Assembly: GCF_964204645.1 (NCBI RefSeq)
Contig: NC_134027.1
Span: 12,928,485-12,992,484 of the forward strand
Direction: 5' to 3'
Length of the DNA: 64,000 nt
DNA from: Tubulanus polymorphus
Lineage: Eukaryota > Animalia > Nemertea
Position numbers and translations under genes: made by a program
The notes under the pieces: generated by a model
What the model was told of the DNA's origin: nothing
The model's database searches: none
What the model saw: the letters and a program-made list of their open reading frames with translations, nothing else
Part shown: positions 1-64,000 of the stretch, piece after piece
Layout of the letters: the number at the start of each line of letters is the position of its first letter
Numbering within the stretch: the stretch's first letter is position 1

Positions 1-385
1 GTAAGTACTTGGAAAAGTGGGCTTTCATACCAGAGGTCGTGCGGTCGAGACACCACTCATCACCACAAGTAATAATTCAATTGAGTATGAGACACCACTC
101 ATCACAGCTAGGCTCTAGTGAGAACGGACGATTGCTCTGTGATACACATATACAGTGAGTGCGCGTAACAACATCTGCGCGTGGATAGATCGATACAGTG
201 AGTATCTACTGAGAACGGTTATTAACGCGTGTGCTATTACTGTAGTAGTACAGTGATTGCGTGTCAACTGTACCCGGATAAATAGATGCTGTGAGGCTTG
301 GGTGAGAACGGTTAATAGCGTGTTTGTTATATACAAGGGGAAGTAATCCCCACTCATCACCACAAGTAATTTTTTTTCCTTATAA

Positions 386-712
386 ATGGGAGATAGAAAA
401 GCATTCTTAGCAACAATAAATAACAGAATAAAACCAGCAAAAAAACAATTTGAAATAAAAAAGTTAGTTGATGTTACAAAAGAAATTGAACATAAAATAT
501 TGAAATTAGAAAAGATAAAAACTAAATATGGAGAGAAAGTATCAGCTAATTTAAGCTACTGCAATGGTAGTACATCGCGAGAATTTAAAGTATTTTTACC
601 TGATAAATGGGTTTCATTGAGTACAGAGGAATTAAAAGATTTAGAAGGATTTAAAATAATCTATCATGGAAAAAATGAAGATGGCCATCATGATTTAGAA
701 ATTGTTGATTAA
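386..712 (+). CDS. Small conserved protein, possibly OB-fold ssDNA-binding
   Basis: Homologous to 43412-43753 (TKYG...FLPD.W/F...Y.GKNE.GHHD). The SSB role is an inference from size and the beta-strand-like pattern. Confidence 0.5.
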   Translation: MGDRKAFLATINNRIKPAKKQFEIKKLVDVTKEIEHKILKLEKIKTKYGEKVSANLSYCNGSTSREFKVFLPDKWVSLSTEELKDLEGFKIIYHGKNEDGHHDLEIVD

Positions 713-902
713 ATTTAAAAAAATAAATTAATAAAAATAATGAATATTAAGAATCCGAAACAACTTATCTGGACAAATTAATTGCTCCGCATAGATGGTG
801 CCATAAACAGCACCCACACAGTGATAGACAAAAGTAGTGAGATATTCAATTAATATTCAATTAATTAAAAAAAATTATTTTTTTTGCTTTTTTTCTAAAA
901 TA

Positions 903-1272
903 TTAATCCATTTTTTTTATTATAAATTTTGGAATTTCAGAAGTATTTTCATTTTTAATAGCAGTTGTTTCAGAATTATTAATATCATGAATTTTATTTG
1001 ATTTCTTATACCAATTACACCCAATCGAAATGAATACAATTACAAATCCAACTGTAAAATATAGACATTTATCAAATATTCTATCATTAGAAGGAGTAGA
1101 AATAACAATATTTTCACTATTTTTATTAACATTTTTATTACTTATTTTTTTCTTTTACAGCTTTTTTATATTCTTGTGATTTAATTCCTAATTGCCGAGA
1201 CCATTCAATTTGTTTCTGTGATCTCGGTTTTTTCTTCACAGTTAATTCCTTCACTTCTTCCACCTCGCTCAT
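903..1272 (-). pseudogene. Frameshifted single-TM protein
   Basis: Near-identical to intact ORF 58443-58796 and homologous to 33067-33462; frame broken in a T-run near 1150. Confidence 0.7.
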
Positions 1273-1811
1273 TTATTATAGAAATATTTTTACTTTCAAT
1301 ATTTGAAAATGTTATAACCCCAGTTGATAATAATGTCATAAATCCACCTAATTGAAATGATAAATATCCAATCCATTTATTTAATTCAGTCATAACTAAA
1401 TAATCATTTTTTAAATCGGAATATAATCTATTTTCATCTTCAATTGGTAGTATATAATTACATAATTTACTATAACCTTTTACTACATTTTCTGATATCG
1501 CGTCATTAATTCTAGCTGTTCTTGCGGATTCATAAATCTTAAATAATCTAATAATTTCATCTGATTTCATTGTATCTAATTCATTATAAGTTAAATTTTT
1601 ACCGACAAAATTTTTACATTTTCCAGATGCTATTAATATTTCTAATTGATGTTTACAAATAAAGATAATATTCATAATTATTATTTGTTGTAACATTATT
1701 TAAAGCACCATCATCTGGAATTAATTTGTTTTCTGTTATTCCTAAATCATCTAAAGTTTTTTCAATTGGAACATCACCATTTTTAGATTTTATTTTCTTT
1801 TCACCTACCAT
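1205..1811 (-). pseudogene. Frameshifted conserved ~196-aa protein with hydrophobic C-terminal segment
   Basis: Near-identical to 58744-59334 and homologous to 32469-33074; TAAATG start at 1811. Confidence 0.75.
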
Positions 1812-1842
1812 TTATATAACAAAAAAATTAATTGTGTTGTTG

Positions 1843-2115
1843 CAACTAGAATTCTACTAGAATGTAACTAGAATTTAACTAGATTAACAAGCTAGTTGAA
1901 ATATTGTTATTTCTGTTTATTTCTTGTTAAATCTAGTTGATTTTTGTTCCAACTACCAATAACTAGAATTCAACTAGAATGTAACTAGAATTAAACTAGA
2001 TTAACAAGCTAGTTAAAATATTGTTAAATCTAGTTGATTTTTGTTACAACTACCAATAACTAGAATTCAACTAGAATGTAACTAGAATTCAACTAGATTA
2101 ACAAGCTAGTTGAAT
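1843..2115. repeat. Tandem AACTAGAAT-based repeat block (3 higher-order units)
   Basis: Unit AACTAGAATTCAACTAGAATGTAACTAGAATTxAACTAGATTAACAAGCTAGTT occurs three times; also present in element C at 59366-59637. Confidence 0.85.
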
Positions 2116-2724
2116 TTAAATAAATTCATATTTAAATGGGTGTTGTAATCTAAATAGTAATTTTGATCTTTTAATATTTTTCAACTTATCCATATATTCA
2201 TTATGTAAATCATGTGGAATTATATCATTTTCCTCAAGTGCATTTTTCATCGATTTTCTATCTTTATTGTAGAATAAAACTAGAAATCTAATGTTTTCTC
2301 TAAAGTCTTTAACAATTGAATTATATTTTTGATTTAAAACCCAAGTTGTTATCCCAAAATGTCTGCCAGAAAAAGCTAAATAGCATAACTCACTTTCTCT
2401 CACTTTTGAATCATGTAAATTTGCGCAATCATCTATGATAAATAATGTATTTGATCCTTTATAAATATCAATTGCTATTTTTATACAATTATCTAAATTT
2501 TCTTTTACTGTTTTAGGATCTAATATAATAAATTTATTATTTCTAGTAATATTTCTATCATAAGTTTGATTAAATTCATATGTTGGACAAAATAATACTA
2601 TATTATCAAAATAGTTTTTATAAACAGTTTCTAATAAATTTAATATAAAATAAGTTTTTCCACAATTTGTTACACCAGAAATTAACATATTATGAGGCTC
2701 AAATATAAATAATTCCTTATTCAT
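2116..2724 (-). CDS. A32/FtsK-HerA-like genome packaging ATPase
   Basis: Walker A GVTNCGKT, Walker B FIIDD and the A32-type GRH motif (SGRHFGIT...Q). Confidence 0.9.
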   Translation of the reverse strand: MNKELFIFEPHNMLISGVTNCGKTYFILNLLETVYKNYFDNIVLFCPTYEFNQTYDRNITRNNKFIILDPKTVKENLDNCIKIAIDIYKGSNTLFIIDDCANLHDSKVRESELCYLAFSGRHFGITTWVLNQKYNSIVKDFRENIRFLVLFYNKDRKSMKNALEENDIIPHDLHNEYMDKLKNIKRSKLLFRLQHPFKYEFI

Positions 2725-3849
2725 TTATATATTTTTAATTTTACTTGATAATATCCATTCATTGAATTTATCTGGCCATCCAACCCATTTTACTAAAGAA
2801 TATTTTTTTCTTTTAATAGTTTTTGTTTTTAATACTTTTTCAATTTTATATTCTTGTTCTAGATTTTCAATAGTTAAACTCAATTCTTCTTCATAAAAAT
2901 ACCCATCAACTTCTTCACCATCTAAATCTTCTAATTTATAGACATATGGTTTTGTTGTTATTACCTTTTTTTTTATATATATTTCCCTAGTAAAATTTCG
3001 ATCGTATCCCTTGTCAAATATCTTTTTATACTTAGAAATTCTAACATTTTGACCAACTTTAAATTTAGGTTCACCAAAATCATCTACAAGAAATGATCCA
3101 TATAAATAATTCCAAACAATTTCAGCATTTTCAGGTTTTCTAGCATCAATAGGTTTCATTCCAATAGAAGAATGATAAGAATTATTATATTCTTCTATCA
3201 ATTTTGGTAAAACATCAATCCATTTAAAAGTATTATTTGCTGTAAAATATTTCCACATTCTTGTTCTTAATGTTCTATTAAATCGTTCAACAAATGCTGC
3301 TCCTCTATCCGATTTTGTTGAAAAATATTTAATATTATGATTATCTAAGAGTTCATGAACAAGTGAATTATCAAATTCTTTTCCATCATCAAATTGTATT
3401 TTTTCTGGTTTTAGTTTATCATCCGAAAGAAATTTTCTTAAAACATTTGATGTTTGTACAGCATCTTTTCTATAAAGTGGGAAGCTCCATACATAACGAC
3501 TAAAAATATCAATTATATTCAATAACCACCAATAATCATCATTATCTTTCTTAACATTTTTCATATCAATTAAATCTCCTTGCCACTGTTGATCTACATA
3601 ACTTACCATAGTTTTACGAGTTTTATATTTTCTAACAATTTTTTTATGTGTTGTGTATGTTGGTTGTTCTAACATAAATTCATTTATATCTTTATATTTA
3701 ACTAAATTTTGTGGGATTATCTTATCTAATTTATCTTGTTTTACTTGACGCCATATATTTTTGGCAGAAGAATAAGCAACCGAACTCTCAGGGTTGTAAT
3801 ATAAATTTCTTAAATATTGTTCTTTAGTATTAGGAGTTTTTTTTACCAC
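2725..3849 (-). CDS. Retroviral-type (rve) integrase with C-terminal chromodomain
   Basis: WQGDLID, IDIFSRY, QFDDGKEF and VERFNRTL (DDE triad); chromodomain Y.IEKVL...LVKWVGWP..FNEWI. The true start codon is unclear. Confidence 0.92.
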   Translation of the reverse strand: MVKKTPNTKEQYLRNLYYNPESSVAYSSAKNIWRQVKQDKLDKIIPQNLVKYKDINEFMLEQPTYTTHKKIVRKYKTRKTMVSYVDQQWQGDLIDMKNVKKDNDDYWWLLNIIDIFSRYVWSFPLYRKDAVQTSNVLRKFLSDDKLKPEKIQFDDGKEFDNSLVHELLDNHNIKYFSTKSDRGAAFVERFNRTLRTRMWKYFTANNTFKWIDVLPKLIEEYNNSYHSSIGMKPIDARKPENAEIVWNYLYGSFLVDDFGEPKFKVGQNVRISKYKKIFDKGYDRNFTREIYIKKKVITTKPYVYKLEDLDGEEVDGYFYEEELSLTIENLEQEYKIEKVLKTKTIKRKKYSLVKWVGWPDKFNEWILSSKIKNI

Positions 3850-3883
3850 CGATTTATATATCCTTAATTTTAACTTTATATTT

Positions 3884-5062
3884 CTAATATTGAATACTAT
3901 CTAATTGTGAATTTACAATATTTAATTGCGCGTCAGATATAATATAAATGTGCATTTTAAAATTTAAGCTTCCTTTTTTCTTTTTCATGAATAATTGTAT
4001 TCCATCTTTAGTGTGCAGTAGTTTTTTCCCAGAACCATGTAATGAATTATCCTCTGTTGTTCTAAAATCTAATCATAATGCGTATTTATTGCCGGTATAA
4101 TAATCAATTTGATTAATATTACAATTTTCAAATGATTTTACTTTTTCATTCATAAAATGTTTTCTAATTTCTGGCCACTGATCTATCATTCTCATTCCTT
4201 GACAAAATATTTTATTTGGTATTCCTTCGATAGTTATTTCTACTTTTGTTATTTCAGGATTATATTAATTATCTACCTTTATTGCGCCATTAGTATATGT
4301 TGCAATGGTAAAAAATATTAATATAATATCATTTAATAGATATTCTTGGGAAGTTAATATTCTCATTAATTATTTCATCATTTGCATTAATAATTACAGT
4401 TTTAAATTTATCAATATAATCATATAATAATGAAAATCCTTGATTGTATTGTGTTTGAATTGTGCTAGCAATATTTTCATTAGTTACTGTGTCATATTCT
4501 AAACATATATTTGATAATTTATAACCCATATCTTTAACAACGCTAGACAATACAATTTCATTTACAGGAGCAAATGTTATCTCAAATATAATATCTTCTT
4601 GAATTGCGTATTTATATAAAGGTGCATTATTATTTATCAATTCAAAGTCTAATGGAATTTTATATTTGCTTCCATAAATCTTTTTAATCAAATTATCTGT
4701 GGCACGAGTTACTATTGCGTCATTAGCTCCTGATCTTAATTTATTATGGTTTTCCGATTGAATACCCTGAAATATCATATTATTTCTATTTTCAAAATAA
4801 TAGAATTGATTATAATCAAATATCTTCCAACATTATCAACAACATAATTATTATCATGACCAATTACTTTTATATCAGCTGATAAATAAATACTATTTGG
4901 AACATAAAAAGTATTTCGTGTTAATCTAGGAATTCTAACATATAAAGTTTCATCGGGATTAATATTTGAAGGATTATGAGTAATTATATGATGTGATCAT
5001 TCTGCTTTAATAGCATTAGATATTCTAGAAATCTTAGAAGGACTTATATAACTCCCACTCAT
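3884..5062 (-). pseudogene. Degraded major capsid protein gene
   Basis: Collinear with intact ORF 36721-37968, with an internal deletion near 4800 plus frameshifts and stops. Confidence 0.8.
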
Positions 5063-5096
5063 TTATTTAACAAAAAAATTAATTATTTATTTTTTA

Positions 5097-6525
5097 TTAT
5101 TTTTTTTCTTGATATCTTTTTGATATCATATTCACTAACCCAAAAATAATAGCACTTACAACTGTAATTAAAAATAAAATAATATGTTCAGCAGCAAAGT
5201 TAAGAATATTCTCAGCAAATTTCAATATAAAACCAACAATTGATGCAATAATTCCTGGTAAAGCTGCAGCAGATTTTTTAGATAGTTCCCATAAATATTT
5301 TGCTAATTTCTTTAAACCATCTTTAACTTTATCTTGTATAGAATTATTACCTGGGGGTTTATCTGGTTTATTGGGAGTAGGAGTAGATTTCAAAGCATTT
5401 GATATTGCTAAACCTATTGTTGTAAATAACATAGTTACAGCTGTTAGAATTGAAAGAATTGTTATTCCTTCTAATCTAAATAATAATTTTATTCTATCTT
5501 TTAATGATATTTCAGAATTTGGTTTAATCAACAAATCTTTAAAAATAACTTTTAATCTATTAATATTATAATCATATGATTTTAATAATAATTTAATTTC
5601 TTCTTTCTGTACTTCTAAATTATCTTTTAAATTATTAATTTCTTCTTCTAATCGTAATTCTTTTTGCCTATATTCTATTTCATCAATTACTTGATGATCT
5701 AAATCAGACTTTAATTGTTCTATTTCTTTATTTTTATCAGTTAATTCTTTTTCTAAAAATCTAATTTTAAAATCTCTTATACTTTTATCATGCGCAAATT
5801 TATCAGCTTTATTTCTTATACTAATAATTTCTCTAATTGCTTTATCAGAAAATATATTTAAATCTTCTAGTTGTTGATCTGTTGCATCAATTAATCCATT
5901 CGGTAAAAGTTTTTCAATTGGAACTTTATTTGATTTAAGTTTACTAGTTTTGGAAGTTATATTCTGTTTCTGATTTCTTTTTGATTATTTCAAATAATTC
6001 ATTAATTCTTTGTTTAAATACGTCTATATTATCATCTCTTTCTTTTTGCGTAACATCAGTTATTTCATTACTATTACTTATTATTTTAATTTTATCTGGT
6101 TCTAATTTTTTTAAAGTTGATTCTGCTAATATTTTATTTTTATAATTTTTATAAGTGATATCAATATAATAATTACCTTTCAAACGATAATAACATTTAC
6201 CATTATCTAAAAATTTTAATTTATTTGCTAAAGGTCCAACGTCTTCATCATTTATGTTAAGTTTAGATTTTTCAATTAAATCTTCTAATTTAGGTATTTT
6301 GTTTAAATTATCTAAATCTTGTTTTACTAAACCTGGGTCTAAATTGTCAGGATTTAATTATGATTCTGCATTTTTAATATAATCAGGCATATTTAAATTA
6401 TTATTATATTCTGGCTCATTACCATCATTAAAACTTGTTTCACTAAAATCAGGTTGTTGTTCATCAGTTATACCAGGTTCATCAAAAGGATCCATTCCAA
6501 TATCTTCGCCACCTTCTACATCCAT
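5097..6525 (-). pseudogene. Fragmented coiled-coil protein with three C-terminal hydrophobic segments
   Basis: N- and C-termini match 38013-39725 (MDVEGGEDI...; LEGITILSILTAVTMLF...). Confidence 0.75.
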
Positions 6526-6541
6526 TTATATAATAAAAAAA

Positions 6542-7946
6542 TTAAAATTTAAAATATAATATTCCTCCTATAACAATTCCTATACAAGTTAAAGCTAATT
6601 TAGTATTTTCATGAAATTTATTATCATTATCAGTTTATCATTATCAGTTTTAATTATATCATGTTGAATATTATCAGTTTTAATATTTTCTGTAATATTG
6701 TAATCTTTTATTTTGGAATCATTATCCAATTTAATATTCTTAGTTTTAGTTTCTGTTGATTGAATATGTTTTTTATTTTTTTCACCTTCCATTAATTTTG
6801 GAGCAGTAATTATCTTTTTATTTATATCATTCAATCCAAATGAATTATTTATTGTTGCAGTTTTAATTAGATTATTATAACCAATTATATTTCCCATCTT
6901 TAATACTAAATCATTAGAAATAATTAATAGATTAGGGCCTATACAATAATTCAATCTAATATGTGATTTATCTAAATAATTTTGATATCTTACAATGTTT
7001 TCTGGAATCGATCTATTTTTATCATTATGAATGGAATCTTCTAATAAAACTTTAAATTGTTTTTGTGTATCAAATGATGTATTTAAATTTCCAATTATTG
7101 GGGATCTTGTTTCAACTTGCGAACCTAAAATACATATCAAATAAGTTCTAATAGATTGATTTATTCTTTGTATACCTGATTTTGTAAAACCTTCATTATT
7201 TTCTAAAATGAAATAAACCCAACCATTATTGTTTTCTTGTTTTAAATTATCATAAAATGTCGGTAATTAATTGAAATTTAATGTTTCTAAATCCTTAGTT
7301 TCTATTTTACCATAACCTAATTTATTACTATAGATATTATACAAACTATTAGATGGTATGGGAAGTGCACAATATTCTGCAATCTTTTTAGGGCAAGGAA
7401 GTGATCTTATTGTTCCAATTTTTGTTCTAAAATCAGAATTATTTATATCTATATTAAATTCATTACAAATTTTATAAAACTTTGATAAATTAATATTATT
7501 ATCTAATTCTTTAAAATACCTAGATCCTGGTAAAGCGCACTCTAATTCATTTAATATTATTCTGATTTGAAAGTATGTATGAAATCTAAATAAACTTTGA
7601 ATTAATTTATATTTAGAATTATTCAAATGATCATTCCAACTAATTCCACAACCACCTGTTGTTGCACAATAAACAGCAAAATTTAATTGGTTCTACCAAT
7701 ACTTCATATTAGATTTTAATAACCATTGTTTTTCATCTTTCAATTTTTCAAAATTAATTAAATATACATGAAATATATTTTCCATCTTTGCATTAAAATT
7801 ATTAGTTTCAGTAACATAAATTTCTAAATTAGTTAATGAATCTAAAACTTCATTTCTATATGTAATATCTTATTAAAATCTATTGCTGGAATATTATATT
7901 TAATTGATTTATTACATTGGAAAGCTTTTGGAAAACTATCTACCAT
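6542..7946 (-). pseudogene. Fragmented conserved protein (CATTGCG motif family)
   Basis: ORF pieces 6595-7140 and 7267-7626 match 39912-41129. Confidence 0.75.
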
Positions 7947-7962
7947 TTATATAATTAAAAAA

Positions 7963-8370
7963 TTAATAATTTATTAATTCTTTTAATAATTTATCTTGTT
8001 CTTCAACTGTTATATGACCATTTAAACTTATGATATAATCTAGTGTGTTCTTTAATTTATTAATTTCTTTTATATTAGTTTTAATTTTTTCTTTATTACT
8101 TTTTATATTTAATTTTGAACTTATACCAGTTAAAACACTTGAACTTAATCCTAACACGCCAATTGATATAGCTAAAGGTGTTAAAGGACTGAATATTGCT
8201 AGAAATGTTATTACAGAACTAATTGTAACCGAACCACTAATAATCAAATAATATATATTTTTTCTTTTTAATTTTAAATCATTTTCAAATTCTAATATTT
8301 GTTTTTCTAAATATATTTTTAATTTAGTTTTATTTATATCATGAGGAATAATATCAATATTATCTTCCAT
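7963..8370 (-). CDS. Two-TM membrane protein
   Basis: Two hydrophobic helices; homolog at 41147-41587, relative to which this copy has small deletions. Confidence 0.7.
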   Translation of the reverse strand: MEDNIDIIPHDINKTKLKIYLEKQILEFENDLKLKRKNIYYLIISGSVTISSVITFLAIFSPLTPLAISIGVLGLSSSVLTGISSKLNIKSNKEKIKTNIKEINKLKNTLDYIISLNGHITVEEQDKLLKELINY

Positions 8371-8389
8371 TTATTTAGAAAAAAAATTA

Positions 8390-8812
8390 CTAATTAGTAA
8401 ATTTATATGCTACATATATAACAATAACAGTTCCACCTAAAATCCATATTATTTCATATTTCTGTTGTTCTTTACTTGGAGTATAATAATCTGATAATTT
8501 AGGTTTGTATAGATGTAATTTTTCTTTATTTGTTACTGCGTTATGTAAACTCATTGCATCATCAACTGATTGAAAATCTCTATGTGAAATCTTCTGATCA
8601 TAAAATTCCTTGTTAATATAATCCATATAGTTTTGCCTCTTTTCTCTATATTCTTCTGCAGCTTTATTGTATTTCACTAATGCTAAGTTATGTCTTCTTT
8701 GTTCTCCTAATGAACTATTTTTATCAATATGTTTAAATAAATATCCACCACCAGTAAATGCAAAAGCGTTAACAATTGCCGATCCTATAATAGTTATAAT
8801 TGCAGAAGCCAT
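8390..8812 (-). CDS. Conserved 140-aa protein with N- and C-terminal hydrophobic segments
   Basis: Near-identical to 41608-42030; TAAATG start. Confidence 0.8.
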   Translation of the reverse strand: MASAIITIIGSAIVNAFAFTGGGYLFKHIDKNSSLGEQRRHNLALVKYNKAAEEYREKRQNYMDYINKEFYDQKISHRDFQSVDDAMSLHNAVTNKEKLHLYKPKLSDYYTPSKEQQKYEIIWILGGTVIVIYVAYKFTN

Positions 8813-8836
8813 TTATTTAGTAAAATAATTACGCAT

Positions 8837-9058
8837 TTATATGGGAGGAATATATTTTTGTTTTTCCAAATAATCAATAGTTAAATTAGATAAAGTAACT
8901 GCTAATGTTGATTTTAAGATATCATTTATATCAAATCTATCAACATTAACACTTCCCATTTTGAATACTTTTTTGAATACCATTGAATAACCAACTGTTC
9001 CAACTGATAGTAATGCGCCATTATATAATCCAGTTATTATCCACTTATTATCACTCAT
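8837..9058 (-). CDS. Conserved 73-aa hydrophobic protein
   Basis: Near-identical to 42055-42276; TAAATG start. Confidence 0.75.
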   Translation of the reverse strand: MSDNKWIITGLYNGALLSVGTVGYSMVFKKVFKMGSVNVDRFDINDILKSTLAVTLSNLTIDYLEKQKYIPPI

Positions 9059-9061
9059 TTA

Positions 9062-9415
9062 TTAATCAAAAAAATTACTATCTTTAAAATATTTAGTTAT
9101 CTTAGTGATGATTATTTCAACATTTATTTTATTACTAGTTTCATTTGTATATATTTCAATTATTATTTTTTTAATATCATCGATGATAAAATCTTCATCT
9201 AATTCATAAAATCTTAAAGATTCTCTAATTAGATTAGTAATCTTTTCTACATTTAAAGTTTCTTTATCTATTGTTTTTTCATACTCAAATGTTGTTTCAT
9301 TAGAAAATGCAATATTTTTGATATGTGTAATTACATCATTAATGTTAAATTTCATTTCTTTCTCACGTTTAAAATCAAATCCAAAACATATACTCGGTCC
9401 AACAGTTATATTCAT
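9062..9415 (-). CDS. Conserved hypothetical protein
   Basis: Homolog at 42277-42624; TAAATG start. Confidence 0.75.
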   Translation of the reverse strand: MNITVGPSICFGFDFKREKEMKFNINDVITHIKNIAFSNETTFEYEKTIDKETLNVEKITNLIRESLRFYELDEDFIIDDIKKIIIEIYTNETSNKINVEIIITKITKYFKDSNFFD

Positions 9416-9431
9416 TTATATAATGAAAAAA

Positions 9432-10189
9432 TTACTCTTTACATCTTATAACTAATTCATAAATTACAGGAAAGTTATTCAAATCAATTAAATAACCATT
9501 ATGATTTCTTATTTCTAATTTAAAATTATTGAAATGTGGAATACAAGGTTTAAAATCACATTCAGCTAATTTATAATTTATTTGCGTTCCAAATTCTTTA
9601 ACATTCTTCAATGGTAAAATGTTTAGTAAACCAGAATTACAAATTGTATCTTTAGTTGCTTCAAAAGTTTTTGTTGGGTCAATTAAATTGCAATAAATAT
9701 AAAAATGTGTAAAAGGTATTAAGTTTGATTTACCTTCTGCGTATGCTGTAACAATATCTGGGTTAATTCCTAACAGTTTACCTAAAGGTTTTCTCACTGT
9801 AAATTTAAATTGTCGTTATTAGCTAACCTAATCTTTATTTTATTAGAACTAGCACTTTTTAAAATTCTAATACTAAATCCGGAATCACTTCCTAATTTAG
9901 CTCGAGCTTTTCTATTAATTTCTTGTGCTAATGTATCTAAATTATATAATCCTGGTTTTAAATATATAAAAAACCATTTATTCCTTTTTTTGTAAAAGAT
10001 TGGAAAAATTAAATGTTCTAGACTTTTATCCGATATATTGTAAAATGAGTTACATAAACTTATATTTACTAATTTCAAATCTACACAATTCTTAAATTCT
10101 CTATCTAATTGTATTAATAAATTATGAGATTTATAATTTGTAAGTCTTCTAGAATCAACAAATATTCTGTATTCTTTTAATTCTGCCAT
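9432..10189 (-). pseudogene. Minor capsid (penton-like) protein, frameshifted near 9797
   Basis: Two ORFs together match 42641-43396. C-terminal FYIYCNLI...LEIRNHNGYLIDLN...YELVIR resembles Polinton minor capsid proteins. Confidence 0.7.
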
Positions 10190-10246
10190 TATTTATAACA
10201 TAAAAAAATTACACTCATCACCACAAGTAATTTTTTTCCCTAATAA

Positions 10247-11280
10247 ATGGATGAGAAGATACCATGTGAAATTTGTGGTGAACTTCTAGGAAAAAGTAAT
10301 ATGGCTCGACATATGAAAAAACATGATGAAAATTATAAACCCCCTAAACTAAACTGCCCAAAATGTAATAAATCATTCTCAAGAAATTATGTTAAAAAAC
10401 ATTCAGAGAAGTGTAAAATTAATGGCGCAACGGCTAATGTTGATTGTAACGAAAGTAATAGTAATTCTGTTGAAGTTGAACCTGAAGTTATTTGGAAAAG
10501 ACCTTTCTTATTCTATGATAAGGATAATATAAAAGATCATTTCTGTGAGCCTTGTCAAATGAAATATAACCCAGAAGATTGGGAGAATCATCAATTTCGT
10601 AAAGCACATATAGATAAAATTTCTAATAAATTTGAAACTGAATTCAATGAAAGAAAAAATAATTTATTAGAAAAAATAAAATATGAGAAAACGTTACCAG
10701 ATAATAAAGAAACAGTTGAAAAGTTAGAAAAACAATATAATGAATTAACAAGAAAAACATATTATTGTAAATATTGTAAATTGATTATTACAACAAGTAA
10801 TTCAAATCTACATAATAGAACAATAAAACATAAAGAAAACGTAAGAAAATACCAGGAGCTTAATGAAGATCTATTACCAATAAATTATAAACAAAAATGC
10901 CCACAATGTAATTACGCGACCTTAAGACAAGAAGGTACTGTGTTATTTTGTAATGAATGTGGATGGCAAAAGAATTTATGGAGTGAAGAAAAAACTAGAA
11001 ATTTTCTCATAAATTAAATTATCTAGATGAAATTTTTAAAATATTTTCTATAGAAGATCATACACCAGAATATATGCAATGGCTTGAAAAAATGAAAATA
11101 ATAGAAAATAAAAATGGTGAAATAACTAAAAAATATATTATGAAAACAATTATTCCGTCAACATTTAACACAAAACAAAAGAAAATGTATTTATATTTAT
11201 TATTTAACGATTATTATGAAAAACCTAAATTAACAGAAGAAGATATGGAAAATATAAAAAAATATTCAAACAAATATTAA
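10247..11280 (+). CDS. Multi zinc-finger protein; probably one gene with 11074-11280, split by a 5-nt duplication
   Basis: Several CxxC...HxxxH fingers. Removing one AAATT from ATAAATTAAATTATC near 11010 puts the two ORFs in frame. Confidence 0.65.
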
Positions 11281-11561
11281 TGTATCATTTGGAAAATAGA
11301 ATAACAGATTCAATTAATTATGAATTCTTTTTAAATAAGATTGTAAATTATTTAAACATAGATATTATAATTCCATTTGATGAATTCACAAACAAAAAGA
11401 AACAAAGAGAGCGAGATGAAATGTGGAACAAGATAGAACTTTATTTAAATAAGAAAAATGAAATGGAAGAAGAAGCTAAACAAATTATACAAGAACAATT
11501 AAATGAAAATGAAGAAGCCAATAGTGATTTCGATTATGATGATATTGATTTTATGTTTTAA
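11280..11561 (+). CDS. Small acidic hypothetical protein
   Basis: Start overlaps the upstream stop (TAATG); converges on the PolB stop. Confidence 0.5.
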   Translation: MYHLENRITDSINYEFFLNKIVNYLNIDIIIPFDEFTNKKKQRERDEMWNKIELYLNKKNEMEEEAKQIIQEQLNENEEANSDFDYDDIDFMF

Positions 11562-12013
11562 TGTCCATAAGGTAATGTTTTTATACCATCATCTAAAATA
11601 TGCCTTTTATCGTCAAATGGATTTAAACTAGTTTTTTCAACTTCATTAATGTACATCTCATGATCTTCTGATCTTAAACAATTCATTTTGTGTTTCATTA
11701 CAATTGATTTATATAAACACTTTATATAATCTTGAAATTCTATATGTTTATCAACCACGTGTTTTGTTATTCCTTTTGACTTTTTAGCTTCATGATCTTT
11801 TGTTCTATAGCTATACATTTTACTTCTTATCCCAACAAATTCAATCATTTCATCACCCCCTAGTTCATCTTTAAATTTACCAGGAATCTTTTTATTATCA
11901 TTGCTAAATAGTTCATGATCTTTGGGATAATTGCTAAAATCGAAATGATGTTTTAATGTTTTTAAGTCTTTTGTTATGTCATTTGTCTTGATTTTTAGTA
12001 TGTAACTGTCAGT

Positions 12014-13080
12014 ATTGACTGCTATTAATGGAAATCCATAGTTAAATGTACCATCTTCAGTTGATAAATCATAAACATAATCTGATGGGTTATATATTTC
12101 AAATAAATCCTTAACTTCTTCTGTTAACTCATTTTCTACATGGCTTAAATTAAAGCAATTTGGTTTAGATTTAATCAATCCAATATTCATATTAAAACCC
12201 AATGAATTGCATAATATATTCAATCCTGATATAGCAACTTTTCCTTTTTGAGCTAAAGATATCGTTTTGCGGTTTTTGAAACTTTTTGAACCATCTGCTG
12301 CGTAGAATCCAATGAAGAACCATTTTCTTAAATTATTTTTTTTGCATTTAATACATAATCTGGTACTATCTTTTCTTTTGTTGAAGTATTACTTTTCACT
12401 ATTGCATGAATATAGAATTCATCATTATATTTTATAGCAAAATCTTTAGGATTATTTACAAGTATTCTATAAACTGCTGATGATTTCATATGATCCATGA
12501 TTCTAAATGTTTTATGTGAATAAACTTCTTCACAGAATTTCTTAATTCTTTCTAATAATTTTAAGTCTTGATTGCATAAATACCAACAATATTTATTACC
12601 CCAAACATAATTATACACACCTGCTGAACCATCTCCCATGAAAAATCCTTTGATAAAATATTCTTTTTCTTCTAATGTTTCGGGTTCTATGTTATAAATA
12701 TTATCAATTATTTCATCAAATGACATATGATTCATTCTTTGGAAAAATCTTTTATGTAACAATTCATCTCCAATTTTTATATCAGTTGGTTTTATTTCAT
12801 CGCCATTTCGTTTAATAAAACTATGATCTTCTGTAACATCTACAAACCCTAATTTAGTTCTAACTCTATAGATTTTCTTATTTGTTTTATGCCTAATAAT
12901 ATTCTTTAATTTTTTCCATCCATTTCTTGTCCAAACATCCATTAATCCATTTATTTGTATTAATTCTTTTTCACCATATGAAATATAACATTCATTTTGT
13001 TTTGGAATTATTTCTGAAATTCTTCTTATCAATATTTTATCATTACATTTTAATAATATTGGGGTGTCAGCTGTTACAGA
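12014..13080 (-). mobile_element. Intein with LAGLIDADG homing endonuclease in PolB motif C
   Basis: EILYFD|SVTADTPILL...VTEDHS (block B)...FIKGFFMGDGS...FFIGFYAADGS...FPLIAVN|TDSYILK. The element B PolB reads EILYFDTDSYILK with no insert. One frameshift in an A-run near 12340. Confidence 0.93.
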
Positions 13081-16000
13081 ATCAAAATATAATATTTCAA
13101 TATGCTTTTCTCCAAAAAGTGGTTGTAAAACATTATAATAAAAATCATACATTAATAATTTTGATACTTCTAAAACAGTTGAACCAATGAATATAGGATT
13201 ATTAAATTTCATTGACGTTCTTTTTAATTTAACTGCTGTTAAATAATCTTCAAATCTTTTATTTCCTAAATGTCTAGGACTTGATTGTAAATGTCTTAAT
13301 CTTTCAGAATTATTTACTAATTCAATATCATTTCTATTTCTAATATTTTCGCATGTTTTTCCATAAAAACTATTGTTCATTAATTTGAAGAAATCTTTTT
13401 CAAAATCTGTTTTTGATATGGTTCTCTGTTGAGTATTAAAATCTATATATTTTTCTAACCACTTCGATTGATTAAATTCAATATATCTATGTACTTTCTT
13501 TAATTTCATTCCTTGTTTTAGATAAAATTTTAACATTCTATAATGAACGATATAATTGTATTTATTATTTTGAGTAAGTATTAATTTTTCTGTAAAAAAC
13601 ATGATCTTTCGGTTTTATTTTCTTCTGGTATTCACTTAAATAACTATCATCTACAGTTAAATGTTCTGGGCAATAAGGTAAGTTTCTTGTTTTAAACTTT
13701 ATATTTTCAGGATATTCTAAATCAACTACAAAGAAATAACCAATTGGTGCTTCATCTTTTAAACTCGCAATTGCGCTTTTTCATCATTTTCAACTTCTGT
13801 TAATATAAAATTTTTATATGGTTGAGGTTGCATCATTGCCCAACCATATAAATTATTGGCGTCAATATATAATAATTTATATTCATCATTTGCTTTAAAA
13901 TACCTATCTCCCATTACACCACTAATTCCACCTCTAATTGATTTTTCAAATAATAAAACCATATCTGGTTCTTTTAATAAATCTAATTCTACATTTGTAT
14001 ATTTTAAACCACATTGCCAGGTTAAACCAGGACTAGAGTAGCAATAACAAGGATCAACATTAAAATGATTCAAATTAACTTCTCTAAATTTTCAACTAAT
14101 CACCTAATCAACTAATTCACCATGATTTTTCATCTTAAAATGGTTCCAAATATTTAATGTTCTATTGAACACTTCGTCTTTCACATACTCCTCTTTTAAT
14201 TGATCATAAAATTGATCTTTTAGTAATTCTGTTACATTAAAATCATTGTGTGTTTTATAAAATGAATAAGGAATTGCGCCTTTATATCTCAATAATTTAA
14301 AATCTTGGTCATTTGGATAATAATATCGAGTTATTATAAAATCATTATCAACTAAACTTTTTGATAAATTATCTAATGAACTTGCTAGAAATCTATAAGA
14401 ATCTAAAAATCTAATGCAACCAAATTGAAATGAAATATAATTTTCAGATGTTTTAGCTAATAGTTTAAAATCATATTTTCTTACATTTACACCATTCATA
14501 GCATTATATTCTTCTATTTCTTGATTAATTGTGCCCAATTTCTTTGATAATTGTTTTATAAATAGATGGGTATCATAGCCTGATAAATTATGAAATAATA
14601 TTGGTACGAAATTAACTTTCTTTGCTTGTAAATTGCAATCTTCATGAGCAGCTCCACGATATTTTGAATTTAAATGATCATGATCTCTTAACTTTTTTAT
14701 CAAATGAATAAAAACGTTGAATAACAACAATGAGTTGCATAATTAAAATCAATTTCATCTTCTATTGTCATAACTATTCTTTTATTTTTGTTTAATAATT
14801 TTGCAAAATCACTTTCTAATTCAATCATTTTATCACAAAAATCATTAAATACATCTTCACCTCTAAGAGAAATATATTGACTTTCATATAATTTGGGATA
14901 ATTTGATTTGACGTAAATTCCATAAGCAGCAGCTCTTTGATGAACTTTTTTAATTGTATTTATAATTGGTGGGTCTTGTATTGTGTCTTCATTAAATCCA
15001 TTTCCTTTATCCATTGATTTTAATAATTGCTTTTTGTTATATATTTCTTTTCTATCTTGATCAGTTAATTCTTTATTCAACGATTCAAAATCCCCATAAA
15101 TTACAAAGGGAACAATATTCTTAAATTTATGATTAGTAAATTTCAATTTATAATCTTTTTCTGTTGGCATTATTAATTTGCAAAAATCTTTATTATCACA
15201 TAATTCTTTATGTTTTAATAATGTATTCTCTGTCATAAATTTAGATAAACATTTTCTACATAGATAAATCTTATGATGATGATCACTTTCTGTTCTAAAG
15301 AATAAATCAATTTGTTTTAACCACATATAATGTTCATTTTCATCTTTTTTGTAATATAACAAATCTATAGCATTTTCATCATCATAATATTCTGTTAAAT
15401 ATAAAGCTTCCAATGTATAATCTTTAATATTTTCACCTTTTGTCTTTGGTAATTGCATTAATTCAAATACATTTATTTTTAAATTATTAACTTTTTCTAT
15501 TTTAGGAATCATTTTTATAGTTACTGGATATTGATCAATTTTATATAATGTTTCATATTTCCGGTAATTTGTTATTCTAAAACTATGCGTCATATCTTCT
15601 GTTGGGTGTAAACAACTAATAATTGACCATAGAAAACATTTATTATCTTCATTTTGAACATTTATTACTGCTTTTGTTGTAAATGGTAATTTAATATAAG
15701 ATGATGCTTTAATATCCTTTTCTGTTGTAAAGTTTGAATCATTTTTAAACATTTTATTACTTTTTGATGTTTTATTCCTTTTTGTATTGTAAACATTTAA
15801 ATCTAAATATATAATTTCATTCAATGTTAAGCCAGAACCCTCAAAATATCTTCAATATGACGTTTAAATTCATTAAATATTTTTTCTAAATTCTCTTTTA
15901 TTTGCGTTTTTGAAATAATTTCTTCAGAGAGTGTTTGAATATTATAATCCATTTTTTCTTCTGACTTTATAAAACTTACTTTCCCAGAGATACTAATTTT

Positions 16001-16837
16001 TGGATATTCAACATCTGTTATCAAATGTAGTATTTTTTCTATTATTTCATTAAATTTACTATAATCTTCTATTGTTGTACCTTTAAAAAATCTAAATATA
16101 ATAGCTGCAGGACCAATTTTACTATGTAATGTTTCTAAAATTTCAATTGTATCTTTTATTTCTAGTGAATCAATATAATTTCTAACATTTTCCATGTAAG
16201 GTTTATTTGAAATGGATTTAGTTTTTGAATTTGGTTTTTTTACTTTTTGAGGTTTATTGTTAAAATAATCTTTTCCTAAAACATTATTACTCAAATTTTG
16301 ATGGTGTTTTGTGATTCGAGATGTCTATTATAATTCCTTTTTGTTATAAATTCATTACAAACTTCACATTTTATTTCATCCACATTCATATTTTCTAATC
16401 GTTCTTTTCTTTCATTGGAATTTTCTGAAGTTTCAAAATCTATAACATTTTTTATATGATTTGACGTTTTTTCATGTCGTGATTTTTGGGATTTATCGAT
16501 GTATTTTTTACAATATTGGCAATAATATTGATTTTTATTAAAGGATTTGTGACACCTAAATTATTTCTGCGGTTTTAGTTAGTATGAATAAAATTATTAC
16601 CGACAATATTTACGAAAATTAGAAGCAATGAACGTTTATATGGTTTTGAGAGCGATTTTGATGGAAAATCTCGCACAACAGTTGAAGCGCGCATCTTCGG
16701 GCATTTCCGTCAAACATCGGTGATGATGACGTATAACCGAGAAGACGAACGCGGAAGTGGCTCATTGTACAACGAAGGATTGACTAGCGCGGACGATATA
16801 TTATTCGATTATTCTGTTTTTTCTAAGTTTTTCGATC

Positions 16838-19800
16838 ATGCCTCGTCGTTGTGTTTACTACAATTGTAGTTCAAGTAATCGCTCTTTGTTCTGGTGGCCA
16901 CGGGATACGGTTATTGCGCGTAAATGGACCGCATTTGTGAGCAGAAAGAGAGCACAATGGAAGCCCTCATCCACGAGTGTATTGTGTGGGAGGCACTTCA
17001 CCAACGATTCATTTACGAACTATTCAATGTTTACTTCAGGATTCGCGACTAAGTAAGTCTTTTAACATTCAATATTTAAAATAAAAGCAGTATTGCTATC
17101 TCATTCTTTTCATCAGGTCAGGTTAAAAAGTGTTTCAGTACACGGAAACTGGGTCAGGTCCTTTCTTTGTTCATTGCTTCGTTTAGACATGTTTTCTGAC
17201 TAACTGGTCTAGTAACTGCCTTCCCGACTCATTAATTGATGTATCATGGCTGGTTTTACAAGCTGCTCATATTGATTGCCTGAGGACTAAATGGACCTCC
17301 TGACTCGATGTTAGGTCTACACTTAAAACCTTGAAGCCTAATCTAGTATGCAAGTATAACTATCATATTTTGAATTCCATTTAGATTACATTTGAAGCCA
17401 GATGCCATCCCTACCATTCACATAAATGACGACGATGATAACAGTCAATCAGATACCACTAAAAGACCAACGTACGCAAAACGAAAAAGAAAAGAGTTGG
17501 TGGAAACTTTAGTAGCTGATACAGTATCTAACGAAGAGTTACAGCCTTCTACATCAACCGCTGAAACGTCATACAGTCCGACAGCTGATACATCAACCAG
17601 TCCAACATCATCACCAGATAGGCCTCCCAAGTTTGTCGAAAAATCGTCACAGAAAGATATTGAAGCAGAAACCAAAGGTAAATTTCACTATATCATAAAA
17701 AATTCATGCTACAATAATTTTCTGGCATTCCATTTATATTTTCAACCTGATTTTTAGAAATTATGTTGTGAAAAAGTCTGTAGGTTATCTGAGAATAATT
17801 GGCGTATTGTTAATCGATGTTTTATTTGTGTCATTAAAGGTAATCAAACGCTTGCATGGAGACCGAAATGTAATCGACGACACTATCCGAGTCAGGGTAA
17901 ATTAACAAGGAAGAAAACAACTGGCACACAAATGACCCCTAAAAAGTTTAAGCCTTCGTATGATAGCACCGATACCGACGTATCCAGCGATGACGAATAC
18001 TTCGACGATGATCCCGATTATGATCCAGGTGAAGATCCTAATGGATCATCTTCAACTGAATTTGACGATGAATGTAGCTCTTCAGTATTCGATGAAATGA
18101 GGTAGGATTTTAATTTTCCTACAGTGTTTTTTTACAACACTTATATCATAACTATGATAAGTATAATTTTTTTCAGGGATGAAGCAGAAGTGCCATTACA
18201 AAAGAGGTCAAAATTCATTGTTGACCAATCTGCATTGCTGGAACTGTTTGTGTTATGCGTTTTGTGTCGTGGGAAAAACACTGTCCTTCGCAGAGTAATT
18301 TCTACCCAGCTCACCGTGAAGACGAAGTGTCAGCAGTGTCACCATGAAACCAAATGGCAAAGTGAACCATGTGTAAAGCGTATCCCAATAACCGGTCTGT
18401 TATTAAGTTCACTGATAGTGCTGACTGGAAATCTCACCTCAAAAGTTATACGACTGCTCAGGTAAGAAAAAGAAAATCAAGCATTCAGTAAAAGGTTTAC
18501 ATTTTGATCGCTTTATAATATGGATAATTATCATTATTGGATTATCTGCTTATAGGTTGGCAGGTATCCAGTGCATGAGTACAAGAACTGCGTTTCGGCA
18601 CCAAGCACAGTTTGTACATAAGGCAGTGTACTCTGTTTGGAAATCAAGTCGTCAGTCTTTACTCGACAGCCTCAAAGGATCAGCACTTCTCATTGGGGGG
18701 GATGCTAGGTGTGACAGCCCAGGACACTCTGCAAAATATTTTACATATTCGATAATGGACCTGAAAAGTAATAAGATAATTTCATCAGAACTGATACAGG
18801 TGTGGTATATCATTTGAAATTTTAGTCCTTTATAATAATATTAGTTCTTACTTATAAGAATATAATCTTATTATTCATTTAGTCAAATGAGGTAACGTCA
18901 TCAAACGCTATGGAAATAGAAGGTCTGAAACGTGCTGCAGAACGATTGAAGACATACGAAATCACAGCTTTCATTAGCGATATGCACCCTTCAGTGCATA
19001 AGTGGGCTCGAGACACCTGGAAAGTATCTCATTACTTTGATACCTGGCATTGTGTGAAGGGTAAGTCAATTATCAAATCAGAATCCTGTTATAACATCCC
19101 GCTCTACTTTGAATCAATATCAATTTCACTTGGTGTTAACTCATTCTGGTATGAGAGCAACAGACATTTATTTTCTGTGTAATATTATGTTTTGCAGCAG
19201 TGATTAAGAAACTCGAGAAACTCAGTAAAAAGAAAGGTCTCGAAGATATCCAAGCTTGGATACAAAGTATCCGAGTTCACCTGTATTGGTGCGCTATGTC
19301 GTCGAAACCTGGGGACCATGAGGATATAAAACGAAAGTGGGAAACCTGTTTGGAACATATTTCAAACAATCATGAAAACTGTATGCATGGAGATTATGAA
19401 AAGAAAAGAAAATGGATATTACCAGGTATCTATGATAACCAAAAGTCTTCATAAGCTATTGACTTGATACATGGGTGATTAGTTGCATTTTACATGTACA
19501 TATTATATTTCGTCATTTTTCTAGATACATATGCCGCAAGTGAGCTCGAGAAAGTAATGAAAAACACCAGAACAGTGAATCAAATCGGAAATATGTCATC
19601 GTATGGTCAGACGAGCTCTGTAGAAGCATTTCATAGTGTGTTAAACCACTTTGCACCTAAGATGATTCACTTTTCATATATTGGAATGCTTAGCAGGTTA
19701 GTAAAAAGTAGCTGTGAATAGCTTCAACTTGTTAAAACACTCAACATTCGTCTAATAAATTAGTGTCTTTACAAATTGGATCTGTGATATTTCTTTAATT

Positions 19801-20508
19801 TCCATAAACCTAAAGTGCGTGGGACATGAACCTGAGACTTATAAATCCTTCGTGGCTTTGTTTTGGTTCCAACTCGCTAGTGTTGCCATCTTTTGGTTTT
19901 TATTTTAACTTACTACATCTGTATGATTTCAAACCAGGCGATATGGACTAATAAAATATTCAGATAATATTGTCACATAAAATATGAAAAATTATTTCAT
20001 TTTTAGGATGTGCACAGCAATCTTGCATTACAACGAAAATAGCGGCAGACTTCAAGCTAAAACTAAAGATGGGAATGAGCGTTTCACTGTATTTTATCCA
20101 AAACACAAAGATGGTCACACGCTTCGTAGAATATTGACCAAAGCAACATACGTTAGGTCACAATTGGATGCATATTAGAACCCTTTGATCATCGATAGTT
20201 TATAAACATATCATTGAAGCCTGTCTATAATTGAAAGCGGATCCTCATTTGCTTCATCAAATATCTTTTTAGGTTATGTCGATGAATGCGTTGTTGCAGC
20301 AATAAAGATTGCAAACAAGGAAGTCGAAGTGAGTGATTACTGTACTCCTCCACCTCATTTGAGTTCTCAAAAAGTGAAAGTAACCAAGGAAGAAGCCATA
20401 AACCAGCATTTGTCTCGCTTCAAGAAAGTTACAGAAATCGTGCAATCGAAGCCTCAATCCTCAGGACCAACACAGCAACAGAAGAGAAAAAGATCAAATA
20501 AACTGTAA
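16838..20508 (+). CDS. Multi-exon THAP-domain DDE transposase (Kolobok)
   Basis: THAP domain (CVYYNC...W...LCGRHF...DAIPTI). Catalytic-type motifs GDARCDSPGHSAKY, ISDMHPSV, DTWH and TSSVEAFHS. GT-AG introns visible; exon limits approximate. Confidence 0.85.
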
Positions 20509-20603
20509 TCAAGATAACGATTAATGAAAAACTAATTCCTGAAATAATTTGTCCGTTTTATTTAATAAAGATACTTATATTATTATCTACACACATAATT
20601 CAC

Positions 20604-21708
20604 TTAGTCGTCCAGTTTTGGCAGCCTGAATCCTTTATAAATGGCGAATTCTTCATCACCGTCTTTCGGAAAGTGTGCCCGGATGCACGAAACAACACAA
20701 GATGGCAAAATAACCCTTATCTTAGGTCCACAGAATCCCCAGCACCAACGAACAAACTGGCGATACGCAATATGTCTGTATTTATCATTGGTCTGGCCTT
20801 CAAATGCTCTTCTGCCGTATTGCTGGTTTCTATAACCACTCCAGGCTGTTTGAAGAACCCAGACATGTAGGCACACCCCCTTAAATCCATCGGTGTCAGT
20901 GATGCAGTTGTATTCCCTGGAATCGTATCCTTCGAGTTCTCGAATTTTCCCGGCAACAACATCTATCTCACTGCAACACACACATTCCGGTTCTGTTGTT
21001 AGAATTTGACAATGGGTGCATGTACACCTGTGAAAATAAATTAAAACATTCCATCAAGACATGAAAGGTGGATCTAATTATTTCTCGTCTGGGTCTAACT
21101 GCAGTTTGGGTCACCTTTCCACTGTGTGACGCTAGTTGTTAACGTAAGGTTAGGTACATAACCATTAGGGACACCTAAACTGCAGTCACTCCCTGGTCTG
21201 GAATGAGATATCGGGTAGGCTTTCTAGCAGTCTCTGATTGCCGTTTTAGATGGCTTAGTTAGTTTATACTGAATTCCTTAGATACCGGCTGTACAAAAAA
21301 AAAACTACAAAAGACTATAGAAAGCCTTCTGTTTTACTATTGGTTGACGGATGAATTTAATAACCGAATCCACCATTATCCTTAGATTGTGTCGCCCCAT
21401 ACTTTGTTAACAACAATAGAAATCCCTTACCATTCATTGAACCGATGAACATCTAATCTAGAGATTCTATCCGGTCTATTGTCCGGTCTAGCGCCGTCTT
21501 CGTCATCGTCTGATGCATCAGGCTCGTACAAATACGGCGGCTCTGCAGCATTAAAAACGTCCATATCGGGCCCCATTTCGCCCACCTCAATTTCAGATGA
21601 TAGTGCACTTTCATCTGAGAATTCTCTTTCGCTTATATTTTCGCTCACTTCGCTAGATGAGGATGAATTGTCGGAGGAATAATCACTGCATTCTCTATTG
21701 TCGGCCAT
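20604..21708 (-). CDS. KolX-like Cys-rich protein (resembles P2X7 intracellular domain), 2 exons
   Basis: Acidic exon 21708-~21431 spliced to WCTCTHC...ECVCC...YRHIAYRQFVRW...RVILPSCVV..IRAHFP. Confidence 0.8.
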
Positions 21709-22065
21709 TTTGTTTCTGTTTGTTGTTCTCGGTTATACGTCATTCGATGACGTCATTGCCAACGCACGTGGCAATGTAGTCAAATGTAAACAAATCATCG
21801 GAATTTCTATTAAAAGTCGTATTTAGACCAGTTAGCTAAACCGTAGAAATGTTTTATTGATATCAGTCCAATCTACGATGATTCATCTACCAAATTAATC
21901 ATTAAGAATGCAAAACCTGACTTATGTGTCACAAATCCTTTAACATTATTGTTTTCTGGCTGGTGTTCATTCTCCCCCATTTATTAGGAAAAAAAATTAC
22001 TTGTGGTGATGAGTGGTGTCTCGACCGCACGACCTCTGGTATGAAAGCCCACTTTTCCAATTACT

Positions 22066-22319
22066 GTAGTATTAGACCAGAGAGACGACCAGAGAACAAG
22101 AACTCAGCACGACGAACAGTGTAGTCTTACAAAAATGCCTCCTGATTTATTCATACACAGATATTTATATGCAGCAAATATGACGGTCACAGACCGTGAA
22201 TAACAAATAGTATTGAATTCGGAAATATACAGTTTACAGTTTACTGGACAGTTCAGTCACATTCGAAACAACAACAGAGTTGACAGAGTTGAGTCACTCC
22301 ATAGGACCGAGTCCCGACA
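22066..22319 (-). repeat. Probable 3' LTR of the BEL element
   Basis: Minus strand has purine tract CCGGGAGAA followed by TGTCGGG at 22319, AATAAA near 22146-22151, and ends ...AATACTAC(A). The partner LTR is outside the window. Confidence 0.65.
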
Positions 22320-23748
22320 TTCTCCCGGCGCGAAGTTTCTGCAAGGCTGCAACGGCAGCAGCACGTTTCGGGCGGATGATCCTTTTTTTTTACTCGCTTT
22401 TTCGGGTTGTGGCTCCTGTTTCGCGAATTCTTGATGATTTATTTCGAGCGGGTACAACTTATTAATGGGTCTACTCGTTCGACCCTTAGCGGTTCGCACG
22501 ACCGCCGATCGCACACAGTTATCATTTCCACGATTCAACTTTTCGATGATACCCAAACGCCATGTAAGACGAGGGTTATCCGCGTGGATTTGAACGATAT
22601 CACCTATTTTCACTATTTCCTGATTATTTCCGGACTGATTATGTCGCTCCCTGAGTGCGGTGAGGTACTCGTTTTTCCATCTACCCCAGAAATGCTGCAC
22701 GAGTACGGCGCGATGTTCTTGCCGACGATTCAACTCGCTATGACCATAATCTGGATCAGCCAACGTATCAGCATCAGTAATAGGTTGCGGAAGAGCCGAT
22801 ATTCTGCGCCCATAGATTAAGTGAGAAGGAGTTAGTGGTTCTAGTTCTAAAACACGGCTATCAACATATGTTAAAGGTCTATCATTAATTATACATTCAC
22901 ATTCAATAACAACAGTATTCAATTCATCGTAGTTAAGTTTTGCACGACCGAGGACTCTTTTCAGACAGCTTTTTACCATCCCAACTAACCTCTCCCAAAG
23001 TCCTCTGAACCACGGAGCTCTTTTTGGAATGAAACGCCATTCGACCCCATTCTGGGCCATGAATTGAAAGATTTTCAGTGATTTGAATAAATTCGAGAGT
23101 TCCTCGAATGCGCATGTAACAGTTGAAGCATTATCAGAATACACAATACGTGGAAACGATCGACGAGCACAAAACCTACGAAATGCTAAAAGAAAGGCAT
23201 CACAGGTAAGGTCAGTTACAAGTTCTAAATGTAACGCTCTAGTAATAGCGCATGTTATAAGACAAATATAAACCTTTGCATCAGATGATTCGGTTCTTAC
23301 GATTAAAGCGCCTGTATAATCAATACCAACTACTGAAAAGGGTGGCGCTTCTTGAACTCGTACGGCGGGTAATGGAGCCGGATCGGGAAGCACGAATGGT
23401 TTACCAGTGCCAGCCTTAATACAAGGCACACACTTGTGTATCAAAGAGGTAATACGACGACGAATTTGTGGTACCCAATATTTCTGTCTAACAAACGCTA
23501 TTGTTGCATTAACACCTTCATGCATTACCTTAATACAATGGACGTAACGAAGATACAAAAACGTGAATCGATGGGTTCTCGGCAACAGGATCGGGTACTT
23601 CGTTTTCACTGGAAGCCTAGCGTTCTGTATTCTCCCCCCGCAACGAAGGACGCCATCAGACAAAACAAGTTTCAACTGTCTTACCAAAACTTGTCGTGGC
23701 TTCGAATTGGAACGTAAGGAATGAATAATATCACCAAATCCTTCACTC
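22257..23748 (-). CDS. BEL pol segment: HHCC zinc-binding domain and integrase core
   Basis: H...HEG...C..C, GIDYTG, SDNA and WERLVG motifs; BEL-type C-terminus (FWGRWKNEYL, RPINKLYPLE). Confidence 0.9.
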
Positions 23749-24119
23749 TATGGAACGCGATTCATGCAATAAACATGACCATTGTTACGACGTAGGATAA
23801 TTGCTGCGCCGTAGTATATTTGCGTCGGTGTATATTTTCTCCGACGTAGGATAATTGCTGCACCGTAGTATATTTGCGACGTGTCTACTTTTCATCGCAT
23901 CTATTTCGCTGCGACGTGGGTAGTTTGTAACGACGTAGCTTATTTACGTGAAGGTTCCATAGTTCACCGTATGGTGGCGCCACGGTATTATATACTCAAT
24001 AAAGTTAGAATTTAATTGAATCATATCGCTCTTTTCGACGCAACATAGTACGCCACAATCCGAAACTTTCGCGCTTTCCTTCGAATCTAATCTAATCTAA
24101 TCACGCCGGTATACAAATC

Positions 24120-27100
24120 ATGGATGCAATTCTTTCCGAGTTGAAACTTGATGAAGTAATAGAAACATTCCGGAGGGAAAATGTAAGGATAACTATTCAA
24201 TATAAGGACAATAAGCCCATCCATCCAGATATATACATAGGCCTACCACTTACCACCAGTGTCGAGTGCCGCCGCCGGCGGACGATACGTTGATGGATCT
24301 GGATGGATGGATCGTCGATATGGAGAAGATCCAGACCATATCGTCGCCCGGCACGTGCACCCACTCCCGGACGATCGTCTCCTGTTGATGGAAATGAATT
24401 GTGATATGTTAAGATCATTTTATTATTATAATGACTAATGACAGGCTAGGCAGCTTTACAAGCCTGAAGTAATGTCTTGTGACGTGTAATAAGGATGTAA
24501 ACTAAGTGCTCTTCTGGCTCTGGTATTTCTCAATAACCGGTAACAACATTTTTCCAGGCGCAGAGTCTAGGCCTACTCTCTCGAAGCGGTAACATAATTG
24601 GGCTCACAGCACAAGCGAGATAATGTGTTTTGCAGAATATTTTCATTATCTTATTCAGGTAACTCCAGCAGCTGTCGTAGCAATGCTCGACACTGACCTC
24701 ACCTCCATGGGAGTAACAAGAATGGGCGATCGAGCACTCCTGAAAGTGAAATGTCGGCACTTTATATCATCAACTAGTGTTAATCGTCCAAGTGAGTAAA
24801 TGGGAATTTACAATCATAAGTTGTAATAACGAGTACCAGTACTAAACCTATGCTTTAAATTTTTAGCTGTACCTATTCCGTCCTATGACATAGGCAAGGA
24901 GAGGAAAACTTTATTTACATCAAAAAAAGGATCCGAAAAACAAGTCGGCTATGATGAAATTAACTTTCTTTTGTCTAGGCAATCCTGACTGTGTAAGTTA
25001 TAGATTTTCATTCATATACCAGCAGTTCAGACATTGAAAAGTTAATAGGCCTATTGTAAAGCTGTTTTGATTAAAAAATACCAAAGTAACTGTACATTGT
25101 ATAACTCAAGTTAATAACTTACTTTTGCAGAAGTTATCTTCGAATTATCACTAATACGATCTGTTTCAATAATGGTTTTATTTCATTGCTTCCAGATGGT
25201 TATTCCGCATGACAGGGAAAGTAGAATTAGCCTGATACAGTCAGGATTGGGCGAGAAAACATTGGAAATAGAAAAAGATTCAACATTCATAGAACTTCGA
25301 GGTAAATTGTTCGAAGTGTTTCCACAGTTGTCCACCGGTGGTGGTTTCGAGTTTCTTGCTGCCAGGGCAAATAAAATGTTGGAGCTGCTTGACATTGAAA
25401 GCAGCTCCATCACACCGTATGCCTTGAAGAGCCTTGTGGCTCGAGGAAAAATCTATATTCGCCCCATACAAAGAGAGATATTGTCGCAAACTACTCCAAA
25501 GGTGAGTCAATGAACTATTTTCTGCTGTTCTTATAAATGATCTTAAGTATGAATAAAATTTGTTTCTGGTTGTAGGCGGAATCAGTGAAAGAAAAGTGCT
25601 TGAAATGCGATCAGGAATTTCCACTATCTTTGTTGAGGGAACACACTGAAAGCTGTGACGGGTATATATTTTTTCTTATTACAACGAACTTCACAGGACC
25701 AGAAAATCAGAACCCAGTTCCACAGTTGTGAGTTAAGATTTGACTCTGAGTTAAAACATTGAAAATGAACTAATTTTAACTCAGAGTTAACTCTAACTCA
25801 CTACTGTGGAACCGGGTCCTGTTGGTTAAAACCAGTATAAAATTAATTTGTCTTACTTGGGTCGCAATTCTATATACATGTATGTTATCCGTATCTGATG
25901 AATTGATTTATTGTTTGTTATGATGAGGATTCCACTCTACAGATGAAAGGAATTAAATTTTTAAATATTATTCTTAAATCGCTAGTTTGATCGATGATCT
26001 ACCGAAGATTTCAAATGCTGCTGCTGCTGCTGCTGCTGTTGCTGCTGTTAAGAGGAGCATTTCGTCTGTATGTATAGCTTGTAATATACATGTACATTGT
26101 AACAAGATGTTTCAGATTGCAGGCAATAACAGTTTATTATGTTTGTTGTAACTGCTGAATTAAAAAGTACACTCACTAAATATTTTATCAGTGATAAGTT
26201 TTCTATAATGGACCTAAGGATTATTATTATTATGGATTACAGACAAATGATGCAGAAAGAAATCCTAAACAAGTTCGGCCTAATTCAGCCTACAATTTCC
26301 ACAGGTACGTTTCTTCAGCAGCTATATTCCACATTCGCTGTATATGGTGATGTTGATGTATGTTTTACAATTCATCATCAGGTGTCAATACTACCTACCA
26401 TACATGTAAATGTAAGATATTCAATGCATTATTAGTTTCATAAAAAGCCGAGATGATTGTCTTAAATGGCTTGCTTCTTCCCAGCATCCTGGACACACCC
26501 TCTGATTCTTGTACTAAATTAGCTTATATAAAATGCATAATTGGTTTTATTTTAGGCACCAGGAGTTTATTGATCTTACTACCGATTTAGATATGATGTT
26601 TCCAGATGATGACAGTGATGCAGATTTGAATCAGGCAATTGCTAACAGCTTAGCCGAGGTGGTGGAACCACAATTGAAAGAGGAACGGTAAGCCACGGTC
26701 GTAAACTTTTCACTGTCAACGTGAATTGTATTAAACTCAGGAAATTGAAAAACTATATTTTCTTGCATTAACATTCATAGACAATTTCCTATCAGCTTTT
26801 CACGATGCCACATTCACACTTGTCATGGATAATCCAAATTTATTTTACAGTTACGGCATCATTATCTAAAAGAACAAAGGTAGTAGCATGGATATATTTT
26901 TGTTACCCAGTCTATATTCAGGTCTCTGCTTTTTATATGTCTATGTGTACTTTCTTAGGCTATCGGTGTGTAGATTTATTATATATGGTACATGTACATG
27001 CTTTCCTTCTCAATGGGGAACCCACAACACCAGCTATCTATGGAACGCGATTCACCCACCAGATGGCGACAGGTCTTCCGTTCTCAAAATCAGTTCATTG

Positions 27101-29300
27101 AATTTCATTGAACTGAATTTTTAGACTCGGGAATCCATATACTATGCAAATATGCAATAAATTCATTCTTTTACTTAGGTATCGGAAAGATAAGAGAAAA
27201 ATTCATTCAGATTTAATTAATCGAAATGTGGAAAAAATTGAACGCGGACGACCAACTATCTACCAGCGAACCTGGCGGATCCTCGCCTGCCATGAGTGGA
27301 ATCCTCGATTGCCGCAGTAGCGGTGTGTGGGTGCCCCATACACTCTAACCCTAACCAAAAAAAGTATTTGTTAACATTCACAAAAGCGACTGTAACCAAG
27401 TTTAAATCACATCATTATGTTGCACTTCATTAAGGTCTTTTCAATTTATTTCAAAGGTTAAATATAGAATGAAATATTTTCACTTTAGGGATGGCCGTTC
27501 TCTTGAGGTTATCGTAAAAGACCACGCTGCCAAGGTAGTTGAACAAGATTCCGAAGAGACATTGAGTTTCACGTGTAGAAGAAAGTTTATCTTTAAAGAT
27601 GCCGTTGCTAAGCTGAAGAGGACGAATTCTTCAAAACTAACCAAGCCTGTTCAAGTGACCTTCTTGGGAGAGGCTGGAATTGACAATGGTGGTCCTCGAA
27701 GGGAATTCCTGGAATTAGTCATTTCAGAGGCTGCTAGATCTCCGCTTCTTGTTGGGCCAGAAAATTCGAGATCACTGAGTCATGACTTGGTAGCTCTGGA
27801 TAACAGATCTTTTTTTCATTTTGGCCAGTTAATAGCTTTGAACCTTATTCATGGCGGGGCTGGGGCCCGCTTTTTTAATTCATTAATTGCCAAAATTATC
27901 CTGTCCGAGAAGTATGATGCCAAAACAATCGTTGTCGAAGAAGTGCCTGATGTCGATTTACGCAAAAAACTACAACAGGTGTAGTATTCATTGATTTTTT
28001 TAGCCCATTTGTACTGAAGTCCTAGTGGGCTGTTGCATTCACTTTTTAGCCCACTTGGGCTATTGCTAATTCCTCGACCTGTAGCTTCCTAATGAGTTTC
28101 AAGCTCATTGATTTGTATATGTTTACCATGATGTTGAATATTGAATTGTCAAATTGTCAAGCATTTCACAAAGTAGGCATGGTTTCCCTGGACTCTCAGT
28201 TCAAGAGTTTGTATTCGGGTTCATTATAAGACAGTACTAATACACTTTTGATTGTTTCAACTTTCTTTTGCAGCTAAATGAGATTTGTGACGAAGCTGAA
28301 TTGGTGAAATTTGTAGATGAAAATCTAGAATGTCGCTTTGAAATGGGCTTTACAAAACCCTCTATTTTCATAAAATTGTCCGACAAACAAAAGATAGTAG
28401 AGTATCTGGCCTTGAACTCCCTGGTTCACCGTTCAAAATCAGAGCTAAACCAACTTCTAGAAGGTTAGTATTTTACAGTTTAGCAGTAGAATTTGCGAAT
28501 GCAGCTATATTACATTTCGGTCTCAGCTTGGGTTTAAGGTTGTTTTCTGTTCACGCAGAGAGCTCGGTACGATTCTGTTCATTAGGGCTACAATGTTTGA
28601 ATTCTTGTACATCTTATGTTATGCAGGCATGTCGACTCTCGGAGTTCTGGATCTCATCCGCAAATTCCCCTCATCATTCGAAAAGGTCTTTAGTGGGGCT
28701 CCAAGTCCAATGTCCGTAGACTACATGACACAGTTATTTCATGTTGATTACTCCCCTCCTGGATCAAATAAGAGGGTAGAAGAAGAACAAATTATCATGA
28801 ATTGGACGTTCTTACTCGAAGAATCATTTGGTAGGTTTAAGCACCTCCTGGTGTTATCATTTATACATCTACAGTCAAAATCCATTTTAAGGCTGCTATT
28901 CTTTTTAATTTCACTTTTATTTTTCACAGAACAAACTTATGTAACAAAATTATTATTTCTCTGCATTCTGAACTTGATAATTGAAACAAACAATGAGTTA
29001 TTTTCATTAAATTCTGTTACAGAAGGCAATATCAAGGAAAAAACAGATGTTGGCGAGATGACCCTGTCCTTGGAGGATATTCACATGTTTGTCACAGGAT
29101 CTTCTCAGAAACCAATAATAGGTTTCCACCACAAGCCTAGGATCGAGTTCAATCATAGTGGTGATGGATACTTAGTACATGCCAATACTTGTGCCTTGGT
29201 AATAAGACTTCCAGTGAATAAAAAGATGCTTGAGGTTAAAAGTTTTGTCAAGGAGATGACATTTTGTATATACAATTCCCCGGGATTTGGATGTATATAA
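24120..29300 (+). CDS. Multi-exon HECT E3 ubiquitin-ligase-like cargo gene (SAM, Ubl-like, UBZ, UIM, HECT); probable frameshift near 24925
   Basis: SAM-like DTDLTSMGVTRMGDRALL (24659-24791); CLKC...EHTESC finger (~25590-25660); UIM-like DADLNQAIANSLAE (~26617-26658); HECT motifs FLGEAGIDNGGPRREFL, FVTGS and HANTCALVIRLP with catalytic Cys. Confidence 0.8.
25708..25821. repeat. Short palindromic MITE-like repeat
   Basis: CAGAACCCAGTTCCACAG...CTGTGGAACCGGGTCCTG; a diverged copy lies at ~53151-53259. Confidence 0.6.
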
Positions 29301-29581
29301 AATGATTTTATACATGCATTCATTTTAAATGGATATTCGAAGTAAATCAACATGAAATCCTCATGACACACATCCCATTTGTTTGTATGTTTTATTTACT
29401 ATGTATTAAGTCGGATAATAGTCCTAGAATCTTTACCCTTTAAAGCTCAAAGCACCCTTTTTGTCAATAGCTAGTATGACGGTGGTCGGGAATTGGGCCT
29501 GATCCCTCACGAATATAAATTCCGTCCCCGCCCAGCATACTGGTTGTTGACTCTTAAAAGTGCCCCCTCTTGGAATTTATC

Positions 29582-29849
29582 AGTAATAGGGATAATAGGC
29601 TTTCAAGCCAAAGGTCGAACGGTCGAGCTTGTAAAAAATGAAAAAACATAAAAATAATTACAATTTCTACTTGAATTACTCGCGAAACTCATAAAAATGA
29701 AAAATAAATTCTCACACGCTCGAATTTATTTTTCATTTTATGAGTTTCACTCCTAATTCAAGTAGAAATTGTAATTATTTTTATGTTTTTTCATTTTTAC
29801 TCACCCGCCCGTTCAACCTTTAGCTTGAAAGCCTATTATCCCTATTACT
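29582..29849. repeat. Terminal imperfect palindrome (fold-back), left end of element B
   Basis: AGTAATAGGGATAATAGGCTTTCAAGC...loop TCACACGCTC...GCTTGAAAGCCTATTATCCCTATTACT. Confidence 0.92.
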
Positions 29850-31143
29850 CTTAAAATATTCACATAAATGAATAACATTTAAATCATTGAACTTCTAAAA
29901 TCAATTTTAATAAAAAATATAGTATTAAAATGGAAGCAAATAAATACTACTGCCCAACATGTAATATCGATATAGATAAATCCCAAAAAGCAAGACACAA
30001 TAAAACTAGAACACATTTGTTTTTAGTCCAGTTGGTTAAAGCAAAGACATTTATCGAATTATGGAACTCAACACATAGTGAAAAATACGTTGAATCGTTA
30101 TAAACGCCTGATAATACTCAGCTATATAGTTGGTTGTATTAACTCTAGTAAACATATGTTACCAGCTTATATTTCAATTGTAAAGAGTTAATTAATTTCA
30201 TTGATCTAAATGTCTTTATTATTGATTTTTTTTTCAACTATATTTACAAGTCTCAACGCGTTGTGTATACGGCGAACGTTAGCGAATCACAAATCTCATA
30301 ATTTACAAGTCTCAACGCGCTTTTTAGATGTTTCTGGACAACTAAGCTCTAACCAATCAAAAGTCTCTTAATTCGCAAGTCTCAACACACTTGTTCTAGA
30401 TGTTTCTGGATATAGAATAGTATAAATAGGCGCGCACATCCGACGCTTAACAGAGCTATAGAATAAATCTATAAATTCACAGCTGTTACAGCTGTTACTC
30501 GCTGAGATATTATGAATCATTATTACAAACATGCAGAGAATATTCTAGAAAGGCGCGCCGGAACTAGATGACGTGGCATAATCAACGACGTGTTCATTCT
30601 AGAAATCACCCCGGAAATGGACATACGCTGTAATATTGTGCTCAGGATATTCTATCTTTCGAAACGAAATTAGGAGTTTATAGTATACAATTATAAATCT
30701 AAATGTAAGTACTGTTTGTTGTAGTTATTAAGGCTATTAAATACGAAACCTTTAGATATATTTAAGTGTATTTAGTATATATTTTAGATGGTTAGAGTTA
30801 CCGCTAATATCTTTTAGATTAATGAAACGTCATACACATCAAGAAGCGATAAAGAAACTCAAGATACTCTTTCTGACTGAGGAATCAACAGCAATGGATA
30901 TCGAACCAATAGAATCACCAAAAGATCGAAGAAGAAATATAATAATTTCAAAAACATTAAGACTCCAATGATTAAGTTTAACATTTGTTGATGTAGTTAA
31001 ATATTTACCAGCAATTGAAAAAATGTTTGTAATTATAAATTGTATTTATAGAAATCAAATGATGTATTAGAAGAAATGACTGAACAACTTGTATAATGTA
31101 TTGTGTAAATCTGATTTGTGAATTTTTATGTTCAGTCGTTTCT

Positions 31144-31441
31144 ATTATGATTAACGCATGCGCATTAAGCAAAACCGGCCATAAATAGCCGCATGTGACA
31201 CATGTAACGCATGTGACGAGGGACATGAATGCGTTTGAATTTTCTATGTTCAGTTGTTTCTATTTTACAGAATGAATATATAATTATGATTAACGCATAC
31301 GCATTAAGCAAAACCGGCCATAAATGGCCGCATGTGACACATGTAACGCATGTGTTGTTTCTATTTTACAGAATTTATAGAATGAATTTATAATTATGAT
31401 TAACGCATGCGCATTAAGCAAAACCGGCCACAAATGGCCGG
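31144..31441. repeat. Three ~50-72-bp direct repeats
   Basis: ATTATGATTAACGCATGCGCATTAAGCAAAACCGGCCA... at ~31144, ~31283 and ~31393. Confidence 0.85.
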
Positions 31442-31577
31442 CCGCTTGTATTATTTAGATATCAAGGAATCGAAACGACTTATCAAAAGCAACGAGGAAT
31501 GAAAAAGGATGACGTTGGTCGAAGAAATGGAAGAGGATTATAAATTAACCAATTTAGTAAAAAAATACGTATAATAA

Positions 31578-32243
31578 ATGGAACCAGAACAACCACAAAT
31601 TATCAATATTACAAATAACACTGGCGTTATAAACATATATTACAAGAAGTGTTCTAAATGTGAATTAGATAAATCATTAACAGAATTTAGTAAGCGTAAG
31701 ACTAGCAAAGATGGTTTTCAATATTACTGTAAAACTTGCATTAAACTATATACCAAACAATATCGAGAAGATAATATAGAACATTATAAATATTATATGA
31801 CAAAATATATGAGAGAAAGATATCAAACAGATCTTAATTTTAGATTGAAACAATGCTTAAGGTCTAGATTAACACAATTATTCAACAAAGAAACACATTC
31901 AGAAACACTATCTGATCTATTGGGTTGTTCAGATGAATTTCTCAAATCATGGATTATATTTCAATTCGATGATAAAATGAATATAGATAATTATGGGGAT
32001 CATTACCATATTGATCACGTGTTACCAATATCTAAATTTAACATGAATGATGAATACAATAAAAAACTTATTTGGGGTTGGAAAAATTTAAGACCTTTAG
32101 AAAAGAAAGAAAATCAAATCAAATCTAATAAACTAGATTTACAGTTATATTTAGAACAGTTAACAAAAGCAAAGAAATTTATTGATCAATGGAATAATAA
32201 TCCAAATAATGAACAATACGTTGAGTCTTTAATGAGTGGTTAA
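31578..32243 (+). CDS. HNH/EndoVII-like endonuclease of a type common in large DNA viruses
   Basis: CSKC...EF......DG....CKTC N-terminus; LLGCS...NYG..YHIDHVLP...NLRPL...EN..KSNK. Confidence 0.75.
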   Translation: MEPEQPQIINITNNTGVINIYYKKCSKCELDKSLTEFSKRKTSKDGFQYYCKTCIKLYTKQYREDNIEHYKYYMTKYMRERYQTDLNFRLKQCLRSRLTQLFNKETHSETLSDLLGCSDEFLKSWIIFQFDDKMNIDNYGDHYHIDHVLPISKFNMNDEYNKKLIWGWKNLRPLEKKENQIKSNKLDLQLYLEQLTKAKKFIDQWNNNPNNEQYVESLMSG

Positions 32244-32468
32244 AGAATAATAGATTTTAAATAAAATATAATAAAAATTACATACCTTCAACTATCTATT
32301 ATTTCTATTTTAATTTTTAATATTTTCTTTTCAAAAAAGAATACTTTATATAACAAATAAAAAATACTAAAAAAACAATAACTAATACTAGAATTCTTTA
32401 GCTTTAACTATCTAGTATCATTTGAAGAATACTTATAATACTATTCTTATTAAATTTCTCTAATATAA

Positions 32469-33074
32469 ATGTCTAAGAAATCGAATAAGAATAATATTAA
32501 AGTTGAAAAAACTTTGGAAGATTTAGGTCTAACAGATGATAATGATAATGTGGCAACTAAATGTGATAATAAAATTGATAGTAATATTGATTATGAATAC
32601 TATTTATATTGTAAGTATCATCTAGAACTATTGATTGCGAGTGGAAAAACTAAAGAGTTTATTGGTAAAACAATAACTTTTCAAGAATTAGATAATATGA
32701 ATAAAGAAAAAGTAATAAAATATTTTAAGATTTATGAAGAAGCTCGATTAGCTAGAATAAATGATTCTATTTCAGATGGTATTGTCAAATGTTATTCTAA
32801 GTTATGTAACCAGTTAATACCAATTGATGATGAAAATAAATTATATAGTGATTTGAAAAATGACTACTTAGTTATGACTGAATTACAAAAATGGGTCAGT
32901 TATGCTTCATTCCAATTAGGATCGGTTATGACATTAATTTCTACTGGTGTCATAACATTTTCGAACATCAAACCTATGGAATATAAATCAGGTAAGAACG
33001 AAACAGATGTACTACAACCAAACAGTGAAACAGAAAATGAATCAGAACAAAAATTAACTAAAATAAATGAGTGA
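32469..33074 (+). CDS. Conserved ~200-aa protein
   Basis: Homolog of 58744-59334; TAAATG start. Confidence 0.8.
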   Translation: MSKKSNKNNIKVEKTLEDLGLTDDNDNVATKCDNKIDSNIDYEYYLYCKYHLELLIASGKTKEFIGKTITFQELDNMNKEKVIKYFKIYEEARLARINDSISDGIVKCYSKLCNQLIPIDDENKLYSDLKNDYLVMTELQKWVSYASFQLGSVMTLISTGVITFSNIKPMEYKSGKNETDVLQPNSETENESEQKLTKINE

Positions 33075-33462
33075 TGGAGTTAAGAAAAAGGCTAGATCAG
33101 AGAAACAAATTAAATGGGCAAGAGAATTAGGTAAAAGATCTTCAGAATTAAAAAAAGCTAAGAAAAAGAAATTAACTGATATAAATGAATCACAGAAATT
33201 ATCTGATGGTGCCGTACAGCACCCACACGGTGGTATTGATTCAAATAATAATCCATCTAATTCTTCTAATGCTGGAAGTAATTATAAATTATATATTACA
33301 ATTGGATTAGTAACAGTTATTATATTATCCGGTGTAATATATAAATCAAAATTCAAATCTGATGATAAATATGATTCCAATGATGATAAACCTATTATAC
33401 CAGAAAATAAGTCAAATCATAAATCAAATGAAAATAAATCTAAAATATTATTAATGGATTAA
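33067..33462 (+). CDS. Single-TM protein with basic N-terminus
   Basis: RSEKQIKWARELG...LYITIGLVTVIILSGVIY; homolog of 58443-58796. Confidence 0.75.
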   Translation: MSDGVKKKARSEKQIKWARELGKRSSELKKAKKKKLTDINESQKLSDGAVQHPHGGIDSNNNPSNSSNAGSNYKLYITIGLVTVIILSGVIYKSKFKSDDKYDSNDDKPIIPENKSNHKSNENKSKILLMD

Positions 33463-33468
33463 AATAAG

Positions 33469-34554
33469 ATGAAAAAAGAACAATATTTAAGAGATTTATA
33501 TTATAACCCAGAAAGTGAAGTTTCATATTCAAATGTTTCGGAATTATGGGATAAAATTAAATCTGATAAAGAAAAAATAAAATATAGTGAATTAAAATCA
33601 TGGTTACAAAATCAACCCACATATCAAATTCATAAAAAGATGGATAAAAAATATTTAACAAGAAAAGTAATGGTTTCATATATCGACCAACAATGGCAAG
33701 CTGATTTAATTGATATGAAAAACTGAGAAGAATATAACAAAGGATATTTTTGGATACTAAATGTTATAGATATATTCAGTAGATACGCATGGAGTATCCC
33801 GATTAAAAATAAAACTGGTATAGAAGTTACAAATTCTTTCAAATTAATATTTAAAGAAGCTATTCCAGATAAGATACAATTTGATGAAGGTAAAGAATTT
33901 TATAACAAACATTTTAAAAAACTATTAACTGATAACGATGTAGAATATTTTTCAACACATTCAGATAAAAAAGCATCTGTTATAGAAAGATTTAATAAAA
34001 CATTGAAAACTAGAATGTGGAAATATTTCACCGCTAATGAAACATATAAATATATCGATGTGTTAGATGATTTAGTTAAAGGTTATAATAATTCTAAACA
34101 TAGTTCGATAAATATGAAACCTATACAAGCTAGAAAAGAAGAAAATTCAGAAATAGTTTGGAATAATTTATATGGAGCATTTGTTACACATGATTTTGGA
34201 GAACCTAAATTTAAAATAGGACAACATGTTAGAATTTCTAAATATCGAAAAACATTTTATAAAGGTTATACCCCTAATTTTACTGAAGAAATATTTAAAA
34301 TTAAAAAGATAATATTAACTAAACCATTTGTTTATAAATTGTTTGATTTAAAAGATGAAGAAATATTAGGTTATTTTTATGAACAAGAATTATCATTAGT
34401 ACCAAATCCAGATGAAATAGAATACAAAATAGAAAAAGTATTGAAAACAAAAACTCTTAAAGGAAAAAAGTATTCTTTGGTGAAATATAAAGGATATGAT
34501 GATAAATTTAATGAATGGATTTTATCTAGTAAAATTAAAAGAATAAATGAATAA
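33469..34554 (+). pseudogene. rve integrase with chromodomain; one in-frame stop at 33724-33726
   Basis: WQADLID, QFDEGKEF and IERFNKTL in one frame broken by a TGA. Confidence 0.88.
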
Positions 34555-35161
34555 AGATTTGTTTATATTTGAACCACATAATATGTTAGTTACTGGAGTT
34601 ACAAATTGTGGTAAAACACACTTCATATTATATTTATTAGAAACTATTTATAAAAATCATTTTGATAATATAATATTATTCTGCCCAACTTATGAAATGA
34701 ATGAAACGTATAATAGAGATATAGTTTTTAAAGATAAAAAGTTTATTATATTAAATTCTAAAACAGTGAAAGATAATTTAGATAATTGTATAAAAATTGC
34801 ATTAGATATTTATAAAGGATCTAATACATTATTTATTATCGATGATTGCGCAAATTTACATGATTCTAAAATTAGAGAAAGTGAGTTATGTTATTTAGCT
34901 TTCTCTGGTAGACATTTTGGGATAACAACATGGGTTTTAAATCAAAAATATAATTCAATTGTTAAAGACTTTAGAGAGAATATAAGATTTCTAGTTTTAT
35001 TCTACAACAAAGATAGAAAATCTATGCAACAATCATTGGAAGAAAATCAAATTATACCTACTGAATTACATGATGAATATATGAATAAATTAAAGAATAA
35101 TAAAGGTTCAAAATTATTACTGAGATTACAATTTCCATATGAATATAAATTTATAAAATAA
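34547..35161 (+). CDS. A32-like packaging ATPase
   Basis: GVTNCGKT, FIIDD, SGRH motifs. Confidence 0.9.
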   Translation: MNKDLFIFEPHNMLVTGVTNCGKTHFILYLLETIYKNHFDNIILFCPTYEMNETYNRDIVFKDKKFIILNSKTVKDNLDNCIKIALDIYKGSNTLFIIDDCANLHDSKIRESELCYLAFSGRHFGITTWVLNQKYNSIVKDFRENIRFLVLFYNKDRKSMQQSLEENQIIPTELHDEYMNKLKNNKGSKLLLRLQFPYEYKFIK

Positions 35162-35190
35162 AATCCTAATTTGGAATATTATAGAAACTA

Positions 35191-35521
35191 ATTTATATAT
35201 CTATGTACTAGACGTACGAGTAAGAAAGTAAGATTCTTACCTTTTTACTTTCTTGGCAAGAATCTTAGATTCTTACGTACGTCTAGTCCATAAAAATATG
35301 AATTATTAAATGAAATATATAATAATGAATAAATCATATATTAAAACTATGTTTATAATTTATATTTATAATTTATGTTTATAATTCATATTTATAATTT
35401 ATATTTATAATTTATGTTTATAATTTATGTTTATAATCTATGTTTATAATTTATATTTCTTGGCAAGGATTCTTGGATTCTTACTTTCTTACTCGTACGT
35501 CTAGTGCATAGATATATAAAT
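35191..35521. repeat. 43-bp inverted repeat enclosing a 12-bp AT tandem array, between convergent genes
   Basis: Arms 35191-35233 and 35479-35521 (one mismatch); TTTATAATTTAT(A/G) repeats at ~35352-35457. Confidence 0.85.
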
Positions 35522-35554
35522 AGTTTTATAGATATATAAATAGTTTTATAATAA

Positions 35555-36688
35555 TTATTCTAATTTTGTTTCTAATACATTTATAAAATCATCTTCGTTT
35601 ATATCAAATTCTCCATAAGTCTTTGGTATATTTATTGAGTTTAGTCGATCCATCATTAATCTATAATCAGTAGGCATATTAATTTTTTCTTTTATTTTTT
35701 CAAAGTTTTCATCAAAATCATAATAATAAAAATCAATATCATATCCAAAATTAATTATCAAATAAGTTGAATCTTTTCTTCTCACATATAATAATTTATA
35801 CATTTGTTCAAGATTATCGTTTGCATAATCTAAAAATTTATGTAATAACAAATTATAGAATATATCATATTGGTTAATATTATAATCAAAATATTTTATA
35901 TATTCTAAAGGGTTATTTAACAATGGTAACATACCCACTTTTTTATAAACATTAATTAGATGTAATTTTGATTTATAATGAGTAATTTTATCAACAGGTT
36001 CAATTTCTTTATTACAATAATCACATATTAATTCTTTTTCATTTTCTATGTGCCACTTAGATTTTTTATGTTTAGAAAAATTACTTTTAGAAATATCTAA
36101 ATTACAAATGTTACAATGTTTTTTAGAATCATCAATTATTTCATTATCTGTTATATCATTATCATTAGTTTCAATTGGGTTAACATTATTTATTACATTA
36201 TCTGTTATATTATCTATGGTATCATCAGTTTCAATTAGGTTAACATTATCTTTTATATTACTAACTGATATATTATTATCATTATTATTCTTTTCTTTTT
36301 CTATATGTTTCTTTGATTTCTTATGTGATGCCCAATTTTTATATGATATATATTTCTTACATACATCACAATATTTTTCATTTATCTTTTTGGTTTTGAT
36401 ATCAGGTTCAATCTTATCATAATTCGATGTAGAAGGTATAACATTATCTTCTATTTTAGATTCAATATTATCTTCTATTTTATATTCAATATCATTCTTA
36501 TCTTCTATTTTAGGTTCAATATTATCTTCTATTTTATATTCAATATTCTTATCTATTTTACTTATTCTATATTTGAATTGATTAAAGTAATCTCCAAAAT
36601 ACCTACTGTATTCATCATAAGGTAATATATAATATATATCTGATATCATTTCACTTGGAGATTGTATTTCATATATTCCACCTTCCAT
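35555..36688 (-). CDS. Zinc-finger protein (three CxxC...H.KSK.H fingers) with KIEDN repeats
   Basis: CDVCKK...HKKSKKH, CNIC...HKKSKWH and CDYC...HYKSKLH. Confidence 0.75.
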   Translation of the reverse strand: MEGGIYEIQSPSEMISDIYYILPYDEYSRYFGDYFNQFKYRISKIDKNIEYKIEDNIEPKIEDKNDIEYKIEDNIESKIEDNVIPSTSNYDKIEPDIKTKKINEKYCDVCKKYISYKNWASHKKSKKHIEKEKNNNDNNISVSNIKDNVNLIETDDTIDNITDNVINNVNPIETNDNDITDNEIIDDSKKHCNICNLDISKSNFSKHKKSKWHIENEKELICDYCNKEIEPVDKITHYKSKLHLINVYKKVGMLPLLNNPLEYIKYFDYNINQYDIFYNLLLHKFLDYANDNLEQMYKLLYVRRKDSTYLIINFGYDIDFYYYDFDENFEKIKEKINMPTDYRLMMDRLNSINIPKTYGEFDINEDDFINVLETKLE

Positions 36689-36720
36689 TTATTATATATA
36701 TTTTTATTAAAGTTAAAATT

Positions 36721-37968
36721 TTAATACATATCACTATCTAATTGTGAATTTACAATATTTAATTGCGCGTCAGATATAATATAAATGTGCATTTTGAAAT
36801 TTTTGATTCCCTTTTTCTTTGTCATGAATAATTGTATTACATCTTTAGTGTTCTGTAGTTTTTTTCCAGAACCATGTAATGAATTATCTTCAGTTGTTCT
36901 AAAATCTAACCATAATGCATATTTATTACCGGTATAATAATCAATTTGATTAATGTTACAATTTTCAAATGATTTTACTTTTTCATTCATAAAATGTTTT
37001 TTAATTTCTACCCATTGATCAATCATTCTCATTCCTTGACAAAATATTTTATTCGCTATTCCTTCGATAGTTATTTCTACTTTTGCTATTTCAGGATTAT
37101 AATAATTGTCAACATTTATTGCACCATTAGTATACGTTCCAATGGTAAAAAATATTAATATACCTTTAATAGATCTTCTAGGAAAGTTAATATTCTCATT
37201 AATTATTTCATCATTTGCATTAATAGTTACAGTTTTAAATTTATCAATATAATCATATAATAATGAAAATCCTTGATTGTATTGGGTTTGAATTATACTT
37301 GAAATATTTTCATCAGTTACTGTATCATATTCTAAACATATATTCGATAATTTATAACTCATATCTTTATTAACGCTAGATAATACAATTTCATTTACAG
37401 GAGCAAATGTTATCTCAAATATAACGTCTTCTTGAATTGCGCATTTATATAAAGGTGCATTATTATTTATCAATTCAAAGTCTAATGGAATTTTATATTT
37501 GCTTCCATATATACTTTTTATCAATTTATCTACATCATTAGTTAATATTGCGCTATTAGCTTCTGATCTTAATTTATTTTGGTTTTCTGATTGAATTCCT
37601 TGAAATATCATATTATTTCTATTTTCTTTAGTTAACCATAAATCTTTATAATGTGAAAATAAATTATAATCATCTAATGAGAAAACTGTTTCTGGACCAA
37701 TCTTTATTGTTAACTTTTTAATCAAATATCTTCCAACATTATCAACAACATAATTATTATTATTACCGATTACTTTTATATAAGCTGATAAATAAATACT
37801 GTTTGGAACATAAAAAGTATTTTGTGTTAATCGAGGGATTCTAACGTATAAAGTTTCATCGGGATTAATATTTGAAGGGTTATGAGTAATTATATGATGT
37901 GATCTTTCTGCTTTAATAGCATTAGATATTCTATGATTCTTCGAAGGACTTATATAACTCCCACTCAT
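36721..37968 (-). CDS. Putative double jelly-roll major capsid protein
   Basis: 415 aa, beta-strand-rich pattern (LSNICLEYD, N.PRRSIKGILIFF, YALWLDFR), conserved in all three elements, next to ATPase and integrase. The fold is inferred, not computed. Confidence 0.75.
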   Translation of the reverse strand: MSGSYISPSKNHRISNAIKAERSHHIITHNPSNINPDETLYVRIPRLTQNTFYVPNSIYLSAYIKVIGNNNNYVVDNVGRYLIKKLTIKIGPETVFSLDDYNLFSHYKDLWLTKENRNNMIFQGIQSENQNKLRSEANSAILTNDVDKLIKSIYGSKYKIPLDFELINNNAPLYKCAIQEDVIFEITFAPVNEIVLSSVNKDMSYKLSNICLEYDTVTDENISSIIQTQYNQGFSLLYDYIDKFKTVTINANDEIINENINFPRRSIKGILIFFTIGTYTNGAINVDNYYNPEIAKVEITIEGIANKIFCQGMRMIDQWVEIKKHFMNEKVKSFENCNINQIDYYTGNKYALWLDFRTTEDNSLHGSGKKLQNTKDVIQLFMTKKKGIKNFKMHIYIISDAQLNIVNSQLDSDMY

Positions 37969-38012
37969 TTATTTAACAAAAAAATTAATTATTTATTTTT
38001 TGATATCATGGT

Positions 38013-39725
38013 TCACTTGATATTTTTTGATATCATATTTACTAAACCAAAAATAATAGCACTTACAACTGTAATTAAAAATAAAATAATATGTTCAGCA
38101 GCAAAGTTAATAATGTTTCCTGCAGATTTCAATATAAAACCAACAATTGAAGCAATAACTCCTGGCAATGCTGCAGCAGATTTTTTAGATAGTTCCCATA
38201 AATATTTTGCTAATTTCTTTAAACCATCTTTAACTTTATCTTGTATAGAATTATTACCTGGAGGTTTATCTGGTTTATTGGGGGTGGGAGTAGGAGTAGA
38301 TTTTAAAGCATTTGATATTGCTAAACCAATTGTTGTAAATAACATAGTTACAGCTGTTAGAATTGAAAGAATTGTTATACCTTCTAATTTAAATAATAAT
38401 CTTATTCTATCTTTCAATGATATTTCAGAATCTGGTTTAATCAACAAATCTTTAAAAATAACTTTTAATTTTTTAATATGATTAAGATCATATGATTTTA
38501 ATAATATATCTCTTTCTTCTTTTTGTAATTTTATGTTATATTCTAAATCATCTATTTCTTTTACTAAAGCTAACTTTCTGCTTTCAAAATCAGCTTCATA
38601 AACTACTTGATGATCTCTATTTAATTCTAATTGTTTTAATTCTTCATCTACATTAACTAATTCTTTTTCTAATATGGTTATTTTAGAAAATCTCATCTTA
38701 ATATTAGCAATTTCATCAGCTGATACTTGTATACCTTTAATTTCTCTACGTATTTGTTTAGGAAATGCTTCTAATTCTTCATCAGTTAAATTAAGAAATC
38801 CTTTTTCTAGTAAATATTGCAGTCGATTTATTCCAGTTTCAGAACCAGATGTATCTGATATACTATTCATCAGTTCTTCTGAATCTCTTAATCTATCAAT
38901 TTGTTTTTCTAATTGTAATTTACTTGAATAATTATCAATTTGTTGAGTGTCTCTTCTCGATGTTTCGGGTGTTGAAGATCTCAATCTATCTAATCGATTT
39001 CTATTCTCTTCCATTTCTGGATTAAAATCAGTAGGATTTGGATTTGGATTTTTAAATGGTGAATATTTGTTTATATCAATATTCGGAATTGGTTCTTCTT
39101 CATTTACTCTATCGAGTGCATTCCATATAATTCTGAGAAATTCTGTGCCACCTTTTGAACGTTCAATTGTAGATGTTGCTCGCATTTCAGGTTCATAAAT
39201 ATTTTCTTGACCCATTTTAGATAATTGAATTGTTACAATATTCCTATTTAAATCAAGATTATAATACCATGCATCATTTTTAAATTCTAAATTATTTGTG
39301 AAATATGGGTCATCTTTAAAAATTTGATCTACAACACCTTCTGTATCAATTTCATGTATTACAACTGTTGGTAATAATTCGTTAACAATTGTATCTGTTA
39401 CTCTAGATTTCATTTTAAATAATTCCAAACGTTCATCAGGATATTTTTCTTGTTGTTTTTCTAATACATTCATTAATTCTTTTCTTTCTGTTCTAGTTGT
39501 AATACTATCACTTTTAGGAGCTTCTAAATATTTATTTAATTTTTCACGTACTTCGGCATTAATTCCATCATCATCATAATCATCATCTTCACCTAAATTA
39601 GTATTATATTCTGGCTCATTACCGTCATTAAAACTTGTTTCACTAAAATCGGGTTGTTGTTCATCACTTATACCAGGTTCATCTAAAGGATCCAATGGAA
39701 TATCTTCTCCACCTTCTACATCCAT
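38013..39725 (-). CDS. 570-aa acidic/coiled-coil protein with three C-terminal hydrophobic segments
   Basis: Heptad-rich region followed by hydrophobic helices; homologs in A and C. Confidence 0.8.
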   Translation of the reverse strand: MDVEGGEDIPLDPLDEPGISDEQQPDFSETSFNDGNEPEYNTNLGEDDDYDDDGINAEVREKLNKYLEAPKSDSITTRTERKELMNVLEKQQEKYPDERLELFKMKSRVTDTIVNELLPTVVIHEIDTEGVVDQIFKDDPYFTNNLEFKNDAWYYNLDLNRNIVTIQLSKMGQENIYEPEMRATSTIERSKGGTEFLRIIWNALDRVNEEEPIPNIDINKYSPFKNPNPNPTDFNPEMEENRNRLDRLRSSTPETSRRDTQQIDNYSSKLQLEKQIDRLRDSEELMNSISDTSGSETGINRLQYLLEKGFLNLTDEELEAFPKQIRREIKGIQVSADEIANIKMRFSKITILEKELVNVDEELKQLELNRDHQVVYEADFESRKLALVKEIDDLEYNIKLQKEERDILLKSYDLNHIKKLKVIFKDLLIKPDSEISLKDRIRLLFKLEGITILSILTAVTMLFTTIGLAISNALKSTPTPTPNKPDKPPGNNSIQDKVKDGLKKLAKYLWELSKKSAAALPGVIASIVGFILKSAGNIINFAAEHIILFLITVVSAIIFGLVNMISKNIK

Positions 39726-39741
39726 TTACATAATAAAAAAA

Positions 39742-41129
39742 TTAAAATTTAAAATATAATATTCCTCCGATTACAATTCCTATACAAGTTATAGCTAATT
39801 TAGTATTTTCATGGGATTTATTATCATCATTTAATTTAATTATATCATGTTGAATTTTATCAGTTTTTATATTTTCTGATGTATTGTAATCTTTTATTTT
39901 GGAATCATTATTTAATTTGATATTTTTAGTTTTAGTTTCTGTTGATTGAATGTGTTTTTTATTTTTTCACCTTCCATTAATTTTGGAGCAGTAATAATCT
40001 TTTTATTTATATCATTCAATCCAAATGAATTATTTATTGTTGCAGTTTTAATTAGATTATTATAACCAATTATATTTCCCATCTTTAATACTAAATCATT
40101 AGAAATAATTAATAGATTAGGGCCTATACAATAATTAAGTCTTACATGAGATTTATCTAAATAATTTTGATATCTTATAATGTTTTCTGGAATCGATCTA
40201 TTTTTATCATTATGTATGGAATCTTCAAATAAAACTTTAAATTGTTTTTGTGTATCGAATGATGTATTCAAATTTCCAATTATCGGTGATCTTGTTTCAA
40301 CTTGTGATCCTAGAATACAAATCAAATAAGTTCTAATAGATTGATTTATTCTTTCTATACCTGATTTAGTAAAACCTTCACTATTCTCTAAAATAAAATA
40401 AACCCAACCATTATTGTTTTCTTGTTTTAAATTATCATAAAATTTTGGTAATTTATTGAAATTTAATGTTTCTAAATCTTTTGTTTCTATTTTACCATAA
40501 CCTAATTTATTATTATAGATATTATAAAAACTATTAGATGGTATGGGAAGTGCACAATATTCTGCAATCTTTCTAGGGCATGGAAGTGATCTTATTGTTC
40601 CAATTTTTGTTCTAAAATCAGAATTATTTATATCTATATTAAATTCATTACAAATCTTATAAAACTTTGATAAATTAATATTATTATCTAATTCTTTGAA
40701 ATACCTAGATCCTGGTAAAGCGCACTCTAATTCATTTAATATTATTCTTATTTGAAAGTATGTATGAAATCTAAATAAACTTTGAATTAATTTATATTTA
40801 GAATTATTCAAATGATCATTCCAACTAATTCCACATCCTGTTGTTGCACAATAAACAGCAAAATTTAATTGATTCTGCCAATACTTCATATTAGATTTTA
40901 ATAACCATTGTTTTTCATCTTTCAATTTTTTAAAATTAATTAAATATACATGAAATATATTTTCCATCTTTGCATTAAAATTATTAGTTTCAGTAACATA
41001 AATTTCTAAATTAGTTAATGAATCTAAAACTTCATTTCTATATGTAATATCTTTATTAAAATCTATTGCTGGAATATTATATTTAATTGATTTATTATAT
41101 TGGAAAGCTTTTGGAAAACTATCTACCAT
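39742..41129 (-). CDS. Conserved protein (WQNQLNFAVYCATTGCG); C-terminal TM tail separated by a frameshift near 39960
   Basis: ORF 39912-41129; downstream sequence matches the element A tail encoding ...LTCIGIVIGGILYFKF. Confidence 0.75.
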
Positions 41130-41146
41130 TTATATAATTAAAAAAA

Positions 41147-41587
41147 TTAATAATTTATTAATTCTTTTAATAATTTATCTTGTTCTTCAACTGTTATATG
41201 ACCATTTAAACTTATTATATAATCTAGTGTGTTCTTTAATTTATTAATTTCTTTTATATTAGATTTTATTTTTTCTTTATTACTTTTTATATTTAATTTT
41301 GAACTTAAGTTTGAACCAGTTAAAACACTTGAACTTAATCCTAATACACCAATTGATATAGCTAAAGGTGTTAATGGGCTGAATATTGCTAGAAATGTTA
41401 TTACAGAACTAATTGTAACCGAACCACTAATAATAAGATAATATATAATTTTGCTTTTTAAATATTTTTTCTTTTTTATCTTTAAGTCACTTTCAAATTC
41501 TAATATTTGTTTTTCTAAATATATTTTTAATTTAGTTTTATTTATATCATGAGGAATAATATCAATACTATCAACTTTATCTTCCAT
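41147..41587 (-). CDS. Two-TM membrane protein
   Basis: Homolog of 7963-8370. Confidence 0.75.
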   Translation of the reverse strand: MEDKVDSIDIIPHDINKTKLKIYLEKQILEFESDLKIKKKKYLKSKIIYYLIISGSVTISSVITFLAIFSPLTPLAISIGVLGLSSSVLTGSNLSSKLNIKSNKEKIKSNIKEINKLKNTLDYIISLNGHITVEEQDKLLKELINY

Positions 41588-41607
41588 TTATTTAGCAAAA
41601 AAAATTA

Positions 41608-42030
41608 CTAATTAGTAAACTTATAAGCAACAAATATAACAATAACTGTTCCACCTAAAATCCAAATTATTTCATATTTCTGTTGTTCTTTACTTGGGGT
41701 ATAATAATCTGATAATTTAGGTTTGTATAGATGTAATTTTTCTTTATTTGTTACTGCGTTATATAAACTCATTGCATCATCAACTGATTGAAAATCTCTA
41801 TGTGAAATCTTCTGATCATATAATTCTTTATTGATGTAATCCATATAGTTTTGTCTCTTTTCTCTATATTCTTCTGCAGCTTTATTGTATTTCTCTAACG
41901 CTAAGTTATGTCTTCTTTGTTCTCCTAATGAACTATTTTTATCAATATGTTTAAATAAATAACCACCACCAGTAAATGCTAAAGCGTTAACAATTGCCGA
42001 TCCTATAATAGTTATAATTGCAGAAGCCAT
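41608..42030 (-). CDS. Conserved 140-aa hydrophobic-ended protein
   Basis: Homolog of 8390-8812. Confidence 0.8.
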   Translation of the reverse strand: MASAIITIIGSAIVNALAFTGGGYLFKHIDKNSSLGEQRRHNLALEKYNKAAEEYREKRQNYMDYINKELYDQKISHRDFQSVDDAMSLYNAVTNKEKLHLYKPKLSDYYTPSKEQQKYEIIWILGGTVIVIFVAYKFTN

Positions 42031-42054
42031 TTATTTAGCAAAAAAATTATGCAT

Positions 42055-42276
42055 TTATATGGGAGGAATATATTTTTGTTTTTCTAAATAATCAATAGTT
42101 AAATTAGATAAAGTAACTGCTAATGTTAATTTTAAAATATCATTTATATCAAATCTATCAACATTAACACTTCCCATTTTAAATACTTTTTTTAATACCA
42201 TTGAATAACCAACAGTTCCAACTGATAGTAATGCGCCATTATATAATCCAGTTATTATCCACTTATTATCACTCAT
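42055..42276 (-). CDS. Conserved 73-aa hydrophobic protein
   Basis: Homolog of 8837-9058. Confidence 0.75.
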   Translation of the reverse strand: MSDNKWIITGLYNGALLSVGTVGYSMVLKKVFKMGSVNVDRFDINDILKLTLAVTLSNLTIDYLEKQKYIPPI

Positions 42277-42624
42277 TTATTTATCAAAAAAATTACTATC
42301 ATCAAAATATTTAGTTAACTTATTTATGATTAATTCAACATTTATTTCATTACTAGTTTTATGATTATCATATATTTTGGATAATATGTTTTTGATATCA
42401 TCAATAATTCCATCTTCATTTAATTCATAAAATCTTAAAGACTCGGTAATCTTTTCTACATTAAAAGTTTCTTTATCAATTGTTGTTTCATACTCAAATG
42501 TTGTTTCATTAGAAAATGCAATATTTTTGATATGTGTAATTACATCATTAATGTTAAATTTCATTTCTTTCTCACGTTTAAAATCAAACCCAAAACATAT
42601 ACTCGGTCCAACAGTTATATTCAT
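42277..42624 (-). CDS. Conserved hypothetical protein
   Basis: Homolog of 9062-9415. Confidence 0.75.
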   Translation of the reverse strand: MNITVGPSICFGFDFKREKEMKFNINDVITHIKNIAFSNETTFEYETTIDKETFNVEKITESLRFYELNEDGIIDDIKNILSKIYDNHKTSNEINVELIINKLTKYFDDSNFFDK

Positions 42625-42640
42625 TTATATAGGTGAAAAA

Positions 42641-43396
42641 TTACTCTTTACATCTTATAACTAATTCATAAATTACAGGGAAATTATTCAAATCAATTAA
42701 GTATCCATTATGATTTCTTATTTCTAATTTAAAATTATTAAATTGAGGAATACAAGGTTTAAAATCACATTCAGCTAAATTATAATTTATTTGCGTTCCA
42801 AATTGTTTAACATTCTTCAATGGTAAAATGTTTAATATACTAGAATTACAAGTTATATCTTTAGTTGCTTCGAATGTTTTTGTAGGATCGATTAAATTGC
42901 AATAAATATAAAAATGTGTAAAAGTCATTAAATTTGTATAAGTTTCGATACTTGAATAATCTCTATCCGGGAGAATTCCAAACAGTTTAGCTAAAGGTTT
43001 TCTTACTAGAAATCTATGTTGTTCATTAGTTAACTTTATTCTTATTTTATTCGAACTATCATTTTTGATAAATTTAATTTCAAATCTAGCAGCTGCACCC
43101 ATTTTTAAACGAGCTCTTCTATTAATTTCTTGCGCTAATGTTTCTAAATTATATAATCCTGGTTTTAGATAAAGATGAAACCATTTATTCAAATTTCTAA
43201 CATGAATTTTAAAAGCTAAATGATCAAGACTTTTATTTGATATATTATGAAAAGAATTACATAAACTTATATTTACTAATTTTAAATCTACACAATTCTT
43301 GAATTCTCTATCTAATTGTACTAGTAAATTATGAGATTTATAATTTGTAAGTTTTCTAGAATCAACAAATATTCTGTATTCTTTTAATTCCACCAT
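42641..43396 (-). CDS. Putative minor capsid (penton-like) protein
   Basis: 251 aa with IFVDS N-terminus, LKPGLYN, and FYIYCNLID...LEIRNHNGYLIDLN C-terminus. Confidence 0.72.
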   Translation of the reverse strand: MVELKEYRIFVDSRKLTNYKSHNLLVQLDREFKNCVDLKLVNISLCNSFHNISNKSLDHLAFKIHVRNLNKWFHLYLKPGLYNLETLAQEINRRARLKMGAAARFEIKFIKNDSSNKIRIKLTNEQHRFLVRKPLAKLFGILPDRDYSSIETYTNLMTFTHFYIYCNLIDPTKTFEATKDITCNSSILNILPLKNVKQFGTQINYNLAECDFKPCIPQFNNFKLEIRNHNGYLIDLNNFPVIYELVIRCKE

Positions 43397-43411
43397 TTAT
43401 TTTACATATTT

Positions 43412-43753
43412 TCATTCAAAATCAATATCGTGGTGCCCTTTTTCATTCTTACCTTTGTATACGAAATAGAAATCTCCAGAACATAATTCTTCTAGATCTT
43501 CACTTGATAATCTATGAAATCTATCTGGTAAATAAGTTCTGAATTTATATTTATTTCCTTTTAATCCTTCATATTCTAAATGAATTACTAATTTATCTCC
43601 ATATTTATTAGTAATTGTTTCAATGTTAGTAATTAAATATTTCTTGTGAATTGTTAACTCAGTTAGTTTTTTAAATTTATAATCTACAGATTTGACGCTT
43701 GAAGTATCTTTAATTCTATCTAAGAATTCACTGTGTACTTGTTTACTCTCCAT
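43412..43753 (-). CDS. Small protein, possible ssDNA-binding protein
   Basis: Homolog of 386-712; lies directly downstream of PolB. Confidence 0.55.
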   Translation of the reverse strand: MESKQVHSEFLDRIKDTSSVKSVDYKFKKLTELTIHKKYLITNIETITNKYGDKLVIHLEYEGLKGNKYKFRTYLPDRFHRLSSEDLEELCSGDFYFVYKGKNEKGHHDIDFE

Positions 43754-43781
43754 TTATTATACAAATTTTTATTGAAATTGA

Positions 43782-46700
43782 TTAACACGCTAGAATCCTT
43801 TTCATAATCTCATTTTCTTTTGTTTCTTCTCTTTTGAATTTTATATATTCATCTAAATTGCAACCATAGGCGACTGTGTGGATTCCATCATCTAAAATAT
43901 ATCTTTTATCATCAAATGGATTCAAACTTATCTTCTCTATCTCTTCAATATACATTTCATGATCTTCAGATCTTAAACATTTCATCTTATGTTTTCTAAC
44001 TTCTTCATTAAATATACAATTGATGTAATCTTTAAAATGAATATTCTTTTCAACAACGCTTTTGGTAATTCCTTTTAACTTTTTAGCTTCATGAGTTTTG
44101 GTTTTATATGAATACATTTTAGATCTAATACCAATGAACTCTATCATTTCTTCACCACCTAATTCATCCTTAAACTTCCCAGGAACTTTTTTATTATCAT
44201 TGGTAAACAATTCATGATTTTTTGGATAGTTACTGAAATCAAAATGGTGTTTTAATGTTTTTAAATCATCAGTTATGTTATCAGTTTTTATCTTTAATAT
44301 GTAAGAATCTGTATCAAAGTATAGTATTTCTATGTGTTTTTCTCCAAAATGGGGTTGTAATATGTTATAGTAAAATTTATACATTAATAACTTTGATAAT
44401 TCTAAAACAGTCGAACCATTAAATATAGGTTTATTGAATTTAATAGACGTTCTCCTCATTTTAACTGCAGCTAAATTTTCATCAAATATTCTGTTACCTA
44501 TAAACTTAGGATATGATTGTAAATGCCTTATCCTTTTACCATTACTAACTAACTCAATATCATTTCTATTTCTAATATTTTCACAAGTTTTTCCATAGAA
44601 TGCATTATTCATTAACTTAAAAATCTTTTTCAAAATCGGTTTTAGATTTAGTTCTCTGTGTAGTATTAAAATCTATATATTTTTCTAACCATTTAGATTG
44701 ACTGAATGAAATATATCTATGTACTTTTTTTAATATCATTCCTTGTCTCAAATAAAACTTTAACATTCTATAATGTACTACATAATTATATTTATCTTCT
44801 TGAGTTACCATTAACTTTTCAGTATGAATATGATTATCGGGTTTAATTCTTTTTTGATAATTTGATAATTTTTCATGTTTAACAGTTTTATGTTCGGGAC
44901 AATATGCTAGATTTCTAGATTTGAATTTAATATTTTCAGGGTATTCTAAATCTACAACGAAGAAGTAACCAATATCTGAATCATCTGCAATATCTAGGAT
45001 TCTTTTCTTCCAATCAAATTTATCAATTTGTAAAACTTCAGTTATTTCAAACATCCCATAAGGTTGTGGTTCCATCATTGCCCAACCATAAAGATTATTT
45101 GCATCTATGTATAATAATTTATATCCAGGATTATCATTTACATTGAAATATCTATCACCCAATACACCTGAAACACCTCCTCTTATAGATTTTTCAAATA
45201 ATAGTAATTGATCTATATCTGTTAACAAATCCATTTTTATATCTGTACATTTTAAACCACAATCCCATGTTAATCCTGGGCTAGAATAACAATGACATGG
45301 ATCAATATTAAAATATTTTAGGTTTACATCTCTAAACCTTTCGAATATATCGGTTAATAATAATACATCTGATTTTAAATATAAATCTACTAATTGTCCA
45401 TGATTTTTAATTTCGAAATGATTCCAAATATTCAATGTTCTATTATAGACTTCATCTTTAACATATTCATTTTTTAATTCATCATAGAATTGTTCTTTCA
45501 ATAATTCAGTTATTTTAAAATCATTATGATTTTTATAGAAAGAATATGGAATTGCTCCTTTATATCTCATTAATTTAAAATCATCATTATTTGGATAGTG
45601 TTGCTTTAATATTTTTAATTCATCATCAACTAATGATTTTGATAAGTTATCTAATGAACTATTTAAAAATCTATATGAATCTATAAATCTTAGACAACCA
45701 AATTGGAATGATATATAATTCTCAGATGTTTTAGCTAACATTCTAAATTTATAAGTTGGTATTTTATCTTTTGATCTATTTGAATTTAATATTTCTATTT
45801 CATTATTGATTTCTTCTATTTTATAACATAGCTGTTTGATAAATAAATGTGCATCATATCCTGATAGATTATGAAATATAACTGGTACAAAATTAATTTT
45901 CTTAGCTTGTAAGTTACAATTCTCATGTGCAGCGCCTCTAAACTTTCCATTCAAATGATCATGGTCTCTTACTTTTTTATCTTTATAATTAAATATCTTT
46001 TCACAATAATAACATTTATCAGCAAACTCAAATTCTTCTTTATCTTCTTCTGTCATTATAATTTCTTTATTTTCATTTAACTTTTCATTAAATTTTATTT
46101 CATATTCAATTAATAAGTCACAAAAATGATTGATAACATTTTCATTTCTGTAATTATAATATTCACTTTCAATTAGTTCTGGATAATTAGATTTAATATA
46201 TAACCCGAAAGCAGCAGCTGATTGATGAATCTTTTTAATTGTATTTGTTTTTGGTGGTTCTTCTGAATAATCATTTTCATTAGAATTTAATTTCTTTCTT
46301 TTATAATATATATCTTTTCTATCTTTATCTGTTAATTCTTTATTTAATGATTCAAAATCTCCATATATTACAAATGGTACTTTATTTTTGTAATCATATT
46401 TTTTGAATTCTAATATTTTATCTTTTTCATTTGGTAAAACTAATTTACAATAATCATGATTATCACATAGTTGTTTATGATTTAATAATGTACTTTCATT
46501 ACTAAATTTATGTAAACATTTTCTACATAGATATATTTTATTATGGTGATCACTTTCTGTTCTAAAAAATAAATCTATTTGTTTAATCCACATATAATGA
46601 TTCTCATAATATAGTATATCTATAACATCATTTGAATCATAATCTTTTGATAGGTATAAAGGTTCTAATGTATAATGTTTAATATTATTTCCTTTTGTAT

Positions 46701-47814
46701 TTGGTAATTTGATTAAATCAAATACATTTATCTTTATATTATTATCTCTTTCTATTTTTGGAATATTTTTAATTCTAACAGGATACTTATCTATCTTATA
46801 ATTATTTTCAAATTGTTTATAATGAGTTAATCTAAAACTATGTTGTTTATAATCTTCAACTGGGTGTAAACAACTTATTATAGCCCATAGAAAACATTTT
46901 TTATCAAAATTTTGTATATTTATTACTGCTTTTGTTGTAAATGGTAATTTAATATAACTTGTTCCATTTATACTATCATCTTTATAATATGATAAATTAT
47001 TTTCATCAATTGGTTTTGATTTAGTTAACTTATTATATTTTGTGTTATAAACATGTAAAGTTATAAATATTATCTCATCAAATATTAAACCAGATCCTTC
47101 AAAATATTTCTCTTCTATTTTAGTTTTTATTTCATTATAACATTTATTTAATTTATCATCTATATGTTGTTTAGATATAATATGTTGTGAATGAGAATTT
47201 ATATTATATATTGGTTTATCTTCAGATTTTATAAACTTTACTTTAACTGATATACTAATTTTAGGATATTCAACATCTGTAATTATTTTTATTATTTCTT
47301 TCATATTTTCTAAATGTTTTTTATTTTCTTCTAATGTTTTTCCTTTATGAAATTTAAACTCGATAGCTGCTGGACCAATATCACTTTTAAATGCTTCGGC
47401 TATTTCTATATCTTTTTTATTATCTAATGAATTAATATAATTTCTTACATCTTCCATGTATGGTCTTTTATTGTTTAATTTATTTTTTATTCTTTTAATT
47501 GTCTTCTGTTTCTTATCGTTATCATTATCAAAATAATCTTCACCTAAAATATCATTATTCTTATTTCTAATATGACTTATAGATTTTAAATGTTCTTTAT
47601 AATATCTTTTATCACTGAATGATTGATTACATGTATCACATTTATATGTTTCTTTTTCATTCTTTAATTCTTCTAATTTAGTTTCTAATATATCATCTTT
47701 ATATTCTAGTTTCAATTTATTCTCTAAATATGTTCTAGTTTTATTGTGTCTTGCTTTTTGGGATTTATCTATATCGATATTACATGTTGGGCAGTAGTAT
47801 TTATTTGCTTCCAT
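43782..47814 (-). CDS. polB: Polinton-type family B DNA polymerase (intein-free), single frameshift near 44630
   Basis: N-terminal zinc fingers, DFES exonuclease motif, DHDHLNGKFRGAAHENCNL, YIDANNLYG, KLMNNAFYGK, YFDTDS and RSKMY. Confidence 0.93.
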
Positions 47815-47894
47815 TTTAATACTATATTTTTTATTAAAATTGATTTTAGAAGTTCAATGATTTAAATGTTATTCATTTATGTGAATATTTTAAG

Positions 47895-48163
47895 AGTAAT
47901 AGGGATAATAGGCTTTCAAGCTAAAGGTTGTACGGGCGGGTGAGTAAAAATGAAAAAACATAAAAATAATTACAATTTCTACTTGAATTAGGAGTGAAAC
48001 TCATAAAATGAAAAATAAATTCGAGCGTGTGAGAATTTATTTTTCATTTTTATGAGTTTCGCGAGTAATTCAAGTAGAAATTGTAATTATTTTTATGTTT
48101 TTTCATTTTTTTACAAGCTCGACCGTTCGACCTTTGGCTTGAAAGCCTATTATCCCTATTACT
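47895..48163. repeat. Terminal imperfect palindrome, right end of element B
   Basis: Near-exact reverse complement of 29582-29849. Confidence 0.92.
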
Positions 48164-48506
48164 TTTATCAAAGGCAGGTGATGGGAAATGTGCCATCATA
48201 CACTCACCTTTGATATATCCCTAGAGTGGGCCAGGCTTTAAAGGGTAACAGGTTCAATGGAAAACCGGTCATTGAATTTGTCAGTCAAGGTTTCAGTTCA
48301 ATCATATTGATATCAAAAGGCTTGTTGTGGATTGACAATTAACATTCCAGTTTATGAACTTATGTTTTATTCATAAGACTACTTCGTTATTCATTTATTC
48401 AGTCCATTAAGTTTTTATATTTTTTGAACAAATAATACATAAAATTGGTGTTTCAGATAAACGATTCAGCTGGTTTCTATCTATATACAGTCAAGTCTAC
48501 AGTCTA

Positions 48507-48816
48507 CAGTCAACTCCTCTTAATCCGTAGAAGTGGGACCTGGCAAAATCATACGGATTAACTGAAAATACAGATTATTTGAAAATTCTCAGAATATTAA
48601 TACCTGGCCTAGTATAGGCAGGAAATAGCCCTTAAGGGGTGTATTATTAATTTTTTCACTTGTAAATTGATTACTTCAGCATTAATACGGATTATTTCAT
48701 ACGGATTAACTGAATAATTTATTAAGGATTTGAACAAGAAAAAACGGGACTTTGAAATGACTACGGAATAATTAAAAATCCGGATTAATGGGATCCGGAT
48801 TAAGAGGAGTTGACTG
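48507..48816. mobile_element. Tc1/mariner(pogo)-type MITE
   Basis: TA|CAGTCAACTCCTCTTAATCCG...CGGATTAAGAGGAGTTGACTG|TA. Confidence 0.8.
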
Positions 48817-48820
48817 TATA

Positions 48821-50490
48821 TTACAATAATAAATGCAGGAAAGCTTGTCGGATTTCAATATAAGCATTTTTTCCTAAGTCATGTTCTGTTTCCATTGAAC
48901 TTCTTGACAACTCTTGGAACACTGGTAGATCTGCTTCATCTATGGGACATGGAGTTAAGGGCACCATAACTCTCTCGTGATCATCCAAGTTAGCTGCCAT
49001 TAGTTCCTAAATGAAAGAGAATATAATTGGCACACATCATTTTGAGCTCAAAACTTGTATTACCAATTTATACAGAATATGATTATCAATAAATTAACTG
49101 AAAAATTATTCTACTGAAAAAGTTGTGCATGTGTTTTTTTTTCGCTTACCAAATGATCACCAACAGGAGGGCTGCCTTGGTTTTCACCTCTTAACCATAA
49201 TTGAAGCGGTGACTGACCCACTGTTCTGACCTTATGACATATCCAGGCATCAATAAAGCGATTAATGCTGTTTTGTAGGCGGGGTAGAAAAACCATGTGC
49301 AAAACATACAGGTCAACGTCATTGTCTGCTATCAGTAAACATTCTTCTTCTAGTGAATGAAATAAATTATAGAAGGTAGATGTGCAGAGAGAATACACAT
49401 CGCGCCAAAGTCTTTCTATCCGTTGATTGTGGACACTGCGGCCAGTAATAAAATGCCCAGGGCCTCTGTCAGGATGTGCAATTATGTAATCAGCAATTAA
49501 GACATTTTCTCCACCGTGGTCTGATCTAACTTTCTGGGGTAGCCCATATCTTTCGACTGCATTTTTGAAACTCCTAAAAACTGTATCTGCTCTATTGTTG
49601 TTGCTACATCTCATAAAGACAGGAATCCGAGAAAATCCATCAATTCCCCCATGAATTACTATACGCCATCTGAAAATTCAATAAATGTTATCTTTCAATG
49701 ATATTGTTCATACAATGTATTACTAATATCCATGTAACAATAATGCTTTCTTAATTGTTGTTTGAAATACACATGAACTTCTCGTCAAAGGCTAAATATC
49801 GTGAAATCATTTTGGATAGAATACTTCATTTTGATATTTTTCAAATACATCGAGGAAATATTAAGTGTAAGTGACAAAAATCTATACCTAATCAACTTAT
49901 GATTGCCATCTACATGCCATATAAAATTTGGCCCTGGAACCCAATATTCTCTTCTCTTCAGTGTTTTCCGTTTCCTCTCATCGATTCCATCTGGGTCGAC
50001 CCGTCTTAACGACTCCCTTATCCGGTCACGCTGAACTCTAAGGCCTAAACTTTGTATGTGGCCAGCATGTAGCTTTTCTCCCCAATTAGGATGAATGGCT
50101 ACAGCATCTGCCACGATGTCATCAAGAATATCATCTGCAAATAGAAAAATTATGCTTTATTTGCTAGTAAGAAATACAGTAGACTCCGCCTAAACCAGTA
50201 CAGTTGGGACTTTAATTTTTTCCACCGAATTAGGCGTTTACCGGTTTAAAGAAATGCGAAAACCAATGTAGCTGTATTCAGATATCATAGGTGATTTACA
50301 AGACCTTACCCACCTGATAATTTATCTGACATATTAGAGACGCGAAGTCCAAATTCCATAACACGTTGAGCAATAGTTCTTTCACAAACATTGAACATAA
50401 TGCCAATCTCTTTATAAGTGAATGTATGTAGAATAAGATATTCAAGACTTTGATATGGTATCTCTCTTTTAGGTCTTCCACGAACCATTG
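48821..50490 (-). CDS. Multi-exon IS3/IS481-like DDE transposase of the IS3EU element (further 5' exon likely)
   Basis: GRPK/HTH exon, then WHVDGNHKL, GIDGFSR, RSDHGGEN and NQRIERLWRDV. Confidence 0.85.
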
Positions 50491-50551
50491 CTGAAATTTA
50501 ATTATCTAGCATCAGATTAATAGGAAGAGAAGACATACGAGTATGACTAAA

Positions 50552-50979
50552 GGGAGCATCTCAAAATTTCGATAGTTACTTCAATTAGAATAACTGTCTA
50601 ATTCTTTCTAACCCCCCACCCCACCCTTTCAAAGTTGGAACTATTGATTTTCTAATGAGAAACCACAGACAAAGATAAGACATTCTCACGAGTGTATTTC
50701 GCAATTATCACAACTTTTAATTGAAAAATAAAATAGCAAAATTACAAGTGAAAAACCTATTAAAGCCTAATAGACTTTTATAAACAAAATAAAATACATC
50801 TAAAATATCAACAGCATCTAAACGAGAGACGGTTCAATTCAATGTTATCTTTATTGCACCACAATAAATCGATAGTTCGGCAGTGGTGATGAATCCGCGG
50901 GAGGCCTTTACCCCCCCCCCCCATCCCCTTCCGCGAGTTATTCTAATTGAAGTAACTATCAACATTTTGAGATGCTCCC
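50552..50979. mobile_element. MITE, possibly PIF/Harbinger-like
   Basis: ~45-bp TIR GGGAGCATCTCAAAAT...GATAGTTACTTCAATTAGAATAACT with TAA-like flanks; TSD imperfect. Confidence 0.65.
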
Positions 50980-51866
50980 TAACTGAATCTTTCGATTAGA
51001 TGGTGTAGATTAAGTTCTGAGAGTACGACATTCATTGTATTGGAATTTGCGCGGAATTTACCATTTGAGCTCAGACCACTATTCCAAAATCTTCTATATC
51101 CTATGGTAAAAACAAGAAATTCAAACGTTTAGTTCACATATAAGCGCGTAAATTCAGGGGAAATCCTGCGTATGCCTCATAGGCCAGCATCTTAGCTACG
51201 CATTGAAGTGGTTTTCGCCCCATGTACCCAACCTAACTTTTGAAATAATCAAACTTTTAGAAAGGAGGGGTATCCCAGTACAGGTATGCCAGTACATCTG
51301 GACCGAATATAGAAGGGAATGCCCCACCGGGTTTGGTACCCTTACTCCAAGCAAAAAAAGTCCAGGGAATCCCTTATTTCATCATCAATCTGTCTCTCAG
51401 GACCAATGGATTTCATACATATAACCGAAATTCGTTACCTATCCCATTTGCAGAATTATGGCAACATTTATGGAGGACCTCTTTTTCATTTTAGGTACCT
51501 AATTGTGGTCTGATGCCATTTGCTCAACAAGCAATGGGGAATGGACCATGGGGAATCCCTGAGTGTTGCGTCGAAAAGAGCGATATGATTCAATTAAATT
51601 CTAACTTTATTGAATATATAATACCGTGGCGCCACCATACGGTGAACTATGGAACCTTCACGTAAATAAGCTACGTCGTTACAAACTACCCACGTCGCAG
51701 CGAAATAGATGCGATGAAAAGTAGACACGTCGCAAATATACTACGGTGCAGCAATTATCCTACGTCGGAGAAAATATACACCGACGCAAATATACTACGG
51801 CGCAGCAATTATCCTACGCCGTAACAATGGTCATGTTTATTGCATGAATCGCGTTCCATATCACTC

Positions 51867-52816
51867 TGAATACCGAACACCCATTGATTCTCCGCGAATT
51901 CGCGTTCTTCTACAGTGATTGGATCTGAAAGAGGGACAAAACTTTTACGCAGTAACATATTTACAAATCTGTATACACGAAACGTCACTCTCAACAGGTC
52001 ATTCAACGAATTAAAGCTATCAATATCCATAGCCTTATGTATACCGTAACAAGTATTCGATCCAACTGACGTAGCTGTAACAGTAACGAAAGAATTATTT
52101 GCGCAATGAACAGTATCGAAATGAAAATTTGGTAGCCGAGACTCTGATAGCCATGTCGGCCCTTTCCACCATAATTCACACGAAGTAAGAGTATCCGCAA
52201 AAACCCCACGTGAAAGAAGATCTGCAGGATTACTTTCACTGTTACAGTAATGCCAGTATGACATGCATTTAGAGGTCAACCTTCGGATTTCTAAAATCCG
52301 ATTCTTAACAAACGTACTCAATTGTCTATCGGAATTAATCCAGGACAGAACAATTTGGCTATCAGACCAAATATGTGTATCAATATGTAGTCGAGAATCC
52401 ATCGATTCTTTAATGTAAGTAGCCAAACGTGATGCGAGCAAGGCAGCCATGAGTTCCATTTCTGGAATTGTTCTCACTTTGATAGGAGATACCCTATTCT
52501 TAGAAATGACAAATGATGTCTTGCCCTCAACCTTGAGATACCCAACGGCCCCATAGGCTGACTTGCTTGCATCACCGAAAACATGAAGTTCACACTTCTT
52601 ACCGATGATCCCGAAATCAAAATATGCTCTGGGCAAAAAACAACTAGTACTAATAGATAAATCACGTGAAATAACTGCCCATTGATCACGAAGCTCCAAA
52701 GATAAAGGTTCATCCCAGTCAAGACCGGATTTCCACAAATTCTGAGTAAGTTTCTTTGCTAAAATAGTGACTGGAGTAATTAATCCTAGTGGTCCGTAAA
52801 CCCTGGCCGTTTCACT
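51867..52816 (-). CDS. BEL pol segment: RNase H-like region
   Basis: ARVYGPLG, LDWDE, LHVFGDAS..AYG, TIPEMEL, WSDSQI and NPADLLSRG motifs. Confidence 0.9.
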
Positions 52817-53666
52817 CGGTGTTGTCATATCGCGGAAAGACGGAATCGCGGAATTTTCCAAAAACGCGGAATTTCTTCATTTTTACTATAAATAGTAAAC
52901 GGGGTTTTCCCACGGGGATACCCACTGTCGGACAGGGCACCGGACCCAGGTTTTCAACATCGGGAATTAGTATTTGATAATTTATTATATCGCCAGTCAA
53001 CAACTTTACGATACTGTTCCAAATAATGGAGAACCTAGGCAATACGTGCTTTGCGAATTCAGAGATACAGAGTATCGCTGCATTAACTGAAGGAATACAA
53101 ATCGATGGTACGTAAACGTAGGATTTGTGATGACATCATGGGTCATTCTCCAGGACTCATTTCCGAGTTAAGATTTGACTCTGGTCTCTGGATTTAAAAC
53201 ATTGGAAATGAATTGATTCTAAGTAACTGAGAGTTAACTCACAACTGTGGAACTGGATCGATGTCAGACGAAAATAAATTGACATTATGTATATTTCATT
53301 CTGGCTTAGGATTGTTCATGCGTGTTGTGTGTCTACATTGTTGTTATAAGCGAATGTGGTTTATCTTTTAGAATTAAATGATATGAAAGATTATAAAATG
53401 GTTTCCTTTTTTTAATGTTTAGTTTGTGACTGCTATAACATATATGTCCCTATGCTAATTATTTGGATCAAAAGAATCTTATTGGTACCGGTACTGGACG
53501 GCCGTAAAATTATAATAATTTCAAAGGAATTTGAACCGGTACTTGTTTGGTCGTAGGATTTCATGTTTGCAACCATCTACAACTACGGTCCTACACCGCG
53601 AGTAGTTAGGGTATGTCACTATGGTACCGCAGTGGAGTGAGGAGGGAGGAGTGAGGAGGGAGGAGG

Positions 53667-53810
53667 GATGACGTCATACCGGAAGTGACGTCATCCAAGA
53701 TGGCGGCCGGAAGTGACGTCATCCAAGATGGCGGCCGGAAGTGACGTCATCCAAGATGGCGGCCGGAAATGGCGGTTAATATTCAAATTTCAAATTTTTG
53801 GCGGGAAAAT
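53667..53810. promoter_or_regulatory. Tandem ETS-CRE-YY1 motif array plus E2F-like site in mini-Polinton TIR
   Basis: (CCGGAAGTGACGTCATCCAAGATGGCGG) x3 followed by TTTGGCGGGAAA; mirrored x2 at 55630-55750. Confidence 0.65.
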
Positions 53811-53824
53811 TCAAATAGTCACGA

Positions 53825-54069
53825 TCACCGTATTACGTAGATATCCGAAAATACGATGAGCTTTTCGACGTAAATCCGACTAGATGCGGCGTAAAACTAA
53901 CATTGGAACAATGGAAAAAAATTGAAAGACATTAATTTTACAGAAGATATATCCGAACTGGCTAATATGAGACCGTGCTGGTACGATTCGAGTCACTCGA
54001 ATCAGGAATACAGATGCTCGTACTGCGCAAAAGACACAAGCGGGGTTAGAAAGCACCTGAATACGGTAT
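53825..54069 (+). pseudogene. 5'-truncated PC4-like ssDNA-binding gene remnant
   Basis: YVDIRKY...NPTRCGVKLTLEQWKK resembles the PC4 motif VDIR...P..KGISLT.EQW. After a frameshift it continues ...PCWYDSSHSNQEYRCSYC. Confidence 0.55.
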
Positions 54070-56195
54070 AATGATAACCCAAGTATAATTAAAGTAATTT
54101 AAAACCGCTCTGACCAAAAGAGGATTAACTAAAGTAGTGAGTTTCTATATTTTACGAATTTTTATACGTAGCGACTCATTCGTCATCTACCGGATTGTAT
54201 AAATAAAAGCCATAACCCGTGTATATGTATAATATTTTTGGAAAAAAAAAATTTATGTTTTTTAGATGAACGAGTAAATAATAAACTTGCAATGTATATA
54301 ATATTTCATATCTGTCTCATTTTATTCGGATTTACTCTATAATAATCAAGCATTTTGTCGTTGGCCAGACCCCTTGATACAATATATCATCTATGAACGT
54401 AATCAAGTAATTGAGAAACAAATACCATTGACCCATGGTTAGCATCTACCATCTAAAATATCTGGTCAGTACCCTCGATGATATGTGACGGAATATGCAG
54501 GATGAAAATTACGCAATTAAGTAATTGAGAAACAAAAACCATTGACCCGTTGTTAGCATCTGCCGAATAAGTTATTTAGATCAGAGACACAACCGCGATT
54601 GGGGAAATTAAGTATGAGCAAACCAACTATAGTATACCCATTCCGGGTTTGTTGGTTGTTTGTTGATTGACTGACGCGATTAAGCTGTTTGGAAAACCTA
54701 GACTAGTAACAGATGGTTTTCTACGGCGAGTTTATAGAAATATAATTTAGAAAACGACAAAATTCATATACATAATAGTTTATTATAGAAGCTTAAAATA
54801 TTTCACGATAAATTTTTCTTTTACAAAATAATCATTATCATTAGTTTTATTTGACAATAGTTTCGTAATATCGCGTACATCGTTACCGTGACATAGGTGC
54901 AATAGTACAAATATTGCGTAATAACAGAAATACATCGGATAATACGTTTTGATACATCTTATTATTATATTTCCAATCTATGCAATTTTCATCCAAGTAT
55001 TTTTCTAACATTTATCACAAGTTCCGGGTTGTTGCCCGAACGAATCAAAAATAACCGATTCCGTATCCGGTAAACTTTTATTCATTTATCAAAAGTTTTA
55101 ATAATTCAATTTCGTGGTCGATTCCTTGGCGGGTTTTGAATTCTTAACGTCGTGTCAAAATGAGGTCCGCAAATTATTTGAGTAATTGAGTCTATTGGGT
55201 CATGGTGGAGATGGGAAATTATCGAAGGCTGGGATTCCGACATTCCATGTCAAAATGAGTTCCCGGAACTCACTGTTGCTGGGTTTTTGGAAACGCTCGC
55301 CATCGAGGATGGGAATTTGATTATACTGGTGTCCGTTTTGTGCAAATCAATGACATAATAACCCAACATCGCCTATTCTAAGCCGGCTTGAAAATGAGGT
55401 TAAGTGGTTCCCGTGGCTTCAATTCAAAGAAAACAGGTTTTCATCTACTTCAAAATTAAGCCGAAAACAGGGAAATTAACTGTATTTTCCTTATTTGTCG
55501 CATACACCCTTGAATGCGTAAGCGCCATCTAGGATTCAATCATACCAATAAATAAATTTGGATTTAAAACCGCCAATAAATTGATTTGGATTTGTTGTCA
55601 ATAATTTGATTTGGATTTAACGGAAAAATTTTGAATTTTCCCGCCAAAAATTTGAAATTTGAATATTAACCGCCACTTCCGGCCGCCATCTTGGATGACG
55701 TCACTTCCGGCCGCCATCTTGGATGACGTCACTTCCGGTATGACGTCATCCCTCCTCCCTCCTCACTCTTCCCTCCTCACTCCACTGCGGTACCATAGTG
55801 ACATACCCTAACTACTACCGCGAACGTGCTCAATATTTATCTGATAATATTCGCTTCTGAAGTTCTCAAAAAGTCGATGAACTTCGATAACCGAAGTTTG
55901 CCTAGTAGAAATAGACATTAGGTGCCTGGTCTCTTTCACCCCATTTGATTCTGACTTCTTCTACAGGTGGCAGCCAGTCAACGGTATCGTAATATAACAT
56001 TTCCATATAAAATTGCCTGCAAATAATGGGATTCGAACCTAACTCGTTGCATCGATCGGTCCGGTGCGCTGTCCGACAGTGGGTATCCCCGTGGGAAAAC
56101 TCGTTTACTATTTAAAGTAAAAATGAAGAAATTCCGCGTTTTTGGAAAATTCCGCGATTCCGTCTTTCCGCGATATGACAACACCGCGTTTCACT

Positions 56196-57842
56196 GACAA
56201 TCTCTCTCTTCGTAATCAATGGCGTATCGGTAACATCGTGTTTTACCAGCCGTAACGTGTCACCAGAAGTATCCCAGTAGATACCTAAAGTCTTCACAGA
56301 CTGTTTGCCACTCAATACATCATCTTTTAATGCTCTTTGCTTTAAATCTTCGGAATTGGACAGCCACTCACGCAGGTTAAACCCTGCTTCATTGAGTAAT
56401 GCTCTAGAAGTCTCATAGTATTCAATCAACTCAGTATCAGTATCTCTACCTGATAAAACATTATCTACATATAAGCTCTCACGTAAATCTCTAGAAATAT
56501 TACAATCATTTAAACCTAGATGATGTTTAAGTGTTGCATTCAGAATAAAAGGAGAACTTTTGGCTCCAAACAGAACTACGCGAAAACGATAAACAACAAA
56601 CTCACTCTCGGCATCATGTGGATTAGATAGCCACATAAATCTAACATAATCACGATCGTCTTCATGTAGCAGAATATGCAAAAATGCTTTCTCTATATCA
56701 GAGCAAAATCCGTATCGAAATAATCGAAATCTCAAGATAATAGAACAAAGATCGTTTATGAAATTAGGACCCTTGAAAAGACAATCATTAAGACTAGGTT
56801 CTCCAGGCCCTTTACTACAACTACAATCATAGACTACCCTCACGGGGGTTGTCATAGAATCTTTTACGATTGGATGGTGTGGTATATAATGACCAATACT
56901 GGGCGAAACGAATTCTTTGTCAACTAATTCTATAAAACCACGTTTGAGCTGGTCCTGAATAACGGCATCGTAAGTTTGAAGCAAATCAGAATCTAACCTA
57001 CGGATCATTGATCGTGTCCTTGCATAACTAATGTCGTAATTAGATGGAAGCTCGGGGTGTACAGGTTTCCACGGTAAACGTGCTATATAGCGGCCATCGA
57101 TAAATGTACATGTAATAGAATTCTGACAGTACGATTGAAAAATTAGATCGGACTCGGTTTCCGAAATACCTAACGTCTCAAGCTTCCAATAAGTATCTAA
57201 CTCAATTTCTTCTTCTTTATGAGAAGTCACAATGCTCATGATCACAGCTTGGTTTACAGATTCAGACTTACTTACTGGACCCGAAATTACATATCCTAGT
57301 TTCGATCTTACTGCCGTTGGACCATCTCCTCTTCGAATTTCATCTTCAAAAAAAGACCAACATAAATCTGCACCTATAAGTAGTGTTACATCAAATAAAT
57401 CATAATGAGAAATATTGTTAGCTAACTTAAGCCCTTTCAAATACGGATATCTAGACACCGAGTACTGCACACGATTGGCTAGCGGTGTTGCTATTGTAGG
57501 ACAAACTAAAGTACTTATCTGAATGCGTTTTTTATCCAAAGTTACAACGTCAAATTCCACCACACCCATTTTCCTAGTAATGGATTTATCTCCTCCAAAT
57601 CTATTTACACTAATAAACTCTGACCTTACCGGATGCAAACCTAATTTATCAACAAGTGCTCGCGAAACAAATGATCGTGTCGCCCCCTCATCGAAGAGTA
57701 TCAGTGCTTCACCAATAAATTCATTTGTAGGGGAAGCAACGGTAGCAACTGCAGTCTTTAAAAGAACTGCACAATCTGCTGATGTAAAATACTGTTTCAC
57801 TTCTGTGCTTAATTCAGATGCGAAATTACATTGTGAAATATC
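56196..57842 (-). CDS. BEL pol segment: aspartic protease and reverse transcriptase
   Basis: LFDEGATRSF, YIPHHPIVK...RVVYDCS, DIEKAF, FGAKSSPF and LYVDN motifs. Confidence 0.92.
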
Positions 57843-57927
57843 AGTAATTAGGAAATGGCGTTTTCATACCAGAGTACGAGAGTACGAGACACCACTCATC
57901 ACCACAAGTAATTTGTTTTCCTTATAA

Positions 57928-58253
57928 ATGGGAGATAGAAAAGCATTCTTAGCAACAATAAATAACAGAATAAAACCAGCAAAAAACAATTTGAAATAAA
58001 AAAGTTAGTTGATGTTACAAAAGAAATTGAACATAAAATATTGAAATTAGAAAAGATAAAAACTAAATATGGAGAGAAAGTATCAGCTAATTTAAGCTAC
58101 TGTAATGTTAGTACATCGCGAGAATTTAAAGTATTTTTACCTGATAAATGGGTTTCATTGAGTACAGAGGAATTAAAAGATTTAAAAGGATTTAAAATAA
58201 TCTATCATGGAAAAAATGAAGATGGCCATCATGATTTAGAAATTGTTGATTAA
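57928..58253 (+). pseudogene. Frameshifted copy of the 386-712 gene
   Basis: One A fewer in the run near 57981. Confidence 0.75.
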
Positions 58254-58442
58254 ATTTAAAAAAATAAATTAATAAAAATAATGAATATTAAGAATCCGAA
58301 ACAACTTATCTGGACAAATTAATTGCTCCGCATAGATCGTGCCATAAACAGCACCCACACAGTGATAGACAAAAGTAGTGAGATATTCAATTAATATTCA
58401 ATTAATTAAAAAAAATATTTTTTTTGCTTTTTTTCTAAAATA

Positions 58443-58796
58443 TTAATCCATTTTTTTTATTATAAATTTTGGAATTTCAGAAGTATTTTCATTTTTGATA
58501 GCATTTGTTTCAGAATTATTAATATCATGAATTTTATTTGATTTCTTATACCAATTACACCCAATCGAAATGAATACAATTACAAATCCAACTGTAAAAT
58601 ATAGACATTTATCAAATATTCTATCATTAGAAGGAGTAGAAATAACAATATTTTCACTATTTTTATTAACATTTTTATTACTTATTTTTTCTTTTACAGC
58701 TTTTTTATATTCTTGTGATTTAATTCCTAATTGCCGAGACCATTCAATTTGTTTCTGTGATCTCGGTTTTTTCTTCACTTCTTCCACCTCGCTCAT
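58443..58796 (-). CDS. Single-TM protein with basic N-terminus
   Basis: Intact ORF, TAAATG start, homolog in element B. Confidence 0.75.
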   Translation of the reverse strand: MSEVEEVKKKPRSQKQIEWSRQLGIKSQEYKKAVKEKISNKNVNKNSENIVISTPSNDRIFDKCLYFTVGFVIVFISIGCNWYKKSNKIHDINNSETNAIKNENTSEIPKFIIKKMD

Positions 58797-59334
58797 TTAT
58801 TATAGAAATATTTTTACTTTCAATATTTGAAAATGTTATAACCCCAGTTGATAATAATGTCATTAATCCACCTAATTGAAATGATAAATATCCAATCCAT
58901 TTATTTAATTCAGTCGTAACTAAATAATCATTTTTTAAATCAGCATATAATCTATTTTCATCTTCAATTGGTAGTATAAAATTACATAATTTACTATAAC
59001 CTTTTACTACATTTTCTGATATCGCGTCATTAATTCTAGCTGTTCTCGCGGATTCATAAATCTTAAATAATCTAATAATTTCATCTGATTTCATTGTATC
59101 TAATTCATTATAAGTTAAATTTTTACCGATAAAATTTTTACATTTTCCAGATGCTATTAATATTTCTAATTGATGTTTACAATAAAGATAATATTCATAA
59201 TTATTATTTGTTGTAACATTATTTAAAGCACCATCATCTGGAGTTAATTTTGTTTCTGTTATTCCTAAATCATCTAAAGTTTTTTCAATTGGAACATCAC
59301 CATTTTTAGATTTTATTTTCTTTTCACCTACCAT
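58744..59334 (-). CDS. Conserved 196-aa protein
   Basis: Intact ORF, TAAATG start, homolog in element B. Confidence 0.8.
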   Translation of the reverse strand: MVGEKKIKSKNGDVPIEKTLDDLGITETKLTPDDGALNNVTTNNNYEYYLYCKHQLEILIASGKCKNFIGKNLTYNELDTMKSDEIIRLFKIYESARTARINDAISENVVKGYSKLCNFILPIEDENRLYADLKNDYLVTTELNKWIGYLSFQLGGLMTLLSTGVITFSNIESKNISIINERGGRSEEKTEITETN

Positions 59335-59365
59335 TTATATAACAAAAAAATTAGTTGTGATGTTG

Positions 59366-59637
59366 CAACTAGAATTCAACTAGAATGTAACTAGAATTCA
59401 ACTAGATTAACAAGCTAGTTGAAATATTGTTGTTTTTGTTTATTTCTTGTTAAATCTAGTTGATTTTTGTTCCACTTACTAACAACTAGAATTCAATTAG
59501 AATGTAACTAGAATTAAACTAGATTAACAAGCTAGTTAAAATATTGTTAAATCTAGTTGATTTTTGTTACAACTACCAATAACTAGAATTCAACTAGAAT
59601 GTAACTAGAATTCAACTAGATTAACAAGCTAGTTGAA
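59366..59637. repeat. AACTAGAAT tandem repeat block
   Basis: Copy of 1843-2115. Confidence 0.85.
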
Positions 59638-59638
59638 T

Positions 59639-60247
59639 TTAAATAAATTCATATTTAAATGGGTGTTGTAATCTAAATAGTAATTTTGATCTTTTAATAT
59701 TTTTCAACTTATCCATATATTCATTATGTAAATCATGTGGAATAATATCATTTTCCTCAAGTGCATTTTTCATCGATTTTATATCTTTATTGTAGAATAA
59801 AACTAGAAATCTAATGTTTTCTCTAAAGTCTTAAACAATTGAGTTATATTTTTGATTTAAAACCCAAGTTGTTATCCCAAAATGTCTGCCAGAAAAAGCT
59901 AAATAGCATAACTCACTCTCTCTAACTTTTGAATCATGTAGATTAGCACAATTATCTATAATGAATAATGTATTTGATCCTTTATAAATATCAATTGCTA
60001 TTTTAATACAATTATCTAAATTTTCTTTTACTGTTTTAGGATCTAATATAATAAATTTATTATTTCTAGTAATATTTCTATCATAAGTTTGATTAAATTC
60101 ATATGTTGGACAAAATAATACTATATTATCAAAATAGTTTTTATAAACAGTTTCTAATAAATTTAATATAAAATAAGTTTTTCCACAATTTGTTACATCA
60201 GAAATTAACATATTATGAGGCTCAAATATAAATAATTCCTTATTCAT
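59639..60247 (-). pseudogene. Inactivated packaging ATPase
   Basis: Walker A G>D (SDVTNCGKT), Walker B DN, and premature stop at 59831. Confidence 0.85.
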
Positions 60248-61377
60248 TTATATATTTTTAATTTTACTTGATAATATCCATTCATTGAATTTATCTGGCC
60301 ATCCAACCCATTTTACTAAAGAATATTTTTTTCTTTTAATAGTTTTTGTTTTTAATACTTTTTCAATTTTATATTCTTCTTCTAGATTTTCAGTAGTTAA
60401 ACTCAATTCCTCTTCGTAAAAGTAGCCATCAACTTCTTCACTATCTAAATCTTCTAATTTATAGACATATGGTTTTGTTGTTATAACCTTTTTTATTTTA
60501 TATATTTCTCTAGTAAAATTTCGATCGTATCCTTTGTCAAATATCTTTTTATACTTAGAAATTCTAACATTTTGACCAACTTTAAATTTAGGTTCACCAA
60601 AATCATCTACAAGAAATGCTCCATATAAATTATTCCAAACAATTTCAGCATTTTCAGGTTTTCTAGCATCAATAGGTTTCATTCCAATAGAAGAATGATA
60701 AGAATTATTATATCCTTCTATCAATTTTGGTAAAACATCAATCCATTTAAAAGTATTATTTGCTGTAAAATATTTCCACATTCTTGTTCTTAATGTTCTA
60801 TTAAATCGTTCAACAACTGCTGCTTTTCTATCCGATTTTGTTGAAAAATATTTAATATTATGATTATCTAAGAGTTCATGAACAAGTGAATTATCAAACT
60901 CTTTTCCATCATCAAATTGTATTTTTTCTGGTTTTAGTTTATCATCCGAAAGAATTTTTTTTTTTAAACATTTGATGTTTGTACAGCATCTTTTCTATAA
61001 AGTGGGAAGCTCCATACATAACGACTAAAAATATCAATTATATTCAATAACCACCAATAATCATTATTATCTTTCTTAACATTTTTCATATCAATTAAAT
61101 CTCCTTGCCACTGTTGATCTACATAACTTACCATAGTTTTACGAGTTTTATATTTTCTAACAATTTTTTTATGTGTTGTGTATGTTGGTTGTTCTAACAT
61201 AAATTCATTTATATCTTTATATTTAACTAAATTTTGTGGGATTATCTTATCTAATTTATCTTGTTTTACTTGACGCCATATATTTTTAGTAGAAGAATAA
61301 GCAACCGAACTCTCAGGGTTGTAATATAAATTTCGTAAATATTGTTCTTTAGTATTAGGAGTTTTTTTACCACCGAT
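60248..61377 (-). pseudogene. Frameshifted rve integrase with chromodomain
   Basis: ORF pieces 60964-61200 and 60248-60781 match 2725-3849; frame broken in an expanded T-run near 60960. Confidence 0.85.
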
Positions 61378-61407
61378 TTATATATCTTTAATTTTAACTT
61401 TATATTT

Positions 61408-62656
61408 CTAATATTGAATACTATCTAATTGTGAATTTACAATATTTAATTGCGCGTCAGATATAATATAAATGTGCATTTTAAAATTTAAGCTTCCTTT
61501 TTTTCTTTTTCATAAATAATTGTATTCCATCTTTAGTGTTCTGTAGTTTTTTCTCAGAACCATGAAATGAATTATCCTCTGTTGTTCTAAAATCTAACCA
61601 TAATGCGTATTTATTGCCGGTATAATAATCAAATTGATTAATATTACAATTTTCAAATGATTTTACTTTTTCATTCATAAAATGTTTTCTAATTTCTGGC
61701 CATTGATCTATCATTCTCATTCCTTGACAAAATATTTGATTTGCTATTCCTTCGATAGTTATTTCTACTTTTGTTATTTCAGGATTATAATAATTATCAA
61801 CCTTTATTGCGCCATTAGAATATGTTGCAATGGTAAAAAATATTAATATACCATTAAAAGATCTTCTTGGGAAGTTAATATTCTCATTAATTATTTCATC
61901 ATTTGCATTAATAGTTACAGTTTTAAATTTATCAATATAATCATATAATAATGAAAATCCTTGATTGCATTGAGTTTGAATTGTGCTAGCAATATTTTCA
62001 TTAGTTACTGTGTCATATTCTAAACATATATTTGATAATTTATAACCCATATCTTTAACAACGCTAGATGATACAATTTCATTTACAGGAGCAAATGTTA
62101 TCTCAAATATAATATCTTCTTGAATTGCGTATTTATATAAAGGCGCATTATTATTTATCAATTCAAAGTCTAATGGAATTTTATATTTGCTTCCATAAAT
62201 CTTTTTAATCAAATTATCTGCGGCACGAGATACTATTGCGTCATTAGCTCCTGATCTTAATTTATTATGGTTTTCCGATTGAATATCCTGAAATATCATA
62301 TTATTTCTATTTTCTTTAGTTAACCATAAATCTTTATAATGCATAAATAAATTATAATCATCTAATGAGAAAACTGTTTCTGGACCAATCTTTATTGTTA
62401 ACTTTTTAATCAAATACCTTCCAACATTATCAACAACATAATTGTTATCATGGCCAGTTACTTTTATATCAGCTGACAAATAAATACTATTTGGAACATA
62501 AAAAGTATTTTGTGTTAATCGAGGAATTCTAACATATAAAGTTTCATCGGGATTAATATTTGAAGGATTATGAGTAATTATATGATGTGATCTTTCTGCT
62601 TTAATAGCATTAGATATTCTAGAAATCTTAGAAGGACTTATATAACTCCCACTCAT
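61408..62656 (-). CDS. Putative major capsid protein, frameshift near C-terminus
   Basis: 391-aa ORF matching 36721-37968; the tail continues in another frame after a homopolymer near 61500. Confidence 0.75.
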
Positions 62657-62677
62657 TTATTTAACAAAAAAAGTTAA

Positions 62678-64000
62678 TTATTTATTTTTAATCATATTCA
62701 CTAACCCAAAAATAATAGCACTTACAACTGTAATTAAAAATAAAATAATATGTTCAGCAGCAAAGTTAAGAATATTCCCAGCAGATTTCAATATAAAACC
62801 AACAATTGATGCAATAATTCCTGGTAACGCTGCAGCAGATTTTTTAGATAGTTCCCATAAATATTTTGCTAATTTCTTTAAACCATGTTTAACTTTATCT
62901 TGTATAGAATTATTATCATTCGGGTGTTTATCCGGTTTATTGGGAGTAGGAGTAGATTTCAAAGCATTTGATATTGCTAAACCAATTGTTGTAAATAACA
63001 TAGTTACAGCTGTTAGAATTGAAAGAATTGTTATTCCTTCTAATTTAAATAATAACTTTATTCTATCTTTCAATGATATTTCAGAATTTGGTTTTATCAA
63101 TAAATCTTTGAAAATAACTTTTAATCTATTAATATTATAATCATATGATTTTAATAATAATTTAATTTCTTCTTTTTGTAATTCTATGTTATATCCTAAA
63201 TAATCTTTTTCTTTTTCTAAACGTAATTCTTTTTGCCTATATTCTTTACTATTTATTTCATCAATTACTTGATGATCTAAATCAGACTTTAATTGTTCTA
63301 TTTCTTTATTTTTATCAGTTAATTCTTTTTCTAAAGTTCTAATTTTAAAATCTCTTATACTTTTATCATGCGCAATTTTATCAGATGCAAGTCTTATACT
63401 TTTAATTTCTCTAATTGCTTCAACAGAAAATATATTATTTAAATCTTCTAATTGTTGATCTGTTGCATCAATTAATCCATTCGGTAAAAGTTTTTCAATT
63501 GGAACTTTATTTGATTTAAGTTTACTAGTTTTGGAAGTTATATTCTGTTCAGAAGTAGTTTCTGTTTCTGATTTCTTTTTGATTATTTCAAATAATTCAT
63601 TAATTCTTTGTTTAAATACGTCTATATCATTATTAGTTAATTCTTGTTTTATAACATCAGTTATTACATTACTATTACTAATTCTTTTAATTCTATCTGG
63701 ATCTAATTTTCTCAAAGTTAATTTTGTTATTATTTTTTTTAATAAGTGATATCAATATAATAATCATCTTTCAAACGATAATAACATTTACCATTATCTA
63801 AAAATTTTAATCGATCTGCTAAAAGTCCAACGTCTTCATCATTTATGTTAAGTTTAGATTTTTCAATTAAATCTTCTAATTTAGTTATTTTGTTTAAATT
63901 ATCTAAATTTTCTCTTTCTAAACCTGGGTCTAAATTTTCAGGATTTATTCTCGATCTCTTTCTTCTATCAAATTCATCTGTTGATAGGCCTTTAGAACCA
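62678..64000 (-). pseudogene. Partial coiled-coil/three-TM protein
   Basis: C-terminus matches 38013-39725 and 5097-5534; runs off the window. Confidence 0.7.

Follow-up and report, generated by a model that had tools for sequence, protein, structure and literature searches.

Small capsid-encoding PLVs associated with poxviruses have been described from insects, namely AHEV_PLV1/2 and CBEV_PLV1 (Barth et al. 2024, PMC11296320). The only poxvirus link that we found in print is the co-packaging described in that paper, seen in the occlusion bodies of insects; the paper contains no promoter analysis (the words "promoter" and "TAAAT" have no matches there). The PLVs of octocorals, hydrozoans and bivalves lie apart from Maverick groups 1 and 2, according to the available portions of bioRxiv 2026.06.19.733378 and, for Polinton-3_NV and N1A_NV, of PMC11296320. 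Homologues of the late transcription factors VLTF2 and VLTF3 were undetected outside Nucleocytoviricota, as stated in the accessible part of PMC11253617. The vaccinia late consensus is T-N9-TAAATG (PMC11423596, PMC11980589, each available in part). What is at stake is whether the Polintons of animals act autonomously in the nucleus or depend on large viruses as their satellites. Here we analyse a stretch of 64,000 nucleotides from the nemertean Tubulanus polymorphus, referred to as the window.

Architecture of the window

The main elements of the window are as follows.

4..22066: element 1, a Polinton-like provirus with both ends present (TIRs 4-73 and 21973-22066)
22067..57841, minus strand: Pao/BEL retrotransposon (RT 56112-57569, peptidase A17 51809-52828, integrase 22257-23525)
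23749..51860: transposon hosting element 2, with 297-nt TIRs, TSD TCACTC, and HECT-like and rva_4 integrase genes
29582..48163: element 2, a full-length Polinton-like provirus of 18.6 kb, with TSD TTTATC and 437-nt TIRs that are 99% alike
53601..55816: non-autonomous mini-Polinton of another family, with AGTAGT ends, TSD ACCGCG and a PC4 remnant
57842..64000: element 3, broken and 97% identical to element 1; its left part lies here and the copy runs on past the window end

The three Polinton-like proviruses (4-22066, 29582-48163 and 57842-end) have a GC content of 0.23-0.24 and share inverted repeats, target duplications, a protein-primed PolB, a chromodomain integrase, an A32 ATPase and a double-jelly-roll capsid. 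The initial annotation had described three AT-rich elements with integrase and capsid genes in uninterrupted (intronless) frames, and these are indeed present, with corrected boundaries. It had also called them a cluster: there are three copies, but all are broken, and they are nested among other transposons within one Pao retrotransposon that has been split by later insertions. Element 2 lies inside the transposon at 23749, which we take to be IS3EU-like. It is a polymorphic insertion, the empty-site joint 29575-48164 being found in runs X1, X2 and X3 (two samples from one study). The family is high-copy: its read depth exceeds that of the flanks by two to three orders, which indicates repeated germ-line insertion. 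The mini-Polinton carries 5 YY1-, 6 ETS- and 7 CRE-type sites, all of them absent from elements 1-3. The contrast in nuclear factor sites that had been drawn from it is real, but is limited to its terminal repeats, and the element is gene-less and belongs to another family.

Element 2 contains the following features.

29582..30018: left TIR, including a copy of the PolB start
30020..31577: non-coding CpG-rich stretch of about 1.5 kb, with NRF1-, E-box- and CRE-like sites and tandem units
31578..32243, plus strand: zinc-finger HNH / endonuclease VII-type nuclease
33469..34554, plus strand: rve integrase with C-terminal chromodomain (Pfam), with one in-frame stop
34547..35161, plus strand: A32-type packaging ATPase (Pfam Pox_A32, E 7.5e-12)
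35555..36688, minus strand: zinc-finger protein orf377, confined to the element-2 subfamily
36721..37968, minus strand: double-jelly-roll major capsid protein, an open frame of 415 aa
38013..42624, minus strand: conserved block of genes of 570, 405, 146 (SLATT-like), 140, 73 and 115 aa, each with a two-part TAAATG start
42641..43396, minus strand: likely minor capsid (penton) protein, with a profile match to same-sized genes in virophage-like loci
43782..47814, minus strand: protein-primed PolB with N-terminal zinc fingers and an endonuclease VII insert
47726..48163: right TIR

The first 268 nt of the left TIR fold as a single long imperfect hairpin, and the adjoining CpG-rich stretch is possibly a nuclear control region. 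The capsid fold is a double jelly-roll (AlphaFold pLDDT 86, Foldseek). The penton candidate matches by profile in locus L168 (E 1.8e-9) and also in L157. PolB is broken near 44612-44672.

Element 1 is more heavily interrupted.

386..712, plus strand: small gene with a TAAATG start, homologue of element-2 orf113
2116..3900, minus strand: rve and chromodomain integrase (start region broken), followed directly by the A32 ATPase
3887..5062, minus strand: major capsid gene, spread over several frames
10247..11561, plus strand: zinc-finger, zinc-ribbon and likely VLTF3 gene in three frames, with a TAAATG start and T at -12
11558..16560, minus strand: protein-primed PolB in several frames
12014..13080, minus strand: frameshifted intein in PolB motif C, with a LAGLIDADG-type nuclease
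about 16540..21942: inserted THAP DNA transposon, with a TTAA duplication, a THAP domain and a P2RX7_C-type second gene

Its terminal repeats (4-73 against 21996-22065) are 99% identical, and its flanks, GTAGTA on the right and ending in GTA on the left, make a partial TSD. The coding regions have many frameshifts and stops, and are interrupted by the 5.4-kb transposon, presumably Kolobok-like, whose insertion is backed by an empty-site joint; the PolB start codon lies beyond it at 21980, in the right TIR. The small gene at 386 may have a role in single-strand DNA binding. No protease was found in the elements. The earlier statement that no RNA polymerase is recognisable was confirmed, in that no subunit was found in the window or in the scanned ORFs of its relatives.

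The start signal of the genes

TAAATG is present at 14 of the 16 gene starts of element 2, compared to 48 of 741 other ATGs (6%; Fisher p 1.5e-14). Among close relatives, T stands at -12 in 72 of the 76 gene starts with TAAATG, a set that includes orthologous and near-identical genes, against about 37% of 168 non-gene TAAATG. The signal consists of an AT-only core from -18 to -13, T at -12, an 8-nt spacer and TAAATG. The full pattern matches 27 sites in elements 1 and 2, of which 24 are gene starts, and has no matches in the two intervening host-side stretches scanned. The gene starts had been described as poxvirus-late-like, and this holds to within one base. As in vaccinia late promoters, TAAATG overlaps the start codon and a T is conserved upstream of it, within a T-rich core; the pattern here is however T-N8-TAAATG, one base short of that of vaccinia, so that T sits 9 nt rather than 10 nt before TAAAT.

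The loci with TAAATG form one capsid clade (SH support 0.986, in a tree without named reference sequences), including relatives L006-L008, which have a GC content of 0.36-0.44 and TAAATG at 7 of 9 starts. It is found at only 3 of 69 ORFs of the sister loci L015 and L017-L025 (the counts for L021-L023 take in flanking host ORFs), and at only 11 of 142 in 15 pPolB virophage/PLV loci. In four giant-virus bins that encode an RNA polymerase it stands at 15 of 84 starts, 4 of them with T at -12. Among giant-virus-rich contigs, many of which are prasinovirus-like, 33 of 155 ORFs begin with it.

Such a motif could be a by-product of AT richness and tight gene packing in ordinary nuclear Polintons, arising where stop and start overlap, or where a poly(A) signal that ends one gene lies next to the start of the following one. 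Translational coupling is one possible use of TAA-ATG, and about half of the starts read AATAAATG, in which AATAAA is contained. Against this, a stop is abutted at only 3 of 66 starts and 17 are divergent, all 18 divergent starts in a further set have T at -12, and the motif is kept at GC 0.44 but is rare in controls that are just as AT-rich and compact (1/10 in L166, GC 0.22; 2/9 in L165, GC 0.26). This explanation is largely refuted and we consider it very improbable. We conclude that the genes begin at a genuine promoter-like motif of two parts, restricted to one clade, for which neither AT content nor stop-start overlap accounts. Because the promoter is short and clade-specific, the question of nuclear autonomy or dependence on large viruses is testable, and a sequence rule can sort other Polintons by their likely polymerase.

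The polymerase that reads the signal

On balance, and with modest confidence, we favour a viral reader of the signal over the host polymerase, namely the RNA polymerase that a cytoplasmic poxvirus-type helper would supply. The initial inference, of elements silent to host Pol II that a pox-like or NCLDV helper switches on and that may act as antiviral satellites, is supported in part, by the start signal, the composition of the coding strands and the likely VLTF3 gene. This is suggested by the enrichment of TAAATG, the T at -12, the match to vaccinia, the clade restriction and the rarity in controls, and also by the composition of the genes and by the likely VLTF3 gene. That poxvirus-associated PLVs exist in insects (PMC11296320, available in part) points the same way.

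AT-rich intact relatives avoid the sequence TTTTTNT on their coding strands: TTTTT-V-T occurs 7 times against 15.0 expected and T6 4 times against 13.2, while TTTTT-V-V (28 against 29.2) and AATAAA (135 against 134.9) are at the expected level. The sister lineages are opposite, in that TTTTTNT is kept and AATAAA is depleted (13 against 25.6). TTTTTNT is the early-gene terminator of poxviruses, and its avoidance in late-type genes is therefore unexpected. Two further details argue against a poxvirus-type helper: TTTTTNT is not enriched after stops (7/55), and T6 alone is depleted in the copies within the window (T5VT 13 against 15.8).

The VLTF3-like gene was overlooked initially. Its last frame matches Pfam PF04947 at 21.8 bits (E 1.7e-4), below the curated cut-off of 25. 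The three frames are colinear with a four-sequence giant-virus VLTF3 profile, on which they rank top of 1834 segments, yet with E 0.15; pairwise and two-sequence profile alignment gave no significance. Element 1 thus likely has a broken late transcription factor of the VLTF3 (poxvirus A2) family. Such a gene in a Polinton would break the restriction of the family to Nucleocytoviricota given in the available part of PMC11253617.

This gene also suits an autonomous nuclear virus, in which a VLTF3-like factor encoded by the element itself, and provided in trans where a subfamily lacks it, would steer host Pol II to the TAAATG promoters, much as is presumed for the mriyaviruses. For these viruses, which have VLTF2 and VLTF3 but lack an RNA polymerase, PMC11253617 (in the part available) considers nuclear replication likely. 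This, the fairly common TAAATG starts in prasinovirus-like contigs, the high copy number and the nuclear-type sites in the CpG-rich region of element 2 favour such a virus, and all weigh against a poxvirus-type helper, repeated germ-line insertion being harder under strict helper dependence. However, element 2 has identical promoters and no VLTF3-like gene, and VLTF2, TBP and TFIIB had no match in the 38 further ORFs scanned. Moreover AATAAA is undepleted on the coding strands, at about 5-6 per kb, unlike in the sister lineages, and a TATA box abutting the ATG would put the Pol II start inside the gene. We regard an autonomous nuclear virus as unlikely, but as a serious competitor to the helper reading.

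A helper could also be a giant virus other than a poxvirus (asfu-, ego-, pitho/irido- or mimi-like) with a late promoter of the TAAATG type. The intein and the nuclease are relevant here. The "giant-virus-style" intein reported in PolB is present at motif C of element 1 and absent from element 2, with junctions YFD|S...N|TDS (an S/C start, a C-terminal N, then T of the host protein) and a splicing domain matching TIGR01445 (E 9.9e-8); most of its relatives follow YGD. It is not pox-specific: its nearest relatives are other pPolB inteins, then those of pol-delta-like polymerases at the same motif-C site, one cluster of which is labelled viral metagenome, and not poxvirus polymerases. Similarly, an "NCLDV-type" HNH gene does occur in element 2, and the best 4 of 80 kept viral matches are giant-virus contigs, with the best matches lying next to a giant-virus capsid gene, but the sampled contexts of most others resemble large phages, so that the label is only partly apt. 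Its relatives include chlorovirus-like contigs as well as phages and give no pointer to poxviruses. Both genes thus count against a poxvirus-type helper. VLTF3 is pan-Nucleocytoviricota (PMC11253617, available in part), which would fit another giant virus. In the four giant-virus bins tested, TAAATG is however found at 3/25, 6/29, 3/23 and 3/7 starts, T at -12 is rare, and TTTTTNT is not depleted. Published late motifs also differ, being TCTA in CroV and TATA-type in ASFV (PMC5294985). A helper of this kind seems improbable.

The analysis found no sequence of a helper virus, nor is any helper RNA polymerase known from this host, which weighs against a poxvirus-type helper, as does the one-base difference in spacing. 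If such a helper is nevertheless responsible, intact copies or free genomes would get to its cytoplasmic factory, where its late transcription machinery would initiate in TAAAT to give near-leaderless or poly(A)-leader mRNAs. The pPolB would replicate the linear genome, beginning at its ends, for packaging by capsid, penton and ATPase. Particles would enter other cells, germ-line precursors among them, where the chromodomain integrase would place the genome in repeat-rich chromatin and create a 6-bp duplication. The VLTF3-like protein of the element-1 subfamily may recruit the helper's late factors, or interfere with them, and the elements possibly protect the host. A poxvirus-type virus is predicted in this host group.

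A wider proposal, which is tentative and which we hold to be somewhat doubtful, is that a widespread animal PLV clade moved from nuclear Pol II to pox-type cytoplasmic transcription. All its promoters would have been rewired, selection against nuclear poly(A) signals dropped, the pox terminator avoided, and VLTF3 captured to commandeer or jam the helper. The high-copy germ-line proviruses would then be inherited inducible satellites, betraying an undiscovered poxvirus lineage of non-arthropod invertebrates.

Relation to known elements

The elements have the structure of Polintons/Mavericks (TIRs with AG-type ends, 6-bp target duplication) and their genes (protein-primed PolB, rve integrase, DJR capsid, A32 ATPase, and a minor capsid by weak profile match). 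Polintoviricetes (Maverick groups 1/2, adintoviruses) have an adenovirus-type maturation protease, but no Peptidase_C5 match was found among the element-2 proteins scanned, with a library that weakly flags this protease in control L157. The capsid has no Pfam match, and adintovirus-named structures rank low in Foldseek. By capsid the elements are not true virophages (Virophaviricetes), and no cysteine protease was found. The term virophage-like, used initially, applies at best to the lifestyle and not to the capsid family. Profile A2 of the capsid here has no matches in the 142 ORFs of the 15 pPolB virophage/PLV loci; the mavirus capsid is at rank 36 in PDB Foldseek (10% identity). Named relatives (36-38%) have a bivalve, an abalone or an octocoral as host. 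Going by gene content and the host names of relatives, the family may belong with Gezel-14T/PgVV and the animal aquintovirus-like PLV lineage.

Gezel-14T/PgVV resembles the elements in its protease-less PLV architecture and in having a promoter common to its helper, but this is a mimiviral early motif, and it has a tyrosine recombinase (bioRxiv 2022.07.28.501842, available in part). Mriyaviruses are likewise small, with VLTF3 and no RNA polymerase; they have no DNA polymerase and carry VLTF2, RuvC and an HUH endonuclease (PMC11253617, in part), whereas here a Polinton-type element carries the VLTF3-like gene. Mavirus and endogenous mavirus-like elements share pPolB and rve integrase, AT richness, integration, and a single short motif, placed ahead of most genes, that corresponds to the late promoter of a large virus (PMC8547959, in part). 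The elements here differ in their non-virophage capsid, the lack of a detected protease, the animal host, and TAAATG instead of TCTA. The entomopoxvirus-associated PLVs are also small capsid-encoding Polinton-like elements in animals, and are proposed parasites of poxviruses. They are about 12 kb, with a cysteine protease and no rve integrase, and come from occlusion bodies (PMC11296320, in part), whereas the elements here are high-copy proviruses of 16-19 kb, with an rve-chromo integrase and no protease found, and the case for a poxvirus is based on the promoter.

Nested insertions and gene content

The window consists of AT-rich blocks (GC ~0.23) alternating with blocks of GC 0.35-0.44. The nesting was worked out by self-alignment and inspection of element ends, and includes the following features.

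22067-57841: Pao/BEL retrotransposon, which hosts the later insertions
23749-51860: TIR transposon with 297-nt TIRs, inside Pao/BEL and containing element 2
29582-48163: full-length element 2 (TIRs of 437 nt; TSD TTTATC)
53601-55816: mini-Polinton (mini element) with a PC4 remnant; its ends are canonical (AGTAGT) and its TSD has 6 bp

Element 1 ends at 22066 and element 3 starts at 57842, and the mini-Polinton sits within a short TIR element inside Pao/BEL. Element 1 is split by a 5.4-kb THAP transposon, for which an empty site was found in sequencing run X1. The Pao and THAP transposons suggest that the host is an animal. The sequences at 4-73 and 21996-22065 were considered as the LTR of Pao; this was rejected on inspection of the ends, both being TIRs of element 1. 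The TIR transposon at 23749-51860 has TATGG ends and encodes an rva_4 integrase together with a ubiquitin ligase of HECT-like type.

The empty site of element 2 occurs in runs X1, X2 and X3 (two samples from one study), and its insertion is therefore polymorphic. Summed contig depth, which is not a copy number, is two to three orders higher over most of element 2 than in its flanks (in X1, flank ~170, element bins 2,500-200,000). This points to a high-copy family, so the presence of three copies within 64 kb does not imply any particular clustering. In run X4, possibly of RNA, element and flanks are both almost uncovered, which is uninformative on expression. None of the three copies is intact: PolB and integrase are broken in element 2, and many genes in elements 1 and 3.

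Each TIR of element 2 opens with a 268-nt imperfect hairpin (29582-29849 and 47896-48163; about -100 kcal/mol with DNA parameters), in which the terminal 27 nt recur in reverse; the short TIR of element 1 has no such fold. Between the convergent genes for the ATPase and the zinc-finger protein orf377, the spacer at 35162-35554 is a long inverted repeat that flanks a 13-nt tandem array, and is a possible terminator or origin.

Pfam matches identify an integrase (rve plus chromo) and an A32 ATPase. A 415-aa protein has a predicted fold (pLDDT 86) that matches double-jelly-roll capsids at 8-14% identity; among its 908 homologues, some form a tight group (50-77%) and others a broad one (35-40%), to which a bivalve protein belongs. 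Abalone and octocoral proteins are among the PolB relatives (36-37%). No capsid or ATPase relatives were found in IMG/VR, and a profile of orf251, a likely minor capsid protein, found no relative in PDB (single-sequence fold pLDDT only 34). The initial annotation called the elements virophage-like Polintons. They are Polintons by structure, and that part of the description stands, but they are not virophages by capsid. Descriptions in two papers (PMC11296320; bioRxiv 2026.06.19.733378) suggest a possible affinity with the animal aquintovirus-like lineage. No protease or RNA polymerase subunit was found in the ORFs scanned from the window and its relatives, in agreement with the initial annotation on RNA polymerase, nor did any ORF scanned match TBP, TFIIB or a subunit of poxvirus RNA polymerase.

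A close relative, locus L001, encodes a deoxynucleoside kinase (10343-10981; Pfam dNK, E 2e-31) preceded by the same TAAATG signal as the gene starts described below. A small, conserved membrane protein of two helices, encoded at 41147-41587, weakly matches SLATT domains, a class that has been tied to antiviral systems (bioRxiv 2026.10.13.758929). Several capsid and polymerase relatives (loci L019-L025, proteins P0045 and P0154) come from records labelled bacteria or archaea, which probably reflects eukaryotic contamination of those assemblies.

The gene start signal

In element 2, TAAATG is found at 14 of the 16 gene starts; the integrase and PolB genes start instead with TAAGATG and TAAAATG, respectively. 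Among other ATGs the count is 48 of 741. The motif is kept in 14 metagenome loci with capsid identity of at least 50%, some of them at GC 0.36-0.44. G and C are almost absent between -18 and -12 in the TAAATG starts of these loci and of elements 1-2, and 72 of these 76 starts have T at -12; the 76 include orthologues and near-identical loci and are thus not independent. Among non-gene TAAATG sites (n=168), about 37% have T at -12. An upstream stop is abutted by 3 of the 66 starts with a known neighbour; 17 have a divergent neighbour, 12 of these over 19-30 nt. The full pattern matched 14 times in element 2 and 13 times in element 1, in each case with 12 matches at gene starts, several of those in element 1 belonging to broken genes. 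Element 3 gave two matches, and the stretches scanned on the host side gave none. The poxvirus-late-like gene starts proposed initially are thus borne out, more strongly than first claimed. A division into two promoter classes, corresponding to vaccinia intermediate and late, was rejected, because the A-rich variant has a spacer of 9-10 nt rather than the 14 of the vaccinia consensus, and because one matrix fits both variants.

In a capsid tree (FastTree, midpoint root) the TAAATG loci form a single clade (19 of 100 tips, SH 0.986), and the strict motif is missing from sister loci. Sister lineages (L017, L019-L024) have looser AT-rich starts, TATACAATG, TAAAATG and TAATAATG, and head-to-head gene pairs with 30-40 nt in common. 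Starts with TAAATG number 11 of 142 in 15 other pPolB-bearing virophage/PLV loci, and none of 11 in L160, the sole canonical animal Maverick among the controls, which is decayed. Contigs chosen for one exact motif copy, many of them prasinovirus-like, have TAAATG at 33 of 155 starts elsewhere, seven with T at -12. TAAATG by itself is therefore not pox-specific. A non-pox helper is considered unlikely. In four giant-virus bins that encode an RNA polymerase of their own, TAAATG is at 15 of 84 starts (four with T at -12), and the pitho-like bin G001 was rejected as a helper model since its starts are mostly AAAATG. Among the loci compared, only this clade combines TAAATG at nearly all starts with a T at a fixed place upstream.

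VLTF3-like gene, intein and HNH gene

One gene of element 1 may bear on late transcription.

10247-11561, + strand: VLTF3-like gene, in three frames

Its last frame matches Pfam Pox_VLTF3 at E 1.7e-4, under the cut-off. A profile of four giant-virus VLTF3 proteins matches the three frames in order (model 4-44, the zinc ribbon; 93-145; 161-222), with the last frame ranking top of 1834 segments at E 0.15. Pairwise comparisons of the frames gave nothing significant, and no relative was found in PDB. A VLTF3 scan found eight loci, seven of them near-identical; the region has high depth in the runs, and L001 has a homologue of the N-terminal part, ending at the contig end. Element 2 lacks the gene. 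On this sequence evidence the gene is probably of VLTF3 type, and it ties the family to late transcription in giant viruses. A2 of vaccinia is a late transcription factor (PMC5294985). The gene cuts both ways, because mriyaviruses have VLTF3 without RNA polymerase (PMC11253617).

An intein, frameshifted, is present at motif C of the element-1 PolB. It was originally described as giant-virus-style, but its closest relatives are in other protein-primed polymerases (46-62%), with which it clusters in a tree, followed by RNA-primed family B polymerases (~30-43%); three of these RNA-primed polymerases were tested and are closest to pol delta, not to those of poxviruses. An IMG/VR search gave one weak match. 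Motif-C inteins also occur in other protein-primed polymerases (P0161, P0168, P0163, P0417-P0420), two of which belong to clusters with 136 and 121 members. The HNH gene, described as NCLDV-type, has its four best viral matches in contigs of giant viruses. Of the 80 matches kept, however, the majority look like large phages. It is concluded that neither intein nor HNH gene identifies a helper.

Nuclear or helper transcription

The mini-Polinton has repeated sites, which we take to be of YY1, ETS and CRE type, that do not occur in elements 1-3. It had been proposed as an internal contrast to them; the contrast is real but limited. Element 2 too has nuclear-type sites. Its non-coding region at 30020-31577 has a CpG observed/expected ratio of 1.45, against 0.52 in element-2 genes, and contains CRE-like sites as well as NRF1-like and E-box sites that exceed 300 shuffles, in part due to tandem units. 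Because of this region full silence to Pol II is not to be assumed, and self-directed Pol II transcription, although unlikely, has this evidence on its side.

Signal statistics bear on the same question, with small counts from related loci, and are a weaker signal than the start motif. In intact relatives, TTTTTNT occurs 12 times compared to 37.4 expected from synonymous-codon shuffles. In AT-rich relative loci, TTTTT-V-T and T6 are depleted, TTTTT-V-V is not, and AATAAA is at expectation; in sister lineages TTTTTNT is retained, and AATAAA and ATTAAA are down to about half. This contrast fits cytoplasmic transcription in the clade and nuclear transcription in its sisters. Against this reading, the window's own copies are depleted of T6 only, and 15 control loci are also T6-depleted (0.63), with AATAAA undepleted. 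A terminator role for TTTTTNT behind stops was unsupported (7/55, no enrichment); in poxviruses it works on early genes (PMC11423596).

Transcription by a poxvirus-type helper is the most likely mechanism, and we favour it slightly. An antiviral role of the elements is doubtful, and elements 1-3 alone could not serve one. Literature searches turned up no paper describing promoters of poxvirus type, or VLTF3, in Polintons of animals, and term searches of main texts did not find "promoter" in Barth 2024 (PMC11296320), the coral survey, the 2026 PLV framework, the PNAS capsid paper or Buck 2024.

The vaccinia late consensus is T-N9-TAAATG (PMC11423596), with the T ten nucleotides upstream (PMC11980589), whereas the elements have T-N8-TAAATG.

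Follow-up and report, generated by a model that had tools for sequence, protein, structure and literature searches.

Polintons and other mobile elements in the window

The window, by which we mean the whole 64-kb stretch of DNA analysed here, contains three AT-rich Polintons (A, B and C), all on the minus strand. Polinton A (4–22066) carries an integrase gene (2725–3900), an A32-type ATPase gene (2116–2724) and a capsid-like gene (~3975–5100). Its terminal repeat pieces (4–73 and 21996–22065) match over 70 bp only, and its left end lies at the window edge. Polinton B (29582–48163) is bounded by 438-bp terminal inverted repeats (99%) and a 6-bp target duplication (TTTATC). Polinton C (57842–64000) is 97% identical to A over positions 350–4793 of A, its polymerase gene lying beyond the window. 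The rve and Pox_A32 profiles scored above cut-off in A and B; DNA_pol_B_2 matched A with an E value of 3e-5, just below its cut-off. A weak Capsid_N match (E 0.006) was confined to C, and no profile match to a protease was found in the Polintons of the window.

The right end of A encloses a 5.4-kb DNA transposon (16542–21939), which ends in 14-bp terminal inverted repeats, is bordered by TTAA on either side and contains intron-split genes with THAP (36.8 bits) and P2RX7_C domains. We take this transposon to be Kolobok-like; THAP-domain transposons are mainly found in animals. Bel/Pao domains (Peptidase_A17, 136 bits; DUF5641, 71 bits) were detected between the Polintons. As Bel/Pao retrotransposons have been described as a metazoan-infecting group (PMC8742986, PMC3118150), their domains on the same contig suggest that the host, and hence the chromosome carrying the intein described below, is likely animal. 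Polinton-like elements are reported to be abundant in protists (PMC10120064), which would suit a protist, fungus or symbiont as host and make our case one more intein in the endogenous virus of a microbial eukaryote. Such a host is very unlikely, given the Bel/Pao domains on the contig and the THAP-domain transposon nested inside A.

An intein in the polymerase gene of element A

The protein-primed DNA polymerase (pPolB) of A is encoded on the minus strand in two parts. The N-extein (13081–16324) is broken into several pieces, with frame changes at ~14.7, 13.8 and 13.6 kb and stops at ~14.1 kb, and the C-extein (11558–12013) begins with TDS. Between them, on the same strand, a 1,067-nt insert (12014–13080) splits the catalytic motif YFD|TDS, separating ...EILYFD from TDSYIL.... 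This is exactly the position given in the initial annotation. In the direction of the gene, the insert starts with SVTADTP at 13080, continues through TEDH, IKGFFMGDGS and FIGFYAADGS, and ends with PLIAVN at 12014; a Thr at +1 directly follows the terminal Asn. The coding sequence comprises a Hint splicing domain and a two-motif LAGLIDADG endonuclease, interrupted by a single frame break at ~12330–12390, between the two LAGLIDADG motifs. Accordingly, the intein was divided into an N-half (12345–13080), with Ser1 of block A, TEDH as block B, the first LAGLIDADG motif and the conserved Lys of KEKIVP, and a C-half (12014–12334), with the second LAGLIDADG motif, a block F with Asp and without His, and a Val-Asn block G. 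Both LAGLIDADG motifs keep their acidic residues. The Ser start, the TEDH block, the two LAGLIDADG motifs and the Thr at +1, all listed in the initial annotation, are thus present.

The two halves (P0001 and P0002) were kept apart as separate queries. The N-half passed TIGR01445 (intein_Nterm) with 32.9 bits against a cut-off of 24.5, and LAGLIDADG_3 (PF14528) was above its cut-off on five of the six intact relatives scanned. On the window halves themselves LAGLIDADG_3 stayed below its cut-off (16 and 20.3 vs 22.5), as did Intein_splicing (PF14890; 28.6 vs 35.8), which was passed by one of the six relatives (P0198). In the PDB, the N-half weakly matched the archaeal intein PI-PkoII (E 1e-4). 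We conclude that the insert is a genuine class 1 intein with a LAGLIDADG domain. A Hedgehog-type Hint domain is ruled out by the internal position, the LAGLIDADG domain and the Asn/Thr junction, and an assembly chimera by the occurrence of the intein in reads and in contigs of two further studies.

The copy in the window is dead: in addition to the intein break, the frame of the polymerase gene is disrupted at several further points. In 129 of about 150 reads over the intein break, the run length differs from that of the window, and the break therefore looks particular to the window copy or to its assembly. The GC content of the intein (25.6%) resembles that of its flanks (21–26%) and gives no signal of recent transfer. 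No second intein-like stretch was found in the 64-kb window.

Among the residues with described roles in protein splicing (PMC4031507, PMC7765530), the window intein has Ser1, the block B Thr and His of TEDH, the block F Asp (VYDL), the terminal Asn and Thr+1. It has neither the block F His nor the penultimate His. The Val in place of the latter had been pointed out before and is indeed there, but the loss of His that it implies is not unusual: of the 191 relatives extracted, 99 have Lys at the penultimate position, 74 have His, nine have Ser and nine have another residue, with Val in a single one. Because Lys is more frequent than His at this position, we regard the loss as a family trait, and the Val was dropped as a special feature. 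Both His residues assist splicing and are usual, but they are not universal and do not define a class 1 intein; the reference list of PMC4031507 cites a title on splicing without the penultimate His. The seven filled copies of one cluster of relatives (the P0198 cluster, see below) are full-length, otherwise intact polymerases of 1537–1539 aa. The position of the intein within the catalytic motif of such polymerases suggests that it splices. Both catalytic motifs of the LAGLIDADG domain are kept in the intact relatives, where the insert continues the reading frame of the polymerase (P0003 and P0198, for example).

Relatives of the intein and their phylogeny

Searches returned 249 longer proteins. 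Among the best nine, seven are inteins of Polinton-type pPolBs in the same position (46–62%), where Polinton-type is judged from polymerase similarity (41–62% to the window flanks; PF03175 and Endonuclease_7); mostly RNA-primed PolBs follow. Further searches added P0123–P0141, P0147, P0198, P0209 and P0210. The nearest relatives of the window intein, again from this position in other pPolBs of Polinton type, are 43–64% identical to it. Two clusters of relatives hold 121 and 136 members, the larger one on contigs of up to 1 Mb. A search of 50% representatives gave 1,850 matches, the best 150 of which were used for alignments only. In viral contigs, the family profile detected at least 80 loci, each of which reads YGD|TDS across the junction; 25 of the best 80, and 15 of the first 17, lie on named giant-virus MAG contigs. 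Scanning with the N-half as a single protein gave distant loci only, two in metagenome contigs (21%) and one in viral contigs (28%), and P0003 as query gave no locus in viral contigs.

A single branch unites eight intact pPolB inteins with the two halves from the window, with support of 100/100 in IQ-TREE (62 rows), 100/99 under a mixture model (23 rows) and 1.0 in FastTree (157 rows). The two IQ-TREE sets were hand-picked and contain no named reference virus; the FastTree set leaves out four doubtful extractions and inteins outside 305–450 aa. The branch has a long stem and is nested within giant-virus-type PolB inteins (the enclosing 36 rows are supported by 94/99), its sister being an open fork.

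The initial annotation had proposed that A acquired the intein from a large co-infecting DNA virus through homing. The deeper link to giant viruses stands, as seen in the nesting of the clade, and both the many giant-virus contigs among the best viral loci and the site shared with the Mimivirus and archaeal pol-c inteins agree with it. Direct capture, in contrast, is extremely unlikely. Seven of the best nine matches belong to a single, fully supported Polinton clade with a long stem, which, for the proximate source, is the outcome that the initial annotation had named as refuting a giant-virus origin. The window halves are 37–48% identical to three giant-virus-type PolB inteins, and the best giant-virus-type values on the halves (43–48%) are lower than those for the Polinton-type relative P0003 (63–64%). 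In addition, donor and recipient can hardly be aligned in their polymerase flanks, too little for direct homing; the same argument was made for Mimivirus in PMC549080.

The intein appears instead to be an old resident with a long history of co-descent with the pPolB, since the intein and the polymerase sequence around it have diverged to a similar degree. Between the window and P0003, the intein halves are 64 and 63% identical and the flanks 62 and 59%. The corresponding values for intein versus upstream/downstream flank are 66 vs 72/70% for P0198 and P0005, 77 vs 81/85% for P0209 and P0210, and 57 vs 53/50% for P0155 and P0209. A tree of the upstream flank shows the same subgroups as the intein tree, within Endonuclease-VII-type pPolBs. 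P0007 departs from this pattern: its intein is 42–49% identical to the clade, but its flanks barely align with the other pPolBs, and a VSR-like motif was seen by eye in its polymerase. This points to at least one jump of the intein between polymerase classes. In the free trees the nested position of P0007 is starred, but an AU test did not reject its placement outside the other Polinton inteins (p 0.24), so that the jump may have run in either direction. The residues before the site vary within the clade (YFD, YMD, YSD, YLD, SSD and YGD).

Empty sites and signs of homing

Element B had been described as an empty allele of A. Its YFD|TDS motif (44283–44342, minus strand; junction 44313|44312) is indeed uninterrupted. 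However, the polymerase genes of A and B are only 73–78% identical, and the first 12 bases after the junction include five differences, among them a switch between serine codon families. The site in B is therefore an orthologous site in a diverged subfamily and not an allele of A, and with its differing downstream half-site B was dropped as a cognate homing target. The polymerase of B has one frame break near 44.62 kb and also carries an Endonuclease VII insert.

Matching empty alleles of the A type do occur elsewhere in the same species. In raw reads with the same species label as the window (run X6, 12% of the run read), an exact junction of 12013 with 13081 was seen in 24 reads (17 starts), which represent precisely empty A-type alleles. 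In nine further reads the upstream side of A continues into a downstream half-site of B-like type, and 85 reads depart from the window sequence at 13081. A marine metagenome run (X5) yielded short pieces only and was set aside. Read depth was 88–257 across the intein, from which we judge filled copies to be numerous in the species, and 232–358 in flank bins away from the junctions. For B, no intein junction was seen in the 24 loose-end rows listed for its reads, with 231 further rows beyond these. From the best-supported 40 of 275 rows, a subset of the full sample, we obtained 21 differences within the intein; third codon positions account for 16 of them (p 7e-5), 14 leave the amino acid unchanged, and the third-position bias extends through the nuclease region.

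Filled and empty copies were also compared within the 136-member P0198 cluster, whose members may stem from several assemblies. Of the 15 members listed, 13 cover the site; seven are filled and six are empty. Their far N-exteins differ by ~1% in all rows but one (4–5%) and do not sort by filled and empty state (five label changes vs a shuffled mean of 4.6). Near the site, 10 residue differences are fixed between filled and empty copies, all between −7 and +44, and no fixed differences were found at −75 to −8 or at +45 to +120. Differences at −120 to −76 were disregarded, as they stem from an indel in a single row (P0432) in an ungapped comparison. A patch from −7 to +44 is the pattern expected if the intein came with a co-converted flank. 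The six empty copies carry three other versions of the motif, none of them the YMD of the filled copies; such variants would be consistent with copies evading the nuclease, although they could also be no more than older variation. Among the filled copies, the intein differs more than the far N-extein (2.1% vs 0.6%). In a second cluster (P0006), the filled P0155 and the empty P0158 are 100% identical over 180 and 160 flanking residues. The evidence for homing is thus indirect and consists of a co-conversion-like patch and of filled and empty copies that are intermixed.

Taken together, we consider it probable that the insert represents a disrupted member of an intein family resident in the YxD|TDS site of Polinton-type pPolBs, and that this family persists by homing between element copies. 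In intact copies, the intein would be translated in frame and splice out between Ser1 and Thr+1, with Asn cyclisation proceeding without either of the usual His residues, restoring the polymerase. The endonuclease would cut intein-free copies in the same nucleus, whether these are integrated or replicating. With a filled copy as the repair template, the empty copy would be converted together with part of its surroundings; a diverged site would protect a copy from cutting. Historically, the family may go back to a single ancient event in which the intein passed between an RNA-primed PolB of giant-virus type and the pPolB of a Polinton. Long co-descent with the Endonuclease-VII-containing pPolB class and at least one jump to a very different class, that of P0007, would have followed.

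The same patchwork could arise if the intein still spliced but no longer homed, being inherited with the polymerase and shuffled by ordinary recombination between Polinton families. Homing is not required to explain the matching divergence of intein and flanks, there are still empty copies whose flanks match (P0158 and the 24 reads), and the filled P0198 inteins vary more than their far N-exteins. Even so, we find such passive inheritance improbable. Catalytic residues are kept across lineages that are 43–50% alike, which the homing-cycle model (PMC1654191) would not lead one to expect of a non-homing nuclease; moreover, the haplotype patch is centred on the insertion site, and the third-position bias runs through the nuclease region.

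Persistence by homing, as favoured above, may extend to a natural homing-endonuclease drive in animal nuclei. In such a drive, the intein would convert the scattered copies of an endogenous virus one after another, and the virus family would respond by changing its polymerase active-site motif to forms that resist cleavage. We hold this tentatively, at slightly less than even confidence. The resistance part draws on the three site variants among six empty copies of an otherwise 99% identical family and on the B-like half-sites among empty reads. The persistence of empty copies that look susceptible (again P0158 and the 24 reads) would be equally compatible with a nuclease that is weak or dead.

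Relation to known inteins and polymerase inserts

The site is that of the Mimivirus and archaeal PolB inteins, termed pol-c (PMC549080), as the initial annotation had recognised: it reads YFD|TDS here and YGD|TDS in Mimivirus and in all 80 viral loci. The pol-c inteins of Mimivirus, other Nucleocytoviricota and archaea (PMC549080, PMC5784728) share with ours the YxD|TDS position, a length of ~350 aa, Ser1, TxxH, two LAGLIDADG motifs, the terminal Asn and Thr+1. They differ in residing in RNA-primed polymerases of large viruses and archaea, whereas the host here is the protein-primed polymerase of an integrated multicopy element in what is likely an animal nucleus. In addition, the Polinton inteins form a clade of their own, and the residues around their site vary.

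Eukaryotic inteins have been described from the nuclei of fungi and other microbes, from chloroplasts and from large viruses (PMC5784728). Those of fungi, algae and Anaeramoeba (PMC5784728, PMC10710043) and that of a Chloropicon Pol delta (P0071) are likewise nuclear and virus-linked, and the last one occupies the same site. They reside in single-copy host genes; the intein described here sits in a dispersed viral element, so that homing could run between copies within one genome. Iridovirus inteins (PMC549080, PMC5784728) occur in viruses of animals, namely insects, but these are large, non-integrating viruses, whereas our intein lies in chromosomal DNA. The intein of Chilo iridescent virus ends in Gln, unlike the Asn of the window intein.

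Nuclease domains inside Polinton polymerases have been reported as HNH (Endonuclease VII) and VSR inserts of pPolB2 (10.1101/2023.08.22.554363, PMC11071308), and it was suggested that such inserts result from intein invasions (PMC11071308). These inserts were reported with neither a Hint domain nor splice junctions; here, a complete intein occupies the polymerase active site, and the HNH insert is present as well. The main text of the nematode Polinton paper contains neither 'intein' nor 'LAGLIDADG', the main texts of the adintovirus and coral Polinton papers do not contain 'intein', and PMC10710043 does not contain 'polinton' or 'maverick'. Where they were accessible, PMC12220804 and PMC3671162 mention inteins only in general. 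We found no published report of a Polinton intein in the literature searched, although supplements or Repbase entries may hold a mention. The clade thus appears to be an undescribed, Polinton-resident one with signs, at the sequence level, of ongoing homing.

To our knowledge, inteins have been thought to be confined to microbes and viruses. Complete inteins in Polinton pPolBs would place protein splicing and a homing nuclease in DNA that is likely part of animal chromosomes, and the clade provides a sequence link between the replication genes of giant viruses and Polintons. Multicopy families could allow the homing cycle of invasion, co-conversion, resistance and decay to be read from a single genome. 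In practice, an unrecognised insert of 350 residues with converted flanks can distort Polinton polymerase trees and annotations.

Further observations

Several related inteins lie outside the Polinton clade. P0071, named as DNA polymerase delta of Chloropicon primus, groups with viral PolB inteins. Closely related inteins starting with SVTxDTP occur in type II topoisomerases (P0087, P0103, P0105, P0106, P0109, P0114 and P0205), where the D|TDG junction mimics the polymerase site. Five prokaryote-MAG contigs (L084–L088) carry PolB inteins that group with viral ones and may be mis-binned viral contigs. A haloarchaeal locus (L089) shows 29% identity; its intein was outside the trees.

Within the window, no tRNA genes were found. 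The Bel/Pao pieces are located at 22257–23747, 51809–52876 and 56112–57863, and a 297-bp segment (23749–24045) has a 99% inverted match at 51564–51860. Inside A, at 10212–11017, a 46-bp piece of its terminal repeat lies directly upstream of a plus-strand zinc-finger ORF that is absent from the matching place in B. Element B is a mosaic: its capsid-side genes are 87–91% identical, its polymerase 73–78% and its integrase/ATPase block (32469–35161), which is inverted relative to A and C, only ~75%. HECT-like ORFs and an rva_4 transposase flank B on both sides (25118–29300 and 49111–50156), and B was probably inserted into another transposon, presumably an IS3EU-like one.

Follow-up and report, generated by a model that had tools for sequence, protein, structure and literature searches.

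Poxvirus-type start signals in an animal Polinton suggest a virophage-like satellite of a poxvirus-type helper virus

Element B, an integrated Polinton/Maverick in the 64,000-nucleotide stretch of DNA analyzed here (the window), opens nearly all of its genes with a start signal in fixed register that occurs in T-run and A-run versions, and it encodes its own capsid, ATPase, PolB and integrase. Because 14 of its 16 starts carry the short signal of poxvirus late genes and a sister copy, Element A, holds a broken VLTF3-like gene, poxvirus-type helper machinery appears likely. Our preferred reading, with a probability of roughly 0.6, is that these Polintons are virophage-like satellites that would be read by the RNA polymerase of an unseen poxvirus-type helper virus.

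Results

Element B is a Polinton/Maverick: it carries the hallmark genes of the group (protein-primed PolB, RVE integrase, A32-like ATPase and a double-jelly-roll major capsid protein, MCP) between 437-bp TIRs flanked by a short target-site duplication, TTTATC, and an empty-site joint linking 29575 to 48164 was seen in runs X1-X3; X4, presumed to be an RNA run, yielded 2 contigs only and is neutral as to transcription. Its GC content is about 0.21-0.26 over most of its length, versus 0.34-0.43 in the flanking DNA.

29582..48163, strand not assigned: Element B, integrated Polinton/Maverick (TIRs, target duplication, gene content, empty-site joint)
29576..29581, +: target-site duplication TTTATC, 6 bp (second copy 48164-48169)
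29582..30018, +: left TIR, 437 bp, in which the PolB promoter and initial codons are duplicated
29582..29850, +: near-perfect palindrome, 269 nt, a fold-back hairpin that opens each TIR
47726..48163, -: right TIR of Element B, with the PolB start (A-run class, TAAAATG at 47812-47818)
31578-32243, +: endonuclease VII/HNH-like gene, A-run start at 31555..31580
33469..34554, +: RVE integrase plus chromodomain, opens at TAAGATG, one in-frame stop interrupts the gene
34547-35161, +: A32-like ATPase gene, A-run start at 34525..34549
36721..37968, -: MCP, double jelly-roll, 415 aa (structure model and Foldseek)
43782..47814, -: PolB, family B DNA polymerase (protein-primed type) carrying an endonuclease VII insert; broken gene in two reading frames

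The palindrome folds at -102.9 kcal/mol (z -25 against 200 shuffles). The MCP model (pLDDT 85) had the PBCV-1 capsid as its top Foldseek match (E 3e-16), and the ATPase matched PF04665 (E 7.5e-12). The integrase matched PF00665 at E 3e-7 in Element B (31.1 bits, slightly below the 32.6 cut-off) and at E 5e-11 in Element A. PolB of Element B had no direct Pfam match; PF03175 was found in many of its best 120 homologues (40-58% identity). A 251-aa protein is a candidate minor capsid protein by size, without a family match. The 405-aa protein folds confidently (pLDDT 86.5), and its structure matched none in BFVD (best E 0.36) or VIA (best Z 3.6, rmsd 12.2, 146 aligned), nor did Pfam find a family among 90 of its homologues. 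No Element B protein matched a protease family in Pfam or PHROGs, including the adenain-like cysteine protease typical of Group 1 Mavericks (adintoviruses in the strict sense), two of the 16 proteins having also been folded. No RNA polymerase subunit was significantly matched among the 29 and 40 proteins scanned; an Rpb1 match at E 0.086 was treated as noise. A search of viral_contigs found neither relatives of the capsid, the ATPase or the VLTF3-like piece nor an exact match to the 22-nt motif. A flanking gene had a sole match, from a ribbon worm.

A preliminary description of this DNA had reported TAAATG at 14 of the 16 Element B starts, with the integrase (TAAGATG) and PolB (TAAAATG) as exceptions, and this count was confirmed, as were the quoted promoter strings of the MCP, 41587 and 42276, letter for letter. 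The fuller form, TAATTTTT-spacer-TAA/ATG, precedes 7 of the 16 starts and none of 741 other ATGs, of which 48 follow TAA (14/16 vs 48/741, Fisher p 1.5e-14). Since defining a start as the first ATG after a stop favors a preceding stop codon, spurious first-ATGs made a fairer null: 48/526 follow TAA, 19 TAG and 16 TGA in Element B (binomial p 2.8e-13), and the same null gave 29/899 in host DNA. When the 45 nt upstream of each start were shuffled 20,000 times, TAAATG averaged 1.3 occurrences and never exceeded 7 of 16. Elements A and C share the pattern, as had been proposed: TT-N6-WATAAATG occurs 23 times in the window (3.9 expected; 0/100 shuffles reach 23), always within A, B or C.

37966..37987, -: MCP start, T-run (late-type)
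39723..39744, -: 570-aa gene start, T-run
41127..41148, -: 405-aa gene start, T-run
41585..41607, -: 146-aa gene start, T-run
42028..42049, -: 140-aa gene start, T-run (additional TAAATG 24 nt upstream)
42274..42295, -: 73-aa gene start, T-run, within the upstream gene's end (TAA is the upstream stop)
42622..42643, -: 115-aa gene start, T-run
32450..32471, +: 201-aa gene start, TAAATG, T at -9 and -10, T-run weaker
31555..31580, +: endonuclease VII/HNH-like gene start, A-run (intermediate-type), without a same-strand upstream gene
33045..33069, +: 131-aa gene start, A-run, within the upstream gene
34525..34549, +: A32-like ATPase start, A-run, within the integrase end
36686..36710, -: 377-aa zinc-finger gene start, A-run
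43394..43418, -: 251-aa gene start, A-run
43751..43775, -: 113-aa gene start, A-run

The signal was followed into relatives using a clade set made up of the window and loci L001-L014/L016 (capsid identity at least 50%), with starts dereplicated and validated by homology. TAAATG opens 55 of the 63 starts in this set, which spans GC 0.20-0.44 and differing gene orders, and it is retained at loci of GC 0.40 and 0.44. T occupies position -9 in 53/55 TAAATG starts versus 35% of 126 non-start TAAATG, and A occupies -1 in 89% versus 40%. At -10, T is found in 94% of 35 virion-block starts versus 40% of the 20 others, and 60-75% of those 20 have A at -15 to -11. Head-to-head TAAATG pairs lie 19-30 nt apart (L002, L009/L010, L011/L012 and L013). 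The T-run and A-run classes were set post hoc, after inspection of Element B, and their match to function is loose: in Element A, PolB and the 113-aa gene belong to the T-run class, in Element B to the A-run class, and several head-to-head MCP or 570-aa starts are A-rich.

Alternatively, TAAATG could be a by-product of compaction, arising through stop-start coupling, an upstream poly(A) signal, a trans-splice acceptor or AT bias. Element B is about 77% AT with short gaps, and AATAAA directly precedes the ATG in 28/55 clade starts. The gap size of 0-45 bp first described needs one correction: 12 of the 14 same-strand gaps are 44 bp or less (two of them 8-bp overlaps), and the other two measured 186 and 225 bp. 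Coupling fails as the source of the motif: the TAA is the upstream gene's stop in 1 of 14 cases (42276), and no TAG or TGA version of the signal occurs among Element B starts. TAAATG is also present where no gene lies upstream on the same strand and in head-to-head pairs; 21/55 starts have TATAAA and 2/55 ATTAAA, and AG lies within 12 nt of the ATG in 6/55. Persistence at GC 0.40-0.44 and the fixed T at -9 are unpredicted by compaction, and the coupling, head-to-head, GC and -9 evidence already largely refutes this explanation, which we regard as very improbable.

Published work places a T at the 10th nucleotide upstream in poxvirus late promoters, whereas intermediate promoters have no such T and show an A/T-rich run followed by T (PMC11980589, review). 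Element B and its clade have TAAAT overlapping the start codon, as post-replicative poxvirus genes do (14/16 and 55/63), and virion-block starts have the late-class T at -10 among other T's. The 20 other starts resemble the intermediate pattern (no -10 T, an A-rich run, then T), with classes that are post hoc and switch between Elements A and B. In a hand tally of two fetched poxvirus stretches (2 of 38 loci), T at -10 marked 10/13 TAAATG starts versus 5/29 non-starts; T at -9, the strongest position in the Polintons, was not clearly enriched in that tally (10/13 vs 14/29). A poxvirus head-to-head pair was 37 nt apart. TTTTTNT is the poxvirus early terminator. Its depletion in coding strands (11 vs 25; 3 vs 11) was set aside as poxvirus evidence because all long A/T runs are likewise depleted (A7, 20 vs 58).

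Element A contributes a second type of evidence.

10247..11561, +: VLTF3-like gene, Element A (zinc fingers, C4 ribbon and C-terminal block; three pieces)
21970..22065, -: right TIR of Element A, with the T-run TAAATG opening A's PolB

This gene, broken, has a T-run TAAATG start and is multi-copy in the host, where many contigs cover 10247..11561 in runs X1-X3; it is absent from Element B. Its C-terminal block was recognized by Pfam (E 1.7e-4) and aligned to seven poxvirus A2 proteins by HHalign (probability 92%, E 6e-7). Since the PF04947 score of 21.8 bits lies under the curated cut-off of 25, with the piece spanning profile positions 100-164 of 168, we call the gene VLTF3-like only. In poxvirus A2 an N-terminal C4 zinc ribbon lies about 100 residues ahead of the conserved C-terminal block; the C4 ribbon of Element A aligned weakly to the A2 ribbon (probability 15%), four cysteines in register, and the middle piece had no match. 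The C-terminal piece matches poxvirus and giant-virus VLTF3 equally (29.3 bits for a giant-virus VLTF3 vs 30.0, 32.0 and 27.7 bits for three poxvirus A2 proteins), its first half looking poxvirus-like and its second giant-virus-like; phages and PDB sequences gave no match. A scan in which 38/40 matches fell in poxvirus-sized genomes is not evidence that the donor was a poxvirus, because prior expectation had shaped its wildcards and direct comparison showed no preference. VLTF2/3 homologues are reported as undetected outside Nucleocytoviricota (PMC11253617), and the gene adds an independent link to large-virus late transcription.

The mixed affinity of this piece would also suit a satellite of some other cytoplasmic large DNA virus with a TAAAT initiator. 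The host is apparently a ribbon worm or a relative, and our literature search surfaced no poxvirus of this group. The -10 T register nevertheless fits poxviruses, and the late motifs of other families differ (TATATA in asfar-like viruses, TCTA in CroV), making a non-poxvirus helper quite unlikely.

Discussion

The poxvirus-late-type reading of these starts, as first put forward, is partly supported. The resemblance goes further than first described, and the reading is favored by the T-run register, a second A-rich class, persistence at 40-44% GC, head-to-head pairs, the exclusion of coupling and the link to a VLTF3-like gene. Under the preferred reading, a satellite of a poxvirus-type helper, the chromosomal copy would be largely silent, and infection by the helper would be followed by replication of a free linear copy, using the element's own PolB, within the helper's cytoplasmic factory or close to it. 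The helper's post-replicative polymerase could initiate within the AAA of TAAAT and, by slippage, produce a poly(A) leader. The Kozak rule makes T at -3 unfavorable for a eukaryotic start, and such a leader would convert it into an A-rich context. The A-run genes (replication, nucleases, ATPase) might follow intermediate timing and the T-run genes (virion block) late timing. The VLTF3-like protein could strengthen the helper's late complex or redirect it, and might also act in trans for family B. Promoter mimicry has precedents in protist virophages (mavirus/CroV, Sputnik/mimivirus and EMALEs), and PLVs occur inside entomopoxvirus occlusion bodies (PMC11296320).

Alternatively, these may be autonomous nuclear elements in which Pol II reads a compact, near-leaderless promoter, perhaps via the element's own VLTF3-like factor, with the poxvirus likeness reflecting ancestry or convergence. 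Mriyaviruses, which are regarded as nuclear, have VLTF2/3 without an RNA polymerase (PMC11253617), the host contains the VLTF3-like gene in multiple copies, and coral polintoviruses are reported to be expressed in ordinary transcriptomes (coral preprint), which counts against a helper. Distant relatives (L017, L019 and L020) already combine short gaps with TAAAATG-type starts, so the pattern may in part go back to older Polintons. A mild depletion of AATAAA is seen in the higher-GC loci (24 vs 33, z -1.9), in sister loci and in the outgroup; in Element B coding strands, however, this hexamer is not avoided (71 vs 68 expected, 17 of them in the long PolB frame). Moreover, T at -3 would be a handicap if no poly(A) leader took its place, two ordinary Pol II promoters plus leaders do not fit between divergent ATGs separated by 19-30 nt, and Element B has no VLTF3-like gene. 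On balance, we consider the nuclear explanation unlikely.

A broader and more tentative proposal, to which we give somewhat less than even odds, is that this clade of animal Polintons consists as a whole of endogenous virophages, their helper being a poxvirus-like, deep-branching and still undiscovered virus of marine invertebrates. Members of the clade would copy the helper's intermediate and late promoters alike to obtain a timed cascade, some with a captured late transcription factor, and their germ-line copies might act as an inducible antiviral defense. Neither a virion nor a life cycle has been demonstrated for animal Mavericks (bioRxiv 10.64898/2026.06.19.733378), and our findings bear on whether they are autonomous or helper-dependent. 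If the helper reading is true, virophage biology would extend from protists to animals, a VLTF3-like gene would be placed outside Nucleocytoviricota, and poxvirus-like viruses would be predicted in a marine invertebrate phylum where searches found none described. The start motif could then sort Polintons by likely helper.

Mavericks/Polintons (Polintoviricetes; adintoviruses, PMC8502044) share with Element B the TIRs, 6-bp target duplication, pPolB, RVE integrase, A32 ATPase, double-jelly-roll MCP, size of about 18 kb and many copies per animal genome. Element B differs in its poxvirus-type starts and in having no cysteine protease detected, and some members of the present clade differ in carrying VLTF3-like and deoxynucleoside-kinase cargo. 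The word 'promoter' is absent from the main text of PMC8502044, the coral preprint and two 2026 overviews; promoter mimicry is known from protist virophages, and our literature search found no report of it for animal Polintons. Vaccinia intermediate and late promoters have the same TAAAT overlapping the ATG and close head-to-head pairs, late ones the T at -10 with neighboring T's and intermediate ones the A-rich run followed by T. Unlike in vaccinia, T at -9 is near-invariant and the T-run longer in the Polintons.

Yeast pGKL1/2 are linear, protein-primed elements. Their TAAAN initiator likewise gives poly(A) leaders by slippage, whereas they encode an RNA polymerase and a capping enzyme of their own, have a conserved sequence upstream and lack a capsid (PMC6211774); since TAAAN initiators occur there too, a TAAAT-type motif does not identify the helper. 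Entomopoxvirus-associated PLVs (PMC11296320) are also small and Polinton-like, proposed poxvirus parasites that exchange genes with poxviruses, and differ in their size of about 12 kb, insect hosts, protease and phospholipase genes and occlusion bodies; the main text describing them holds no promoter or motif analysis. Mavirus and the EMALEs of Cafeteria, as well as Sputnik, similarly encode capsids (mavirus also integrating), lack an RNA polymerase and place their helper's late promoter ahead of most or all genes. They differ in their protist host, Mimiviridae helper, TCTA motif and virophage capsid class, whereas Element B resides in an animal, uses a TAAATG motif and appears to have two classes of promoter.

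Integrated elements and their copies

The three AT-rich elements of the window are:

about 4-22065, element A, AT-rich
29582-48163, element B, AT-rich
from about 57844, element C, AT-rich

The surrounding DNA (GC 34-43%) carries BEL-type retrotransposon, THAP and HECT genes. One flanking HECT gene had a single hit, in the ribbon worm Tubulanus polymorphus (92% identity across 43% of the query), so the host is probably a nemertean or a related animal. Element B is a Polinton/Maverick with genes for a double-jelly-roll capsid protein, an A32-like ATPase, an RVE integrase and a polymerase whose homologues carry PF03175; this copy has the last two in broken form, and family searches detected no protease among its proteins. 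B is bounded by terminal inverted repeats (TIRs) of 437 bp and a 6-bp target duplication, and its empty site was found in three DNA runs (two samples, one study). Summed contig depth, which gives no copy number, was thousands to 200,000 (read run X1) for B versus 157-171 for flanking contigs, indicating that B is present in many copies.

Each B TIR opens with a 269-nt near-perfect palindrome (29582-29850 and 47895-48163), so that the terminal sequence is present again, inverted, further in; by folding back, a free 3' end might prime its own extension. The first ~46 nt of the B TIR recur in A and C, whose own TIRs (~95 bp) are without the palindrome. Read runs X1-X3 include B copies whose tip is shorter by 63 nt. 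The 5' end of A's PolB is interrupted by a short-TIR DNA transposon that has a THAP ORF (16541-21941), and A therefore reaches 22065. In B, the ATPase and 377-aa genes converge on a stretch (35182-35530) with an inverted repeat of 55 nt and a 13-nt tandem array, a candidate terminator or origin. The 405-aa protein (39912-41129) occurs widely, with 1289 representatives at E<=0.001, and has a confident predicted fold, for which structure and family searches matched no known fold or family.

TAAATG at gene starts

The preliminary description held that 14 of 16 B genes start at TAAATG and that A and C show the same pattern, and both statements stand. TAAATG marks 14/16 gene starts in B versus 48/741 other ATGs, while its T-run version (late-type, with a T-rich run before TAAATG) precedes 7/16 starts and none of the 741 other ATGs. 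Enrichment also held against a less biased comparison set, the spurious ATGs that come first behind a stop (48/526), and against shuffled upstream regions, where 20,000 trials reached at most 7/16. All 23 occurrences of TT-N6-WATAAATG in the window (3.9 expected) lie within A, B or C. In both B (42031-42054) and A (8813-8836), the 140-aa gene is preceded by a further TAAATG, 24 nt away, which begins a frame of 7 codons that terminates at the true start's own TAA.

Homologues of the capsid protein fall into a close group of ~46-77% identity, found for the most part on short contigs from metagenomes, and a distant one (35-40%), many on long contigs. A scan of metagenomes gave 18 loci from 217 pattern matches, and one of genomes 3 loci from 71. 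Homology to B proteins validated 82 starts, which dereplication reduced to 68. Of the starts in the window and in loci whose capsids are at least 50% identical, 55/63 are TAAATG, versus 0/5 from loci L015, L017 and L018 (40-45%); these sequences are related, so p-values overstate independence, and the 55 starts represent 15 gene families. The motif is kept at GC 0.40 and 0.44 and in differing gene orders, and head-to-head genes (L002, L009/L010, L011/L012, L013) have it on both strands, with ATGs 19-30 nt apart. L017 and L020 have TAAAATG-type head-to-head pairs 37-59 nt apart. Among outgroup loci, L019 and L020 start mostly at AAAATG, often TAAAATG, and L021 has neither of these.

Sister loci L015 and L018 (capsid identity 44-45%), without TAAATG, have AATATA directly before the ATG at several of their few starts; asfar-like viruses have a similar late motif of the TATA type, so a different helper might be indicated. 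Two relatives encode a deoxynucleoside kinase (PF01712): L001 (10340-10981, E 2e-31), preceded by a T-run TAAATG, and L007 (2895-3377, E 8e-31). Precomputed Pfam matches place an intein domain (PF14890) in some homologous polymerases (P0159, P0167). Capsid homologues P0045 and P0126-P0133 and loci L019-L021 are deposited as bacterial or archaeal (Bartonella and others), probably through assembly contamination.

TAAATG might be a by-product of compaction, for instance through stop-start coupling, which the preliminary description had itself considered. Yet the TAA doubles as the upstream gene's stop in only 1/14 cases in B, which rules out stop-start coupling, and we regard compaction as highly improbable. 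A poly(A)-signal reading fails at head-to-head pairs and at the 21/55 TATAAA versions, and a trans-splice acceptor fails with AG no more than 12 nt from the ATG in only 6/55. AATAAA gives a mixed picture, not avoided in B coding strands (71 versus 67.9 expected) and mildly depleted at other loci; depletion of TTTTTNT belongs to a general loss of homopolymers.

Anatomy of the signal

Numbering from the T of TAAAT, T occupies -9 at 53/55 starts (within B, 14/14 versus 20/48 non-start TAAATG) and A occupies -1 at 89%. A base fixed about one helical turn upstream would be expected of a promoter rather than of a translation context. According to PMC11980589, vaccinia late promoters combine TAAAT plus G with a T conserved as the 10th upstream nucleotide; intermediate promoters have TAAA, lack this T and carry an A/T-rich run followed by T. 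Here, T at -10 is present in 94% of 35 virion-block starts (MCP and seven genes grouped with it, a structural role being shown for MCP only) versus 40% of 20 others, which have 60-75% A at -15 to -11. The division into T-run and A-run (intermediate-type) classes was drawn once B had been inspected and does not hold strictly, the PolB start being T-run in A and A-run in B. A hand tally of two poxvirus stretches (2/38 loci) gave T at -10 for 10/13 TAAATG starts versus 5/29 non-starts, and T at -9 for 10/13 versus 14/29.

A VLTF3-like gene

Element A carries a gene resembling that of a large-virus late transcription factor:

10247-11561, element A, VLTF3-like gene in three pieces (last piece 11229-11558), T-run TAAATG start

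The last piece matches Pox_VLTF3 at E 1.7e-4, its 21.8 bits falling short of the cut-off (25). It also aligns with seven poxvirus A2 proteins (three confirmed by Pfam) at 92% probability (E 6e-7, 68 columns). The first piece closes with a C4 ribbon, whose alignment to the A2 ribbon is weak; the middle piece gave no match. Runs X1-X3 have many contigs over the gene, and no homologue is detectable in B. Pairwise, the last piece scores 30.0, 32.0 and 27.7 bits against poxvirus A2 and 29.3 bits against one giant-virus VLTF3, so neither is favoured as donor. That the element is a satellite of a non-poxvirus helper seems quite improbable.

Mode of expression

Our preferred reading, with a probability of roughly 60%, is a satellite transcribed by the RNA polymerase of a putative poxvirus-type helper, in parallel with mavirus and its helper CroV. 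No polymerase subunit was found among 40 further proteins scanned. The element might instead be expressed autonomously in the nucleus. According to PMC11253617, VLTF2/3 are undetected outside Nucleocytoviricota, and mriyaviruses have VLTF2/3, lack RNA polymerase and are probably nuclear. These facts bear on both readings, the second favouring autonomous expression, which we consider unlikely though the strongest of the alternatives.

Under the Kozak rule, T at -3 is a poor start context. On the satellite reading, transcripts would initiate in AAA and slippage would add a poly(A) leader, which would account for this T; such initiation and slippage are established in vaccinia and yeast linear plasmids (PMC6211774). 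We likewise infer the timing, a cytoplasmic site, that integrated copies are silent and what the VLTF3-like protein would do.

We found no report of poxvirus-type promoters in animal Polintons in a search that covered few subscription papers. The main text of PMC11296320 contains neither "promoter" nor "motif"; its supplements, and those of PMC8547959, may be relevant to such motifs. Mimicry of helper promoters by integrating capsid elements is already known from protists; a clade of animal Polintons that combines poxvirus-type starts with a VLTF3-like gene appears to be new.
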